This document shows, one piece after another, positions 1 through 64,000 of a DNA stretch of 64,000 bases. The DNA is from Ranitomeya imitator (lineage: Eukaryota). The stretch lies in the NCBI RefSeq assembly GCF_032444005.1, contig NC_091285.1, positions 38,378,001 through 38,442,000 on the forward strand, read 5' to 3'. Within the stretch, counting starts at the first letter, position 1, and every line of letters starts with the position of its first letter. Made by a program: the position numbers and the translations under genes. Below the pieces are notes generated by a model. It made no database searches, was not told the origin of the DNA, and saw only the letters and a list, made by a program, of their open reading frames with translations.

Positions 1-182
1 TGTCATATACCAGCCACAACCATCTCTTGCAGGATCTCTGTTCTGCATTGCTGAGCTTGGAAACCTTCGACAGATGTCGACCAAGTACATGCTGATATAT
101 GTGCACTGTAAGTGCTGTTACCATACTCCAGTTACATAGAAAGATCAAATCTAACAACCATACAACAATTCATTGTCCTTTA

Positions 183-550
183 GGACTCATTCAGATGTCA
201 GTGATATTTCACATGCGCAAAATTTCGAGAGTCATCGGTGTTTTTCAGTCGATTTTCATCAGTGTTTAATAGATAAATGACAAAGCATTTCAGATTCATT
301 GCAATGTTAATCATTGATGGCAGACAGATTTCACACTGATGCCATCAGTGTTCTGTCCGTAATTATCCCACACCCATAGACTTCCATGATGCAGATCAAA
401 AACAGACACGTCTCTGAGATTTTTTGTAGACCACTCGGTCCTCAAAAAAAGGACATGTGAGACATTCCTGAGATTATAAGGGGAATATATTCTATCCCTT
501 AAAAACACAACTAGAACACGTACATGACTCACGGACGTCTGCATGAATCC
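183..550. mobile_element. PIF/Harbinger-type MITE
   Basis: Imperfect TIRs GGACTCATTCAGATGTC and (reverse complement) GGATTCATGCAGACGTC, flanked by a TTA duplication at 180-182 and 551-553. No coding capacity. Confidence 0.7.
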
Positions 551-588
551 TTACCACCAATAAAAAATACCTCACCGCATGTAATAAA

Positions 589-897
589 TAGTGATGAGCA
601 AACATGCTCTAATAAGGTGTTATCCGAGCATGTTCATGTGCTAACCGAGTGTCTTCGTCATGCTCGAAAAATACGTCCGAGTCCCTGCGGCTGCATGTCT
701 CGCGACTGTTCGACAACAGGAACACATGCAGGGATTGCCTCACAGACAGACAATCCCTGCATGTGTTGTGGCTGTCGAACAGCCGTGAGACATGCAGCAG
801 CTGGGACTCCGACATATTTTTCGATCACGTCGAAGACACTCGGTTAGCACTCTATCATAGTCAGATAACACCTTATCCCAGCACGTTCACTCATTAC
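589..897. mobile_element. Palindromic (fold-back) MITE
   Basis: Whole element is an imperfect inverted repeat (ATAAGGTGTTATC ... GATAACACCTTAT; centre CATGCAGGGATTG/CAATCCCTGCATG). A partial second copy lies at 48925-49139. Confidence 0.7.
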
Positions 898-1934
898 AAG
901 TAATAATGTATAAAACAAAATTATGGCCAAGTCAAGTGCCCATGGCAGCTAATCACTGACATCACTGGTTATGTATTGTCAAAAGTGGCATCTTTGTACA
1001 ACCAGTGATTGGCTGCTATGGTCAAGTGGCAACTACAACATGTCATCACATGTCTTTCACTAAAGCAATAAGAAAGGATCGTTTGACCGTTGTGACCAGT
1101 GGTGTGTGCCCCAAATTTCAAAGAGAAGTAGAGTAGAACTTTTTTCAGACCTGGGAGTGAAGGCTTTGGCTATGGAGTTCTGGAATTTTAGGTTTGTGAG
1201 GGTGAAAGTGGTCTTCACAAGCCTTTGTCCCTCTCCAAATGCTTTTTACAATTAAGAAACTCCTGTTGAAAGGGAAATTAAAGCGTGTGCTGTCCATTTT
1301 TCACAGAGTGTTTGATACGAGAAACCTCCATCAGTTCATACTTTCATCCAAGAAAAACTTATGAAATTCTGACCAAACTATGATGGTAAAACCTGGCTCT
1401 GACCACACTCTTGTGACAATCTGATAAGAAACATTGACGAAGCTCGGACCTTTTTTTGAGTATGAGAGAAATCATTGACATCTGAATGAATGGGAATGTA
1501 ATAACTAAATGCCCAATCTTCCCGTATATCAGCATACATGATAAATTACCACCATCCAACACCTTCAAGGAAGTTCATAAAGTTTAGATTAATCCAGACA
1601 TGATCTTTAACTATTCCAAGAGGCGTTCAACAATGTTATAGATTTTAGCTTTGCTTTTATTTACCACGCTTTACCAAAAACTGGTTGTTGTACCATACAG
1701 GATTAGGAAGACATGGCTGCTTCCTTCCCCAAAAATGACCATAGATTGTGTTTGGTAGGGCATATGAGCCATGTTTCTCCCATTTTGTACAGCCCCTCAA
1801 AGGCCTTATTCAGATGTCTAGGCTTTTATGCACATGGGAAAAAATTGACTGTTTTAATTTGTGTGCTGGATCAGATTTTCATCCATTTTTGATCTGTGTG
1901 TCCGTTTTTACCATCATGATGATAAAACAGGTGC

Positions 1935-2011
1935 TGAAGTTTGGAATTAATATTTTTTGCATATGAGACAAACAGGGTCTCATATGCAAAAAATATTAAT
2001 TCCAAACTTCA
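1935..2011. repeat. Perfect 35-bp inverted repeat with 7-nt loop
   Basis: TGAAGTTTGGAATTAATATTTTTTGCATATGAGAC-aaacagg-exact reverse complement. Lies within a degraded MITE (about 1802-2220). Confidence 0.9.
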
Positions 2012-2428
2012 TCACTTTGATGGCACATGGATGGTATCCGTTTGCTGTCCTTTTTTCACAGACTTTTTAATTTGGATAGGTGAATTTGATTGGTGACATG
2101 GATCAAAAACCATCATGTCTCCATGTTATTTTGTGGACACCTGGTGTGCTATAAAACATGGACATGTGATCAGCCCCACCGATGAAAACACGGAGAGGAC
2201 ACGAGCATGAAAAGAAGCCTCGTTGCTCAGTACGGTGACCCTAAGAACAGTACAGATTTTGCTTTCTCTACAAAATAATTCATATAGTCCCAAAATTAGG
2301 CATCACACAACTTGTTTTGAGGATTTATATTGTATGCCTCTGAATTCAATGCTTTATCTCCATTTTCAAGGAGAATATTACATACAAGAGGGGTGCCATA
2401 AGGAATGCCTACAGTGATGTCACAAGTG

Positions 2429-3027
2429 TGTCACGTCCTCCTGGGAGATCTGGGGTTAGAAGATCACTACGTATTGTGAATCGCAGATCTTCCATTTAGC
2501 CTGTGTGTTTGTGTCCGGTCAGAAACTTGCAGCTAAATTTTCAGCTGCTTCTGATCTGGTCATGACCTCTCCCTATAAAACCTGGCCTAACCCTCTCTGC
2601 CTTGCCAGTGAAAGCTTTGCTTCCTAGCTTCTTTATCTGTGCTGAATAGGAGCTACTACTCTTGCTGCTGGAGATTGTTGCATGCTGTTTTCGGGTGCAT
2701 GCTTTCGTCATTGTGCTATTCCAATTGGTTGGCACATTCCTATCATTCTCTATATTCCTCTTTACCTTTGGTGAGTGTTTGTATATTTGTTGCTTTCTGT
2801 TATCCCTGTTTTGTCTTTGCGTCTTGTTTCCTTTTATTTCTGTCCAATGCCTCATGGGGTGGGGGACGGGATAGATCAGGGTTTAACAGGAGCATAGTAA
2901 GGTCAGAGACTCAGGCTTCTCTACCTTCAAGAGTACACTTGGGACAGGGATAGTCAGGGTCCCAGTTCCAGGGACAGTTTGAGGCCCCACTTCCTTACCG
3001 AAGACCGTCACTGCGGGACATGTGACC
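2429..3027 (+). mobile_element. Probable solo LTR (degenerate)
   Basis: Starts TGTCACG, has TATAAAA near 2574 and ends near TGTGAC. No clean TSD found. Confidence 0.4.
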
Positions 3028-3215
3028 ACAACTACAGGAATTCTGTGGGACAGTAAGGGGGTTGGATGCATGTTACAATAGATCCTAAATATCATCTTCC
3101 AATGTGTTCAATAATCCCCAGTTGCACCAAGAAAGTTGGTTGTTGGGTGATGACGTAAAAAATGTTACTCGAAAGCTATGATTTCAACCTCAAAAAGTTC
3201 TGTATTGTTTTGCAG

Positions 3216-3697
3216 ACCCATCAGCCCCACCCAAACCCATCATTGAGGCATCAGTGAAGTCAATACGAGCAGGAGAGAATTTTATTGTCACCTGTACCGT
3301 TTTAGGAGAACTGGAAATCAGTGTGGAGTTCACCTGGGAATATCCTGGGCAACAGGTAAAAGATAAGTGACCTGGACATGTTGGAAATTGTACTAATGTA
3401 ATCATGATTAGACCTTTAAAGCCATAGTCATAAAAACGACCATCGTCATCGATTCACGACTCTTTCTTTCTATAGATTGGCCGACCTCCTTATGTCCGGG
3501 AGAACACGTCACAGACAAGACGTGGAGGAACATTAATGCAGGAGTTTCAAAGTATTTTGTATATTGATGAATCTCGTGCTGTGGATGATGGCACTTATAC
3601 CTGTACAGCACAAAACTTACAGGGGAGCACGTCCGTAACCACAAGGGTTACCGTCCTCCCACCAACGTCTACAACCCGAGTAAGAAACCAAGGATGA
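3216..3697 (+). CDS. pdgfrl: PDGFRL-like secreted Ig-domain protein, last two coding exons (3216-3355, 3476-3697); 5' exons not identified in window
   Basis: AG/GT-bounded in-phase exons give DPSAPPKPIIEASVKSIRAGENFIVTCTVLGELEISVEFTWEYPGQQ|IGRPPYVRENT...DDGTYTCTAQNLQGSTSVTTRVTVLPPTSTTRVRNQG*. This is an I-set Ig domain with the CTVLGE..V.FTW..PGQ and Y.CTAQNLQG.T motifs of PDGFRL. The stop comes with no TM or kinase domain. It may be a paralogue rather than the orthologue. Confidence 0.8.
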
Positions 3698-3771
3698 GAC
3701 GCCTAGGTCTCCGTGTGTATGGAGGTTCGGTGACGTCATTAGTTCTTTGTGATCGAAAGATTTATTCATAA

Positions 3772-3777
3772 AATAAA
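3772..3777 (+). terminator. Candidate poly(A) signal of PDGFRL-like gene
   Basis: AATAAA 75 nt after the TGA; further AATAAA motifs near 3828 and 3879. Confidence 0.5.
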
Positions 3778-4409
3778 ATTTGTCCTCATATTTTGAATAT
3801 TTTTGAATGACTGGTTCTACAGTCTCATAATAAACACATTCTGAATGTACTGTATTGTATCCGCTACATTAAAGGTCTAATAAAGTGTTCATCTCAATCC
3901 AAATATCAAGTTATCACCTCTCTGCCGTGGTATCAGGCAAAATTCCCTTTTATCCAGGTCGGTCTAATGGCTTTATATCAAATAGTTACTGTAAAACCAT
4001 AAAAAAAATAGATGATGTCAATACAGAGGACATAAAATAAAAAAAACTGACGAAAGGGAGAACAAAAGGATGCAACATTAAACTACCAACATTTAGAGTG
4101 CACTACAATGCTGGGGGCATCAACCTTCCCCAGAATGGTGTGCTGGAATAAAGTAGTGCTGAATGGTGTTGGAATTAACCAATTCAATGCTGGATACAAG
4201 AGAGGAGGATGCTGACAGGGCTATATTATTAGTAAAGCGCTCAGTGCTAAACAGTGTGGACAAAAACAACCACCCAATTCACAGCAGCCTTATCCACAGC
4301 AGCAACTATAGTAGCATGTGAAAAAAACAATGCACAAATCATAGATATATTACCCAGGACATCGACACTGTCAGTATACTTCTTTAAGGTATGCTTTAAA
4401 GTGTGCCAT

Positions 4410-5965
4410 CTGTGTCCTGTACATGTGCTATCCATGTGCCGTACGTGTGCTATCCGTGTGCTCTTTGTGTGCTGTGAGTGCGCTATACGTGTGCTGTGAG
4501 TGTGCTGTACGTATGCTGATAGTGTGTTGTACGTGTGCTGTACTATGCTGTGAGTGTACCATACCTGTTCTGTCCATGTGCTGTATGTATGCAGTGAATG
4601 TGCTGTATGTATGCTGTGAGTGTGCTGTACATGTGCTGTACGTGTGCTGTGCGTGTGCTGAACGTATGCTATGAGTGTGCTGTACATGTGCTGTACATAT
4701 TGTGAGGCAGTGACCGGTGCTATATGTCAGGGTCACTATGTGTCCCCCAGGATGTGCAAAGAAGCATATGAAGGCCATGGGAGTGCAGTCCCATGCTTAG
4801 CTGTGATTGCAATGCAGAATAAAAGTGAGTGTTGATCTTGGGCAAGCTATTTGTCCAAGGCAGATTTAGGAAAACCTGCACTGGGCTTTTATTTTTTAAA
4901 CGGACTACAGGATGGTAGTGAGGCAGTCCTTTTCCTTCCTGGCCGGGTTCTCCGTGTGGCCTAAGGCCACAGGTTCTTTGTAAAGAAAAACCCTTCAGGA
5001 AAGGGTTGGGTGTGTCAGTTTGTTTTTTTGCAAGTGCGCAGAGTAGAAGGCTCTGCAGAGCTCCATCTGTGTGAAGCAACACAGAACCTAAGTGGAGCCA
5101 AAAGGCCTGGTACCCCTCAGCGTACATGGCGGTGCAGTCGCCCACGGTAACATGGCCGGGTTACCGACTATCCTGTTTTCCCGGCTGCGATCTGGAAGAT
5201 CCTATTTAATTGGTTCTGTTTGTGAGAATGCTGACCATTTAAAAGAGACTTTGCTTTTGAACTTTTTTAAACTGTCTGTCACACTGCACCAACCCCGCTG
5301 CACTACAATATGCTGTGAGTGTGCTGTACACATGCTGTGAGTGTGCTGTACGTGTGCTGTTAGTATGCTGTGAGTGTACTTTACCTGTTTTGTTCATGTG
5401 CTGTACGTATGCTGTGAGTGTGCTTTACCTGTTCTGTTCATGTGCTGTACATATGCTGTGAGTGTACCGTACCTGTTCTGTACGTATTCTGTACGTGTGC
5501 TGTGCATGTGCCGTGCATGTGCTGTGCATGTGCTGTACGTATGCTGTGAGTGTGCTGTAGGCATGCTGTGAGTGCTGTACGTGTGCTGTACATATGCTGT
5601 GAGTGTGCTGTAGGTGTGCTGTGAGTGATATACATGTGCTGTACGTGTGCTGTGAGTGTGCTATACATGTGCTGTACATATGCTGTGAGGGTACTGTATG
5701 TGTGCTGTGCATGTGCTGTGCATGTGCTGTACGTACGCTGTGATTATGCTGTACGTGTGCTGTACATATGCTGTGAGTGTGCTGTACGTGTGCTGTGAGT
5801 GCTGTACATGTGCTGTACATGTGCTGTGAGTGTGCGATACATGTGCTGTACATATGCTATGAGTGTACTGTATGTGTGCTGTGCATGTGCTGTACGTGTG
5901 CTGTAGGTATGCTATGAGTGTGCTGTACATGTGCTGCACGTATGCTGTGAGTGTGCTGCACATGT
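4410..5965. repeat. Degenerate about 10-22-bp minisatellite (TGTGCTGTACATATGCTGTGAG-like), interrupted by a solo LTR
   Basis: Dozens of TGTGCTGT(A/G) units. The ORFs here are low-complexity His/Thr/Cys artefacts. Confidence 0.9.
4701..5307 (-). mobile_element. Solo LTR (607 bp) with 4-bp TSD ATAT
   Basis: TGTGAGG...CACTACA termini with ATAT on both sides (4697-4700, 5308-5311). Removing it restores the minisatellite unit GTACATATGCTGTGAG. Strand is inferred only from the order of TATA-like and AATAAA motifs. Confidence 0.85.
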
Positions 5966-6382
5966 TTAACATTGTAAAGTATAGGAGAAGCTTTGTCATT
6001 TATTTCTTTAACCATACTGGAAAAACACTGATGATAAAAAACCAACACACAGATGATACATGGATGACACACAGATGGAAAACACTGAAGGCACCAGTAC
6101 TATTTTTTCACGTACGGGTTTTACACACGGACGTTTGAAGGAGGCCTTTTATATATATACTAGATTGTGGCCCGATTCTAACGCATCGGGTATTCTAGAA
6201 TATGCATGTCCCCGTAGTATATGGACAATGATGATTCCAGAATTCGCGGCAGACTGTGCCCGTCGCTGATTGGTCGAGGCAACCTTTATGACATCATCGT
6301 CGCCATGGCAACCATTATGACATCATCGTCGCTGTGCCCGTCGCTGATTGGTCGAGGCCTGGCGGCCTCGACCAATCAGAGA

Positions 6383-6523
6383 NNNNNNNNNNNNNNNNNN
6401 NNNNNNNNNNNNNNNNNNNNNNNNNNNNNNNNNNNNNNNNNNNNNNNNNNNNNNNNNNNNNNNNNNNNNNNNNNNNNNNNNNNNNNNNNNNNNNNNNNNN
6501 NNNNNNNNNNNNNNNNNNNNNNN
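6383..6523. other. Assembly gap (141 N)
   Basis: Run of N. Confidence 1.
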
Positions 6524-6558
6524 TCTAACGCATCGGGTATTCTAGAATATGCATGTCC

Positions 6559-8108
6559 TCGTAGTATATTGCACAGCCCACGTAGTATATTGCCCAGCCA
6601 CGTAGTATATTGCCCAGCCACGTAGTATATTGCCCAGTGACGTAGTATATTGGCCAGCCACGTAGTATATTGCCCAGTGACATAGTATATTGGCCAGCCA
6701 CGTAGTATATTGCCCAGTGACGTAGTATATTGCACAGCCCACGTAGTATATTACCCAGCCACGTAGTTTATTGCCCAGTGACGTAGTATATTGCACAGCC
6801 ACATAGTATATTGCCCAGCCACGTAGTATATTGCGCAGCCACGTAGTATATTGCCCAGCCACGTAGTATATTGCCCAGCCACGTAGTATATTGCCCAGCC
6901 ATGTAGTATATTCCCCAGCAACGTAGTAGATTGCCCAGCCACGTAGTATATTGCCCAGTGACATAGTATATTGGCCAGCCACGTAGTATATTGCTCAGCT
7001 ACGTAGTATATTGCCCAGTGACATAGTATATTGGCCAGCCACGTAGTATATTGCACAGCCACATAGTATATTGCCCAGCCACGTAGTATATTGCCCAGCC
7101 ACGTAGTATATTGCCCAGCCATGTAGTATATTGCCCAGCCACGTAGTATATTGCCCAGCCACGTAGTATATTGCCCAGTGACATAGTATATTGCCCAGCC
7201 ACATAGTATATTGCACAGCCATGTAGTATATTGCCCAGCCACGTAGTATATTGCCCAGCCACGTAGTATATTGCCCAGTGACATAGTATATTGCCCAGCC
7301 ACGTAGTATATTGCCCAGCCACTTAGTATATTGCCCAGCCATGTAGTATATTGCCCAGCCCCGTAGTATATTGCCCAGCCACGTAGTATATTGCCCAGTG
7401 ACATAGTATATTGGTCTAGCCACGTAGTATATTGCCCAGCCACGTAGTATATTGCCCAGCCACGTAGTATATTGCCCAGTGACATAGTATATTGGCCAGC
7501 CACGTAGTATATTGCCCAGTGACGTAGTATATTGGCCAGCCACGTAGTATATTGCCCAGTGACGTAGTATATTGCACAGCCCACGTAGTATATTACCCAG
7601 CCACGTAGTATATTGCCCAGCGACGTAGTATATTGCACAGCCACGTAGTATATTGCCCAGCCACGTAGTATATTGCCCAGCCACGTAGTATATTGCCCAG
7701 TCATGTAGTATATTTCCCAGCCATATAGTATATTGCCCAGTGACGTAGTATATTGCCCAGCCACGTAGTATATTGCCCAGCCACGTAGTATATTGCCCAG
7801 CCAAGTAGGATATTGCCCAGCTACATAGCATATTGACCAGTGACGTCACGTAGTATATTGCCCAGTTACATAGTATATTGGCCAGTTACGTAGTATATTG
7901 CCCAGTTACATAGTATATTGCCCAGTTACGTAGTATATTGCCTAGTGACGTAGTATATTGCGCAGCCACGTAGTATATTGCCCAGTCACGTAGTATATTG
8001 CCCAGTGACGTAGTATATTGCCCAGTCACGTAGTATATTGCGCAGCCACGTAGTATATTGCCCACTTACGTAGTATATTGCCCAGCTACATAGTATATTG
8101 CCCAGCCA
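6559..8108. repeat. 20-21-bp tandem satellite (CGTAGTATATTGCCCAGCCA)n inside the Helitron
   Basis: About 1.55 kb of head-to-tail units with point variants and no unique spacers. Confidence 0.97.
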
Positions 8109-8791
8109 GGTTTGTCACAGGTGAAAAAAAAACATATACTCACCTTTCGAAGGCCCGTTGTAGTCCACGGCAGCTTGCGGTTCCAGGGTTGGTATCACAG
8201 CGCAGGACCTGTGATGACGTCGCGGTCACATGACCGTGATGTCATGGCAGGTCTTTCTAGCGCAGGCACGTAGGGCCTGTGATGACGTCGCGGTCACATG
8301 ACCGTGACGTCATGGCAGGTCCTTCTGCCATACCATCTTTGCCACCGGAAACTGCAGCAGAAGATGGCGGCCGGCGGGAGCGGCTCAGCGTACAACGGAG
8401 GGTGAGTATAGCAGGTTTTTTTTTTATTATTATGTTAACATTACTTTTTTACTATTGGTGCCGCATAGGCAGCATCAATAGTAAAAGGTTTGGGACACAC
8501 GGGGTTAATAGCGGCGGTAACGGAGTGTGTCACCCGCGGCATAACGCGGTCCGTTACCGCCGGCATTAACCCTGTGTTAGCGGTGACCGGAGGGGAGTAT
8601 ACGGGCGACAGGCACTGACTGCAGGGAGTAAGGAGCGGCCAATTTTTTTACGGACTGCGCCCATCGCTGATTGGTCGCGGCAGCCATGACAGGCAGCTGG
8701 CGAGACCAATCAGCGAATGAATAACCGTGACAGAAGGACAGACAGAAAGACGGATAAACCCTTAGACAATTATACAGTAGATATATATTTA

Positions 8792-10362
8792 TACTGCTCA
8801 AATAAATAAAGGGAACACTAAAATCCCACATACCAGATATCTCTGAATGAAATATTCCAGTTGCAAATTTTTATTCATTGCATAGTGGAAAGTGTTCAGA
8901 ACAATAAAACATAACAATTATCAATGTAAATCAAAATGAATATGCCATGGAGGTCTGGATTTGGAACGATACTCAAAATCAAAGTGGAAAATCAAATTAC
9001 AGGCTGATCCAACTTCAGTGGAAATGCCTCATGACAAGGAAAAGATGCTCAGTATTGTGTGTGGCCTCCACGTGCCTGTATGACCTCTCTACTGTACAAT
9101 GCCTGGGCATGCTCCTGATGAGGCAGCGGATGGTCTCCTGAGGGATCTCCTCCCAGACCTGGACTAAAGCATCCGCCAATTCCTGGACAGTCTGTGGGGC
9201 AACGTGACGTTGGTGGATGAAGCGAGACATGAAGTCCCAGATGTGCTCAATCGGATTCAGGTATGGTGAAGGGGCGGGCCAGTCCATAGCTTCAATGCCT
9301 TCATCTTGCAGGAACTGCTGACACACTCTAGCCACATGAGATCTGGCATTGTCCTGCATTAGGAAGAACCCAGGGCCTACTGCACCAGCATATGGTCTCA
9401 CAAGGGGTCTGACAATCTCATCTCGGTACCTAGTGGCAGTTAGGCTACCTCTGGTGTGCACATGGAGGGCTGTGCAGCCCTCCAAAGAAATGTCACTCCA
9501 CACCATTACTGACCCACTGCCAAAGCGGTCATGCTGAAGGATGTTGCAGGCAGCAGATCACTCTCCATGGCATCTCCAGACTCTGTCACATGTGCTCAGT
9601 GTGAACCTGCTTTCATCTATGAAGAGCACAGGGCGCCAGTGGCGAATTTGTCAATCCTGGTGTTCTTTGGCAAATGCCAAGCGTCCTGCACGGTGTTGGG
9701 CTGTGAGCACAACCTCCATCTGTGGACGTCGGGCACTCAGACCATCCTCATGGAGTCGGTTTCTAACGGTTTGTGCAGACACATGCACATTTGTGGCCTG
9801 CTGGAGGTAATTTTGCATGGCTCTGGCAGTGCTCCTCCTGTTCCTCCTTGCACAAAGGTGGAGATAGCGGTCCTGCTGCTGAGTTTTTGCCCTCCTACGG
9901 CCCCCTCCATGTATCCTGGTGTACTGGCCTGTCTCCTGATAGCGCCTCCAGCCTCTGGACACTACGCTGACAGAAACAGCAAACCTTCTTGCCACAGCTC
10001 GCATTGATGTGCCATCCTGGATGAGCTGCACTACCTGAGCCACTTGTGTGGGTTGTAGAGTCCGGCTCATGCTGCAATGAGTGTGAAAGCACAACCAACA
10101 TTCAAAAGTGACCAAAACATCAGCCAGAAAGCATTGATACTGAGATGTGGTCTGTGGTCCCCACCTGCAAACCCACTCCTTTATTGAGGGTGTCTTGACA
10201 ATTGCCAATAATTTCCATCTGTTGTCTATTCCATTTGCACATCAGCATGTGAAATTAATTGTCAATCAGTATTGCTTCCTAAGTGAACAGTTTGATTTCA
10301 CAGAACTTCGATTTGAGTTATATTTTGTTGTTTAAGTGTTCCCTTTATTTTTTTGAGCAGTG
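8792..10362 (-). mobile_element. Full-length but disrupted Tc1-family DNA transposon
   Basis: TIRs (C/T)ACTGCTCAAA.AAATAAAGGGAACACT at both ends, with TA TSDs at 8790-8791 and 10363-10364. Transposase is broken into minus-strand ORF pieces 9651-10208 (paired-like HTH) and 9015-9506 (MQDNARSH, WPAPSPYLNPIEHIW). Confidence 0.92.
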
Positions 10363-10371
10363 TATAAATAA

Positions 10372-10426
<55 letters not shown>
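10363..10426. repeat. (TA)n microsatellite grown from the Tc1 target site
   Basis: TA run immediately after the right TIR. Confidence 0.9.
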
Positions 10427-10427
<1 letters not shown>

Positions 10428-10430
<3 letters not shown>

Positions 10431-10570
10431 AGTACAGCGGGGTTGGTGCAGTGTGACAGACAGGCAGTGACTCAGGAAAGTTAATGAAAAATGTATTTTA
10501 TTGTCCAGAAACTCACAAAGTACACGGTATCCTCCGGGTCGCAGCCAGGAATCAAGACAGTCATTAACCA
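10428..10570 (+). mobile_element. Truncated LTR end related to the 4701-5307 LTR
   Basis: TGTAGTACAGCGGGGTTGGTGCAGTGTGACAGACAG is nearly identical to the reverse complement of the 5307 end. Confidence 0.65.
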
Positions 10571-10571
10571 A

Positions 10572-11370
10572 AACCCAGAACTGCAAGAGTGGACCTAATG
10601 GATGACCTGTATAGAGCTGAGACCACCATAACAAAGGCTACCATCAGTAAAACACTACGCTGCCAGGGACTCAGATCCTGCAGAGCCAGACGTGTCCCCC
10701 TGCTTAAGCCAGTACATGTCCGGGCCCGTCTGAAGTTTGCTATTATGAATTATCCAGAAGAGCATTGGGAGAATGTCATATGGTCTGATGAAACCAAAGT
10801 AGAACTGTTTGGTAGAATCAAAACGCATTGTGTTTGGAGGAGACAGAATGCTGAGTTACATCCAAAGAACACCATGCCTACTGTGAAGCATGGGGGTGGC
10901 AACATCATGCTTTGGGGCTGTTTCTCTGCAAAGAGACCAGGACGACTGATCTGTGTACATGAAAGAATGAATGGGGCCATGTATCGTGAGATTTTGAGTG
11001 CAAACCTCCTTCCATCAGCAAGGGCATTGAAGATGAAACGTGGATGGGTATTTCAGCATGATAATGATCCCAAGCACACTGTCAGGGCAACCAAGGAGTG
11101 GGTTCGTAAGAAGCATATGAAGGTCCTGGAGTGGCCTAGCCAGTCTCCAGATCTCAACCCCATAGAAAACCTTTGGAGGGAGTTGAAAGTCCTCGTTGCC
11201 CAGTGACAGGCCCAAAACATCACTGCTCTAGAGGAGATCTGCATGGATGAATGGGCCAACATACCACCAACAGTGTGTGCCATATTTGTGAAGACTTACA
11301 GGAACCGTTTGACCACTGTCATTGCCAACAAATGATATATAACAAAATATTGAGATGAACTTTTGCTAAT
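10572..11370 (+). mobile_element. Tc1-like transposase fragment (second family)
   Basis: ORF 10589-11206 has WSDETK, HDNDPKH and [15 protein letters not shown] (DDE catalytic motifs). It is 5'-truncated, has a premature stop and shows no TIRs. Confidence 0.9.
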
Positions 11371-11772
11371 GAGTATGTGCAGGGTTGGACTGGGGTGCCT
11401 GGGGCCCACAGTGGGAATTGACTCTAAGGGCCCACCATACAACTATATGCAAATACCTGTTAGCAGTTATCACAGTTACAATGGAACATCGACTGTTAAA
11501 CACAGGCGGCTCCTGTACATCTACTGTGTGCCACCATAGCTGGGATGTACAATTACGGTAGTTTCTATTAAAGGTGCCCTTTATTTAAAAGAAGATATAA
11601 TAGTCCCACATATAAGGGAAAAATACTGCTACACCATGATTGAACTACATATTCCACCACATAGTGACCAAATAATACCACATACAAGGGACAAATACCT
11701 CCACACCATGACCAGACAACATATTACCATCACATAGTGACCAAACAATACCACATACAAAGCAGAAATACT

Positions 11773-12047
11773 GGGCAGCAGAATGGCTCAGTGGTTAGCA
11801 CTGAAGCCTTGCTGCGCTGGAGTCCTGGGTTCAAATCCCACCAAGGACAACATCTGCAAGGAGTTTGTATGTTCTCCTCGTGTTTGCGTGGGTTTTCTCC
11901 GGGTTCTCTGGTTTCCTCCCACATTCCAAAAGACATACTGATAGGGAATTTAGATTGTGAGCCCCATTGAGAACAGCGATGATAATGTCTGTAAAGCGCT
12001 GTGGAATATGTTAGCGCTATATAAAAATAAAGATTATTATTATTATT
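11773..12047 (+). mobile_element. tRNA-derived V-SINE with L2-type tail
   Basis: A box TGGCTCAGTGG (11784-11794), B box GGTTCAAATCC (11828-11838), V-domain-like core (GTTTGTATGTTCTCC...TTTCCTCCCAC), and a 3' end matching the L2 tail plus (ATT)n. Confidence 0.88.
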
Positions 12048-12149
12048 TAATTACAGCCACACCGTGACCAGATCACAACCACATAGTGACCGAATACTAC
12101 AATACTGATCATTAATAAAAATTACAATACTAACAATATCATTATTACC

Positions 12150-12420
12150 ACCAGTGACATTATACACAGGAGTGTATAGTGTACAGGTAATACAGGGATC
12201 ACCAATGACATTATACACAAGAGCTCTGTATCCAGTTTACAGGTAATACAAGGATCACCAGGGACATTATACACAGGATCTGTATATATAGTGTACAGGT
12301 AATACAGTGATCACCGGTGACATTATACACTGGAGCTCTGTATATAGTGTCAGTGTACAGGTAATACAGGGATCACCAGTGACATTATACACCGGAGCTC
12401 TGTATATAGTGTATAGTATG
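12150..12420. repeat. About 56-bp tandem repeat (5 copies, 51-62 bp)
   Basis: ACATTATACAC recurs at 12157, 12208, 12264, 12320 and 12382. Probably internal to a hAT-like non-autonomous element starting near 11390. Confidence 0.8.
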
Positions 12421-14118
12421 CATGTACATGTAATTCACTGACACACCTGTGATGTCTCTAGGTGAAATCTTCCATCTTCACTTATCTTCTTTATCTGGCA
12501 CAGACCGCCATCACTTCTTCCTGCCAGAACTTGTCTCTGCAGGAAATAAGTCATATTGCATGACTCGTTAGAGGGTTGATTGTGACTTGTAGGATCGCTA
12601 CTTCCAACAGGTGGCGCTATAGAGTTTAAGTCCTCTTTCTCTCTGAAGAGGCAATTTGCATACAGGAAATAACAGTTATTTATAGCTGATCTCTTGTAGA
12701 GCACATTCCTCACTTAATCCCCAACTTCTACACTATGCCAGATGATGAAAAAAAGTGACATAGTGCCACCCTGCACAGTAATAGGACCCCCGTTTTATTC
12801 CCCCCACGGAAAACAGTCTCCTAAAAACTAAATTATATTACAGCAGTGATAATGTTCCCCACTTGCCACCATAAACTAATAATGTATGTTGCTCATTCTG
12901 GCCATCATACAGTGATAGATCTATGTCATCTACTGAGGAAGAAGTCTTTGGACTTCGAAATGCTTTGAGAATCTGAATAAATCATCAAGGTTTATCTTCT
13001 ACCTGCCTGGATGTTTAATTGCACAGAAGTGCAGAGGATATCCACAAAATTTTCCCCGGTTTATAAGTTCAGAATTCTAAAATCTGTACTAAAAATACAT
13101 CAAATAAAGGGGAAAACACACCAAAAATGCAATAATCAGAGCAGATTGTTATTGCATAATTTAATGAAAACATTTTATCTGCACATTTTCTGCAGAAAAT
13201 GTGCAGATAAAAAACAGCAGGAAAAAACGCCGCATTTACGCTACCTGTGAATATTGGCCAAAAGGCTTATTCACACAACAGTTTTTGGTCAGTATATTCC
13301 ATCAGTGATTGCGCTCCTGCAGACGACCGTAGTTTTGGTCTGAGCGCGATCCTTCAAAATAATCAGATCACGCTCCGAGCAATGTTATTCAATGAGGCTG
13401 TGCTCATATTTAATATTTTCCTCGGTCCGAGGAAAAAAATCCCAACATGCACAATTTGCCTCCAAAAATCGGATGACACTCAACCATTCATGTTTATGGA
13501 TCCGTGGAAAAAATTGGACTGCACATTCAAGTGCAATCCGATTTTCACATTTTTTTTCTTCACCTCTGAAAAACATGGCTCCCAGTCTGATCAAACTCTG
13601 ATCAAAGTGTGATTATCATTATTGGACCGTTTTTCTGGGAGGGAGAACATACGGTCGTCTGCACCTGCCCTCTGTATGCCACAACCAGGAGGGATCGAAC
13701 AGAGAAAAACTGTAAGGCCATGTTCACACATAGCGTCCTGTCCCTGCGGGTTCTCCCGCAGCGGATTTGATAAATCTGCAGGGCAAACCCGCTGCGGTTA
13801 TCCCTGCAGATTTATCGCGGTTTGTCCTGCGGGTTCCGCTGCGGGATTTTACCCCTACTATTGATGCTGCATATGCAGCAATATGCATAATGTTAAAAAT
13901 AATAAAAATGATGATATACTCACCCTCTGACGTCCCGATCTCCTCGGTGCTGCAGGCGGCGGTCCGGTTCCAAAGATGCTGTGCGAGAAGGACCTTCGTG
14001 ACATCACGGTCATGTGACCGCGACGTCACCGCAGGTCCTGGTCGCATAGCAAACCTGAGACCGGACGGCCGCGTGCAGCGCTGAGACTTCAGAGGTGAGT
14101 ATATCATGATTTTTTATT

Positions 14119-17100
14119 ACGCAAGTGGGGGTGCACGCTAGCGTCCCATAAGCAAAGCGTCACAGAAGATAAGCGTCGTGACACCGCAGTTATTCCATGG
14201 CAGTTAGTCAGGGCAGGAGTCAGGTAACCCACACTCTGTTCTCCCTTCTATCCATGTGCATTATTCCTATCCTCCTATGCTCCCTTGCAATCCACATTCA
14301 CCGCCCAATCCCCCCTCCATCACGACTCATATACATCAGCTCCTCTCTCCTTCCCTCTCCCATGTACAGCTCCCATGCACTTCTCACCTTCCTGAAAAAC
14401 CTCAGTCCATCTTACCCAAACAGACTGCAGAAAAAAACTTCATACAATCCCAAAAGCTACTTGCTTTTTATCTTCCTACTCCTGCTGATATCAGGAGACA
14501 TCTCCCCAAACCCCGGTCCACCATCCACCAACCTCAACCCCTACCCTACCTCACATCGAAACCTTACTAATCTTACTAATATTAATTGCACTCCTTCATC
14601 CCCTCCTTCTTTTAATTGTGCCCTTTGGAATCCACGGTCTGTATGTAACAAGCTTCCTTTCCTACACAATTACTTTCTGAAAAACTCTCTGAATCTGCTG
14701 GCCCTCACGGAAACCTGGATTCAGGATTCTGACACCGTCTCTCCTGCTGCCATTACCCATGGTGGCTTACAATTCTCCCACTCCCCGAGACCAACAAATA
14801 GACCTGGTGGTGGAGTTGGCATACTCCTGTCCCCACAATGCACTTTCCAGGTCATCCCCTCAGTTCCATCACTCTCATTCCCTTCTTTTGAGGTCCACAC
14901 CATCAGGCTCTTTCGCCCCCTCTCCCTCAGAGTAGCGGTCATATACCGGCCCCCAGGCTCACCCACCTGCTTCCTGGACCATTTCTCTGCCTGGCTGCCG
15001 CACTTCATGTCCTCAGAACTACCAACCCTTATCCTGGGAGACTTCAACATCCCCATTAACAGCCCCACTTCCACATCTGCATCCCAGCTTCTGTCAGTAA
15101 CCACTTCTCTCGGCCTCTCACAGCTCTCAACCTCTGAGACACACAAGGACGGTAACACCCTGGACCTGGTTTTTGCCCGGCTCTGCTCAATCTCCTACAT
15201 AGATAACTCACCGCTTCCCCTCTCTGACCACAACATTCTCTCCTTCACACTCACATATCCTCGCTCACCCCAGCACCCTCCTACACACCATTCAGTCAGA
15301 AATCTACAAGCCATTAACCCTCTTACACTTTCAGACTCCCTACGCTTATCATTGTCCCCAATCTCTTCCTTTTCCTGTCCTGATCTGGCGGTACATCACT
15401 TCAATGACACTCTTAGAAGCACCCTTGACCAAGTAGCTCCCCTCACCCTCAGGACCTCCAAACACAGAATAAAACAGCCCTGGCTCACATCGCAAACCCG
15501 ATTTCTCCAGCGATCCTCTAGGTGTGCTGAACGCTTATGGAGGAAAACACGCACACCAGAAGACTTCATACACTTCAAATGTATGTTAAGGACCTATAAC
15601 TTTGCCCTTCACTTCGCTAAACAGACCTACTTTACCACTCTGATCTCCTCACTATCCAACAACCCCAAAAAACTTTTTGACACCTTTCACTCCCTCCTCA
15701 GGCCAAAAGCACAAGCCCCTATCACAGATATTTGTGCTGGTGACCTGGCCTCCCACTTTATAGAGAAAATAGACAATATCCGTCAGGAAATCCGCTCCCA
15801 ACAACTAAGTTCAGTGACTCCCATCCCTCCCCTCATTGCCCCTGGCTCACTCTCCTCATTCGATCCCATCACAGAAGAAGAAGTCTCCAAGCTCCTCTCC
15901 TCTTCTCGTCCGACTACATGCACTACCGATCCCATTCCCTCACATCTCCTCCAGTCTCTCTCTCCAGTTGTCACAAGTCACCTAACTACAATCTTTAATC
16001 TCTCCCTCTCCTCTGGCATTTTCCCCTCCTCCTTCAAACACTCTATCATTACTCCATTACTAAAGAAACCCACCCTCGACCCATCCTGCACAAACAACTA
16101 CAGACCGGTCTCCAATCTCCCCTTCATCTCTAAACTCTTGGAGCGCCTGATATACTCCCGCCTTACCCGTTACCTCTCCACTCACTCCCTCCTAGACCCT
16201 TCACAGTCCGGTTTCCGCCCCCTACATTCGACAGAAACTGCACTCATCAAAGTAACCAATGACCTTCTGACAGCAAAACGTAATGGTGACCACTCTCTGC
16301 TCATTCTTCTCGACCTTTCTGCAGCTTTTGACACTGTTGAACACCCTCTCCTGCTCTCTAGGCTCCAGTCACTAGGCATTAAGGACACTGCTCTCTCCTG
16401 GTTCTCCTCCTATCTTTCCGACCGCTCCTTCAGTGTTCTGTTCTCTGGCTCCACTTCATCTCCTCTTCCTCTCACTGTTGGGGTACCTCAGGGCTCAGTC
16501 CTTGGCCCCCTTCTGTTCTCTCTCTACACGGCCCCAATTGGACAGACCATCAGCAGATTTGGCTTTCAGTACCATCTTTATGCCGACGACACACAACTAT
16601 ATACGTCATCCCCTGACCTTACCCCCGCTGTACTACAGAATGCCACTGACTGTCTGTCCGCAGTCTCCAACATCATGTCCGCTCTCTATCTGAAACTCAA
16701 CCTCTCCAAAACTGAACTTCTTCTGCTCCCACCATCTACTAACCTCCCTAAATCTGACATTTCCCTCTCCGTGGGTGGCACCATAATAACACCCCGGCAG
16801 CAGGCGCGCTGTCTGGGTGTTATGTTTGACTCCGATCTCTCCTTCACCTCCCATATACAATCTCTTGCCCGCTCGTGCCGCTTACACCTAAAGAACATCT
16901 CTAGAATCCGCCCTTTTCTCACCATGGAGACAGCTAAAACCCTCACGGTCGCCCTGATCCACTCCCGCCTGGACTACTGTAATGCTCTATTAATTGGCCT
17001 CCCCCTCACTCGACTTTCCCCTCTCCAGTCCATCCTTAATGCAGCAGCCAGGGTAGTCCATCTGGCTAATCGTTACTCGGACGCGTCCGCTCTTCGCCAG

Positions 17101-17720
17101 TCGTTACACTGGCTGCCCATTCATTACAGGATACAATTCAAAGTACTTGTTCTCACCCACAAAGCTCTCCACAGTGCGGCACCCCCTTACATCTCCTCCC
17201 TCATTTCTGTCTATCAGCCTAACAGACCACTGCGCTCTGCAAATGACTTTCGGCTAACCTCTGCACTAATCCGTACCTCCCACTCCCGACTCCAAGACTT
17301 CTCCCGTGCTGCGCCAATCCTCTGGAATGCTCTACCCCAAGATATTAGGACCATCCATAATTTGCATAGTTTTAGGCGCTCGCTCAAAACACATTTGTTC
17401 AGAGCGGCCTATCACGTTCCCTAATCAAAGTTATGTTATGTTTGTGTGTGTGTAGCCCATTCACTATCCCCATCTATTCCCCAACCCCTGAAGATGGCTG
17501 GACCATGATTGTAAATACATCATTGTAAATACACACCTGTACTTTGTATCTCCCCCACCTCATTGTAGATTGTAAGCTCTCACGAGCAGGGTCGTCTTAT
17601 TTTGCTTTAATTATTGTATTGTTAACGTTGTTACTTATGACTTTTGTGTTTGAAACTGTTAAACTGTAAAGCGCTGCGGAATATGTTGGCGCTATATAAA
17701 TAAAGATTATTATTATTATT
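14119..17720 (+). mobile_element. L2-clade LINE, 5'-truncated in ORF1, intact ORF2, 3' UTR and (ATT)n tail
   Basis: Contains the EN-RT ORF2. The 3' end is GTAAAGCGCTGCGGAATATGTTGGCGCTATATAAATAAAG(ATT)n. Confidence 0.93.
14197..17424 (+). CDS. L2 ORF2: APE endonuclease plus reverse transcriptase (1075 aa)
   Basis: ALTETW, IYRPPG, GDFN, SDH (endonuclease); [31 protein letters not shown] (RT). No stops. Confidence 0.95.
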
Positions 17721-18486
17721 AATTCTACACAAATATGGTTCCCGGGGCCTGGAGGAGAGTCTCCTCTCCTCCACCCCGGGTACCACCCGCACATTATCTG
17801 CTTACTTCCCGCATGGTGTGCACGGCCCCATGCGGGAAGTAAGCGGATCAATGCATTCCTATGGGTGCAGAATCGCTGCGATTCTGCACAAAGAAGTGAC
17901 ATGCTGCGGGTTGTAAACCGCTGCGTTCCCGCGCGGTTTTTCCCGCAGCATGTGCACAGCGGTTTGCGGTTTCCATAGGGTTTACATGTTACTGTAAACG
18001 CTATGGAAACTGCTGCGGACCCGCAGCTGCAAAATCGCCGCGGTTCCGCGGTAAAAACCGCAATGTGTGAACATAGCCTAATTGAAAGATTGACACCTGT
18101 TTCGTGTATGGAGAATCACCTGGTTTTGGCAAACAAATACTGATGAAATACTGATGCAAAAATACTGACGTGTGAATAAGGTCTGACAGAAAAGCTTTTT
18201 GTTAAAACATGTCAGAATGGTTTTCTCCAAAATCCTGTTATGTGCCAACTTAGGGCTCATTAAGATGTCAGGTTTTTCAGGTATGAGAAAAATGGAACAA
18301 GTTTCATCAGATTTGAGTCAGAGTTTGGTCAATTTTATAATTTGTTTTCACTGAGGGAAAAAAAAGTTTCTCTAGCTAGACTATTATTATTATTATATTA
18401 CTATACTATTTCACTAGACTATTAGTCAGTGAAAAATGGACAAGCACACAAATGTGCAGAGCTCTCCAATTTTTTCGCTGACCATA

Positions 18487-18853
18487 GGCCATGTTCAGTA
18501 TTTTGTCAGTGTTTTACCTCAGTATGTATAAGCCGAAACCAGGCGTGGAACAATCAGAGGAAAAGTATGAAACTCCCACGAGTCGCGCACCTCAATACCC
18601 GGCACTGCCGCCGACACTCGGGAGCAGAGCGCTCGCTGCATAGAAATACATGCAGTCGCACACTCCGGTCCTGAGTACCAGCGGCAGTGACTGGTATTGA
18701 GATGCGAGACTCGTGCGAGTTTCTCGCAAGTGTGTTCCCGGCCTAATAGAAACACGTCACCGCTTCTGTATTTATTTCCCGCTCCTGGTTTTGGCTTACA
18801 CATACTGAGGTAAAAAAACTGACTGACCAAATACTGACCGTGTGAACCTGGCC
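18487..18853. mobile_element. Harbinger MITE with a second, left-truncated MITE (about 18570-18743) nested inside
   Basis: TIRs GGCCATGTTCA and TGTGAACCTGGCC. The uninterrupted relative at 38859-39052 (opposite orientation) shows the empty site AAAAGTATAATAGAAAC. Confidence 0.75.
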
Positions 18854-19381
18854 TTATAGGTATGAGTGCAATCAGTGAAAAAAAAAAAAATGGATAGCTC
18901 TCATATGTGGAAAAAGGCCATCTGAAGCCGGTCCTAGCGTATTAGCTAAAGATCGCCATACGCAGGGGGGATGCTTCATCGCAGCATAATGTAACTGAAT
19001 AATGAGCGGTGCGGCCCACTAGGTGCAGTGTTGTTGGTGACAATATCACCCCCCTAGCAGTATCCGGCGATCTCTGGTCCTATAACTTGTGTCATAGCAT
19101 AACTTGCCGGGCATCCCCGACCTAATAAAATAAGTTTTTACACAGCGCATTTTAAATCTGCACGCCTATGCCCATCTCTTGTATTATCACAGCCTCATCT
19201 CAGCCATACGGAGATAGCCATGTTGGAAAATGCCAAAATCCCATTAGTTTTCAGATTCTTGCCATTCTTGCCTTTTGGGGTAGGATATTCCATAGTTTAC
19301 TGCTCTAACTGTAAGAATCCTTTGCTATAATGATGACATCTTTTGATATTTTTTTTTTTTTAAATAGTCTCATGTAAACTA

Positions 19382-19518
19382 CAGCTGCATGTGTAAACTA
19401 TGAAGGGGTTAAGATGATCATAGAGGTCACTAATTACATTGGGGGTCCGCCCTGCACCTGATCCCACTTCAGCTCTTGTCCTATCAGAGATGCTCTGGTT
19501 TATTCACATTGTATAAAA
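19382..19518 (+). promoter_or_regulatory. ZP4-A proximal promoter
   Basis: E-boxes CAGCTG (19382), CATGTG (19388) and CACCTG (19455), GC box CCGCCC (19447), TATAAAA (19512-19518), 44 nt before the ATG. Confidence 0.6.
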
Positions 19519-19561
19519 CCCTGGACTATGGTGGATGGTGACACAGGCAGCTGCTGACAAG

Positions 19562-22500
19562 ATGGGCTTGTGTAGAGTGTGGTTTGGGCTTGTAGTTGCT
19601 CTGTGGGCCTCTGGTCTGGGGTCACCAGTGGGTGCAGTGCAGGACTATTGGGATGAGCCATCACATCTGCAGTGTGGAGCTGATGCCATGGAGTTTTCTC
19701 TCCCTTCCTTGCTTGGGGATGCAGTATTTGCCTTGGCTGTGATTGGTAAGTGCCATAATGTGTGGTAATGTTGCCCATAGAAGTCATGGTGGTTTGTAGG
19801 AAGCTGGGCTGATAGTAATAATCACAATGCAGCATTCACTTTTTTTTGCTCTGTATGTGGTTGCTATGGATGAGACATGAATAAGGGTGTGTGGTGATTT
19901 GTTTTTTGTTTTTTTCTTGGCACATGATGGCTGAGTAAACCAGTGATCATGTGCATGTAACAGCTGATGGGATTGCCAGGTCAGACTGGTTTTGTCCTCT
20001 AGGGACTGATTTCTGCTCTACATAGTAGTGCTGTGTATTGTCATTGGATGATTGCAGCTCTAGATACAGTAAAGATCAAGTTTAAAAAAAAAAAGTTCAA
20101 ATCTCTACCCTTTTGCCTCCTATACATTAAAAAAAAACATGCTTAGTATTGCTGCATCAGATATATAAAATTACCCTAATTGGCATAGCATAAGCTTAAA
20201 ATGTCACAACTGTATGGAGTTTTTTTTTTTCTGCCTCAGTGCAATACTGTTGCAGTAAACCTGTTTACCCCCCCCCCCCCAAAAAAAAAAATGGTTTCAA
20301 CAAAACTGTCAGATCCCAGAAAACTAAGCCATCCCTGCCCCAAATCTCAAGTGAAAATGCTATGTGTGGGTCTCAGAAAAATGGTGACAAAAGCAAAACC
20401 ATATATATATATTTTTTTTAACAGCTTATCCTGTAGAGAAAAGCCCTCTTAGGGTATGTTTCCACGTTCAGGAAACGCTGCTTTTCTGATGCAGCGTTGG
20501 GCTGCAGTGTCCAGATGTTACAGCATAGTGGAGGGGATTTCATGAAATCCCGTCTCCACTATGCATTAAGACGCATACGGCAAAAACGCACATGCGGTGC
20601 GTCTTTTAAGAACGCAGCATGTCCTTACATTGCAGAAACAATGCAGGTGACCTCAGGTGCAGATTTGGTCAGGATTTTACCTGCACAAAATTCTGACCAA
20701 ATCCTGATGCAATCCTGAACGTGTACACATACCCTAACAGCTATATTGGTGAAAAATAAGAGTTGGGTCTTCGAAGGAAGAAATAAAAAAAATCAGCTGT
20801 ACTTGAAAGGGTTAAGCTCTCCATGTAGCTGCTCCTGATACAATGTGTAGTGATTGATATTTCCCTGGCACTGCAGAGCATTGTGTAGTGACTGCAGTGT
20901 GCTCATTGTATAATAAGCGGGACCAGGGAACGAGCAGCTGCAGGGAGAATAACTCTTCCCTTTTCTTCCTGTAGCTGCTGCTTCTGAAGGTGATGGGTTC
21001 CCAGTAAAGCATTTCTCCCTTGTATAATGATCCTTAGAATGGCCTGGACAACAACTTTACACAAATGTGGTGATAAAACTTCGTAGTTGCATGCCAGTAA
21101 TGTCATATATCGCTCGCCTTTCTTATAGACAAGAATGGAAAGTCTCATTACTTTCACAATGACTCCACTTGTGGCACCTGGCTTGGACAGAAATCTGATG
21201 GCTCAATGGCGCTCGGCTCTACATTTCGTGGCTGTTATGTGCGAGAGGAGGTAAGCTGAAAAAGGCAACGGAGAACATTTTGTAGACCGCAGAACCATAA
21301 CTGGATATTGACTTCAGTGAGCTGTTTGCTTCCAGCTCCTCCATAGACCTTTATAAGCAGCAACCGATGACTTATCCACCCAGGACAAGACCTTTTATCA
21401 GTGTTCCCCCAACTCCGGTCCTTGAGCCACCAACAGGTCATGTTTTCAGCATTTCCTTAGTATTGCACAGGTGATGTAATTATCACCTGTTCAATACTAA
21501 AGAAATCCTGAAAACCTGACCTGTTGAGGACCGGAGTTGGGGGACACTGATCTATATGGAAGGACTACCAAATATCTACCTTCCTTTTGCGTAATGAGGC
21601 AATTATTTTACTCTTGTTAATTGCAGAATGACAACTATGTAATGACCATCACTCTAGAAGAGGTTTTCCAGGATGGAAAATCCCAGTATCACAAGAAGGA
21701 CCTGATGTGCCCCATTCTCCTAGGTAAATGTCTATGGTGTTACAGGACTTAAATCCAGTGACTTGTTGCTGCTTTCCTTTATAAATGGGGTTTGTCATGG
21801 TCCAATGGCTATTCAAATGAAGCACAAACGTTTAATATACCCTTGTCATGGCCAAGCAACTCAATGCACCTTCTTGAGGTCTTTCCTCCTATCCACCATA
21901 TCTCTTAAGTAATCCCTGCTAGGAAATGTCCACTCATTCTCTAACTCCCCCAAGGTTAAATACCATGGAAAAGTACTGTACCAAGTCAGCATTTCGTGCA
22001 ACTTCACTTATTGTGCATGGATGACAGATGCTTTGTGCCCCCCAATCCCAGCTTCTTTTTAAAACTTGGACACCAGCGGAAATTTAACAAGCTGTGGCCT
22101 ACCATCGTGACTTTTTACACTTCTGTGTAGGATCTGACGATCCCATTTCCCCCCCCCCAACAAAAAAATGAGCATATGCTCTAGATGGCAGGGCATTGTC
22201 TGCACCACTGTAGTCAGTTGGTGTGCATCACTCTTGGCAGTATAGACCTACTAGTCTTGACTAAATCTTACTGCCCATTTCTTGGGCTTAAGCCATTCTC
22301 CGAGGAACACTATGAACTCAGTCTTGGACTAAAAGGCCAAGTAAATCATTAGTGATCCAGTAACTCTTCTGGCCTTCTCTTCCCTATAGCTATGGATGCT
22401 CCAAGCCCAGGTGACTGTGCTTCAGTTCAGCCAGCCGACCGTCTGCCGTGCGCCAATGACTCCGTCTCTAGAGATCTCTGTGAAGGACTCGGATGCTGCT

Positions 22501-25500
22501 TTTCTCAGTATGAACGGCTGCGCTGCTACTATGGGAAAAAGCGTAAGTTTAACTGCACATAGTCCATTATAATGCTACATCGACATGGTCCTGATATAGC
22601 AAAGCTGAGTTTGACATGACGGCCGTGGTGTCTGGTATATCTTGCATGGGACTGCAGTGTTGCTTAAACAATTAGGTGTTATCAACGTTTCATGTTAAGG
22701 CCATGCTAGAATGCTAATACAGTTGAATGTGGGGTCCAGTGCAGGCACCAGAGCAGCCATGTGGTCTGCTATTGGCAGCACACCACTGGCTGAGGAAGTG
22801 GGGGCTCTAGGCAAATGGCTAGTCTGCCTTGCCCTAATGCTGGGGGAGGGGCCCTACAGTAGACCATTATCAATAGTTTAGCCAACACTCGAATAGGGAG
22901 CCAAACTGGTTGTTGAGGAGTGTCAATCTGGCTTGTGCAAATTTTTGGGCTTCCAAATATGGTGGTGTGCTGGAGATACACCATTGATGGGATTCTCGTA
23001 AGACACAAGCTCACTTAGCTTCGCACATGCCCCCATGGGATCATCCAGTCTTATGATCTCAATGGTTAACTGGCCTTGGGTCTCAAAACAGAATTATGGC
23101 CAATAATAGTACTGTGCTAAGCTTCCAGCTTTTCACATTACTTGTGTAAGTGCCAACCATCTTTCCAGGTATTGATGACTTCATACATATGAAAGGCTAA
23201 AATTCTTGTCTCGCCCATGATTCTTATTTCCATATTAACCACTTGACTTCCTATGCAGTGACTGCTTATTGCAATGCTGAAAACAAGATGGTGGTTGCCA
23301 TTTCAAAAGACCTGACTGTACCGTCCTTAATTTTGGACTCTGTTTACATTATGGATGTGGACTCTGCCTCCTGCCCAGAGCTGAGAGTGGCCACAACTGC
23401 ATCATTCATTGGGTTCCAGTTGCCCCTCTCCTGTGGAGGTGCAAACCAGGTGAGCAAAAAGTTTACTAGAAGTTCATCCGATCAACTGCAAAAAAGTCAA
23501 GCCTGCCTTGCTCTACCTGCAGCAACTGATACTCCTCTATAACTTGGTACCATTTGGTTTTACAGGTGGCCGAGTCATTGGTATATGAACGCACTTTTGT
23601 GGCAACCAACCGTGTACTCACCTGGCAGAGGGCTTCTATCACTAGAGACAGTAACATGAGGTAGTTAAGTACAACTCTAATCTAATGGATAAGATTTTCT
23701 GTAGACTTTTACTAATATAATCTTTAATACAGGGTGACCGTACGCTGCAACTATGGACATACTGGGGTCATACCTCTGCAGGTTGAAGTTTTGACTCTCC
23801 CACCACCTCTTCCTGTGTCCACCTCTGGTCCTCTTCTTTTGGAAATGAGAATAGCCAAAGGTAAGCATTTTCTATTAATACTTAAACCCATGATATGGTG
23901 TCAAACAATTAATACTACAGAACAAGTGGAGTAGTGCACAGAAGTCTTGCAAAAAATGCCACTTGGTTAGCACAAGGCTTGTCCCAGCTGGTTAATGAAT
24001 GCAAGCCTTGGGTCTGTAGACTGTATGAGTTTTGGCTTCATGACAGATGATGGATCTTACGATCTTATTTTAATGAGACGCAATCACCCATCAATGTCTT
24101 GCAGATCAGCAATATACTTCATACTACACTGAACGAGAGTATCCCATCGAACGAGTCTTAAGGGATCCTGTGCACACAGAAGTTCGGATTCTGCAGAGGA
24201 CTGATCCCAGCCTGGTTCTGGTGTTGAACGACTGTTGGGCCACCAATTCTCCTGTGCCTACTGACGGTCCTCAGTGGCCTATCTTGTCTAACAGGTAGGG
24301 GTTAAACAACTAAGGATAAAATCCTTGTCCTGTTGAGGACTTCCATGATGTAATGCATAGTGTTCTCCCTCCTCAGCTGCCCTTTTCAGGGTGACAACTA
24401 TCTGACGGAGCTGGTTCCTGTAGTCTCTTCACAGAGCATGACTTTTCCAACACACTACAAGCGCTTTATCGTTAACGCATTCACCTTTGTGGATGAAAAC
24501 ACCCAAACTGCTCTTTCTGGACTGGTAAGTGTCTTGCTTGTATATGGTCCACTGCCACACTGGTCTGTAAAGGAAATTGCAAATTCTTGCAAGAATCACA
24601 TGACTGGTCTAATTTCACTTTCCTTCCAGCTAAAGGACACCTTATTGAGCAGCTAGAAGTTCACTGACTCTCCTACTTGGGTGACTTGTAAGGGCGGCAG
24701 ACTTCCAGCCACTGTTACAGTAGGGTTGGTGGGTCCCCTTGGCATTGTCTTAGGCATATGGCAAGTAATGGGGGGGGGGGGTGTACCACTTAAAATCTGC
24801 ACCAATTAAGGAGCTTCATACTGGACACAGTGGTGTGCTTAGCTTTTGAGGGTCTGACCTACTATGACTTCAGGGACTCTCTTGCTGATAAGACTTTAAT
24901 CAAGATATAGATACATATATAAAAACCATGTTGTATACATACTACAGGTTATTTGCCCACTCTTGTTTTGATATTGGGCCTTGTCTACTACTCCAGCAGG
25001 AAGTGTCAAATGGGGCTTAAAAAAATCTTCTGCTAAATCCCAAGTCAAACAATCCTCAACATAATTAGAAGAGACTTGCCATGCAGTAGAATATAGTAGG
25101 TCTGAGCTGTAACAAACCTCAGTTGGTAACTTCTCTGTGGTCCTACAGGTGTTCTTTCACTGCAGTGCGTCAGTGTGTGTACCATCTGCCACAGAATCGT
25201 GCTCCATCAACTGTGCCAGAAGACAAAGTAGGTGGAAACTGAGTTACACTCAACTACTGTCTTGGTATTGATGGGCCTCATCTTCTGGAATCTGTTATTT
25301 GATGTTCTGCACATCTTGTGGGCCTAACTTTCAGACTTGTCTTGCAGAAAGAATGGTTGACACATGGGGGTCTGATCTTCAAACAGTGACTTCCAATGGG
25401 CCGATTGTGTTCAACACTAAACTAACAGAAATGGAGAAGTTGCTCCATGAGGAGGAAGGTAAGGAGCTACATACCACGTGATGCAATAGATTAGCCTAAC

Positions 25501-26026
25501 AACTATGTAAAGGGTATTGCCTGACATGTGTATCGGTTAGACATTGGTAACGTGTCAACCTCCCTGTACTCCAACTCGAAAAGACTACCTTCATTGTGAA
25601 GGAACCTAGCAACTTTAGAACTTTAGATGCTAAGGCCCCAACTCATAAAGTTGTCTATGCCAAAAACTTGGCTTTAAATGTCCCAAATATTTGACTTTTT
25701 TTCTCTCAGAGATTAAAACCATTGTATCATGGATATCAGAAGATAGTTGAGGTTGCCAAAGACCAGCCTTGGCTTTAAAAACCAATCCTAGGTCTCAATA
25801 AATTAGGAGACTCTTATTAGTCCAGGTTGCATCATCTATAGGCTGTCTGCTCTCAAATAATCAATGTATAATATTTCCTCTCATAGGCCGTCTTGATTCT
25901 GAAGTTCTCATGGCTTGGCTACAAGCTGGAGCAGCTGCTGTTGGTATACTCCTGTCTGTGTATCTGCTGGGGATTTATCTGTATAAAAGGCACAATAAAT
26001 GTGTTGTGTCCACATTGAATCCTTGA
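19562..26026 (+). CDS. zp4: Zona pellucida glycoprotein 4 (ZPB)-like, copy A; 12 exons, 545 aa
   Basis: Exons 19562-19745, 21129-21250, 21627-21723, 22390-22542, 23259-23449, 23566-23660, 23733-23860, 24105-24294, 24377-24524, 25149-25227, 25348-25458, 25887-26026. All are GT-AG and phase-consistent, totalling 1638 nt with no stops. Domains: signal peptide, 4-Cys ZP-N1 (NDSTCGTW), trefoil (6 Cys, GCCF), ZP-N/ZP-C ([34 protein letters not shown]), furin [17 protein letters not shown]-terminal TM. Confidence 0.93.
20452..20734. mobile_element. Harbinger MITE in ZP4-A intron 1
   Basis: TIRs GGGTATGTTTCCACGTTCAGG and CCTGAACGTGTACACATACCC, with TTA/TAA flanks. Confidence 0.75.
21399..21549. mobile_element. 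hAT-type palindromic MITE in ZP4-A intron 2
   Basis: TIRs CAGTGTTCCCCCAACTCCGGTCCT and AGGACCGGAGTTGGGGGACACTG. The 8-bp flanks do not match (degraded TSD). Confidence 0.7.
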
Positions 26027-29009
26027 ATAAAGCAGACTTTTCAGAAACTTGTTGCATGTCATTAATCAACTTCATATTTCTAGTCTCCTGTCTTATGCTT
26101 ACCCTATAAGCTTACAAACATGTCTGACTAGTCTCTGGTTTATCTAAGCAACTGACAAGACCTTCTTATGTGCTTTGGTACACACTCGACCACCCAAAGT
26201 GTACAAGCTTGTCTAAATGACTTGTGCATTTTAGGACATAACTCAAAATATGGAGTATTGTTTCAAGATCAATAACATCTAAGGTTGTTACCTTGATATA
26301 ATGCTATTCTCAATTATATCGTGCAATATACTTACAATTGCTCTTTTTGCCCTTATACCCATTCTATTCCATGATGTCCATCACATGACTAATTACATTA
26401 ATTTTATCCTTCCAAGTTTTACGTAGAAACAGTCTCTTCCCTGCATGAGTCGTCACAAATGCAATTTTTTTTTTGTTTTTTTTTTTTCCTTTGTCATTGG
26501 ATTTGTTTTAGAGGACTCATGCAGCAAAGAGACATAACATACTAGATGAATCGAAGGCCTATATAGAAACAGGATGATTTCAGTAATGACATGTCATAGA
26601 CCTAATAAAGATGAATTAAGGTAGAAAGGCAAAATAAGCAGTTGTAAGTACAGTGTAATAAAAAATTAAACACTAAATGGAGTGATACAATAAGTTAATT
26701 TTTGTGGCTCAAAGCAAATCAACTAGGAGTTTGCCACTTCCTTTCTGTACTGGGATATCATAAATTTAACGCTTAACCCAAGTGGGCTGGCTTTTTTTTT
26801 TTACCAGCTTTATGAATTGAGCAACTTGCCTAGCTAGAGGTCATGGGGCAAATGTAGCAAGGTCTGCTAATTAGATGGTGAAAACTAGAACTACAGTCTC
26901 ATAATTGGACAGCTTGACCAAACTACAGACATTCTGATAAATCTAATCCAAGACTGCCTGAAAAATGGCACCTTACTTAATACACCGTCACTTTCTTCAG
27001 GCTTCTTCCATTTAGTGGCAGCTTCTATCTTATATAATGGTGGATGTGCTCATCTGTCCAAAAGCTGGGATGGGTGACTCCAGAGCCATTTTATTGACCC
27101 TGTATGCAAATTCAGACAGTGTCTTCAAGACCATGGCGCTGGATATTGCAAGACGTGCATGCACTGACTCCTATGCCATTTTATTGAACAACTGTACCAC
27201 AACTTCAACATGGCAGTGTGCCGGCCATTATCCCAATGACCTTGACACGTACACTGCTAACTTGATGTTGTATTACATTTAATCAATATAATAGCACCAA
27301 GTCGACACATACACATACCGCAATCGACAACACAATCTTATTGACCCTTTGTAAATCTCACAAGCATGGTTGGAACACTTATCAGTAGAATTCTCTAAAA
27401 ATCAGATATTGGTGGAGTTACTATAGTCTTTACACAGGCTTCAAGCCCAATACTCACTTCCCTCTAGAATAAAGGGATTTGATGAATTTGGCAATGTTGG
27501 CTTCTATCTTAGAATAGTCGACCATGAGCAACTCGACACTGAACTGACAACTACTTTCCCTCTGAAGGAAGCAAATTCTAGGGAACTTGCATGTCTGCAT
27601 CTTTATGTCCCCATTATTAAAAAGCTAACGAACACTAGCTTGAAAACCTTATCATAGCTAGTCATTCAAAGAGATTCATATGCGGAACTGAAACTTCTGC
27701 TGATCTTGGCTGGGCCTCCCACTAGGTCCAATTCAACAAAGCTCAGGACGGGTATATGTAAAAAAAATTTTTTTGGTTGGTCTGTTTAAAATGACAGGAA
27801 GACACGGCAGGCAATGTTTTTGGACTGTTTCAAGCCCTCAAATACTTCAATTAAAAAAAAAAAAAAAAAAAAAAAAAACATGGTGTTTTGGTGCCTTGTC
27901 TTCCCTGAACTTTTATCCTGGCTTGGTCATAATTAATGTGATAAAAAATGGACCTTTTTCCAAAACATCTTTAAAGTCCAGTCTGTTCTCCCATCTCAAC
28001 ACTATCGGCAAAGTTTGTGTAGGTAAAATCGAGGCTTACCACATACTGTGTTACCAAAAATAAAGAGGGTACTAATCTGCTGATCAAAAAAAAAAAATCA
28101 CAATACTCAACACTTTTTGAAAACATAGCAAGTCCTAATCTCATAACGTAGGTTGTTAATGGATCCAATCTTAAGGTGCAGACTCACTTCTAATCTGGGA
28201 CTGTTCCACCAGGATTAGATTGAGACCCATTCTCATGGGATCGGCCTCTCTGCCTTCCTTTACAGAACTTGGCAGCTTTAGGAGTGCGTCTATCCTGGCT
28301 CAAATACTTCCAGCTCAGGTTACATATAAATTCTCACAACTCTGACTAGTTTAAGGTTTCACACGGAGTTCATCCAATAATCACTAAACTTCTATCCTGT
28401 ATATACAAAGGGACACCTGCAATGATCCTTTACTGGGGCTTGGGAAAAAGAATTGGGTCATCAGATTTTTGGCAAAAAAACATTCATGTGTTCCCACAAA
28501 TCAACATTTACTTTTTATGCTGAGGATAGACTAGAATTGTCGGTAATAGAATGTCGTGGAAGATGTGGTCTCACCTGGAGCGCTGGTTCCCATTCTTTCT
28601 CTTCTTGCCCTTCTTTACATTACTCTAGGGAGCACACAATAATTTGCCTCGTGTAAGAGCTTACATTAATGCCTCCTAAAGCTGGTTATACTTTATTCTA
28701 ATGTTTAACGATAGCTTATTAACAGTCAACTATTTTTTTATTGAACAGAATTGCAATGTTCAGTCTTCATGTTGAAACGCAAATAAAAATATTTAAAGAA
28801 AAGTGTGGGTACGCCGGGGTTTAAAAGGTGCCGTATGCACGTATCCTTAGTTTACACTGCGTAAGAATTAGACCGTTTCGATTAATGTGCATAACCGTCT
28901 CTAAATATCGCAATTCTAGAATTTACTGTTGCTGTCTATCCCCAAGTGTGTGCCCCTGCCAGAGACACTTCCTGCCAATTTTATCCATAGCCATGTCATG
29001 TACTTTTCA

Positions 29010-29232
29010 CAATTATATCATATTCCTCAGGGCTTAACAGACATCATCACTGTCTCCGTTGGGGCTCACAAACTAAACCCTATCACTATGTCTTTGGAAT
29101 TTGGAAAGAAACTGGAGAACCCGGAAGAAACCCACGCAAACACTGGGAGCACATACAAACTCCTTGCACATATTCTCCTTGGTGAGATCTGAACCCTGAA
29201 GTAACAGTGCTAATCACTGAGCCACCATGCCT
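29010..29232 (-). mobile_element. Degenerate V-SINE copy
   Basis: Reverse complement matches the 11773-12047 SINE (GAGAACCCGGAAGAAACCCACGCAAAC, GTGCTAATCACTGAGCCACC). Confidence 0.75.
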
Positions 29233-30618
29233 GCTGTCAGTTCCTGCTTTTAACTATTGCTGCCTCCTTTTCTTTATCTGACATACACTGCACCATCAAG
29301 CCTCTGGGAAACAGGATTTCCATGGATGATCTTCCCCATACAGTCATGGGTTCATCATTTGGTCAAGACCAGACTCCTGTGCTCCTTTACACTCTGGCAC
29401 TGTAACGAGAAAATGTAGAATTGAGCCCTTTGTAAACTTTATTAATTTTATATGTGCCGGCTGCTATCCCCTATTGTTTTGCTGTTTCCGGTTTAAAGAG
29501 GACCTATCTCCAGGTCAAAAGTGGCACGTTTGACTCTTATTTAATTGCCACTGCTCCCCTGAGTTTTATTTTTTTTGCTGTATGGTATCAGACATGTTTT
29601 AGTGCTAATTTACATGGACTTTTCCAAGGGGGCAGTGCCTACAGTGTAATAATGCAAAGCAGCTTAAAACACACCTCAGAGGATCCTTGGTAAATACCAT
29701 AAAAATTAGCGCGAAAGAAAAGTCCGCTATCTCTGGAACAATATAGCAGATTTAAGGAAAACAAAAAAATGTATATTTGTAGAAACTGCAAAAACAACAG
29801 ATTAACCGCACAGGTATCAATAAAGTTTTGTCAAATACTGTGAAATAACCAAAAAAAGCAAGATGTGCCAAAAAGAGACAAAACATGCAATAGAAAAAAA
29901 AGCAAGTAGCCTAGGGTACCTAATAGGTGCAAAAAAAATCTGCATCCAAAACTGACCAAATAGTCAACCCAATGCAAAGTCAATGGGAATTTTTTTATTT
30001 TATTTTTTTCTCTCTCTCGCTCTCCCTCCCTCCCTCTCTCCCTCTCTCTCTCCCATCCGTCCCTGAAGAGAAAAGCTGGTGTTACACATTGCAAATCGCT
30101 ACTGCGCACAATCGACAAGATGACGCTAGGCGTCCACGCCCCTAAGACCTATGTCATCACTCTGCCCACGCTCCTTCATTGGCTGAAAAAATGGCACCAA
30201 GCGCGTCATACGAAACGCGACTTTGGCGCAAAAGTTGCGTACCGCATGGCCGACCCCACACAGGGATCGGGTCGGGTTTCATGAAACCCGACTTTGCCAA
30301 AAGTCGGCGACTTTTGAAAATGAACGATCCGTTTCGCTCAACCCTAGTCTCCACTGCTGTCTGCATTCATTTATTCTCCGCCATCAGCTTCTGCTACTAA
30401 TCCGCTATGTTTCTTGGTGCTCCTCTTTTGCCCCCCGAGCAAAATTGTGGTATCTTTTTCTAGTGGAAACTGCTTTTTTTGTGGAGTTTTTGAGTTCACT
30501 AAAACAGTTTGGAAGAGTTTTTTTTCCCAGAAGTTTTTTTGGGAGAGTTTATTTTTTACCCCAAAGTGTTTTTGCCAGAAAACAGGGGCAAGTCAGAACA
30601 TTTTTGCACAATTTGGAG

Positions 30619-30857
30619 TTATTATTATTATTATTTATTGTTATAGCGCCATTTATTCCATGGCGCTTTACATGTGAGGAGGGGTATACATAATAAAAAC
30701 AAGTACAATAATCTTAAACAATACAAGTCATAACTGGTACAGGAGGAGTGAGGACCCTGCCCGCGAACGCTCACAATCTACAAGGGATGGGTGAGGATAC
30801 AGTAGGCGAGGATAGAGTTGGTCATGCAGCGGTTTGGTCGATCGGTGGTTGCTGCAG
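30619..30857 (-). mobile_element. 5'-truncated L2 3'-end fragment
   Basis: Reverse complement ends GTAAAGCGCCATGGAATAAATGGCGCTATAACAATAAATAATAATAA, homologous to the L2 tail at 17670-17720. Confidence 0.75.
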
Positions 30858-31180
30858 TTGCGCAAAAATGTAACTTTTAGCATTTGAAGCAGCTAAGGAG
30901 GAGCCGTGGTGGGATAGAGCAGGCCGGAGCGAGCCGTCCCCTCCCCCCCACAGACGGCGTACGTGCAGGCCGTCATGACAGGGGTTTGGAGAGGGAGGAT
31001 AGAAGGGGTGGGAACATGTTTTAGGGGAGGAGGATAGTATGCATTGGGGGGGTTTATAGGGCTAGGTAGGGGGTGGGGTTGGCCAGTTCCCACTCTGGAG
31101 GCCAATAGTGAGTTCCCGCCTGCCCGCCCTGTTTTTACCGTTTTTCTCTTTTGGAGCATTTTTTGCAGCTAAGTTGCTCC

Positions 31181-31781
31181 CGATGGGGAGGGCTTTTTCA
31201 AATAGGCTGGCCGGTGCGAGCATAAGGCTGATTTGGAGGTGTGGGACAGTTTTTTGGCACGGTACAATGGCCGTTCATTGTTGATGGAGGACGTAGTCGG
31301 CAACGCTGATTTGGACTTGTTTACTGATGCTTCAGGCGGCGTTGGTTTTGGCGCCTTTTTTGGTGGCAGGTGGTGTGCTACTAGGTGGCCGGACGAGTGG
31401 TTCGCGTCCGGGTTGGTGAAGAACGTCACTTTGTTGGAAATCTTTCCTATCCTGGTTGCAGTCTACTTGTGGAAGGAGGATTTGCGCAATCTGAGGGTTC
31501 GTTTTAATTGTGACAATATGGCGGTTGTGTGTGTCATAAACGGTTTGACGGCCTCTTCTCCTCCGGTTATCAGGGTTCTCCGTCAGTTGGTGTTGTTCTG
31601 CATGTCTATCAATGTGTACATTACGGCGACTCATGTACCCGGAGTGGAGAATTCTGTGGCTGACTCTTTGTCTCGATTTCAGTGGGAACGGTTTCGGTCT
31701 CTGGCCCCCGACGCGGAGGAGACGGGTCTGGACTGCCTGCCTGAGCTTTGGAATGTGGTATCCAGGCTGCAGGACCTTTGA
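31181..31781 (+). pseudogene. Ngaro pol C-terminus (RNase H domain); RT deleted
   Basis: LFTDASGGVGFGAFFGGRW...LLEIFPILVA...FNCDNMAVV...HVPGVENSVADSLSRFQW (DIRS-type RNase H D-E-D-D motifs). Confidence 0.85.
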
Positions 31782-32633
31782 TTCGCGCGTCTTTGGTGCC
31801 CAGCACGTGGTCGGCGTATCGGTCGGTATGGTGTGATTGGGAATCTTGGATGGCGTCCTGTGGGGCTACTAACGGGGGCGAGGATCAACTGGGCGCTTTG
31901 TTGTTGTGGTTAAGACGCGGCGCGGAAGAAGGGTGGTCGGCTTCAAAGGTTGATAGAGTTCGGGCGGCTTTGGCTTTCGGTTTTCAGCTTCGAGGATTGC
32001 AGGATTTGACGAAGTTGTTTTTGGTACAGCAGGCGATAAAAGGTTTTCGTAGAAAGGCGGGGCGAGGTGATCTTCGGCGCCCAGTCTCTTTTGGTGTGTT
32101 GGAGCAGGTGGGCATGCGTTTGAGGGACATTTGTTTATCCAATTTTGAGATGGCTCTCTTTTGTTTAGCCTTTTCCCTGGCGTTTTTTGGGGCCTTAAGG
32201 GTTGGGGAGTTGGTGTCTCCCATCACGTTTAGGCGAGGGGGGCTCTGTGGTGCTTATTGGGAGTTGTTTACATTTCTGGATACGTCGGTCTAAGACTGAC
32301 CAGGTGGGAAAAGGTAAACGGGTTGAGTTGGGCTCGGTCAGTGGTTCGCTCATGTGCCCTGTTCGTTGTTTTCAGGCGTTTACTAGCCTGCGGCCGGTTT
32401 TGGATGGTCCTTTGTTGTGTCACGAGGATGGTTCCTTTTTATCCAAATTTCAGTTTGTTGCTGTTTTTCGAAAAGCTTTGTCGGAGTTGGGTTTGGACGC
32501 TTCTCGTTTTGCGTCGCACTCATTTCGTATTGGGGCCGCGACTGAAGCGGCTCTGGGGGGATTGACCCCTGAAGTGATTCAGAGGATAGGGAGATGGGAG
32601 TCTGGGCATTACTAGAGCTTTGTTAGACCATGA
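31748..32633 (+). pseudogene. Tyrosine recombinase, frameshifted and prematurely stopped
   Basis: AFFGALRVGELV in the first frame, then SHSFRIGAAT and IQRIGRWES in the second. A TAG at 32613-32615 precedes SFVRP, where the catalytic Tyr would be expected. Confidence 0.85.
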
Positions 32634-33417
32634 AGGCCTTGCGTTTGTTTTTATCGTACGCCTGTATTTTGTCGTGTCATTGTTTTGGATTTTAAGTTGT
32701 TTGTATTTTCTAGGTCGAACCCTCATGTTGGTTTGGATCATCGGCCACTCTTTCATCTATTGGGGCGCAAGGCGAGCGGATGTTCGGCGGGACGGACGTC
32801 AACTCGGTTTTTCAAGGGACGTGGCCGTGATCTGGTGGCTGGGTTTTAGGAGTTTGTGTTGGAGTGGCGTTATGCAAGAAGTGCACAAGGGTATTAGGTT
32901 GGACAGAACTCCTGACATTTTAGTTTTTCACGTGGGGGGCAACGATTTGGGGGTTCGCCCTTGCCGCGAATTGATCCGGGATATAAAACACGATCTGCTG
33001 AGGCTGTGGGTATCTTTCCGGGATTTGTTAGTTGTGTGGTCAGATATCGTCCCGAGGAGGTGCTGGCGACACGCCAGATCTGTGGAAAGGATCGACAAAG
33101 CTAGAATTAAGGTGAATTGGGCTATATCTAGTTTTGTCGTTAGAAACGGTGGTCTGTTCATCCGTCATTTTGAATTGGAAAAAGGGGGAGATGAATTTCT
33201 CCTGGGAGATGGTGTTCATTTGAATGCGGTGGGCATCAATTTGTGGGCTCTCGGTTTGCAGAGCGGTATTGAAAGGGCCATAGCGGTCAAGTTTGGGGGG
33301 CCTCAGGTACTTAAGGTGTTCAAGTACCTCTCGTTGTGGCGGTGGGAGGGGTCCTTGGAGTTGGTACTAAATTGGCCTGGGGGATCCGTCGGGATACGGA
33401 TTCTTCAGTTGGTGTAA
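32620..33417 (+). CDS. SGNH/GDSL-type hydrolase ORF of the Ngaro element (real start probably near 32724)
   Basis: Block I IGHSF, block III HVGGND, block V GDGVHLN. No internal stops; the ORF runs into repeat B1. Confidence 0.8.
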   Translation: MLDHEGLAFVFIVRLYFVVSLFWILSCLYFLGRTLMLVWIIGHSFIYWGARRADVRRDGRQLGFSRDVAVIWWLGFRSLCWSGVMQEVHKGIRLDRTPDILVFHVGGNDLGVRPCRELIRDIKHDLLRLWVSFRDLLVVWSDIVPRRCWRHARSVERIDKARIKVNWAISSFVVRNGGLFIRHFELEKGGDEFLLGDGVHLNAVGINLWALGLQSGIERAIAVKFGGPQVLKVFKYLSLWRWEGSLELVLNWPGGSVGIRILQLV

Positions 33418-35136
33418 AGTTGGTTTCGGGTCTGGTGGTTTGAGGGGATCTTGGCAACGGTGGGCCAGATTCCCAGGTGTTAGGTGGACAATGGTAGCCC
33501 TTCGGGGTATTTTGGTGCTCCCGAGCCAGGTGGTTATGGCTGGGAGTAAATTATGGTCTGGTTTTTCTGTCCACTCTATATATTATGTTTTACCACCAGT
33601 TTGGAGCTTCAAGGACCTCCCCACGTTACTTTACCGTTAATGTTTGTATGTTTATAATAAAGGCCACTGTCGCCAATTATTATCCAAGTTTTGAATCCTG
33701 TCTTTATTGGGGTTTATTTGGGTACTTGGGAGGGGGCCTGAAGATGGGAGGATCCAACTAAGCACTCGAACAATACCAATGTCAAGAGCAGGCCGGAGCG
33801 AGCCGTCCCCTCCCCCCCACAGACGGCGTACGTGCAGGCCGTCATGACAGGGGTTTGGAGAGGGAGGATAGAAGGGGTGGGAACATGTTTTAGGGGAGGG
33901 GGATAGTATGCATTAGGGGGGGTTTATAGGGTTAGGTAGGGGGTGGGGTTGGCCAGTTCTCGCTCTGGAGGCAAATAGTGAGTTCCCGCACGCCCGCCCG
34001 CCCTGTTTTTTCCGTTTTTCTCTTTTGGAGTGTTTTTTTGCGGCTAAGTTGCTCCGGGTCATGGTGGCTGGTAGCGGTGGGAGGGGTCCTTGGAGTTGGT
34101 ACTAAATTGGCCTGGGGGATCCATCGGGATACGGATTCTTCAGTTGGTATAAAGTTGGTTTCGGGTCAGGTGGTTTGGGGGGATCTTGGCAACGGTGGGC
34201 CGGATTCCCAGGTGTTAGGTGGACAATGGTAGCCCTTAGGGGTATTTTGGTGCTCCCGAGCCAGGTGGTTGCGGCTGGGAGTAAATTATGGTCTGGTTTT
34301 TCTGTCCACTCTATATATTATGTTTTACCACCAGTTTGGAGCTTCAAGGACCTCCCCACGTTACTTTACCGTTAATGTTTGTATGTTTATAATAAAGGCC
34401 ACTGTGGCCAATTATTATCCAAGTTTTGAATCCTGTCTTTATTGGGGTTTATTTGGGTACCTGGGAGGGGGCCTGAAGATGGGAGGATCCGACTAAGCTA
34501 TTGAACAATACCAATGTCAGGGGCATGGCTATGCTCACTCATCAAATTCAGTGCTGGCATTTTGGACTCCAGAAATGGTATTCCAGTCTCTAACTGGAGT
34601 GACATTTCTGGCGAAACTCACAGAGGCGTACACCACTAATAAGATGCGCCAAAAAGTGAGTTTTTCCTTTTCTAAAGCTTTTTGCGTTCCAGGAGTGTTT
34701 TCGAGAGTTTATTTTCTGAAGTATTTTGCAGCCCCTTGGACCATGCCTAGTTTGGAGAGGTGCTCAATTTTTTTCCAAACAAAATTTTTCCCAAATCTGA
34801 AGCAGAATAAAAAAACGCAGAAGGAATTAAACATGTGGACAACAAGGCCATTTTGCAATAAAAATTAATTTAAGTTTCTTTCAAGCATATTTTTGACTGA
34901 TTTTTCAGAAGCTTCTTGAATCTGGTCAAGAAAAAAAAAAAAAAAAAAAAAACTCCAAAAACTTAATCTGCTTATACCGTTAGAGAGGAGGAAGGAAGGA
35001 TTGGCATGGGAAAAGCTACTGGGAGCAAACTGAAAAGCATTATGTAGCTAGGAGACTCCAGAGGTTCCCTGGGGTTTCAGAATAGTCACTCCGTACAATG
35101 TGTAGGATGACCGAGAAAAATTAGGGAAGGAAACTA

Positions 35137-35529
35137 GGCTGTGTGCACACGATGCGGAATTGGTGCAGATCCGCAGCTGATTTTTCCGCTCAGAAACGTT
35201 GCAGTTCCGCACAGTGATTTACAGTACAATGTAAATCAATAGGGTAAAAAAAGCTGTGCTAATGGTGCCGAAAAATCCGCACTGAATCCGCTGCGGATTG
35301 AAAAGAAGTGCATGTCACTTCTTTTGTGTGGAACTGCAGCGTTTCTGCACCCTTCCATTATAGAAATCCGCAGGGGTAAAAACCACAGAAAATTTGCACA
35401 AAATCCGCATTAATTCTGCATCAAAACTGCACAAAATCCACGGCAAATCCGCACCTGTTGTTTCTGCCAGGAGATGGGGATTTTGTGTGGAAAATTCTGC
35501 ACCCCAATCCGCAACGTGTGCACATAGCC
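35137..35529. mobile_element. Harbinger MITE
   Basis: TIRs GGCTGTGTGCACACG and CGTGTGCACATAGCC. Confidence 0.75.
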
Positions 35530-35859
35530 TACGGCTTTCCTAGCTAGGACACAGGGGAAAAAGTGCTGGAACAAGACTTCCTTTTGCCAAAGATTGAGGA
35601 AGAGGTGTGTGTGTGCACTAAGTGTAGTCACGAATGTAACTGGAGTGACACCATTCATAGGCTTATTCCTTTTAGTAAATCTTCATCCACATCTTCGGTT
35701 TCTTATCAAAATAAAAAATCTGCTCTTTTCTCTGGGGCTGTTCTTGGTGTCCGGTATGGGCTGCAGTTCTTATGTCACATTGAGCTCAGTGGCTCTGAGC
35801 GAGCGGTAAATCTACACTAGCAGAGCCATCTGAGTGGCTGTCAATACTGTAAGCAGAGG

Positions 35860-38217
35860 GAACTTTTCAGAATATTTTCCCACGCTCAAGTTCATATGAG
35901 GACAACCAGCAGAGGGCGCATCACCGCAACTGAAGGTAACTACAGGTCATTGACCTACATTACCTTCATTCCCCGGGTTTTTACAGGCAGAGGCGGCTGC
36001 ATTAGCAGGCTTCTGCTTGTAAAATTAGTTAACCCTTTCAGATGGATTTACAGCGTGGGACGAGACTGAACGACGGACGGTATGGAATATTGTTGTTTGT
36101 TTTGTTTAAATTTGTTACAGGTGACAAGGGTCTTCAGGTGGATTACCAGTATAATAAAATATTACAACAACCTGTGTATTTATTTCATTAAAATACTTTG
36201 TAATAATGTGTTTTTTTTAACCATTTCATACTATTGGATTAATAATTGACGCCTCTCCATTATTAATCTGGCTTAATGTCACCTTACAATAACAAGGTGA
36301 CATTAACCCTTCATTACCCCATATCCCACAGCTACAGGGGAGTGGGAAGAGAGTGGCCAAGTGCCAGAATAGGCCCATCTTCCAGATGTGCCTTTTCTGG
36401 GGTGGCTGGGGGCAGATGTTTTTAGCCAGGGGGGGGGGGGGGGGCAATAACCATGGACCCGCTCCAGGCTATTAATATCTGCACTCAGTCACTGGCTTTA
36501 CCACTCTGGCAAAGAAAATTGCGCGGGAGCCCACGACAAATTTTTCTGCGATTTAACCCTTTATTTTAATAGCTATTGCCACCAAATTTAACATACAGAC
36601 ACTTCTTCCATTACTAAATAGAAATACGTAATAAAAGAAAGGATATGAGATGGTTTACTGTATGTAAACCATGTCTCATATCGTGTAGGGTTTCAGAAGG
36701 AGATAGGAAAAGCCAGCAATTGGATTTTACAGCCAGGAGCTCTGCTAATGGAGCGGTGCTCGTGGCTGCAAAACCCCGGGGAATGAAGGTAAAGTAGGTC
36801 AATGACCTATATTTACCTTCATTCGCGGTGAGGCGCCCTCTGCTGGTTGTTCCTCGAGCGTGGGAACTTTCCTAGAAAGCTCCCAGCCTCAAGTTCATAT
36901 GAGGACAACCAGCAGAGGGCGCCTCACCGCGGATGAAGGTAAATATAGGTCATTGACCTACTTTACCTTCATTCCCCGGGGTTTTGCAGCCACGAGCACC
37001 GCTGCATTAGCAGAGCTCCTGGCTGTAAAATATTTTAACCCCTTCAGATGGATTTACATCGTGGGACGTTACAGATCTTCGGAAGGTATGTATATTGTTG
37101 GTTTATTATTTTTTCTTTGTTAAAGAGCGAGGGTCTTCAGATGGATTGAGCGTAGAATAAAATATTACAACAACCTTTGTTTTTATTTCATTAAAATACT
37201 TTTAAATAATGTCTTTGTGTTTTTTTATCCCTTTACTACTATTGGATTAATAATGGATAGGTGTCATAATTGACGCCTCTCCATTATTAATTTGGCTTAA
37301 TGTCACCTTACAATAGAAAGGTGGCATTAACCCTTCATTACCCCATATCCCACCGCTACACGGGAATGGGAAGAGAGTGGCCAAGTGCCAGAATAGGCGC
37401 ATCTTCCAGATGTGCCTTTTCTGGGGTGGCTGGGGGGCAGATATTTTTAGCCAGGGGGGGGGCCAATAACCGTGGACCGTCTCCAGGCTATTAATATCTG
37501 CCCTCAGTCACTGGCTTTACTACTCTGGCAGAGAAAATTGCGCGGGAGCCCACGCCAATTTTTTCCGCCATTGAACCCTTTAATTTAATAGCTAGAACGG
37601 CCAAATTTTGCACATACACACTACTGACATTAGTAGTGTGGAATATGCAAAAAAAAAAGGGGATATGACATGGTTTACTGTATGTAAACCATGTCTCATA
37701 TCATGTCGGGTTTAGGAAGGAGATAGCAAAAGCCGGCAATTGAATTACTGGCTTTAAAGCTATCTCGCGCTGTATGAAATAATAATATATATACATATAT
37801 GTGTCTCACTGACATATATATATATATATATATATATACCTATTCTATGTGTACACATTTATTCTACCTATTCTTCTGTAAGCTGTCAGTGTGATTTTAC
37901 TGTACACCGCAATGAATTACCGGCTTTTCTCTCTAACACCGCTGCGTATTTCTCGCAAGTCACACTGCTGGTCCGTGTGTAATCCGTATTTTTCTGGCTT
38001 CCATAGACTTTCATTGGCGATTTTTTTGCGCAATACGGTGACAAACGCAGCATGCTGCTATTTTCTACGGCCGTACAAAGCCGTATAATACGGATCAGTA
38101 AACTACGGCAGATAGGAGCAGGGGCATAGAGAATAATTGGGCCATGTGTAATGCGTGTTTTACGGATGTATTTTATGCGCTCATATGTCCGTAAAACTCG
38201 CTAGTGTGACACCGGCC
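35860..38217 (+). mobile_element. Rearranged/tandem partial copies of the long palindromic Harbinger non-autonomous family
   Basis: Homologous to 52695-54496. First partial copy about 35860-36725. Second copy has a hairpin centre (about 36728-37030) and runs to right TIR CTAGTGTGACACCGGCC followed by TAA. Confidence 0.75.
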
Positions 38218-38858
38218 TAAAGTTGTTGTGCATCCCCAGCCTAAGGGTATATTCACACAGTGTTGTTTTGAGACTGAAAAATCTGGTGTGGTTTTCAGGA
38301 GAAAACCCATGAAGTGTCTGATGATATTTTAAGTTAGGATGTGGCTTTTGATGTCCCGTTTAATCTTTTTTCCAGTCTTTTGAAAACCTTGCCTTAAAAA
38401 AACAACAACAAAACAATGGATTGCCCATTGATATAAATAGTATTTAGGAGTGAATCTGCTTCAAAATTCACATAAAGAAAACGCTTGAAATATTCCTCCT
38501 ATTCATTTGAATAGGAAAATCCACTTTACTGTTCATACTACAAGGGTTTTGAGAACTTTTTATTTGGCATCCGACTTCTATGAGATGGGTTCCTCATGAA
38601 ATATCAGAACAAAATACTGGGAAAAAAAACTAAAGAAAGTGAACCCCCCTAAAAAAAACCCCATAAGGTTGCAATTACTGAAATGGATCCCTCTTGAAAA
38701 CCATGTTGATTCTCCCCCAGCAAAAAAAAAAAAGTATGAACATACACTCAAGTCAAAAGCCTGAAAAAAATGCAAGGAAAAAAAAAACTTTAACACATTG
38801 CTTCTGAAATAGGAAGAAAAAATAAAATCTATGGGGGCTGAATGAATGGATATGATTA

Positions 38859-39052
38859 GGCCACATTCACACGTTCAGTATTTGGTCAGTATTTTACCTC
38901 AGTATTTGTAATCGAAAACCAGGAGTGGGTGAGAAATACAGAAGCGGTGATGTGTTTCTATTATACTTTTCCTCTGATTGTTCCACTCCTGGTTTTGGCT
39001 TACACATACTGAGGTAAAAAACTGACCAAATACTGAATGTGTGAACATGGCC
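38859..39052. mobile_element. Harbinger MITE about 100 bp upstream of the ZP4-B TATA box
   Basis: TIRs GGCCACATTCACAC and GTGTGAACATGGCC, TTA/TTG flanks. Same family as 18487-18853. Confidence 0.8.
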
Positions 39053-39087
39053 TTGTATCCCAGGATAAATGTGGGTGTATTTGACCC

Positions 39088-39164
39088 TGATAATAGACAC
39101 CTAGAGGTTCTCCCATCTCTGTCCAATCACAATGGAGCCCTCCCCTCCCCCTCACTATATATAG
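39088..39164 (+). promoter_or_regulatory. ZP4-B proximal promoter
   Basis: TGATAA (39088), CCAATCAC (39123), pyrimidine/GC stretch, TATATATAG (39156-39164). Confidence 0.55.
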
Positions 39165-39207
39165 GACTTCCGTGTGCTCAGGGCTAGTATTGGGAACTAC
39201 AGCCACA

Positions 39208-39849
39208 ATGGGTTGGAGTAAGCAGCACCTGGGCCTGGCCATGTTGGTTTGGTGCTGTAGTTTCCAATGTTTAGTCTCTGGCCTCAGTCGGTTTTTGGAT
39301 GAAGTTTCCAGTCTGCAGTGTCGGCCTAGTTCTATGAGGTTTTCTATTCCCACCATACATGAGGAGTTCAATTCTGCTTTGTTCGTGTTGGGTGAGTATA
39401 ATTTATTTTATCCTTTGATTTAGTATTCTTGTAGTATGGGGGTTATTGGTCCTGATTCATCCATGATGTCAAATCACAAAACTCAAGATTATAATTTTAT
39501 GCTAAGAAAGTATACCTCACATATAGACTTTTAGGTTTGCTGTGTATGTAGTGTGTTTTTGTTTTTTTTGTTTTTTTTTTTCTTGGAACCCCAGATGCAA
39601 AATATCAGACTCCCCAAAGAGGCACATCTAGCTTCATCAGGTGCTTACCCTGCATACAGGCTATAGATCTATGTAGGGAAATATATGTAGAGATATATTC
39701 AATTGAGAAGCAGTTATGCCCTATGAGCCTGTATGCAGAGAAAGCCCCTGATGAAGCCAGATGTCACTAAAGCTTTACTCACATTTGGCTTCATCAGGGG
39801 CTTTCTTTACGCAAAGGCTTGTAGAGCAAAACTCCTTCCTAATTGAAAA

Positions 39850-39914
<65 letters not shown>

Positions 39915-42900
39915 CAATTGTATAAGTAGTATTGTGCTGAGCATGTATGTACGGAAAGCGCCTGATGAAGCTAGACGAGCTCTTTATTCACATTTGGCTT
40001 TGTCAGGTGCTTTCTCTACATACAGGCTCGTAGAGCTAAGCTACTTTCCAATTATGTCATCTGTATAATGTGGTGATACTTCACTCTTGAACAGCTATTT
40101 CTCCTTGCAGCTGACCTGCTATATCCTAAATGCTGCAATACCAGATCCAGCCTTTAATCAAGAGGGGCACTGTTTGTAAGCCATGGGGGGTTTTTTGTTC
40201 GTGTGTTTTTTTTTTTTTTGTTTTTTTTTTTGTTTTTTTTTTTCATTGGGTCACCCAGTGGTAGACAGTCTTCACTGTGATATGCACTCATACATAGTGA
40301 AAACTGAACCCAAACTCTGTTTAGACAGCATTTCAAAGGTTTGTTACATTAAAAAAAAAAACAGCTTTTAGCTTCTCTCCCTTGGTCCTATCCATAGTTG
40401 GAAATGCAGAACACTTGATGGATGATTATTAATTCAGTAAAAACTTATGGAAGGATATTACCCATATTACAAGCTTTGATGACCAACATGGAGTAACACC
40501 TAATTATGGAAGTTTGTACTTTGTCTTCCAGATTCTAAAGGAAATCCTCAAGATCTGCGCAATGACTCCACTTGTGGATTGTGGGTAGGACAAAATCTAG
40601 ATTCCTCGGTGATCGTCAATGCTGCTTATGATGGCTGCTACGTCAGAGAAGAGGTGAGACTCGTGCTCATAAGCAGATGCTTGGAGGCATTGACTGGCTG
40701 CATTTTGGTCTGTGGTAACCCACATGACTGACTGCCCTTGCTTCACCATTGATAGGATATCCCCCCAAAATGTCTTGTACTCGCCCCCAAAAAATTAACT
40801 AAAATTAAGTTACAATTGTCATTTTAAAGCCAAATAAGTGTGTATATCCATGCTTTATTAAACGGAAGCATGTAACAACTTTTTGGCAGCTGCAGAAAAT
40901 TTGGGGAATGCTTGTAATCATCTAGACTCCAATGCCCAACTGCTTTGCTGTCCCTTCATATAAACTACCAAGCTATGACCACTCATTCAGTGAGTCGCGT
41001 GTCTAAAATTCAATTCAAATGAGCTTTATTGGCAGGACTAAGTACATGTTAGCATTGCCAAAGCATATGGTAAAAATACAGGGATGGGGGAGGGGGGGGC
41101 ATATAGAGGTCCAGGGTACATCAGACTTCTTTTAGAGGATAGGGGATGTTTCCAGGGTGGGGTATAGGAGTCCATGACATATCAGGCTCTTTAGTCGGGG
41201 GATAGGGATTTGTCCAGTGTTGGGGTACGGGAGTCCATGACATATCAGGCTCCTCTTAGTCTGTGGCAGGCACTGACATATTCCGCTGCTACGGCCACTG
41301 AACTTTCCTCTTCCCCCAGTATTATCGGTAGTTTCTCTTCCTCCTCCATGGAGGTGAAGTCTGGGAGGAGATCAGACACTCTTGAAGTGAGTGTCCCTCA
41401 CTGCGGAGTATTTGGGGCACCTCAGCAGGAAGTGGGCCTCATCCTCCACGGCCTCCTGGGGGCACTGCTGGCAGGGTCTGCTCTCTCGGGGCTTGTAGTT
41501 CAGTCAGTGCCGCCCGGATTCGATGAGTAGGCTGTGGGTGCTCAGTCTGTACCGGCTCAGGATCTGTTGATCTTTGGGGTTTTCTAGTTTCTCTAGCTAT
41601 GGGGTCAGTTTCTACTCCCTCTGTAGATTCTGGTATATTGTCAGTTTCTTAGATTTGTTTGTCGTTCCTCCAGATGCTGAGATAATCCTCTTTGACTTTG
41701 TGTATCATCTTCTGGATTTCACCTTTGTCAGGCCATGGAGGTTGATGGCTTGGTCAGACTGGCTTTGGGTACTTTTTCTTGGGAGGCTTCCTGGTGTAGG
41801 AGGGCTTTGTGATGGTAGGAGCTGGGAATGACAGTGCCTTCTTTATTGCGATGTGTAGTGGGAATCTGCCCTGCTCTGCTCGGCAGGCGCTATTTGATGT
41901 GCTCCGATGGACTTGGAGAAATGCATATAAGTGTGATGTATAAATACTTAAAAACAAGGAACGCACGACTATCTGCCTGTATGATAAACTGAGTGATCTA
42001 CACTTCTAATACTTCTGTAACTCTTGTTTTAGCTCGGAGAACATGTGATGACTCTGATCATGGAACGTATAAATAATGGTGAAGTGGAACATGATAAAAA
42101 GGACCTTAAATGTCCTTCATTGCCAGGTAACTCCATGGTTTCTAGATCCATATCTTATATCGTTCCTGTGGCTTAGAACTCTAGTACTGAGCAGATGACC
42201 TCCAGTTCTCTCATGCTTGAGCCACCTTCAATAATTGGCCCCATAAATGTATTAGTATATAGTACCTATACACCACATGCCACCCTAGTGCTTTTCCTGG
42301 CAGTTGCATGGCCATAAAGAATAGTATGACCACTGAGTGGCGTCCATTATGTGTCCAAATGAGGATTAAGGTGGCTTATGGAAGTGCCTTCTCTTGGTAG
42401 ACAGAAGTCCTCCATTACATGACACATGGACTGAGGTCTACCAAAGCAAAAAAACTACTGGGTCACTACAAAAGTTCTCACCAGGCTCTGAGCCATTGTC
42501 TAAAGTCTTATCTTTAAGACTAACCCTAACTTTTAACGTTGAGTGAAAATCATTCCTTGAACCCCCTATATATGCACAGTAGATATGTGCCACAGTAGTC
42601 AAGACTCCAGATGGCAGCTGAAATTGTGGTTTCCATAAGATTATGAAGATGGATATTTCCTTTGTCTTGAGTGCAAACAAGTGGTCTCATGCTTGGCTCG
42701 GTTGGCAATACCATTCCGGGCACCTTGGTGGTTGTAGTTTTGCAGCAGTTAAAGGTAGATGGTTAATGAGACATCTTTCATAGCTTTGGATGCTCCAAGC
42801 CCTAGTGACTGTGCTGCTATCAAGACGACTGACCGTCTACAGTGTGCAAATTCATCTGTGCCTCAGGATGTCTGTAATCGACTAGGATGCTGCTTTTCTC

Positions 42901-45900
42901 CTGGAGCCTTGCCCCAATGTTATTACGGGAACAAATGTAAGTAATAAGAACTAAAATGTTTCTAGCAAAAAATACTTCTGCATCTGTCCCTAAATTGTTG
43001 TAAAGTTGCTAATTTCTAATAAAGGGGTGCAACACCACACAACCTGTGGGGTTTTTTTTTTTTTGACAAACTTCTAAACTCAATCAGTATACAGTGTGTT
43101 CATTTGCACCTTCCAAAATTCATTCCTGGTCTCTTCGTTTACTCCTGTTCCAGTCACTGCCCTATGTACTGATGATGGTCAAGTTCTGATCGTACTTTCT
43201 AAAGAGCTGACTGCACCATCATTGATCTTTGAATCTGCCTTTGTCCATGGTGTGGATTCCTCATCCTGTCCGTCACTGAGAACTTCTAAGAATTCAGCTT
43301 TTCTAGTGTTTCAGTTTCCCCTCTCATGTGGTGGAGGAAGTCGGGTAAGTCTACTGTGAAGTCATCAAATGAATTTCCAAATTCCTAGGTTGGGTCTTGG
43401 CAATTTGACACCAACAGCATAAACTTTAGAAGTCTGTAGCCACTCAACAGTTGGCATATCTTCAACTAGACATGGATGTCACGACTTCTACATTATTTAT
43501 CCATTGGCAGGTCTTGGGTAACTCCATTGTATATGAGAATACAGTGGAAGCCACTAGGGATGTTAGGATATGGAAAGGCTCATCCATCACAAGAGACAGT
43601 ACGATGAGGTAAGATCAAATCTGTAACCTTGACATGAAGATATTTAACTTATGCCATGAAATTGTTGTTGGGACCGGGTCCTGTTCTCGTTGCCATTTTA
43701 ATAGGGGTGTTTAAAATCCCCAGAGTTGTGATATCACTCCGAACAAAAAAATGGGAGACTGAGTCTAGTGTAGGGAAGCGCCTGAAAAGCACAACATGCA
43801 TGGGTGGGTTTTTTTTTTTTTTTTTTTGGTAGGTGCACAAAATAACTTACAATATCTACCTCCTAGGCTGACAGTTCGATGTAGTTATTCCCAGACTGGC
43901 AACCTTCCATTACATGTTGAGGTGCTTACTCTGCCACCACCACTTCCAGTATCCACTACGGGACCTCTGCTGCTGGAGATGAGAATAGCTAAAGGTAACA
44001 AGTGGTCAAAGTGATGTCTAGTATAAAGGTGTGAGGGTCTACTAAAAATGAAGCCAGGCTTCACCTGTCAGTTTCACTTCTTCTGGTCCCTGGCGGTCTA
44101 ATTCCATGTCAAAACTTCATGTACGATTCCTGGCATCAAAGATGCTTGCATGGCACGAGACTACTCAGGCTAGTAGTTGGGCGTAGTAGCCATGTGTAAC
44201 TTATCTTTACTGCCATCTAATAAAGAACCACTAAAGTGGTGGTACTTGAGCAGCATGGGTTTTGGGTAGACGAGTAAGATGTTCTCTAGAAGAGCCATTA
44301 AAGTATGACAAATACTACCATAGTGCTTCACATTGGAGCTTGCCAATGATGTTGTACTTATTAATTGGTGGAGAAAAGTTCAACTTGATGAACCAAGTAG
44401 CATGTCCATCTCCTATAAGACTACTACTCGTTAATCTCTTGGTAGCATGTATAAAACTGACCCATCATGGTTCTACATCTTGCATTTGCTATATTAACTC
44501 TTGGCCTTCTGATCAAATCTTATCTTGTAGATGATGCATATGCAGTATACTTCATGGACAATGAGTATCCAGTAACTAAATTTCTAAGAGATCCAGTTTT
44601 CTTGGAAGTCCGCATTCTGAGAAGAACAGATCCAAGCCTGGTCCTAATGTTGGATGACTGCTGGGCCACGTCTACTTCAGATCCCACACAAGAAGTCCAG
44701 TGGCCTATACTTGTAGATGGGTAAATCTTAAAATATAACTTCTAGGAGGGAGCAAAAGCTTAATTTTGTATAAAGGGTAACTGAAAGTTTATTTCAGATG
44801 CCCCTTTCCTGGAGATAACTACAGGACGAAGCAATACTCGGTTGAAACTCCCTCACAGAGATTGCAGTACCCAACACACTACCAACGTTTCATTGTCAAC
44901 ACCTTCACATTTCTGGATGCAAATGACCAACCTTCAACTGGTGGACTGGTGAATGTCTTTAGCCTTTACTGTAGTAGATGGAATAGAGGTAGTAATATTA
45001 GGAAATGTACTGAAAGACCTAAATGCCCAAAATGACAGCAATGTGGGGGAGCTTGGAGGGGAATGTCAAAACATGGGTGTAAAACTTAGTATGTCCATAA
45101 CATGCATTGGACCTAAACAAATGCCATGATTATGGTCTTAATTGCCTTTTCTACTATGCATCCCAGGTGTACTTCCACTGCAGTGCCGCAGTTTGTGTAG
45201 CAGATGGGACACAATCTTGTAGAACCTCATGCCCACAAAGAAAAAGTAAGGGTTTTACTTTTAGGACTTCTAATTATTGACTGGCCAAGCATAACTGTTT
45301 TCAATGTTGTCTAACTGCAGGACGAGACATTGAGGAAAGTGGTGAGAAGATCACAGTGAGCAAAGGTCCAGTTCACTTCATTGACCCTAAAATGCCATCA
45401 CAGACAAAGGGTGACATGTCTACTAGCATGCAAGGTATGTTGCCCCTTACCGGTTCATCTGGTAGATGTCCTGATGGAGAAACATGGGTGTTGCCTAAAC
45501 CACCCACTTCTGTGTTCGGTTGAGCAAAGGGTTCTAGAATGCTACTTTTTTTTTTTTTTTTTTTTTTGGGACTTTGTCTACCAGCAGGAGACATCTGGGA
45601 CTATGATACACAGAATGAAACGGCTGTACCAGATTTCATAGGTGCTGAAAAGGAAGATCATGTGGATGGGGACTTAATTGAAATAACCAAGAATTTCCCC
45701 AGAAGAGTCAAAGGTAATGATGGCAACACATGGACTTACTTTCTGACTTTGGGCTGTCCATTTATTTACTTATTTATTTTTCCAGACTTTGAATCGGATG
45801 ACTCCACCCTGGTGTGGCTCAAAGCGGTGGCTGTAGGAGGAGGGATCTTTACTTTAACGATGGCAGTACTTGGTGTCTGGCGGTGCCAAAAAAGTCAGAG

Positions 45901-45928
45901 GCCCACAATGTATTCTGTAAAAATATGA
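39208..45928 (+). CDS. zp4: Zona pellucida glycoprotein 4 (ZPB)-like, copy B; 12 core exons (548 aa) plus a candidate extra exon (591 aa)
   Basis: Exons 39208-39391, 40532-40653, 42033-42126, 42784-42936, 43154-43344, 43511-43608, 43867-43994, 44531-44720, 44798-44948, 45167-45245, 45321-45434, [45585-45713], 45786-45928. All are GT-AG with the same phases as copy A and no stops. Trefoil, ZP module, furin RKRR, EHP TVSKGPVHF and TM are all present. Confidence 0.92.
41006..41925 (-). mobile_element. Degenerate 3' fragment of a CR1/L2-group LINE in ZP4-B intron 2
   Basis: Minus-strand translation gives LQVHRSTSNSACRAEQGRFPL and RYRLSTHSLLIESGRH*...CQQCPQEAVEDEAHFLLRCPKY (C-terminal zinc-knuckle), followed by a TTTGAA/ATTGA-type tail. 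Confidence 0.75.
45585..45713 (+). CDS. Candidate extra symmetric exon of ZP4-B (43 codons)
   Basis: T-rich tract, tandem CAG-CAG acceptor and AAG|GTAATG donor. The exon is 129 nt, phase 1/1, with no stop, and encodes AGDIWDYDTQNETAVPDFIGAEKEDHVDGDLIEITKNFPRRVK. Confidence 0.6.
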
Positions 45929-45986
45929 ATAAAGTAACATCCTCCATAAATACGTGTGATATATTCATTAAATGGCATCATAGAGA

Positions 45987-48482
45987 ATGTTAAACATGGT
46001 GTGGAAGGGTACTTATGTAAAAGTAATAAAACTACTAACAGAAAGCATGGAAAGTCTACTTCTAAAGCAGATAGATGAAGCTGCAACCCATAATGAGGTC
46101 CTGGTTATGGGGGACTTTAACTACCCGGATATTAACTGGGAAACAGAAACCTGTGAAACCCATAAAGGCAACAGGTTTCTGCTAATAACCAAGAAAAATT
46201 ATCTTTCACAATTGGTGCAGAATCCAACCAGAGGAGCAGCACTTTTAGACCTAATACTATCTAATAGACCTGACAGAATAACAAATCTGCAGGTGGTTGG
46301 GCATTTAGGAAATAGCGACCACAATATTGTGCAGTTTCACCTGTCTTTCACTAGGGGGACTTGTCAGGGAGTCACAAAAACATTGAACTTTAGGAAGGCA
46401 AAGTTTGAACAGCTTAGAGATGCCCTTAATCTGGTAGACTGGGACAATATCCTCAGAAATGAGAATACAGATAATAAATGGAAAATGTTTAAGAACATCC
46501 TAAATAGGCAGTGTAAGCGGTTTATACCTTGTGGGAATAAAAGGACTAGAAATAGGAAAAACCCAATGTGGCTAAACAAAGAAGTAAGACAGGCAATTAA
46601 CAGTAAAAAGAAAGCATTTGCACTACTAAAGCAGGATGGCACCATTGAAGCTCTAAAAAACTATAGGGAGAAAAATACTTTATCTAAAAAACTAATTAAA
46701 GCTGCCAAAAAGGAAACAGAGAAGCACATTGCTAAGGAGAGTAAAACTAATCCCAAACTGTTCTTCAACTATATCAATAGTAAAAGAATAAAAACTGAAA
46801 ATGTAGGCCCCTTAAAAAATAGTGAGGAAAGAATGGTTGTAGATGACGAGGAAAAAGCTAACATATTAAACACCTTCTTCTCCACGGTATTCACGGTGGA
46901 AAATGAAATGCTAGGTGAAATCCCAAGAAACAATGAAAACCCTATATTAAGGGTCACCAATCTAACCCAAGAAGAGGTGCGAAACCGGCTAAATAAGATT
47001 AAAATAGATAAATCTCCGGGTCCGGATGGCATACACCCACGAGTACTAAGGGAACTAAGTAATGTAATAGATAAACCATTATTTCTTATTTTTAGTGACT
47101 CTATAGCGACAGGGTCTGTTCCGCAGGACTGGCGCATAGCAAATGTGGTGCCAATATTCAAAAAGGGCTCTAAAAGTGAACCTGGAAATTATAGGCCAGT
47201 AAGTCTAACCTCTATTGTTGGTAAAATATTTGAAGGGTTTCTGAGGGATGTTATTCTGGATTATCTCAATGAGAATAACTGTTTAACTCCATATCAGCAT
47301 GGGTTTATGAGAAATCGCTCCTGTCAAACCAATCTAATCAGTTTTTATGAAGAGGTAAGCTATAGACTGGACCACGGTGAGTCATTGGACGTGGTATATC
47401 TCGATCTTTCCAAAGCGTTTGATACCGTGCCGCACAAGAGGTTGGTACACAAAATGAGAATGCTTGGTCTGGGGGAAAATGTGTGTAAATGGGTTAGTAA
47501 CTGGCTTAGTGATAGAAAGCAGAGGGTGGTTATAAATGGTATAGTCTCTAACTGGGTCGCTGTGACCAGTGGGGTACCGCAGGGGTCAGTATTGGGACCT
47601 GTTCTCTTCAACATATTCATTAATGATCTGGTAGAAGGTTTACACAGTAAAATATCGATATTTGCAGATGATACAAAACTATGTAAAGCAGTTAATACAA
47701 GAGAAGATAGTATTCTGCTACAGATGGATCTGGATAAGTTGGAAACTTGGGCTGAAAGGTGGCAGATGAGGTTTAACAATGATAAATGTAAGGTTATACA
47801 CATGGGAAGAGGGAATCAATATCACCATTACACACTGAACGGGAAACCACTGGGTAAATCTGACAGGGAGAAGGACTTGGGGATCCTAGTTAATGATAAA
47901 CTTACCTGGAGCAGCCAGTGCCAGGCAGCAGCTGCCAAGGCAAACAGGATCATGGGGTGCATTAAAAGAGGTCTGGATACACATGATGAGAGCATTATAC
48001 TGCCTCTGTACAAATCCCTAGTTAGACCGCACATGGAGTACTGTGTCCAGTTTTGGGCACCGGTGCTCAGGAAGGATATAATGGAACTAGAGAGAGTACA
48101 AAGGAGGGCAACAAAATTAATAAAGGGGATGGGAGAACTACAATACCCAGATAGATTAGCGAAATTAGGATTATTTAGTCTAGAAAAAAGACGACTGAGG
48201 GGCGATCTAATAACCATGTATAAGTATATAAGGGGACAATACAAATATCTCGCTGAGGATCTGTTTATACCAAGGAAGGTGACGGGCACAAGGGGGCATT
48301 CTTTGCGTCTGGAGGAGAGAAGGTTTTTCCACCAACATAGAAGAGGATTCTTTACTGTTAGGGCAGTGAGAATCTGGAATTGCTTGCCTGAGGAGGTGGT
48401 GATGGCGAACTCAGTCGAGGGGTTCAAGAGAGGCCTGGATGTCTTCCTGGAGCAGAACAATATTGTATCATACAATTATTAG
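45987..48482 (+). CDS. CR1 ORF2 remnant: truncated endonuclease plus intact reverse transcriptase (831-aa open frame beginning in flanking DNA)
   Basis: [80 protein letters not shown]. No stops. Confidence 0.92.
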   Translation: MLNMVWKGTYVKVIKLLTESMESLLLKQIDEAATHNEVLVMGDFNYPDINWETETCETHKGNRFLLITKKNYLSQLVQNPTRGAALLDLILSNRPDRITNLQVVGHLGNSDHNIVQFHLSFTRGTCQGVTKTLNFRKAKFEQLRDALNLVDWDNILRNENTDNKWKMFKNILNRQCKRFIPCGNKRTRNRKNPMWLNKEVRQAINSKKKAFALLKQDGTIEALKNYREKNTLSKKLIKAAKKETEKHIAKESKTNPKLFFNYINSKRIKTENVGPLKNSEERMVVDDEEKANILNTFFSTVFTVENEMLGEIPRNNENPILRVTNLTQEEVRNRLNKIKIDKSPGPDGIHPRVLRELSNVIDKPLFLIFSDSIATGSVPQDWRIANVVPIFKKGSKSEPGNYRPVSLTSIVGKIFEGFLRDVILDYLNENNCLTPYQHGFMRNRSCQTNLISFYEEVSYRLDHGESLDVVYLDLSKAFDTVPHKRLVHKMRMLGLGENVCKWVSNWLSDRKQRVVINGIVSNWVAVTSGVPQGSVLGPVLFNIFINDLVEGLHSKISIFADDTKLCKAVNTREDSILLQMDLDKLETWAERWQMRFNNDKCKVIHMGRGNQYHHYTLNGKPLGKSDREKDLGILVNDKLTWSSQCQAAAAKANRIMGCIKRGLDTHDESIILPLYKSLVRPHMEYCVQFWAPVLRKDIMELERVQRRATKLIKGMGELQYPDRLAKLGLFSLEKRRLRGDLITMYKYIRGQYKYLAEDLFIPRKVTGTRGHSLRLEERRFFHQHRRGFFTVRAVRIWNCLPEEVVMANSVEGFKRGLDVFLEQNNIVSYNY

Positions 48483-48588
48483 GTTCTGTAGAAGGACGTA
48501 GATCTGGGGATTTATTATGATGGAATATAGGCTGAACTGGATGGACAAATGTCTTTTTTCGGCCTTACTAACTATGTTACTATGTTAC
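46030..48588 (+). mobile_element. CR1 LINE, 5'-truncated (5' boundary approximate)
   Basis: CR1 ORF2, 3' UTR and an 8-bp tail repeat (TATGTTAC)x2 at about 48572-48588. Confidence 0.9.
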
Positions 48589-48924
48589 TGATAAAAGGTT
48601 GTAAAGTACATGTGGCCTCATAACAAGCAGAGCTGCTCATGGTGGTAAAACATGCCAATCTTTTTCAACTTTAGGCTGATACTACAATAAACGCAATTTC
48701 CCTGGAGATGTTCCACCTCATGCCATGTGTCAGCAGTAACCTCCCATTGGCACCATGGTGTAGCTCACAACTTCTACAGCTTGGTATCTTTAGAACAATC
48801 GGATACAGCAGAAGCTTTCTAAAGCGTGAAAATACTGCAATATTAACAGAAACCATGATGAGTGAATGTGGTGGGATAAGGTATTATCTGAGGTGCATAA
48901 TTAAAAAAAAAAAAAAAAAAAAAT

Positions 48925-49139
48925 GTCTGAGTCCCTGCGGCTCCATGTCTCACGGCTGTTCAACAGCTGCAACGCATGCAGGGATTGCCTAACAGACCGA
49001 CAGTCCCTGCATGTGATGTGGTTGTCGAACAGCCGCGAGACATGCAGCCGTGGGGACTCGAATATAACTATTCAAAGGCACTTGGTTAGCACTTGAGCAG
49101 GCTCATAACACCTTATCCCAGCACATTCGCTCAGCACTA
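48925..49139. mobile_element. Partial copy of the 589-897 palindromic MITE
   Basis: Shares GTCCCTGCGGCT...CATGCAGGGATTGCC...ATAACACCTTATCCCAGCAC. Confidence 0.75.
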
Positions 49140-50798
49140 AAGACATTTAATAGTCTCTCATACATGAGATTTTTATTCAGCTACTGGAAAGTTAATGGGG
49201 TATTCCCATATTAGAAAATGGATGGCTTATCGGTTTATAATCGTTGAGCTGTGACCTCCACAGAGCCAGATCGTGAGGGTTATAACATTGTGCTGCCTAC
49301 TTTACCCCATCCTAAAAGTTTAATTGAGTCTGTGCTGCTCTTCTCCACCCAGTGAGTATTGGGAGCATCACTGTGCAGTAAACCAGTGAAGAAGATGGAC
49401 TAGATCTGTGAACGCCAAATTCACAGGATCATTGGAGTCATTAAATGGTACAGCTGGATACGTGCTTCTCCCCCAATAAAAATTATACACTTATTTTATT
49501 TTTTTTATTTTTTTCAGGTTAGAGAGCCAATGTGCTGGTCACTAGACATCTAGTGAGAAAATTGCATGCAAATTAGGCTGGATGTGCACTAGGAGTGTCA
49601 GTGCACTTGGAAGAAGCAGTGTAAGTGCACTGCCACACCCACAGTGCTCTACCAGCCTGATCTGCATACAGCTTCTACACAAGATTTCTCATGACTGGCA
49701 TACTGAATCACTAAAAAAAATAAATCATTTTTATTGGTTTGACAAACCACTGTATGTATGGAAGTAATGGTATTCCTGTACAAAGTGCTGACAAGCTCCC
49801 TTTAAGGATGGACACCCACCAGTCATATGTGCAATACTTCATGCATGTTAGCCTATGGGATCGCATGATGCCATGTGTTTGTGATATCACACTTTCACAA
49901 TCACAAAAAATCCAGCAGGGAGTGAATATGGCGCAAAGATGAACTTGGACTTTGAAATTAGACCGCTGGAAAGGTGCAGGAGGTGGAGCCAGAGACCTAT
50001 CGCCCCCTGGTGGTAGGAGGCCTTGGAGGCTTCCAAATGGTATCCTGATATGACACAAAATTCTTACAAATTGGAAACTTATTTACAGGATATTCCAATA
50101 TGGAGGAGCAATGCATACAACATTTCAATGGAGTAAACTTCTGGGATGCTCACGTGTTTACAGATGGCTTTTCCCCAGTGAAGGCAATGTGCTGACATAC
50201 ATCACCAGCTGTACTCATCTGTCGCAGTATACCCAGTGTGGCCTACTCCACTCAATTCATGGTTTATAATACAGCACAAGCCCACTTCTTCCCTGACAGT
50301 CACAATAAGTCTACTGCCCCCCTAGATACTGGCCTTGTTACTCTCTGAGGTCCTCATCAGACACCACCATATGTTGCGCGGCTACAAAAAGTAGTACAGA
50401 ACTGTCTATCCAAATGCTAAAATCAATTTTCAGGGGTTACAGCAGCTAGTATCTCTCACTTTACTAAACAATGCCATTCTGATCCTTCACTTCCCAGGGA
50501 ACGGTGGAGATCTCTGGATTCTTTCACTGAGCAGCGCTACTGCCGATCTTGCTGCATGTCCATTGTGGGACTCTACAATAACCTATCTGAAGCCTAAACT
50601 ACCAGTCACTCCCACAGTATGAAGTATGCTACCCGCTTGCCCATCATTCTTCTCACTTCTTCACCATGTCAGTGTCACATATCAGTATGACATCCTCATG
50701 TGAGGCTGTCAAGTTTGGATCAGGAGACTCATAAACAGGATCCAAACTTGACCGACTCATATGAAGCTGTGAAGTTTGGGGCAGGAGACTTGTCATAA

Positions 50799-52060
50799 GG
50801 GCTCATTTCCACTTGCGAGAAAAAAAAACGGTCCGATTTACGGCCCGAAAAAACGGAGGAAAATCATGTGAGTGTCATGCGATTGATTTTTTTTTTTTTA
50901 TCGCGACATACGTATTACTGTCCGATTTTTACGCACTGGTGTCCTTTGAGAAGCCGGTAATTCAGCGTGCTGTACAGTAAAATCACACTGACAGGTTAGA
51001 ATAGAGTAGATATATACGCATAGAATAGGTATATATACATATGTCAGACACCTATATATTTATATTTAATACAGCGCGAGAGCTTAAAAGCCGGTAATTC
51101 AATTGCCGGCTTTTGCTGTCTCCTTCACAAACCCGACAGGATATGAGACATGGTTTACATACAGTAAACCATTTCATATCCCTTATTTTATTACATATTC
51201 CTCACTACTAATGTAAGAAGTGTCTGTGTGTAAAATTTGAGGGCTCTAGCTGTTAAAATAAAGGGTTATATCACAGAAAAAAACATCTGCCCCCAGCCAC
51301 CCCAGAAAGGGCACATCTGTAAGATGCGCCTATTCTGGTACTTGGCCACTCTCTTCCCACTCCTCCTGTAGCTGTGGGATATGGGGTAATGAAGGGTTAA
51401 TGTCACCTTGCTATTGTAAGGTGACATTAAGCCAGGTTAATAATGGAGAGGCGTCAATAAGACACCTATCCATTATTAATCCAATACTACTAAATGGTTA
51501 ATAAAACACACACACATTGAGAATAAAGTATTTTATTGAAATCAAGACACAGTGTTGTAATAGTTTATTATACTCTTAATCCAATTGAAGACCCTTGTCA
51601 CCTGAAACATAGTTAAAATAAAAAATCAACAATATCCCATACCTTCCGTCGTTCAGTCATGTCCCACACTGTAAATCCATCTGAAGGGGTTAAATAATTT
51701 TACAGCCAGGAGCCTGCTAATGCAGCTGTGCTCCAGACTGTAAAAAGTGGGGAATGAATGGAAGCAGGGGAACGTAGCTATCTAGACTTGCGGTGCTGCG
51801 CCCCCTGCTAGCATAACCTCATATAAACTCTAGCGTGAGAAAATATTCCGAAAAATTCCCACCCCAGGAATGAAGGAGATGGAGAAATTCATTTCTCCTC
51901 CTCCTCTGCAGCTGTGCTCCGATCCTCCCTGTGCAAGAGAATCGGAGTACAGACGCATGGCACTCGGCTCCTGCTCTGCTGCGAGCAGGAGCCGAGTGTC
52001 ATTAGCATATCGCATCCGATGATCTCGCATCGGATGCAATACGCCAGTGTGACGCCGGCC
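50799..52060 (-). mobile_element. Harbinger non-autonomous element (long palindromic family) inserted in a 79-bp repeat array
   Basis: TAA TSDs (50796-50798, 52061-52063) and right TIR CCAGTGTGACGCCGGCC. The interior is the reverse complement of the right half of 52695-54496. Confidence 0.8.
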
Positions 52061-52063
52061 TAA

Positions 52064-52620
52064 AACTGTGACACACAGATGAGGCTGTCAAGTTCAGGTC
52101 AAGAGACCTTTTGGACAGTGAGTACATTGCGGTCTCTGCTCGGACCATGACACACAGATGAGGCTGTCAAGTTAAGGTCAGGTCACCCTTCGGACAGTTC
52201 TTACATTGTGATCTCTGTTTGGACCATGACACATGGATGAGGCTGTCAAGTTTAGGTCAGGAGACCCTTTGGAAAGTGAATATATTGTGGTCTCTGCTTG
52301 GACCATGACACACGGAGGAGGTTGTCAAGTTTAGGTCAGGACACCCTTTGGACAGTGAGTACATTGTGGTCTCTGCTCAGACCATGACACATGGATGAGA
52401 CCGTAATATCAGTTGGGGGTTCTCAAGATTTAACAGACTACTGATATGGAGCGCATGTGCCCTTCACTGCCTCCAATGAGGATGCCAAGTTTAGGTCAGG
52501 AGACCCATGGGCAATCTGTACATTGCTGTCCGTTCTTGGACACACGAATGAGGTGTGTCAAGTTTGGGTCAGTCCGTCAATCATGGTCCGTGATCGGACA
52601 ATGACACACAGATATGTAAA
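52064..52620. repeat. 79-bp minisatellite
   Basis: ATGAGGCTGTCAAG-like motif at 52079, 52158, 52237 and 52316, then degenerate copies. Related units also lie at about 50700-50790, left of the Harbinger insertion. Confidence 0.85.
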
Positions 52621-52694
52621 TGTGGCGGTACTCTCTCAGAATGCAAATAACAGAAAACAAATGTATTCAAGGAGGTGTCGATCCGACAGGCTCA

Positions 52695-54072
52695 GGCCGG
52701 CCTCACACTCAGCGTATAAAAATATGGTCCGTTATTTACGGCTGTAATACGCAGAAAAGTCCCCAAATAGTGATCCGTATGTCATCCGTAGGCAGGGTGT
52801 GTCAGCATATTTTGCGCATGGCATCCTCCATATGTAATCCGTATGGCATCATGTACTGCGTGCGAGATTTTCTCGCAGGCTTGCAACACCGACATACAAT
52901 GGATCCATGGGCTCAAATAATCGTAAAAACATATATACTGTCTATATATATATCCATCTGAAAGGGTTAACTAATTTTACAAGCAGAAGCCTGCTAATGC
53001 AGCCGTCCCTGCCTGTAAAAACCCGGCGAATGAATGGAATGTAGGAGAATGACCTGTAGTTACCTCGAGTTGCGGTGATGCGTCCTCTGCTGGATGTCCT
53101 CATATGAACTCGAACCTGGGAACTTTTCAGAATATTTTCCCAGGCTCGAGTTCATATGAGGACATCCAGAAGAGGGCTCATCACCGCAATTCGAGGTAAC
53201 TACAGGTCATTCACCTACATTCTATTCATTCGCCGGGTTTTTGCAGGCAGGGACGGCTGCATTAGCAGGCTTCTGCTTGTAAAATTAGTTAACCCTTTCA
53301 GATGGATTTACAGCGTGGGACAAGACTGATCGTCGGAAGGTAGGGAATATTGTTGTTTGTTTTTTTTTTTACATTTGTTCCAGGTGACAAGGGTCTTCAG
53401 GTGGATTACCAGTATAATAAAATATTACAACAACCTGTGTATTTATTTCATTAAAATACTTTGTAATAATGTGTGTGTGTTTTTTAACCATTTCATACTA
53501 TTGGATTAATAATGGATAGGTGTCATAATTGACGCCTCTCCATTATTAATCTGGCTTATTAATCTGGCTTAATGTCACCTTACAATAGCAAGGTGACATT
53601 AACCCTTCATTATCCCATATCCCACACGGCAATGGGAAGAGAGTGGCCAAGTGCCAGAATAGGCGCATCTTCCAGATGTGCCTTTTCTGGGGTGGCTGGG
53701 AAGGGGGGGGAAAAGGGGAGGGCAATAACCATGGATCCTCTCCAGGCTCTTAATATCTGCGCTCAGTCACTGTCTTTACCATTCTGGCGGAGAAAATTGC
53801 GCGGGAGCCCACGCCAATTTTTTCCGCGATTTAACCCTTTAATTTAATAGCTAGAGCGACCAAATTTTGCACATACACACTACTAACATTAGTAGTGTGG
53901 AATATGAAAAAAAAAGGGATATGAGATGGTTTACTGTATGTAACCATGTCTCATATCATGTCGGGTTTGTGAAGGAGATAGGAAAAGCCGGCAATTGAAT
54001 TACCGGCTTTTAAGCTATCTAGCGCTGTATGAAATATTAATATATATACATATATGTGTCTCACTGATATAT

Positions 54073-54125
<53 letters not shown>

Positions 54126-54496
54126 CCTACACTATATGTAGACATTTATTTTATCTGTTCTATTCTAACCCGTCAGTGTGATTTTACTGTACACCGCACT
54201 GAATTACCGGCTTTTCTCTCTAACACCGCTGCGTATATTTCTCTCAAGTCACACTGCTGGTCCGTGTGTAATCCGTATTTTTCTCGCCCCCATAGACTTT
54301 CATTGGCTTATTTTTTGCGCAATACGGTGACAAACGCAGCATGCTGCGATTTTCTATGGCCGTAGAAGACCGTATAATACGGATCAGTAAAATACGGCTG
54401 ATAGGAGCTGGGGCATAGAGAAGCATTGTACCGTATGCAATCCGTATTTTCTGCACCTCTCATACGTCCATAACACTCGCCAGTGTGAGGCCGGCC
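52695..54496 (+). mobile_element. Complete 1.8-kb Harbinger non-autonomous element with about 170-bp internal hairpin arms
   Basis: TIRs GGCCGGCCTCACACT and AGTGTGAGGCCGGCC with TCA TSD (52692-52694, 54497-54499). Inverted arms about 52960-53130 and 53140-53305. Ends 183 bp upstream of the ZP4-C TATA. Confidence 0.88.
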
Positions 54497-54624
54497 TCAG
54501 AATTTCAAATGCTGTTGCAAAAAAAAATGCTGTCTATAATGAGGGAGTGAGAACAGCATCCTGATCCTTCCCACCACTTACACCATCATTGGACACATAT
54601 TGGATTTGCATAGCCTACTGGGCA

Positions 54625-54685
54625 CAGGTGTCCACATTAGTAGCTGACCAATCACGTGTTCCTTCCCCCGCTCCATGATATAAAT
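54625..54685 (+). promoter_or_regulatory. ZP4-C proximal promoter
   Basis: E-box CAGGTG (54625), CCAAT (54648) abutting E-box CACGTG (54653), TATAAAT (54679-54685). Confidence 0.65.
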
Positions 54686-54728
54686 GCTTGGTCTTGGGTG
54701 TAGGTTAGTAATCAACATCACAGAGAAG

Positions 54729-57700
54729 ATGGGGTGTCGGATGGCAGGGGTGGGCATTGTGCTGGTGTTCTGGATATGGTGTGTTTGCTGTAGTGATGCA
54801 AAGAATTTATGGGATTCCTCTTCACATCTCCATTGTGGTGTTGAAAGCATGGAGTTGTCCTTCCCTCTATTGATTGAGGATATTGCATTTTCATTGACTG
54901 TTCTAGGTAAGTCTAAGTGAGTTTTCGGCGTGCATTTGATTCTCTTATTAGGTTTTGCTTTTTTTTTATCTAAAGTAGAGGTGCTGATGTAAAGTTATGG
55001 GGAAAATTGTGTGTTTATGACTTGGGTTTTAAAACTTTGTTTTTTTGGAGGGGGAACTGGCCTCAGCTAGTTGTGAGGTTTTTATTTACCAATCCTTTTT
55101 ATCTTTTTTGCACCAAATGTGTCTTTACGTTGTGCTCACGCTAAGGCTATGTGCACACGTTCAGGATTTCTCGCAGAGAATTCCTGAGAAAAACCTGACA
55201 TTTTCTGCAAGAAATCCGCATGCGTTTTTTTTTTTTTTTTTCCTTTCTCCCCCCCCCCCCCCCCACGGACATTTCCCAATGTATTTTGTAGTGGGGAATC
55301 CGCAACACTAATGAACATGCTGTGTTTTTTACCGCGATGCGTTTTTTTTCTCACGGGAAAAAAATGCATCATGTGCACAAAACATGTGGAATTCATTCTA
55401 AGTGATGGGATGCTTACTGTATGTGGTTTTTATCGGGGGGGGGGGGGGGGCGAGGGAAACAGCAACGTGTGCACACAGCCTAAGTATTTGGAGCAGAAAC
55501 TTCAACTCTGTACTCGTTTGGTTTTTGGAAAGTTCTCACTCTGAAAACTGACCACTCCCTTAGGGTAACTGCTTTAAAAGCTGTGTGGGGTTTTATATAA
55601 ATTTTTTTTTTTTTTTTTCCCCCCCACCCTTCCTTTTTCTGCAAACTCGATTTTGGTGCACAGGGGCCAGGCTGTGCACTGGGTCTTCTCCTCCTCCATG
55701 ACTGCTCTTCCACAGCCCCTCTGTCTGTACAACTATTGTACTACTTTTTACTGCCCTGCCTCAAAGACTAAGGCAGGGAGCAGACCCGATACACTGAAAT
55801 ATGTAAGTGGTAAAAAAAAATCCAAATAAAATCTGAAATTGTAATTAAGCATCCAAGTGGATTTCTTCCCTAAAGCCGTGTCTTTACACTATATTCATGC
55901 TGGCGACTTCCTTTTTGGAAGGGGCATCCCCACAGTAGCTCTGGAGGAGAAGGCAAAAACTCAGTATCTGCCCTGTAGAACAGATGGGCAAAGTGAAGAA
56001 ACTGCTAGTCGGTGGAGCAGCAGCAACTTGGGAAGACGCCCAGTGATGGGTTGTCTGACTCTGATCAGTGCTCGTATAAACTTTTTTTTTTTTTTTTTTT
56101 TTATGCAGTTCACAAATGGGGACTAAAGTTAAGATTCCTATATGCTATTGTATATGAAGACACAAAAGCGCACGGAGGTAAAAAAAAAATACACTGTTGT
56201 GAAAAAATAACAGTAAATAAGCAAGTGCTAGTCAAAAAAATAAAATACAGGGTATTTAGTTAATACGTTTTTTTGCAAAAAATTATTAACTAAATACACT
56301 TTTTTTTTTTTTCATTTTTTTTGACTAGCACTTGCTTATTTACTGTTACTTTTTTACAACAGTTTTTTTTTTTTTTTTTTTTTTCTTTAACCTCTGTGCG
56401 CTTTTGTCTTCAAGTTCTTTGGTGTGAACAGGTTTCTACAGACTTGTTCACTGTGCAAGTAGCCCATGTGTTTTTGGTTTTATGCTATTGTGTATATGTA
56501 TAATCAATCAGCAAGAACTGCTTCTTTCTCCACTTATGAGCCGCTTCATACTCTCCCACCGGGAAAAAAAAAGCTTAATTTTATCTTGCTCAGGACTAGC
56601 GTACCAGTTCACTATTGTATTAAACTTTATGGTGGTAGGAACCGTGTACCATATGTAAGAGTTTTGTGAAGCAGGGAATATGTGCAGGCTCAAGCTAGCA
56701 TATCCCAGAGCTGGACTCGCATCTACACTGCATAACTTAATGCATGACTGTTAGTATACAGATGATAAGCAAAGTGAGAGCAGGAATCCTTCATTCTGTG
56801 TCTATGGAAGACATCATGATGTATAGTTACTACTTGTTTCTACTTGTGTTGCAGGGTGTGAACTTTCTCTAAATCCTTGCTTGGTAACAAATTCTGAACT
56901 TCTTTTAAATTGTCTTAGACTTTCAGGGAGAGCCTCATGTCCTTGGCAATAACTCGGCTTGTGGGTTCTGGATAAGCAAGAAACTAAATGGCATAATGCT
57001 GGTTAGTGCTGCTTATGACGGATGCTACATGATTGAGGAGGTAAGAACTGGATGGAGAACTGACAACAAAAAACTATTATATTGAAATGACTAATTTCAG
57101 TGCTCCCATAACTGTTTTTTCACATGGTTGATGTAGGTGAACCCAAAGGCCCCTCTGCCACATAAGACACCATAAATGAGTGGGTTACCAGATTTTGCTT
57201 TGGTTTTCACCCCCATGTCCCATAACTGTTGGCTTGCAGGGCAACTCCTTAAGACTTTTGGGTGTGGTGAAAAGAAGGAAAAAACAAACTGGTGCTCCTG
57301 AAGCTCTTAACTAAAATTATTAATCTGTTATGCTGTGCACACCCAGGAAAACTGGTCAGCGCAAAATAAGTAGCCACTTGTCTCCATCTATTAGTTTTCT
57401 GGGAGTTTGGAAGTTGCTATAATGCTTCTGCAGACAAGTCTAACAACTGATCAGGGATCTAATCTGCTGTCAATATATCTTGGCAGGACAAAGAATATGT
57501 GATGACTCTAATCTTGGAAGAGATCGTAAATGGACAAGTTGAGCAATATAAGGTGGAAAAGAGATGTCCTGTTATAGCAGGTAAACCACTCTAAAAAATT
57601 CTTCTTTTTTTACATACGTTCACTTTTGTTGCACATTTTACTCCACTCATTAGTATGGATGAGTTCTGAAGCAGAAACACCTGAAACTGTGCTACAGATT

Positions 57701-60539
57701 TAAATCTGCAAGCTAAAAAACAAAACAAAAAAAATTCAGGACTCTCATTCATTTTTCTGGTACTAAACGATCCTTCAGGTTTACTGACAAAACTATACAA
57801 TGTGTGCAGACTCTGAGGGTATGTGTCCACCTTCAGGATGGCCGGCGGTTTAGTCGGAGCGGCAAACGTGCTCCGCCCCCTTCTGGGACACGATTATGCC
57901 AGATGTGTTCATAGTACACATCCGGGATCATCGCACCCAACACATAGGGCCCTGTGTTATACCTTGCGTATACGGACATGCTGCGATCTTAAAAGACGCG
58001 CCGCATGTCCGGAGACGCAGGGACGCCGTGTGCGTGTTACCACGCATAGTGGAGACGGGACTTCATTCAATCCCCTCCACTATGCTGTAACATCTGGACT
58101 CTGCGTGTTTGGCGAAGCGTCAAGCACGCAGCGTTTACTACATGTGGGGTACTTGCCTATCTTCCATGAGGGGTATTTCCTCTACCTAAACTAGATCTGG
58201 TGTTCTACGCCTCAAGTCCAAAAGGACAGCCCTTTCTAAGGTAACCTCCTTGGTACCGGGTTACACTTATTTCTCTCTTCCATCCTAGTTATGGATGCTC
58301 CAAGCGCAAGTGAATGTTCAGCAGTGAGTCAAGCAGACAAGCTTTCTTGTGTGAAGGCCCCAGTGTCTCGAGAAGTTTGCGAGGAAGTTGGGTGCTGTTT
58401 CTCAAATGACTTTACAGTTCCATGTTACTATGGAAAGAAATGTAAGTACGGTATCTCGACCACAAAAATCCTGTTGACAAATTTTACTGTTTTATTCTAA
58501 CATTATGGAGGAATGACACTCAGGCTTTCCTGACCATTCAATAGAGGATGGTATAACTTGCCTTCCTTCGGTTGTCATGATGTTTCATGACTTTCTTGCA
58601 GTGACCACACAGTGCACAAGTGACAATCTCATGACAGTTGCTGTTTCCAAAGATCTTACAAAGCCATCACTGAACTTGTCTTCAGTCCATGTGGTTGGTT
58701 TGGACTCTTCGTCTTGCGCTCGTCTGTCAGTGTCCATGAGTGCATCATTTGCCGTTTTCCAGTTCCCTTTATCCTGTGTTGGATTTCATCAGGTAAGGAC
58801 AAGTAGATGGGAAGGTGCACACAAATATTTGGCCACACCAAGGGTGCACCAAGTGCCTGGACACTCCTTTTAAAGGATACTGAGACCAGATTTGTTTTGC
58901 TATCTTGAGTAGGGGAATGTATAGAAGTGTTAAACATAAGTCTAGACGTTGGGTGCCTTAAGGTAATATGGCTGTGCTGCAATGTCTCAACCTGTAGACA
59001 AGTGCTGCAGCAATGGTAAGAGCAGTCAGCCATGTATCTACAAATCTTCACAAATTATTTGGCTGACCCTATAACATTTCCTATAGGCCTCAGATATAAA
59101 TTACTTCACAGCATCAAACTAGACCCGGTATGATGTAACTACTAAATATCTAATGTAGGTAGTTGAAGGACCGCTGGTCTATGAGAGCACTATTGAAGCT
59201 GTAAGAAATACCATCTCCTGGCAAGGATCCACAATTACAAGGGACAGCACGATGCGGTAAGGAGTCAAACTTGTCAGACTAAACTTGATTTCTGTCCTGA
59301 TTTATAACAATGTTGTCATATTTCCAGGGTGACTGTACGATGCAGCTATTTCCAAACTGACCTTATTCCTTTGCAAGTTGGAGTATCCACTCTACCACCA
59401 CCACTTCCCGTTACTACCTCGGGGCCACTGTTAATGGAGATGAGGATTGCACAAGGTGACTTCATGGAATGACTTCAAATTGCAAAAAAAAAATGGCTAA
59501 ACCTAGTTTCTTAAAATATCTCTGTTCTATTCGCAGATATGTCCTACTCCTCTTACTTCCTGGAGGAGCATTACCCTGTGGTTAAAGTACTCAGAGATCC
59601 AGTCTACTTGGAAGTCCGCCTCTTGCATAGAACCGATCCCAATCTTGTCCTAGTGTTAAACGACTGCTGGGCCACTAACTCTGCAGACTCCACGCTCCTT
59701 CCTCAATGGCCTATCCTATTGAATAGGTGGCTGATCAGTTACAAATTAAATGCCCACTATGGGTTTATGCATCTGACTAACGTAAGTCTACTTACAGATG
59801 CCCCTTCGATGGTGACAACTACATTTCCCAGAGTGTACCTGTTGGAGGTCCTACGCAAAGCCTGCCTTTCCCAAATCACTATAAACGTTTTGTAGTGAAG
59901 ACCTTTACATTTGTGGATCAAGGGGCCCAAACTGCTCTTGAAGGATTGGTAAATATACTTCAAATTCATCACTTTTCTATGCAAAACCTGATCTTGTATT
60001 GGCCATCAAGCTCTGTTATCTCCACTCCAGATCTACTTCCACTGTAGTGCTTCTGTCTGTGTCCCATCTGCCATGGACAACTGTGTGACTTCATGTTCCT
60101 CAAGAAAGAGTAAGCTTGCTTCATCTAAACATAAGCTCTTGCCACCTTGTAACGTCGTCTTCTACACTAAATGTACATAGAAATAATGCTGAGACTTCTT
60201 TTCTAGGACGTATGGCTGAAGATGTTGAACCAGAACCTTTAGCAAACGTGGTGACTTCAGATGGACCAGTTGAGTTCCTCCCAATTGAGACTGAGGCCTT
60301 AAATCTAAAAGGTAATTGTACAATGTATGGGTTGATCATGAGAATCTTGTGATTAAATACCGGTAAATATAATTATTTTTTTGTTCTCCTCTTCAGGTCA
60401 CACTTACTCTAAATATTCAAAGTTGGATGTTGTCCGAGCTGTTACTGTTGGAGGAGTAGTTATGTCAGTGTTTGTGGTGTTTTTAGGTGTTTGGTTTCAT
60501 TGTAGGACACAAAGTAAGAAACACGAACTAAATGCTTAA
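54729..60539 (+). CDS. zp4: Zona pellucida glycoprotein 4 (ZPB)-like, copy C; 12 exons, 543 aa
   Basis: Exons 54729-54906, 56919-57040, 57487-57580, 58289-58441, 58602-58792, 59159-59256, 59328-59455, 59537-59726, 59798-59948, 60031-60109, 60207-60311, 60397-60539. All are GT-AG with the same phases, totalling 1632 nt with no stops. Trefoil, ZP module, furin RKRR, EHP VTSDGPVEF and TM are all present. Confidence 0.92.
55145..55480. mobile_element. Harbinger MITE in ZP4-C intron 1
   Basis: TIRs GGCTATGTGCACACGTT and AACGTGTGCACACAGCC with TAA TSD on both sides. Confidence 0.82.
56156..56411. repeat. AT-rich fold-back (about 255 bp), probably a MITE core, in ZP4-C intron 1
   Basis: GAAGACACAAAAGCGCAC...AACAGTAAATAAGCAAGTGCTAGTCAAAAAA is mirrored by TTTTTTGACTAGCACTTGCTTATTTACTGTT...GTGCGCTTTTGTCTTC. 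Confidence 0.8.
57817..58157. mobile_element. Degenerate Harbinger-type MITE in ZP4-C intron 3
   Basis: Left TIR GGGTATGTGTCCAC resembles the 20452 family. The right end is degraded. Confidence 0.5.
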
Positions 60540-61438
60540 ATACATTTTTCAAAAACTTTGGACTTGGCAGCAATTTTCTTTTCTTCATGGCAATGGCCAT
60601 CTCTGTGGGATAAAACGGTGTACTAAAGTGCATAGGTAGTAACTACCTTCTTGCATATGGTTGAGAGGTTTTCTGTATAACGGGAATTGATTGCAACCCA
60701 AATTCATTTCTAACATGTGCCAACTAGCTACTGAAATGGATAAAGCGCTCTAAATCCCAATTTGGGACGATACTTCTCGCTCAAATGGAATTTAAACCAG
60801 TTTTGTTTAACATTGTCTATGACAAATGCCATTCAGCAGCCTCAAAACACCTGACTTGTTAATTGATGGCCTTCTTTATTTTTTTGAGACCCTGAACGGC
60901 CACTGCCTGATCAAACTTCCCTGACTTACTACTCCTTCACATGTGTAAAAGGGAAAAATCCTTTAAGATCTCAAGAGGTGTTAAGCATCTCATTAAGAAG
61001 AGCAACAAATTGGTGCAGGTAAACATTAGAGTCTGCACATGGAGATTTGAGTGGGTAGGTAACCTTAATTTAGCTATTCATGACGATGTCCAATATACGG
61101 TACTCATGTATGGGCTTTGCCGTCTGGTCACTGGCCAGAAACTTCGCTATCTAGACCCCCCCCCCCCCCCCCCCACACACTTTAATTATAGAGGCACTAG
61201 AAATCCTAAGTCAGTATTTTTATATAGTGGCACAAAGGCTCCTCTTGAGTTTACTTGCATACTTTATGTTCACATGTCCTGACCACGTGCTATGGCACCT
61301 CTTGCACAATAAAACTAGACTTGTCCATTAGTTGCTCTAAACCAGGGCTGTCAAATACAAAGGGGCAATATTAAAAGCCTGGATGAAGCCATGGGCAAAC
61401 TTGATATTAAGCCTACAAATGAAGGTTCTTTCCTTTTC

Positions 61439-61793
61439 GGCTTTGTGCACACGGTCAAGATTTTTCGGCCATCTTCCATGGGGAAAAACGCTTAAAAAAA
61501 AAAAAAACAAAAAAAACAAATACATAAGCATCCCATTTTTAATGCATTCTGCAATTTTTGTGCACATGATGCATTTTTTTTCTGCAAAAAACGCATCATG
61601 GTAAACGCAGCATGTTCATTAATTTTGCAGATTATTATTTTTTCCCCCCCGCTATCTAATGCATCGGAAAGCCTTGGGGGGGGGGGGGGGGGTTGAGGAA
61701 ATGCACAAACACAAAAAAAATGCAGATTTCCTGCACAAAGTCTGGTTTTGTTCAGGAAAATTCTGCAGAAAATCCTGATCTGTTAACATACCC
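61439..61793. mobile_element. Harbinger MITE whose right end was hit by an LTR insertion
   Basis: GGCTTTGTGCACACGGTCAAGATTT and AAATCCTGATCTGTTAACATACCC. Its TAA flank is displaced to 62784-62786. Confidence 0.65.
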
Positions 61794-61795
61794 TA

Positions 61796-62780
61796 TGTTA
61801 CAGAGAAGTGGGGTCAGTGGGTGCTCTTGTCCGCTGACCCGGCTGTCTTTAGCAAGACTGCATGGACCACGGCTCATACCACTGAACGCCCGCTCTATCT
61901 CCCAGTGGGCAATACACTACAGACAACACAGGGTTAAGGTAAAACAGGGCAGAACTACTTTATTGAACCACAGCACACAATAGCAAACAGAGCATACCCA
62001 ATATGCCTGGAATTGTATGGGTACATGGGCGCATATAAAATATCACTGCGTTTCCAGTATGACATGATGCCAGAGCTCCCAGGGTCGCTACTCCATCTGT
62101 GGATGAACGCACAGAGAAGGGGCAGTGACCAGCATAGGGAGATGACCAAGAACTGTCCATGGTGCAGAGATGGTCACTGGATCAGATCTGTGTCCTTCCA
62201 ACCGGAGCCAAAAACTCCTAGGTTGTATCCTATAGAATCCTAGATCATTGTCCCTCGTGATGGTGCCATCATGAATTGGCTGCAGGCCTTTCTATTGTCT
62301 CTTGGGTGGTTTGCAGAATGTCCAGCTGGTAGCTCTGTATTACTTCAGACTCCCCCAGGATGTGATCTCTCAGTCTTTTTATACCCAAGGCATGTAAGCT
62401 ATTTTTAGAATTACCCAGTGTCCTTTAGTTCAACATCAAGATTGGCAAACAATGGTGATGAGATTACCTAGTACTACTTGACCACTCAATCTATTTGCAC
62501 AGTCTTTCCTTCTCTGCTTTAGAAGTCACCAAGCTAGTTCTGGAATTCAATGTACAATTTGCATATCAGCACACATCAATAAACAAAGACACACAATGTA
62601 CAAGTCACTATTACGGACTTACTGTATGTTAAATGATATCAGTTTGCAAGTCTGTCTTCATGAACCACCAGACATAAACACTTAAATGCACAAGCCAATA
62701 TACAAATGAAAAGTCGGTTCTTATTGGTTTGCAAAAATGTAGCTGTCTGGGTAATTAAGACACAATCTGGTTTCTTCACA
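61796..62780 (-). mobile_element. Solo LTR (985 bp) with 5-bp TSD CCCTA
   Basis: TGTTACA...CTTCACA termini with CCCTA at 61791-61795 and 62781-62785. TTTATT near 61959 gives AATAAA on the minus strand, which sets the inferred strand. Confidence 0.82.
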
Positions 62781-64000
62781 CCCTAATAGTTATTTTACAC
62801 TTTCTCATGGAAACAACCTTGAGGGGGTTGTCCTACACACAGTACATTCTAATGAATAGATCTGACTTTAATGTATTCTGTTATGTAAAAGCAGTATAAA
62901 GCATATGGCCTAATTTAGATATAATAAATCATAAAAACCTTGACTAATGTGTAACTCAGGGTACGTTTGTATAACGGTGATATCCACATAGTGAATCCTC
63001 CATTCATGGTATAATGACCCTGCTGTACCCCCCCCCCCCCCGCCCCCACCCCAACACAGTGATTGTTCAACTAAAATCCCCACACAGACCTCCACACACT
63101 ATAATGGGCCCACACTAAATAAAAAAAAAAAAAAAATTGCCTCAGCCCTTTCCCCAGCTGCTCATCTTTTCATGGTGTCTGCAGATCCTCTTGGTACAGT
63201 GGGATTGTTGTGATAACATCATTGCGATAGCAGACCAATGAATGATGTTAGAGGAAGGGTCGGCTGATGCTCCCTCCTCATTGCTTTCATCTCTATCGGC
63301 ATCTAGGATGCTGATAAAGTTGAGTAGACATGTAGTGCCACCCATTCTTCAAGTCAAGAGCTCTGACCAAAAAGCTTATTCAGACTTGAAGAGCACGGGC
63401 TACTGCCCCGATTAAAGGCCTTGTTGTCACTTTGCAAAATTTCCTCTCTTGAATCATTTTTCAAAACAAATGGATGCAAAGGATATTTGGGTCAAATTCC
63501 CTCCCTCATTTGTTTCGTGACCCATGGTTAAGGTTGCTCACCTCTTGGTTAAAGGGAACCTGTCACTAGTTTTGTCCTGTCAACTAAAACTATAGAAAGG
63601 AATATCAACTGCACTCTCAAAGTAAATGTTAAAGATACTTATTGATTGGTACACATCAAAGAAGCATGAACCCGTTAAACAGATTAGCGACAAATAAGGA
63701 AGATGTTTCAACCCATCCTGGATTTTTATCACAAGGTTGCAGTGTATCTGAATCCATGAAATACAGCATATGCAAGCATGAGCTTCTTAAAGCAGTCCCA
63801 CATATCCAGATAATTCCGGTACCAGAATTATCCGTGCCTGCGCATTTCTGTGGCACATCAGTGTGGCACACGTGTGCCCACTGGGTACCACACGCACCGT
63901 GCAGGAGACAGTGCTAAAGTTTAGCGCTGTCCCCTGCATCGTGCTGAAGCTGTCATTCATATGTTCTGTGCAGCAGCGTTTGCTGTAGAGAAGATATGAA

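What the first reader, a model, noticed from the sequence alone, without database searches (positions are those of the whole stretch)
19562..60539. Three intact, deeply diverged ZP4/ZPB egg-coat genes in a tandem array
Seen: three same-strand genes with an identical 12-exon phase pattern, open reading frames (545/548/543 aa), all ZP-N1, trefoil and ZP-module cysteines, furin site, EHP and TM, and each with its own TATA promoter. I see no intron similarity and no shared TE insertions, so the duplications look old. Known: ZP4 is a single-copy gene in the mammals that retain it and builds egg-coat filaments as a partner of ZP3. Inference: a retained triplet points to a diversified vitelline-envelope subunit system (different ZP3 partners, oocyte stages, or sperm-recognition surfaces). 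I cannot tell from this window whether this is already described in this lineage.
Basis: partly seen in the sequence, partly recalled or inferred. Interest (0 to 1): 0.85.

Follow-up and report, generated by a model that had tools for sequence, protein, structure and literature searches.

The report
Three old frog ZP4 egg-coat genes
The window (mimic poison frog, Ranitomeya imitator) really does hold three intact, same-strand ZP4-type egg-coat genes, but they are an ancient triplet shared one-to-one by all sampled "modern" frogs (Neobatrachia) and are already in public annotation, so this is a sound but ordinary finding.

Summary
Three + strand genes (19562-26026, 39208-45928, 54729-60539) each encode a complete ZP4/ZPB-type precursor: signal peptide, ZP-N1, trefoil, type-II ZP module, furin site, EHP and TM. 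All three share 20 cysteines and the same intron phases. Each has a TATA box 50-52 bp before the ATG.

- Gene 2 has 13 exons and 591 aa, not 12 exons and 548 aa. The extra exon is conserved in its orthologues.
- A ~1-kb repeat family lies upstream of genes 2 and 3.

The window is Ranitomeya imitator. Gene 1 equals RefSeq XP_069618386.1 and gene 2 equals CAJ0967329.1.

Phylogeny puts the copies in three strongly supported clades (A, B, C). Each clade holds myobatrachid, ranoid and hyloid frogs, so the triplication is at least as old as their common ancestor. Xenopus zp4 is about 51% identical to all three. dN/dS against Mixophyes orthologues is 0.19-0.30 for every copy.

The genes are old, constrained and almost certainly functional type-II subunits that co-polymerise with ZP3. 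Subfunctionalisation is plausible but untested, because no expression or proteomic data were available here. Novelty is low: "ZP4-like" arrays are annotated in many frog genomes. I found no paper that describes the neobatrachian A/B/C structure.

The parts
19562..26026 (+). Gene 1 (clade A ZP4-like), 12 exons, 545 aa
   Evidence: Exons: 19562-19745, 21129-21250, 21627-21723, 22390-22542, 23259-23449, 23566-23660, 23733-23860, 24105-24294, 24377-24524, 25149-25227, 25348-25458, 25887-26026. The translation is identical to R. imitator RefSeq XP_069618386.1 (P0286). It is 69% identical to Rhinella arenarum ZPB.
39208..45928 (+). Gene 2 (clade B ZP4-like), 13 exons, 591 aa
   Evidence: Exons: 39208-39391, 40532-40653, 42033-42126, 42784-42936, 43154-43344, 43511-43608, 43867-43994, 44531-44720, 44798-44948, 45167-45245, 45321-45434, 45585-45713, 45786-45928. 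The translation is identical to CAJ0967329.1 (P0169).
45585..45713 (+). Clade-B-specific extra exon (exon 12 of gene 2). It encodes 43 aa of the C-terminal propeptide between EHP and TM.
   Evidence: Both flanking introns are phase 1, so skipping the exon stays in frame. The peptide, with a conserved N-E-T sequon and a DG.LI motif, is present in hyloid, myobatrachid and ranoid clade-B proteins.
54729..60539 (+). Gene 3 (clade C ZP4-like), 12 exons, 543 aa
   Evidence: Exons: 54729-54906, 56919-57040, 57487-57580, 58289-58441, 58602-58792, 59159-59256, 59328-59455, 59537-59726, 59798-59948, 60031-60109, 60207-60311, 60397-60539. It is 96.9% identical to R. variabilis XP_077117403.1 and 91.7% identical to the D. 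tinctorius orthologue.
19512..19518 (+). TATA box of gene 1 (TATAAAA, -50 from the ATG). E-boxes lie at -180, -107 and -14.
   Evidence: This is a motif-level match only.
39156..39163 (+). TATA-like box of gene 2 (TATATATA, -52 from the ATG). A CCAAT box lies at -85.
54679..54685 (+). TATA box of gene 3 (TATAAAT, -50 from the ATG). A CCAAT box lies at -81 and E-boxes at -104 and -76.
25149..25458 (+). Gene 1 exons 10-11. The consensus furin cleavage site RQKR is assembled across the phase-1 intron and is followed by the EHP ([10 protein letters not shown]). The equivalents are 45167-45434 in g2 and 60031-60311 in g3.
   Evidence: The R-x-[KR]-R site and the EHP are conserved in all 57 neobatrachian sequences aligned.

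Best explanation
The region is the ZP4 (ZPB) gene cluster of the poison frog Ranitomeya imitator. It holds three paralogues, called A, B and C here. They arose by two duplications on the lineage leading to Neobatrachia and have been kept as separate genes under purifying selection ever since.

Each gene encodes a type-II egg-coat precursor. By inference from the family, the pathway is as follows. The signal peptide directs secretion and the C-terminal TM anchors the precursor. Furin-type cleavage at R-x-K/R-R removes the EHP-TM propeptide. The ZP-N and ZP-C halves of the ZP module then polymerise head-to-tail into a type-II protofilament that pairs with a ZP3 protofilament. ZP-N1 and the trefoil domain project from the filament.

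Three separately constrained paralogues most likely mean that the neobatrachian vitelline envelope contains three non-redundant ZP4-type subunits, that is, subfunctionalisation in amount, timing, place or surface properties.

Shown here: gene structures, domain content, orthology, age and selective constraint. Inferred: oocyte expression, incorporation into the envelope, and any division of labour.
For: - Domains.
- Fold: matches to fish ZP1 trefoil+ZP-N (8bqu_C, TMt 0.76), fish ZP1 ZP-C (8bqu_B, 0.63) and chicken ZP1-N1 (6gf6/6gf7, about 0.7).
- Gene models: identical to annotated R. imitator proteins.
- Clades: A, B and C each have 100 support and each contains three neobatrachian superfamilies. 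A tree holding all neobatrachian copies together is 5.2 lnL units better than the free tree (p-AU 0.60).
- Xenopus: all three copies are about 51% identical to zp4.
- Selection: dN/dS against Mixophyes orthologues is 0.25 (A), 0.26-0.30 (B) and 0.19 (C).
- Motifs: 20 Cys, the furin site and the EHP are conserved.
- Synteny: B->C tandem on the same strand in Dendrobates tinctorius. The A...B...C order is kept in Mixophyes between a VEGFR-like gene and an amino-acid-permease gene.
- Filament mechanism and interchangeability of type-II subunits: bioRxiv 10.1101/2023.06.21.544075.
Against: - No expression or proteomic evidence was available for any copy.
- g3 has only a 280-aa partial model in the R. 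imitator GenBank annotation.
- dS against Mixophyes is about 0.85-1.27, close to saturation, so the omega values are approximate.
- The position of clade B relative to non-neobatrachian ZP4 is unresolved (support 84-88). The first duplication could therefore be older, with later loss elsewhere.
- Heleophrynidae and Sooglossidae were not sampled.
- The AF2 model of the ZP-C half is of low confidence.
- Published filament models suggest type-II subunits are interchangeable, which argues against strict functional partition.
Confidence: 0.85

Rival explanations
1. The triplet is a recent, dendrobatid- or hyloid-specific expansion and so a lineage novelty.
For: Lineage-specific extra copies do exist in other frogs. 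Dendropsophus and Hyla have duplicated clade-A genes, Mixophyes has extra B copies, and Rana and Mantella have extra C copies.
Against: Each window gene groups with orthologues from Myobatrachidae and Ranoidea, not with its neighbours in the window. Paralogues are only 47-50% identical, with saturated dS. Introns are unalignable.
Confidence: 0.02
2. One or two copies are non-functional or unexpressed relics that merely keep open reading frames.
For: No expression data were available here. g3 is only partially annotated in the R. imitator GenBank record, and its annotated start lies in a repeat. Clade B is the fastest-evolving copy, with 93.9% identity between R. imitator and R. variabilis against 97.8% (A) and 96.9% (C). 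It also has the least conserved ZP-N1.
Against: All exons, splice sites and 20 Cys are intact. The furin site and EHP are retained in every species. dN/dS is 0.19-0.30 for each copy. Intact orthologues of each copy persist in 16-21 sequences per clade.
Confidence: 0.05
3. The array mixes ZP1 and ZP4 orthologues. In that case one copy would be the frog cross-linker ZP1 rather than a ZP4 paralogue.
For: ZP1 and ZP4 share the same architecture. Feng et al. 2018 reported a small Xenopus clade that groups with ZP1 (PMC6262864).
Against: With fish and lungfish outgroups, bird, mammal, turtle and Pleurodeles ZP1 form a separate clade (99). All three window genes sit on the ZP4 side with amniote ZP4. 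The three are equally distant (about 37%) from ZP1. ZP-N1 carries only the four canonical Cys and there is no long ZP1-type spacer.
Confidence: 0.03
4. One paralogue has left the egg coat and acquired another role or site of expression, for example liver, oviduct or another epithelium. Precedents are teleost choriogenins and notothenioid ZPs.
For: ZP paralogues have shifted tissue or function in fishes (abstracts of PMC10140178 and PMC5059455). Clade B has a conserved extra propeptide exon of unknown role.
Against: All polymerisation determinants are conserved in all three copies. The promoters share TATA spacing, and g1 and g3 carry E-boxes near -105 of the kind used by oocyte ZP genes (the link to oocyte expression is from general knowledge).
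Confidence: 0.05

Closest known systems
Xenopus zp4 (gp37/ZPB; X. tropicalis NP precursor P0178, X. laevis zp4.L P0180)
   Same: Same architecture: ZP-N1, trefoil, type-II ZP module, furin site, EHP and TM. Same family clade in the trees. It is a major vitelline-envelope subunit alongside ZP3 (PMC8904931).
   Different: In this protein set Xenopus contributed only zp4. It is about equally distant from all three window genes (50-53% identity) and lies outside clades A, B and C.
Rhinella (Bufo) arenarum ZPB, UniProt Q27HF5
   Same: Clade-A orthologue of gene 1, with 69% identity.
   Different: It represents only one of the three paralogues. Bufo B and C orthologues exist only as genome predictions (P0203, P0267).
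Mammalian ZP4
   Same: Domain order and 20-Cys pattern. It sits on the ZP4 side of the ZP1/ZP4 split.
   Different: About 37-43% identity. Mammalian ZP4 is single-copy (general knowledge). The frog cluster in Mixophyes is flanked by VEGFR-like and amino-acid-permease genes. Synteny with mammalian ZP4 was not tested.
Tandem ZP1/4 expansions in teleosts (six tandem zebrafish copies, Feng et al. 2018 PMC6262864; catfish amplification PMC13704971)
   Same: Tandem amplification of the same subfamily of egg-coat genes.
   Different: The fish arrays are described as species- or lineage-specific recent repeats that cluster together in trees. The frog triplet is ancient, with 1:1:1 orthology across superfamilies.
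Fish ZP1/choriogenin H in the solved ZP3/ZP1 filament (PDB 8BQU/8RKI)
   Same: Best solved-structure relatives by sequence (E 6e-37) and by fold (TMt 0.63-0.78). They provide the polymerisation model.
   Different: 42% identity in ZP-C and 28% in trefoil+ZP-N. The fish protein is made in the liver in many teleosts.

Membership tests
ZP4/ZPB (ZP1/4 subfamily of type-II egg-coat subunits) | N-terminal free ZP-N1 (ZP1_ZP4 Ig-like) domain with 4 Cys | tested here: met
   PF22821 hit at E 8.5e-12 on g1 exon 2. The same domain is precomputed for P0169, P0181 and P0221. Four aligned Cys are present in all three copies. The fold matches chicken ZP1-N1 (6gf6/6gf7, TMt about 0.7).
ZP4/ZPB (ZP1/4 subfamily of type-II egg-coat subunits) | Trefoil (P-type) domain with 6 Cys immediately before the ZP module | tested here: met
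   PF00088 hit at E 1.1e-9. Six Cys are conserved in g1-g3. 8bqu_C (trefoil+ZP-N) matches with TMt 0.76.
ZP4/ZPB (ZP1/4 subfamily of type-II egg-coat subunits) | Type-II ZP module (ZP-N plus ZP-C, 10 conserved Cys) | tested here: met
   PF23344 and PF00100 hits. Ten Cys columns are shared and are at least 91% conserved in each clade. Sequence hits to ZP2 ZP-C (5BUP) and choriogenin H (8BQU).
ZP4/ZPB (ZP1/4 subfamily of type-II egg-coat subunits) | Precursor processing elements: signal peptide, consensus furin site, EHP and C-terminal TM | tested here: met
   RQKR, RKRR and RKRR are formed at the exon 10/11 junction, followed by a ..TS.GP..F EHP. Helices at 3-23 and 551-580 in the AF2 model of the g2 product. 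Actual cleavage was not tested.
ZP4/ZPB (ZP1/4 subfamily of type-II egg-coat subunits) | Phylogenetic placement with ZP4 rather than ZP1, ZP2 or ZPAX | tested here: met
   The ZP1 clade is separate (99). The window genes lie within the amphibian plus amniote ZP4 group (support 94, 99).
ZP4/ZPB (ZP1/4 subfamily of type-II egg-coat subunits) | Oocyte expression and incorporation into the vitelline envelope with ZP3 | not testable with these tools
   No RNA-seq or proteomic resource was available and no paper was found.
ZP1 (egg-coat cross-linker) | Orthology with amniote or salamander ZP1 | tested here: not met
   All three copies fall outside the ZP1 clade and are about 37% identical to ZP1.
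Neobatrachian ZP4 clades A, B and C (defined here) | Each window gene nests in a clade that holds Myobatrachidae, Ranoidea and Hyloidea orthologues | tested here: met
   SH-like / SH-aLRT support is 100 for each clade in FastTree (121 rows) and in IQ-TREE PMSF (77 rows).
Neobatrachian ZP4 clades A, B and C (defined here) | Conserved clustering and order on one chromosome | tested here: inconclusive
   Dendrobates has B->C on the same strand. Mixophyes has the order A, B, B-like, C within about 95 kb, but the B copies are inverted and further B copies lie 220 kb away. Hyla sarda, R. variabilis and D. tinctorius records gave no DNA or coordinates.

The most novel reading that the evidence does not exclude
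The three paralogues are obligate, non-interchangeable type-II subunits of the neobatrachian vitelline envelope. Under this reading each would supply a different layer, oocyte stage, ZP3 partner or sperm-facing ZP-N1/trefoil surface. The conserved clade-B propeptide exon would control when or where that subunit is released for polymerisation. That would make modern frogs a natural system with a three-ZP4 egg coat, a structure not described in the literature I could search.
Probability: 0.25. Interest if true: 0.5.

Novelty: already known. Interest (0 to 1): 0.27.

Why it matters
For genome annotation it matters little. The genes are ordinary members of a well-known family and are already predicted in this species and many others.

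For egg-coat biology there is a modest point. Nearly all frog egg-envelope biochemistry comes from Xenopus, which in this protein set contributed only one gene of this lineage (zp4). The sampled Neobatrachia carry three ancient ZP4 paralogues, each under its own constraint.

If all three are built into the envelope, models of anuran envelope composition, sperm binding and hardening based on Xenopus gp37 would not transfer directly to toads, tree frogs, ranids or poison frogs. The A/B/C framework also gives a clean orthology scheme for naming the many "ZP4-like" predictions.

Tried and rejected
- Spliced proteins could not be passed by reference. I therefore used one ZP-C exon for the representative search and then fetched full-length relatives.
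- The look-up of encoding contigs returned no DNA or coordinates for R. imitator, R. variabilis, D. tinctorius and Hyla sarda because the files were too large. It found no record for P0212 and P0173. As a result, close-species dN/dS and hyloid gene order could not be computed, and only Mixophyes DNA was usable.
- I looked for the Mixophyes flanking genes (VEGFR-like and amino-acid permease) in the window. Only TE matches appeared.
- I looked for extra ZP exons or pseudogene fragments in the window and found none.
- I considered whether the shared 2.4-kb upstream block of g2 and g3 is a remnant of the duplication unit. I rejected this. It is 82-85% identical while the conserved exons are only 72-75% identical, it is built of ~1-kb units with inverted repeats, and a third, inverted copy exists.
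- Strict clade-specific signature sites were few, 8 columns in all, so they give no strong case for functional divergence.
- The AF2 model of the g2 product was confident only for the N-terminal half. I used it only for fold matching.
- Literature searches for a described neobatrachian ZP4 triplet or for expression data found nothing relevant.


Full report
**What is in the sequence**

The window has 43% G+C and one 141-base N run at 6383-6523, which I left untouched. A six-frame self-comparison showed nine or more collinear blocks of paralogous coding sequence on the + strand, in three places: about 19.5-26 kb, 39-46 kb and 54.7-60.5 kb.

Pfam assigns the gene-1 exon pieces to four domains in the order expected for ZP1/ZP4-type proteins:
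- ZP1_ZP4_Ig-like, that is ZP-N1 (E 8.5e-12)
- Trefoil (E 1.1e-9)
- ZP-N
- ZP-C (E 7.6e-17)

One ZP-C exon alone finds fish choriogenin H (8BQU) and mouse ZP2 ZP-C (5BUP) among solved structures.

**Gene models**

I modelled splice junctions using amphibian relatives found with one exon. I enumerated GT/AG pairs that keep the frame and scored them against those relatives.

Every junction has a strong canonical site. The intron phases are the same in all three genes: 1,0,1,1,0,2,1,2,0,1,1. Exon lengths are nearly the same, for example 122, 153, 191, 128, 190 and 79 nt in all three.

- Gene 1 (19562-26026) gives 545 aa.
- Gene 3 (54729-60539) gives 543 aa.
- The furin site is assembled across the phase-1 intron between exons 10 and 11: RQKR, RKRR and RKRR. 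An EHP of the form ..TS.GP..F follows, then a C-terminal hydrophobic helix.

It has an additional 129-nt exon (45585-45713) between the EHP exon and the TM exon. The 13-exon product of 591 aa is identical, residue for residue, to GenBank CAJ0967329.1 of Ranitomeya imitator.

The exon is not an annotation accident. Its peptide, with a conserved N-E-T sequon, is present in clade-B proteins of hyloids, myobatrachids and ranoids.

Twenty Cys columns are shared by the three proteins: 4 in ZP-N1, 6 in the trefoil and 10 in the ZP module.

Each ATG is preceded by a TATA-type heptamer at -50, -52 and -50. Outside TA microsatellites such heptamers occur roughly once per kb per strand in this window. 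The common position is therefore unlikely to be chance. This is motif evidence only.

No other ZP-like fragments occur in the window.

**Origin of the window**

The gene-1 translation equals R. imitator RefSeq XP_069618386.1, and gene 2 equals CAJ0967329.1. CAJ0967328, CAJ0967329 and CAJ0967330 are consecutive entries on one 819-kb contig. That contig shows gene 2 with the next ZP gene downstream on the same strand.

Gene 3 is represented in that annotation only by a 280-aa partial, whose first exon lies in the repeat upstream. R. variabilis RefSeq has a 544-aa orthologue that is 96.9% identical.

**Age and orthology**

A profile search returned 577 relatives. Many frog species have three to seven proteins named "zona pellucida sperm-binding protein 4-like" on one chromosome.

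I built two trees:
- FastTree, 121 sequences
- IQ-TREE with a site-heterogeneous model, 77 sequences

In both, each window gene sits in its own clade with support of 100.
- Clade A holds g1 and includes the cloned Rhinella arenarum ZPB.
- Clade B holds g2.
- Clade C holds g3.

Each clade contains Myobatrachidae (Mixophyes, Pseudophryne), Ranoidea (Rana, Nanorana, Mantella, Pyxicephalus, Hyperolius) and Hyloidea. Pipids (including Xenopus zp4), Ascaphus, Bombina and pelobatoids fall outside the three clades.

The free IQ-TREE topology puts clade B outside (non-neobatrachians + A + C), with weak support (84-88). However, a tree that holds all neobatrachian copies together is 5.2 log-likelihood units better (p-AU 0.60). 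The simplest reading is two duplications on the neobatrachian stem. An older origin of B with later loss elsewhere is not excluded.

All three window proteins are 50-53% identical to Xenopus zp4 and 47-50% identical to each other. With fish and lungfish outgroups, ZP1 forms a separate clade and the frog genes lie on the ZP4 side.

A further, older anuran "ZP4-like" clade exists; most of its members are listed on contigs of other lengths than that species' A/B/C genes. It is not in this window.

**Constraint**

Only Mixophyes fleayi DNA could be fetched. I mapped its three proteins exactly onto the loci and computed pairwise dN/dS against the window orthologues.

| Clade | dN/dS | dS |
|---|---|---|
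| A | 0.25 | about 1.04-1.08 |
| B | 0.26-0.30 | about 0.85-0.98 |
| C | 0.19 | about 1.22-1.27 |

The dS values are high, so the ratios are approximate. Even so, none is near 1.

The 20 Cys, the furin site and the EHP are kept in 57 neobatrachian sequences. Clade B evolves fastest. R. imitator and R. variabilis are 93.9% identical in B, against 97.8% in A and 96.9% in C. B also has the least conserved ZP-N1.

**Arrangement elsewhere**

- In Dendrobates tinctorius a 591-aa B gene ends 4.9 kb upstream of the C gene on the same strand, as in this window.
- In Mixophyes the order is VEGFR-like gene, A, B (inverted), a B-like gene (inverted), C, amino-acid permease, all within about 95 kb. Further B copies lie 220 kb away.

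The cluster and the order A, B, C are therefore conserved, but orientation and copy number vary. Neither flanking gene is inside the window.

**Introns and spacers**

Introns do not align between the paralogues. The only exception is a 130-bp repeat fragment lying in different introns of g1 and g3, in inverted orientation. This supports old duplications.

The spacers are mostly transposable elements:
- an intact 1075-aa LINE ORF2 at 14197-17424
- another LINE ORF that starts 59 bp after the g2 stop codon
- Tc1/mariner remnants at 9015-11206
- a ~1-kb repeat family just upstream of both g2 and g3

That last repeat is more similar between copies (82-85%) than the best-conserved exons (72-75%), and it has a third, inverted copy. 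It is therefore a later insertion family, not a relic of the duplication.

**How the genes most likely work**

By sequence and by fold the products match the type-II subunit of the solved fish ZP3/ZP1 filament. In that work ZP1, ZP2 and ZP4 are proposed to co-assemble head-to-tail in one protofilament that pairs with a ZP3 protofilament. The trefoil domain protrudes from the filament, and type-II subunits appear interchangeable, their incorporation depending on expression and location (bioRxiv 10.1101/2023.06.21.544075).

In Xenopus and in salamanders ZP4 and ZP3 are the major envelope components (PMC8904931).

The inference is that the three frog proteins are secreted, cleaved at the furin site and built into the vitelline envelope with ZP3. 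Their long separate conservation points to non-redundant roles. What those roles are cannot be told from sequence.

**Novelty**

The genes are already predicted in this species and in many other frogs, and tandem ZP1/4 amplification is known in fishes (PMC6262864; PMC13704971). I found no paper that describes the neobatrachian A/B/C triplication. Feng et al. 2018 analysed only Xenopus among frogs.

The orthology framework is a small addition.

Noticed in passing
window 14197-17424 (+): An uninterrupted 1075-aa LINE ORF2 with endonuclease and reverse-transcriptase domains, in a strongly C-over-G skewed block. It may be a young, intact element.
   Followed up: partly
window 45987-48482 (+): An 831-aa LINE ORF2 fragment starts 59 bp after the stop codon of gene 2, in the same orientation. 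AATAAA signals at +39 and +97 lie between them. A turtle 'ZP4' model (P0018) carries a LINE-like tail that matches this ORF, which suggests annotation read-through in other genomes.
   Followed up: partly
window 9015-10208 (-) and 10589-11206 (+): Two Tc1/mariner transposase remnants (HTH_Tnp_Tc3_2 plus DDE_3) in opposite orientations.
   Followed up: partly
window 4412-8108: A 20-bp satellite of about 77 copies (6560-8108) abuts the N run at 6383-6523. 11-bp arrays lie at 4412-4696 and 5311-5958. The long 'ORFs' here are artefacts of the repeats.
   Followed up: partly
window 30200-34500 (+): A G/T-skewed block of frame-shifted ORFs with weak hits to a tyrosine recombinase (E 2e-4) and a GDSL-type hydrolase (E 1e-3). 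It has internal direct repeats at 30916-31180 / 33785-34055 (94%) and about 33323-33758 / 34058-34493 (about 96%). It could be a decayed DIRS/Ngaro-like retroelement; that attribution is from memory and unresolved.
   Followed up: partly
window 35858-38218, 52946-54497, 50948-51860: A ~1-kb repeat unit with internal inverted repeats. Two tandem units end about 1 kb upstream of gene 2. One copy ends 232 bp upstream of gene 3. A third copy is inverted. Copies are 82-85% identical. The R. imitator GenBank model of gene 3 seems to start inside it.
   Followed up: partly
window 45585-45713 (+): The clade-B-specific extra exon encodes a conserved stretch (N-E-T sequon, DG.LI motif) of the C-terminal propeptide. 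That propeptide should be removed at the furin site, so the reason for its conservation is unexplained.
   Followed up: partly
L001-L003 (Mixophyes fleayi CM076006.1, 313.36-313.71 Mb): The ZP4 cluster lies between a short VEGFR-like (Ig-domain) gene and an amino-acid-permease gene. The same 392-aa VEGFR-like neighbour lies beside a clade-A gene in Hyla sarda. Mixophyes has several B-type copies, two of them inverted.
   Followed up: partly
proteins P0094, P0242, P0188, P0185, P0069, P0256, P0030, P0270: A separate, older anuran 'ZP4-like' clade branches before the caecilian + salamander + frog ZP4 group. Most of its members are listed on contigs of other lengths than that species' A/B/C genes. 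Its relation to the ZP1-like Xenopus clade of Feng et al. 2018 was not examined.
   Followed up: no

Follow-up and report, generated by a model that had tools for sequence, protein, structure and literature searches.

In ZP-module proteins such as ZP3 and uromodulin, the C-terminal propeptide that contains the EHP must be released for the protein to polymerise, and this needs membrane anchoring (PMC7737619). The same order of cleavage site, EHP strand and membrane anchor is found in gene B, which stands in tandem with two other egg-coat ZP4 genes, A and C, in the window, by which we mean the whole 64,000-nt stretch of Ranitomeya imitator DNA analysed here. Canonical tetrapod ZP4/ZPB proteins (Xenopus zp4, P0186 and P0187; Rhinella arenarum ZPB, Q27HF5, P0208; turtle and bird ZP4) share with gene B an Ig-like domain of ZP-N type, a trefoil domain, ZP-N, ZP-C, a furin site, an EHP and a single membrane helix, as well as the layout of exons 1-11 and the last exon. 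They differ from it in that only 40-55 aa separate furin site and helix, and in giving no match to a profile HMM of an extra exon that gene B carries in this region (Table 1). Sequence comparison argues that this segment is very probably a genuine, normally included coding exon of neobatrachian ZP4-B, of old standing and located in the discarded propeptide.

Gene B can be assigned on its sequence features to ZP4, within the ZP1/ZP4 subfamily of egg-coat ZP-module proteins. Threading of the R. imitator protein CAJ0967329.1 (GenBank; P0152, 591 aa) gives an exact fit to the gene as 13 segments, extra exon included, and the exon is already annotated for this species in GenBank, as it is in RefSeq. 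Trefoil, ZP-N and ZP-C are each recognised by Pfam on single exons: the trefoil (P-type) domain, which precedes the ZP module, on exon 42759-42941 (PF00088, E = 4.6e-10), the ZP module by PF00100 (E = 1.9e-17) and PF23344 at E = 3.5e-4 (21.2 bits, a single-exon match under the gathering score). Precomputed domains of the whole protein P0152 are PF22821, PF23344, PF00088 and PF00100, so that the N-terminal ZP1/ZP4 Ig-like domain and both ZP halves are present. The best 120 relatives of gene B all carry ZP4 or ZP4-like names, and in a tree rooted on turtle and bird ZP4 it falls inside the anuran ZP4 clade; because ZP1 sequences were left out of that tree, its designation as ZP4 as opposed to ZP1 rests on database names. 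Towards the C-terminus a furin-type site is followed by the EHP and then by a membrane helix, seen both as a hydrophobic window and as a helix in the AF2 model. The RKRR furin site (residues 463-466) spans the exon 10/11 junction (PQRK/RRDIE), and in the EHP, GPVHFI, residues G479, P480 and F483 vary little or not at all among 60 ZP4 proteins, P480 being invariant. Exon 11 ends at 45434 with the donor AAG/GTATGT and one base left over, that is, in phase 1. We also note an AATAAA at 45928-45933 that overlaps the stop codon of gene B.

Table 1. Coordinates in the window of gene B, the features around its extra exon and the corresponding introns of copies A and C.
Feature	Coordinates	Strand	Remarks
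ZP4-like gene B	39208..45928	+	13 coding exons, start to stop codon
Exon 11, gene B	45321..45434	+	phase 1/1; completes RKRR, encodes EHP (GPVHFI)
Polypyrimidine tract T22	45546..45567	+	upstream of extra-exon acceptor
Tandem CAG-CAG (NAGNAG) acceptor	45582..45587	+	exon from 45585 (+Ala) or 45588
Extra coding exon (12th of 13), gene B	45585..45713	+	129 nt, phase 1/1, stop-free; acidic 43 aa, NET sequon
Intron downstream of extra exon	45714..45785	+	72 nt, stop-free in frame, R. imitator only
Last exon, gene B	45786..45928	+	membrane helix, short cytoplasmic tail, TGA stop; AF2 helix 551-580
Intron 11, copy A	25459..25886	+	without counterpart of extra exon
Intron 11, copy C	60312..60396	+	85 nt, without counterpart of extra exon

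The extra exon lies in what would otherwise be the last intron of gene B (351 nt, between 45434 and 45786), after the GPVHFI exon and before the last exon, as the earlier note had placed it, and the open phase 1/1 segment, T tract, CAG-CAG(-GAG) acceptor and AAG/GTAATG donor (at 45713/45714) described there all hold in the sequence. Its peptide, A-GDIWDYDTQNETAVPDFIGAEKEDHVDGDLIEITKNFPRRVK, has 11 acidic and 5 basic residues and a single NET sequon; no Pfam family was found on it or on the read-through ORF. The NAGNAG acceptor gives two products one alanine apart, its usage being taken from gene models: GenBank P0152 takes the acceptor at 45585, RefSeq XP_069618057 (P0267) takes the second CAG, at 45588, and a third in-frame GAG, which would start the exon at 45591, is used in no gene model. 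The X1 and X2 isoforms of R. variabilis and of Engystomops likewise differ solely by this alanine. In this the acceptor is like NAGNAG tandem acceptors generally, with both CAG sites annotated and a one-residue change, and there is nothing unusual about it.

An open frame of this kind is, on its own, not evidence. When the 351-nt intron was shuffled (mononucleotide shuffling), 56% of the shuffled introns held at least one AG..GT segment that was in phase, free of stops and 90-250 nt long, and an open run of at least 87 codons lies upstream of 4.6% of random window positions. It is therefore conservation, and not the open frame, that carries the case. The frequency of such segments in shuffled introns is what favours the view that the exon is a non-coding, chance open frame spread by homology-based annotation, a view to which we give almost no credence: across frog families of three neobatrachian superfamilies the segment stays in frame and in its length class and retains its splice sites, sequon and motifs, a pattern that an annotation pipeline cannot create. 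Between dendrobatids and Bufo the extra exon has no indels while the flanking introns decay, with 17-61 gapped positions, and its pN/pS is about 0.2 (0.19-0.21, as against 0.50-0.59 for exon 11 and 0.66-0.79 for the last exon; these are small pairwise counts, of some 25 substitutions). A chance frame is effectively refuted by this conservation. The probable inclusion of the exon in R. imitator rests on conservation together with gene models, and gene models of related species may be seeded from one another; a search for short transcript-derived fragments of the C-terminus in a word-indexed protein collection found none.

Genomic threading recovered a separate orthologous exon, with the frame kept, in five other frog genomes. 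R. variabilis, D. tinctorius and Bufo gargarizans each have a 129-nt version, Rana temporaria has one of 114 nt and Mixophyes one of 69 nt, so that with R. imitator all six genomes have AG/GT sites and phase 1/1 at lengths of 129, 129, 129, 129, 114 and 69 nt. With the exon-peptide HMM, 31 listed B-clade protein entries, isoforms being counted separately, matched at i-E-values between 1e-10 and 1e-28; they come from 19 species and span Hyloidea, Myobatrachoidea and Ranoidea, and no other of the 286 ZP4-family proteins compared has the peptide. The B clade contains neobatrachians only (SH-aLRT 99). These ZP4-B orthologues, named 'zona pellucida sperm-binding protein 4-like' in RefSeq, come from R. 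variabilis, D. tinctorius, Anomaloglossus, Bufo, Hyla, Rhinoderma, Dendropsophus, Engystomops, Leptodactylus, Pseudophryne, Mixophyes, Rana, Aquarana, Nanorana, Mantella and Hyperolius. They have the exon at the matching position and phase, with the matching sequon and motifs (N-x-T, [DG]F[IV]GAE and P-x-[RG]-V-K are the conserved features of the peptide), and several also have the NAGNAG acceptor; they differ only in exon length, in that the exon is shorter in Rana, is shorter still and without the sequon in Mixophyes, and is missing from one Pseudophryne duplicate. That recent B-clade duplicate (P0162) lacks the segment, a relic scan of its intron returning only 'MDFIGAG' at E = 4, and since Mixophyes has a shortened segment that has lost the sequon, the segment is dispensable in some lineages.

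Copies A and C lack the exon. Exon 11 of copy A (25348-25458) joins the last exon (from 25887) directly, and exon 11 of copy C (60207-60311) joins its last exon (from 60397) in the same manner; a six-frame HMM scan found no relic in copies A and C or elsewhere in the window, and blastn found no paralogous DNA for the exon elsewhere in the window. The paralogous exons of A, B and C were mapped by comparing the window with itself by tblastx. Together with the exact threading of CAJ0967329, this bears out the earlier proposal of a 13th coding exon specific to paralogue B. The exon is also absent from Xenopus, Bombina, Ascaphus, salamanders, caecilians, turtles and one bird, and the cDNA-cloned toad ZPB (Q27HF5) groups with the copy A clade, not with B. 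Because the exon is absent from A, from C and from all outgroup ZP4 genes, we regard it as a gain. The idea of a gain in ZP4-B therefore stands, but the gain is neither recent nor private to this copy, being common to the ZP4-B orthologues of three superfamilies: the exon arose once in the ZP4-B lineage, at the latest in the last ancestor shared by Hyloidea, Myobatrachoidea and Ranoidea, and purifying selection has since maintained it as an exon of its own in phase 1/1. As to its source, exon 11 and the extra exon have equal phase and similar size (114 vs 129 nt), hhalign places DFIGAEK on HFIDPKM, and the weakest matches of the extra-exon HMM fall on the EHP regions of other ZP4 proteins, as might be expected if the exon were a tandem duplicate of exon 11 whose degenerate EHP-like strand (PDFIGAE against GPVHFID) is a competitor of the true EHP or a backup for it. 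We consider this highly improbable: the hhalign comparison of the two exons is not significant (probability 0.2%, P = 0.26), leaving an origin by duplication of exon 11 unsupported, the HMM matches on EHP regions have E of 50-80, and AF2, at low confidence, gives the segment no strand.

The exon could in principle be a regulated cassette, with skip and include mRNAs both present at meaningful levels and giving short and long tethers. Skipping would keep the frame, since the exon is symmetric (phase 1/1 and a multiple of 3 in 6/6 genomes), and RefSeq holds for Mixophyes fleayi an X1 of 571 aa and an X2 of 548 aa that differ by exactly the 69-nt segment. In the clusters examined, however, no skip isoform is annotated in R. 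imitator, R. variabilis, D. tinctorius, Bufo, Hyla, Rhinoderma, Engystomops or Rana, and isoform pairs in those eight taxa are one residue apart only. The splice sites are also strong (the T22 tract and the GTAATG donor), and purifying selection on the peptide exceeds that on the neighbouring constitutive exons. We thus think regulated use of the exon unlikely, and favour its normal inclusion. The earlier note had further suggested that retention of the downstream intron would, like skipping or inclusion, leave the frame intact. Skip and include forms are indeed phase-symmetric and the intron is open in R. imitator, but open retention is not conserved, for the same intron has a length of 74 nt in R. 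variabilis, while the 96-nt intron of D. tinctorius contains a stop and the 133-nt one of Bufo contains stops; the preserved frame is a coincidence of R. imitator.

By its position the segment lies in the C-terminal propeptide, with RKRR and the EHP strand ahead of it and the membrane helix behind. Because it is downstream of an intact RKRR and EHP, it would be expected to be shed together with the propeptide and to stay out of the filament, so that the precursor, not the mature egg envelope, would be where it acts. The distance from the furin site to the membrane helix is 74-104 aa in complete exon-bearing B-clade models; in every complete ZP4 model that belongs neither to the B clade nor to the pelobatoid long-linker genes discussed below it is 40-55 aa. 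With the exon, cleavage site and membrane lie roughly twice as far apart, at about 75-105 aa as against about 45-55 aa. The segment would serve the precursor as a spacer or handle that is glycosylated and negatively charged. Trafficking could be altered by it, as could the ease with which the processing protease gains access or the moment at which the EHP is released, and a change in that moment might in turn alter the incorporation of ZP4-B relative to paralogues A and C. AF2 predicts no order for the segment, at very low confidence; the model of the whole protein has a mean pLDDT of 60, and of about 30 over residues 461-559, EHP included, and since the model is poor the call of disorder is a weak one. 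In the ZP-module literature consulted we found no conserved glycosylated acidic module between EHP and anchor, and in that on ZP genes, work on their evolution (PMC6262864) included, nothing on the extra exon or on neobatrachian ZP4 paralogues.

A different role would follow if PRRVK, at the end of the segment and just outside the membrane, were a second proprotein-convertase site, cleavage at which would free a precursor with the EHP still bound, secreted and non-polymerising. R-R or K-R does precede V-K in dendrobatids, Bufo, Hyla, Leptodactylus, Nanorana and Rana. The pair nevertheless varies elsewhere (KG in Rhinoderma and Dendropsophus, SR in Engystomops, IR in Pseudophryne, RG in Mantella and TR in Mixophyes), RRVK does not fit the furin consensus R-x-[KR]-R, and what is conserved is the pattern P-x-[RG]-V-K. 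The suggestion of a second cleavage site made in the earlier note is thus a weak one, as the dibasic end is not conserved, PRRVK appearing also as PKGVK, PSRVK, PIRVK, PRGVK and PTRV(E), and we judge it very unlikely; a spacer within the precursor is the role that we would prefer.

Lastly, the segment can be compared with the linkers of pelobatoid ZP4. In Spea bombifrons (P0183), Pelobates fuscus (P0170) and Leptobrachium (P0180), one paralogue has a long acidic insert between EHP and membrane helix, with 148-169 aa from furin site to helix and a last exon that resembles that of gene B. There the insert is a 405-462-nt 3' extension of exon 11, whereas in neobatrachian ZP4-B it is a separate exon. 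The extra-exon HMM finds no match on the pelobatoid long linkers, hhalign of linker against exon gives P = 0.036, and block-motif shuffles of the linkers give P of 0.01-0.09, with only 'DFLGVERL' of Pelobates retained (P = 0.024); a common clade of the pelobatoid long-linker genes and neobatrachian B has p = 0.08 in the AU test. It seems to us doubtful that the extension and the exon are one insertion in the ancestor of Pelobatoidea and Neobatrachia, forming a functional EHP-to-membrane module that controls EHP shedding and envelope entry. If they were, one lineage would later have gained or lost an intron inside the coding sequence of the linker, and the glycosylated segment ([DG]F[IV]GAE, P-x-[RG]-V-K) might time the entry of ZP4-B and so order assembly in frogs with three ZP4 paralogues. 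The extra exon, then, is real, old, conserved and annotated, and not a fresh gain of copy B. Neobatrachians offer a natural comparison, in which one of three tandem ZP4 paralogues keeps a glycosylated acidic linker insert of ~43 aa, and the shortened or lost variants of Mixophyes and Pseudophryne, together with the very long pelobatoid versions, provide ready-made constructs that vary in linker length and charge.

Three ZP4-like genes (A, B and C) lie in tandem in the window, and the middle one carries an additional exon. The search queries were single exons, public proteins or portions of these, and individual gene B exons matched the Pfam Trefoil, ZP-N and ZP-C domains. A search of a representative library with one ZP-C exon led to an Engystomops ZP4 (P0008), whose C-terminus aligns to 45590-45925 with a gap of the exact size of the 72-nt intron, and word searches with P0008 recovered P0152 (CAJ0967329.1, 'unnamed protein product', Ranitomeya imitator, 591 aa). 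Gene B and P0152 thread onto each other residue for residue across 13 coding segments; 45585-45713 corresponds to residues 502-544, so the extra exon is already in the deposited annotation. It is also present in the RefSeq protein XP_069618057.1 (P0267, R. imitator), which begins the exon at the second CAG ('...STSMQGDIW...', against '...STSMQAGDIW...' in P0152). The exon peptide, A-GDIWDYDTQNETAVPDFIGAEKEDHVDGDLIEITKNFPRRVK, has a single NET sequon; 11 of its residues are acidic and 5 are basic. The earlier note's reading of the exon, T tract, acceptors, donor and short intron proved correct when the sequence was read again.

Features of the ZP4 locus, gene B and the pelobatoid counterparts
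Feature	Position	Strand	Description
Gene A	~19.6-26.0 kb	+	ZP4-like
Gene B	39208-45928	+	ZP4-like, middle copy
Gene C	~56.9-60.5 kb	+	ZP4-like
Exon 11, gene B	ends 45434	+	donor AAG/GTATGT, phase 1
T22 run	45546-45567	+	upstream of acceptor
Acceptors CAG/CAG/GAG	exon starts 45585, 45588, 45591	+	possible starts, all in frame
Extra exon	45585-45713	+	129 nt, without stops, phase 1/1
Donor of extra exon	after 45713	+	AAG/GTAATG
Intron after extra exon	45714-45785	+	72 nt, without stops in frame
Last exon, gene B	45786-45928	+	membrane helix and stop
Exon 11 extension, Spea bombifrons	L002 (own locus) 7740-8201
Exon 11 extension, Pelobates fuscus	L007 (own locus) 13132-13536
Exon 11 extension, Leptobrachium	P0180 (protein)

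We note several other features of the window. The gene B stop codon overlaps a polyadenylation signal at 45926-45933 (TGAATAAA), as it does in R. variabilis, D. tinctorius, Bufo and Mixophyes, Rana having TAAATAAA, and directly 3' of gene B, from ~46060-46200 onward on the + strand, the raw sequence gives a LINE endonuclease-like translation, '...VMGDFNYPDINWETETCETHKGNRFLL...'. Exon 10 of gene B holds a 10-bp micro-inversion between 5-bp inverted repeats (45194-45213): R. imitator has TGTGT-AGCAGATGGG-ACACA and D. tinctorius the exact reverse complement, TGTGT-CCCATCTGCT-ACACA, with R. variabilis as D. tinctorius save for one change. The inversion keeps the frame, converts the nearly invariant ZP-C motif C-V-P-S-A-T to C-V-A-D-G-T, and is present in both public R. 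imitator proteins. An element at 30916-34519 has split internal repeats (element coordinates 1-265 vs 2870-3140, 94%; 2421-2875 vs 3156-3604, 96-97%), GC skew is strong and of opposite sign at 14-18 kb and 30-34 kb, and 141 N at 6383-6523 mark an assembly gap or masking.

An open frame by itself proves nothing here, because such frames are common: when the 351-nt intron was shuffled, 56% of the copies had some open AG..GT segment in phase and 90-250 nt long, and open runs of at least 87 codons lie upstream of 4.6% of random window positions. Conservation is more telling. An HMM of the exon peptide gave matches with i-E-values of 1e-10 to 1e-28 in 31 listed protein entries, counting isoforms, which come from 19 species of Hyloidea (Ranitomeya, Dendrobates, Phyllobates, Anomaloglossus, Bufo, Hyla, Dendropsophus, Rhinoderma, Engystomops and Leptodactylus), Myobatrachoidea (Pseudophryne and Mixophyes) and Ranoidea (Rana, Aquarana, Nanorana, Mantella and Hyperolius), and it matched no other protein in the set of 286 that was retrieved. 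Conserved features of the peptide are the N-x-T sequon, [DG]F[IV]GAE, DG.L and P-x-[RG]-V-K. Public orthologue loci were fetched and each protein was threaded on its own DNA, with junctions checked at the junction codon and four flanking residues per side; the segment is a separate phase 1/1 exon with AG/GT sites in every locus threaded. Its length is 129 nt in R. variabilis, D. tinctorius and Bufo gargarizans, but Rana temporaria has 114 nt and Mixophyes fleayi 69 nt. When dendrobatids are compared with Bufo, the exon shows no indels, against 17-61 gapped positions in the flanking introns, and its pN/pS (0.19-0.21) is lower than that of exon 11 (0.50-0.59) and of the last exon (0.66-0.79). 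Annotation pipelines cannot produce such a pattern; it is characteristic of a coding exon under constraint. The comparison thus argues firmly that 45585-45713 is a real, conserved and already annotated coding exon; gene models and conservation are what predict its inclusion in R. imitator mRNA.

RefSeq X1/X2 pairs in R. variabilis (591/590 aa) and Engystomops (473/472 and 581/580 aa) differ by one Ala from the first CAG, the same NAGNAG difference that separates P0152 from P0267. Skipping is annotated in Mixophyes only, where X1 (571 aa) and X2 (548 aa) differ by the whole 23-aa segment. In-frame retention of the 72-nt intron, also envisaged in the earlier note, would be possible in R. imitator only: the R. 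variabilis intron has 74 nt, the 96-nt intron of D. tinctorius contains a stop, and that of Bufo (133 nt) contains stops. The readability of the retained intron is a coincidence.

For the age of the exon, a tree was built from the sequence N-terminal to the furin site, excluding the insert and multi-gene fusion proteins. We note that public 'ZP4' entries of about 980-1135 aa (P0002, P0001, P0156, P0157 and P0271) are two to three neighbouring tandem genes fused in the model, examples coming from Pelobates cultripes, Discoglossus and Anomaloglossus (KAM4038344). In the tree the B-type proteins (18 rows) group together with SH-aLRT 99, and all of them are neobatrachian; gene A falls in a second neobatrachian clade with the cDNA-cloned Rhinella arenarum ZPB, and gene C in a third. 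The distance from furin site to membrane helix is 74-104 aa in exon-bearing complete B-clade models and 40-55 aa in all complete ZP4 models other than those of the B clade and of the pelobatoid long-linker genes, a set covering turtles, a bird, caecilians, salamanders, Xenopus, Hymenochirus, Bombina, Ascaphus and the A and C clades. Neither intron 11 of gene A (25459-25886) nor that of gene C (60312-60396) contains a relic of the exon. Since the exon is restricted to the B clade and absent from A, C and the outgroups, parsimony implies a single gain in the B lineage, at the latest in the last ancestor that Hyloidea, Myobatrachoidea and Ranoidea share, which probably lived roughly 150 million years ago. 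A gain by ZP4-B therefore stands, as an old event common to the neobatrachian B clade and not as a peculiarity of the R. imitator copy. The exon has since changed: in Mixophyes (L006, the M. fleayi locus, 10457-10525; P0277 and P0278) it is cut to 69 nt and has lost the sequon, and P0162, a recent Pseudophryne duplicate ~82% identical to P0161, lacks it, the intron keeping at most a 'MDFIGAG' trace. Duplication of exon 11 as the source of the extra exon, which would have brought a second EHP-like strand, is unsupported (hhalign P = 0.26).

The precursor runs from the ZP-C cysteines through RKRR (a furin site divided between exons 10 and 11), the EHP GPVHF, a variable linker and the extra segment to the membrane helix, which AF2 places at 551-580; P480 of the EHP is invariant in 60 ZP4 proteins. 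The AF2 model tells little over residues 461-559, EHP included (pLDDT ~30). The EHP of ZP modules belongs to a propeptide that prevents polymerisation, and incorporation requires protease-dependent EHP release in a process that depends on membrane anchoring (PMC7737619). Lying within the propeptide, the extra segment would be missing from the mature envelope and would act on the precursor, as a glycosylated, negatively charged spacer that roughly doubles the tether length. The second cleavage site that had been proposed at its basic end is a weak candidate, because the dibasic pair varies among orthologues.

In the collection searched, which is incomplete, we found no description of the extra exon or of three neobatrachian ZP4 paralogue groups, and the exon is apparently absent from papers. 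The exon is an ancient extension of the ZP4 propeptide that is specific to one paralogue, and its architecture is a variation on a well-known type. In Spea, Pelobates fuscus and Leptobrachium one ZP4 paralogue has a much longer acidic linker at the same place (148-169 aa from furin site to membrane helix, net charge -15 to -20); here exon 11 itself is extended by 405-462 nt and there is no separate exon. The related Pelodytes gene has no insert. The exon-peptide HMM found no match in these linkers, hhalign gave P = 0.036 with NGT...GFIAER opposite NET...DFIGAEK, motif shuffles gave P of 0.01-0.09, and the AU test of a common clade gave p = 0.08. Homology between the pelobatoid linker and the neobatrachian exon is thus possible but unproven. 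The last exon of the pelobatoid genes resembles that of neobatrachian B.
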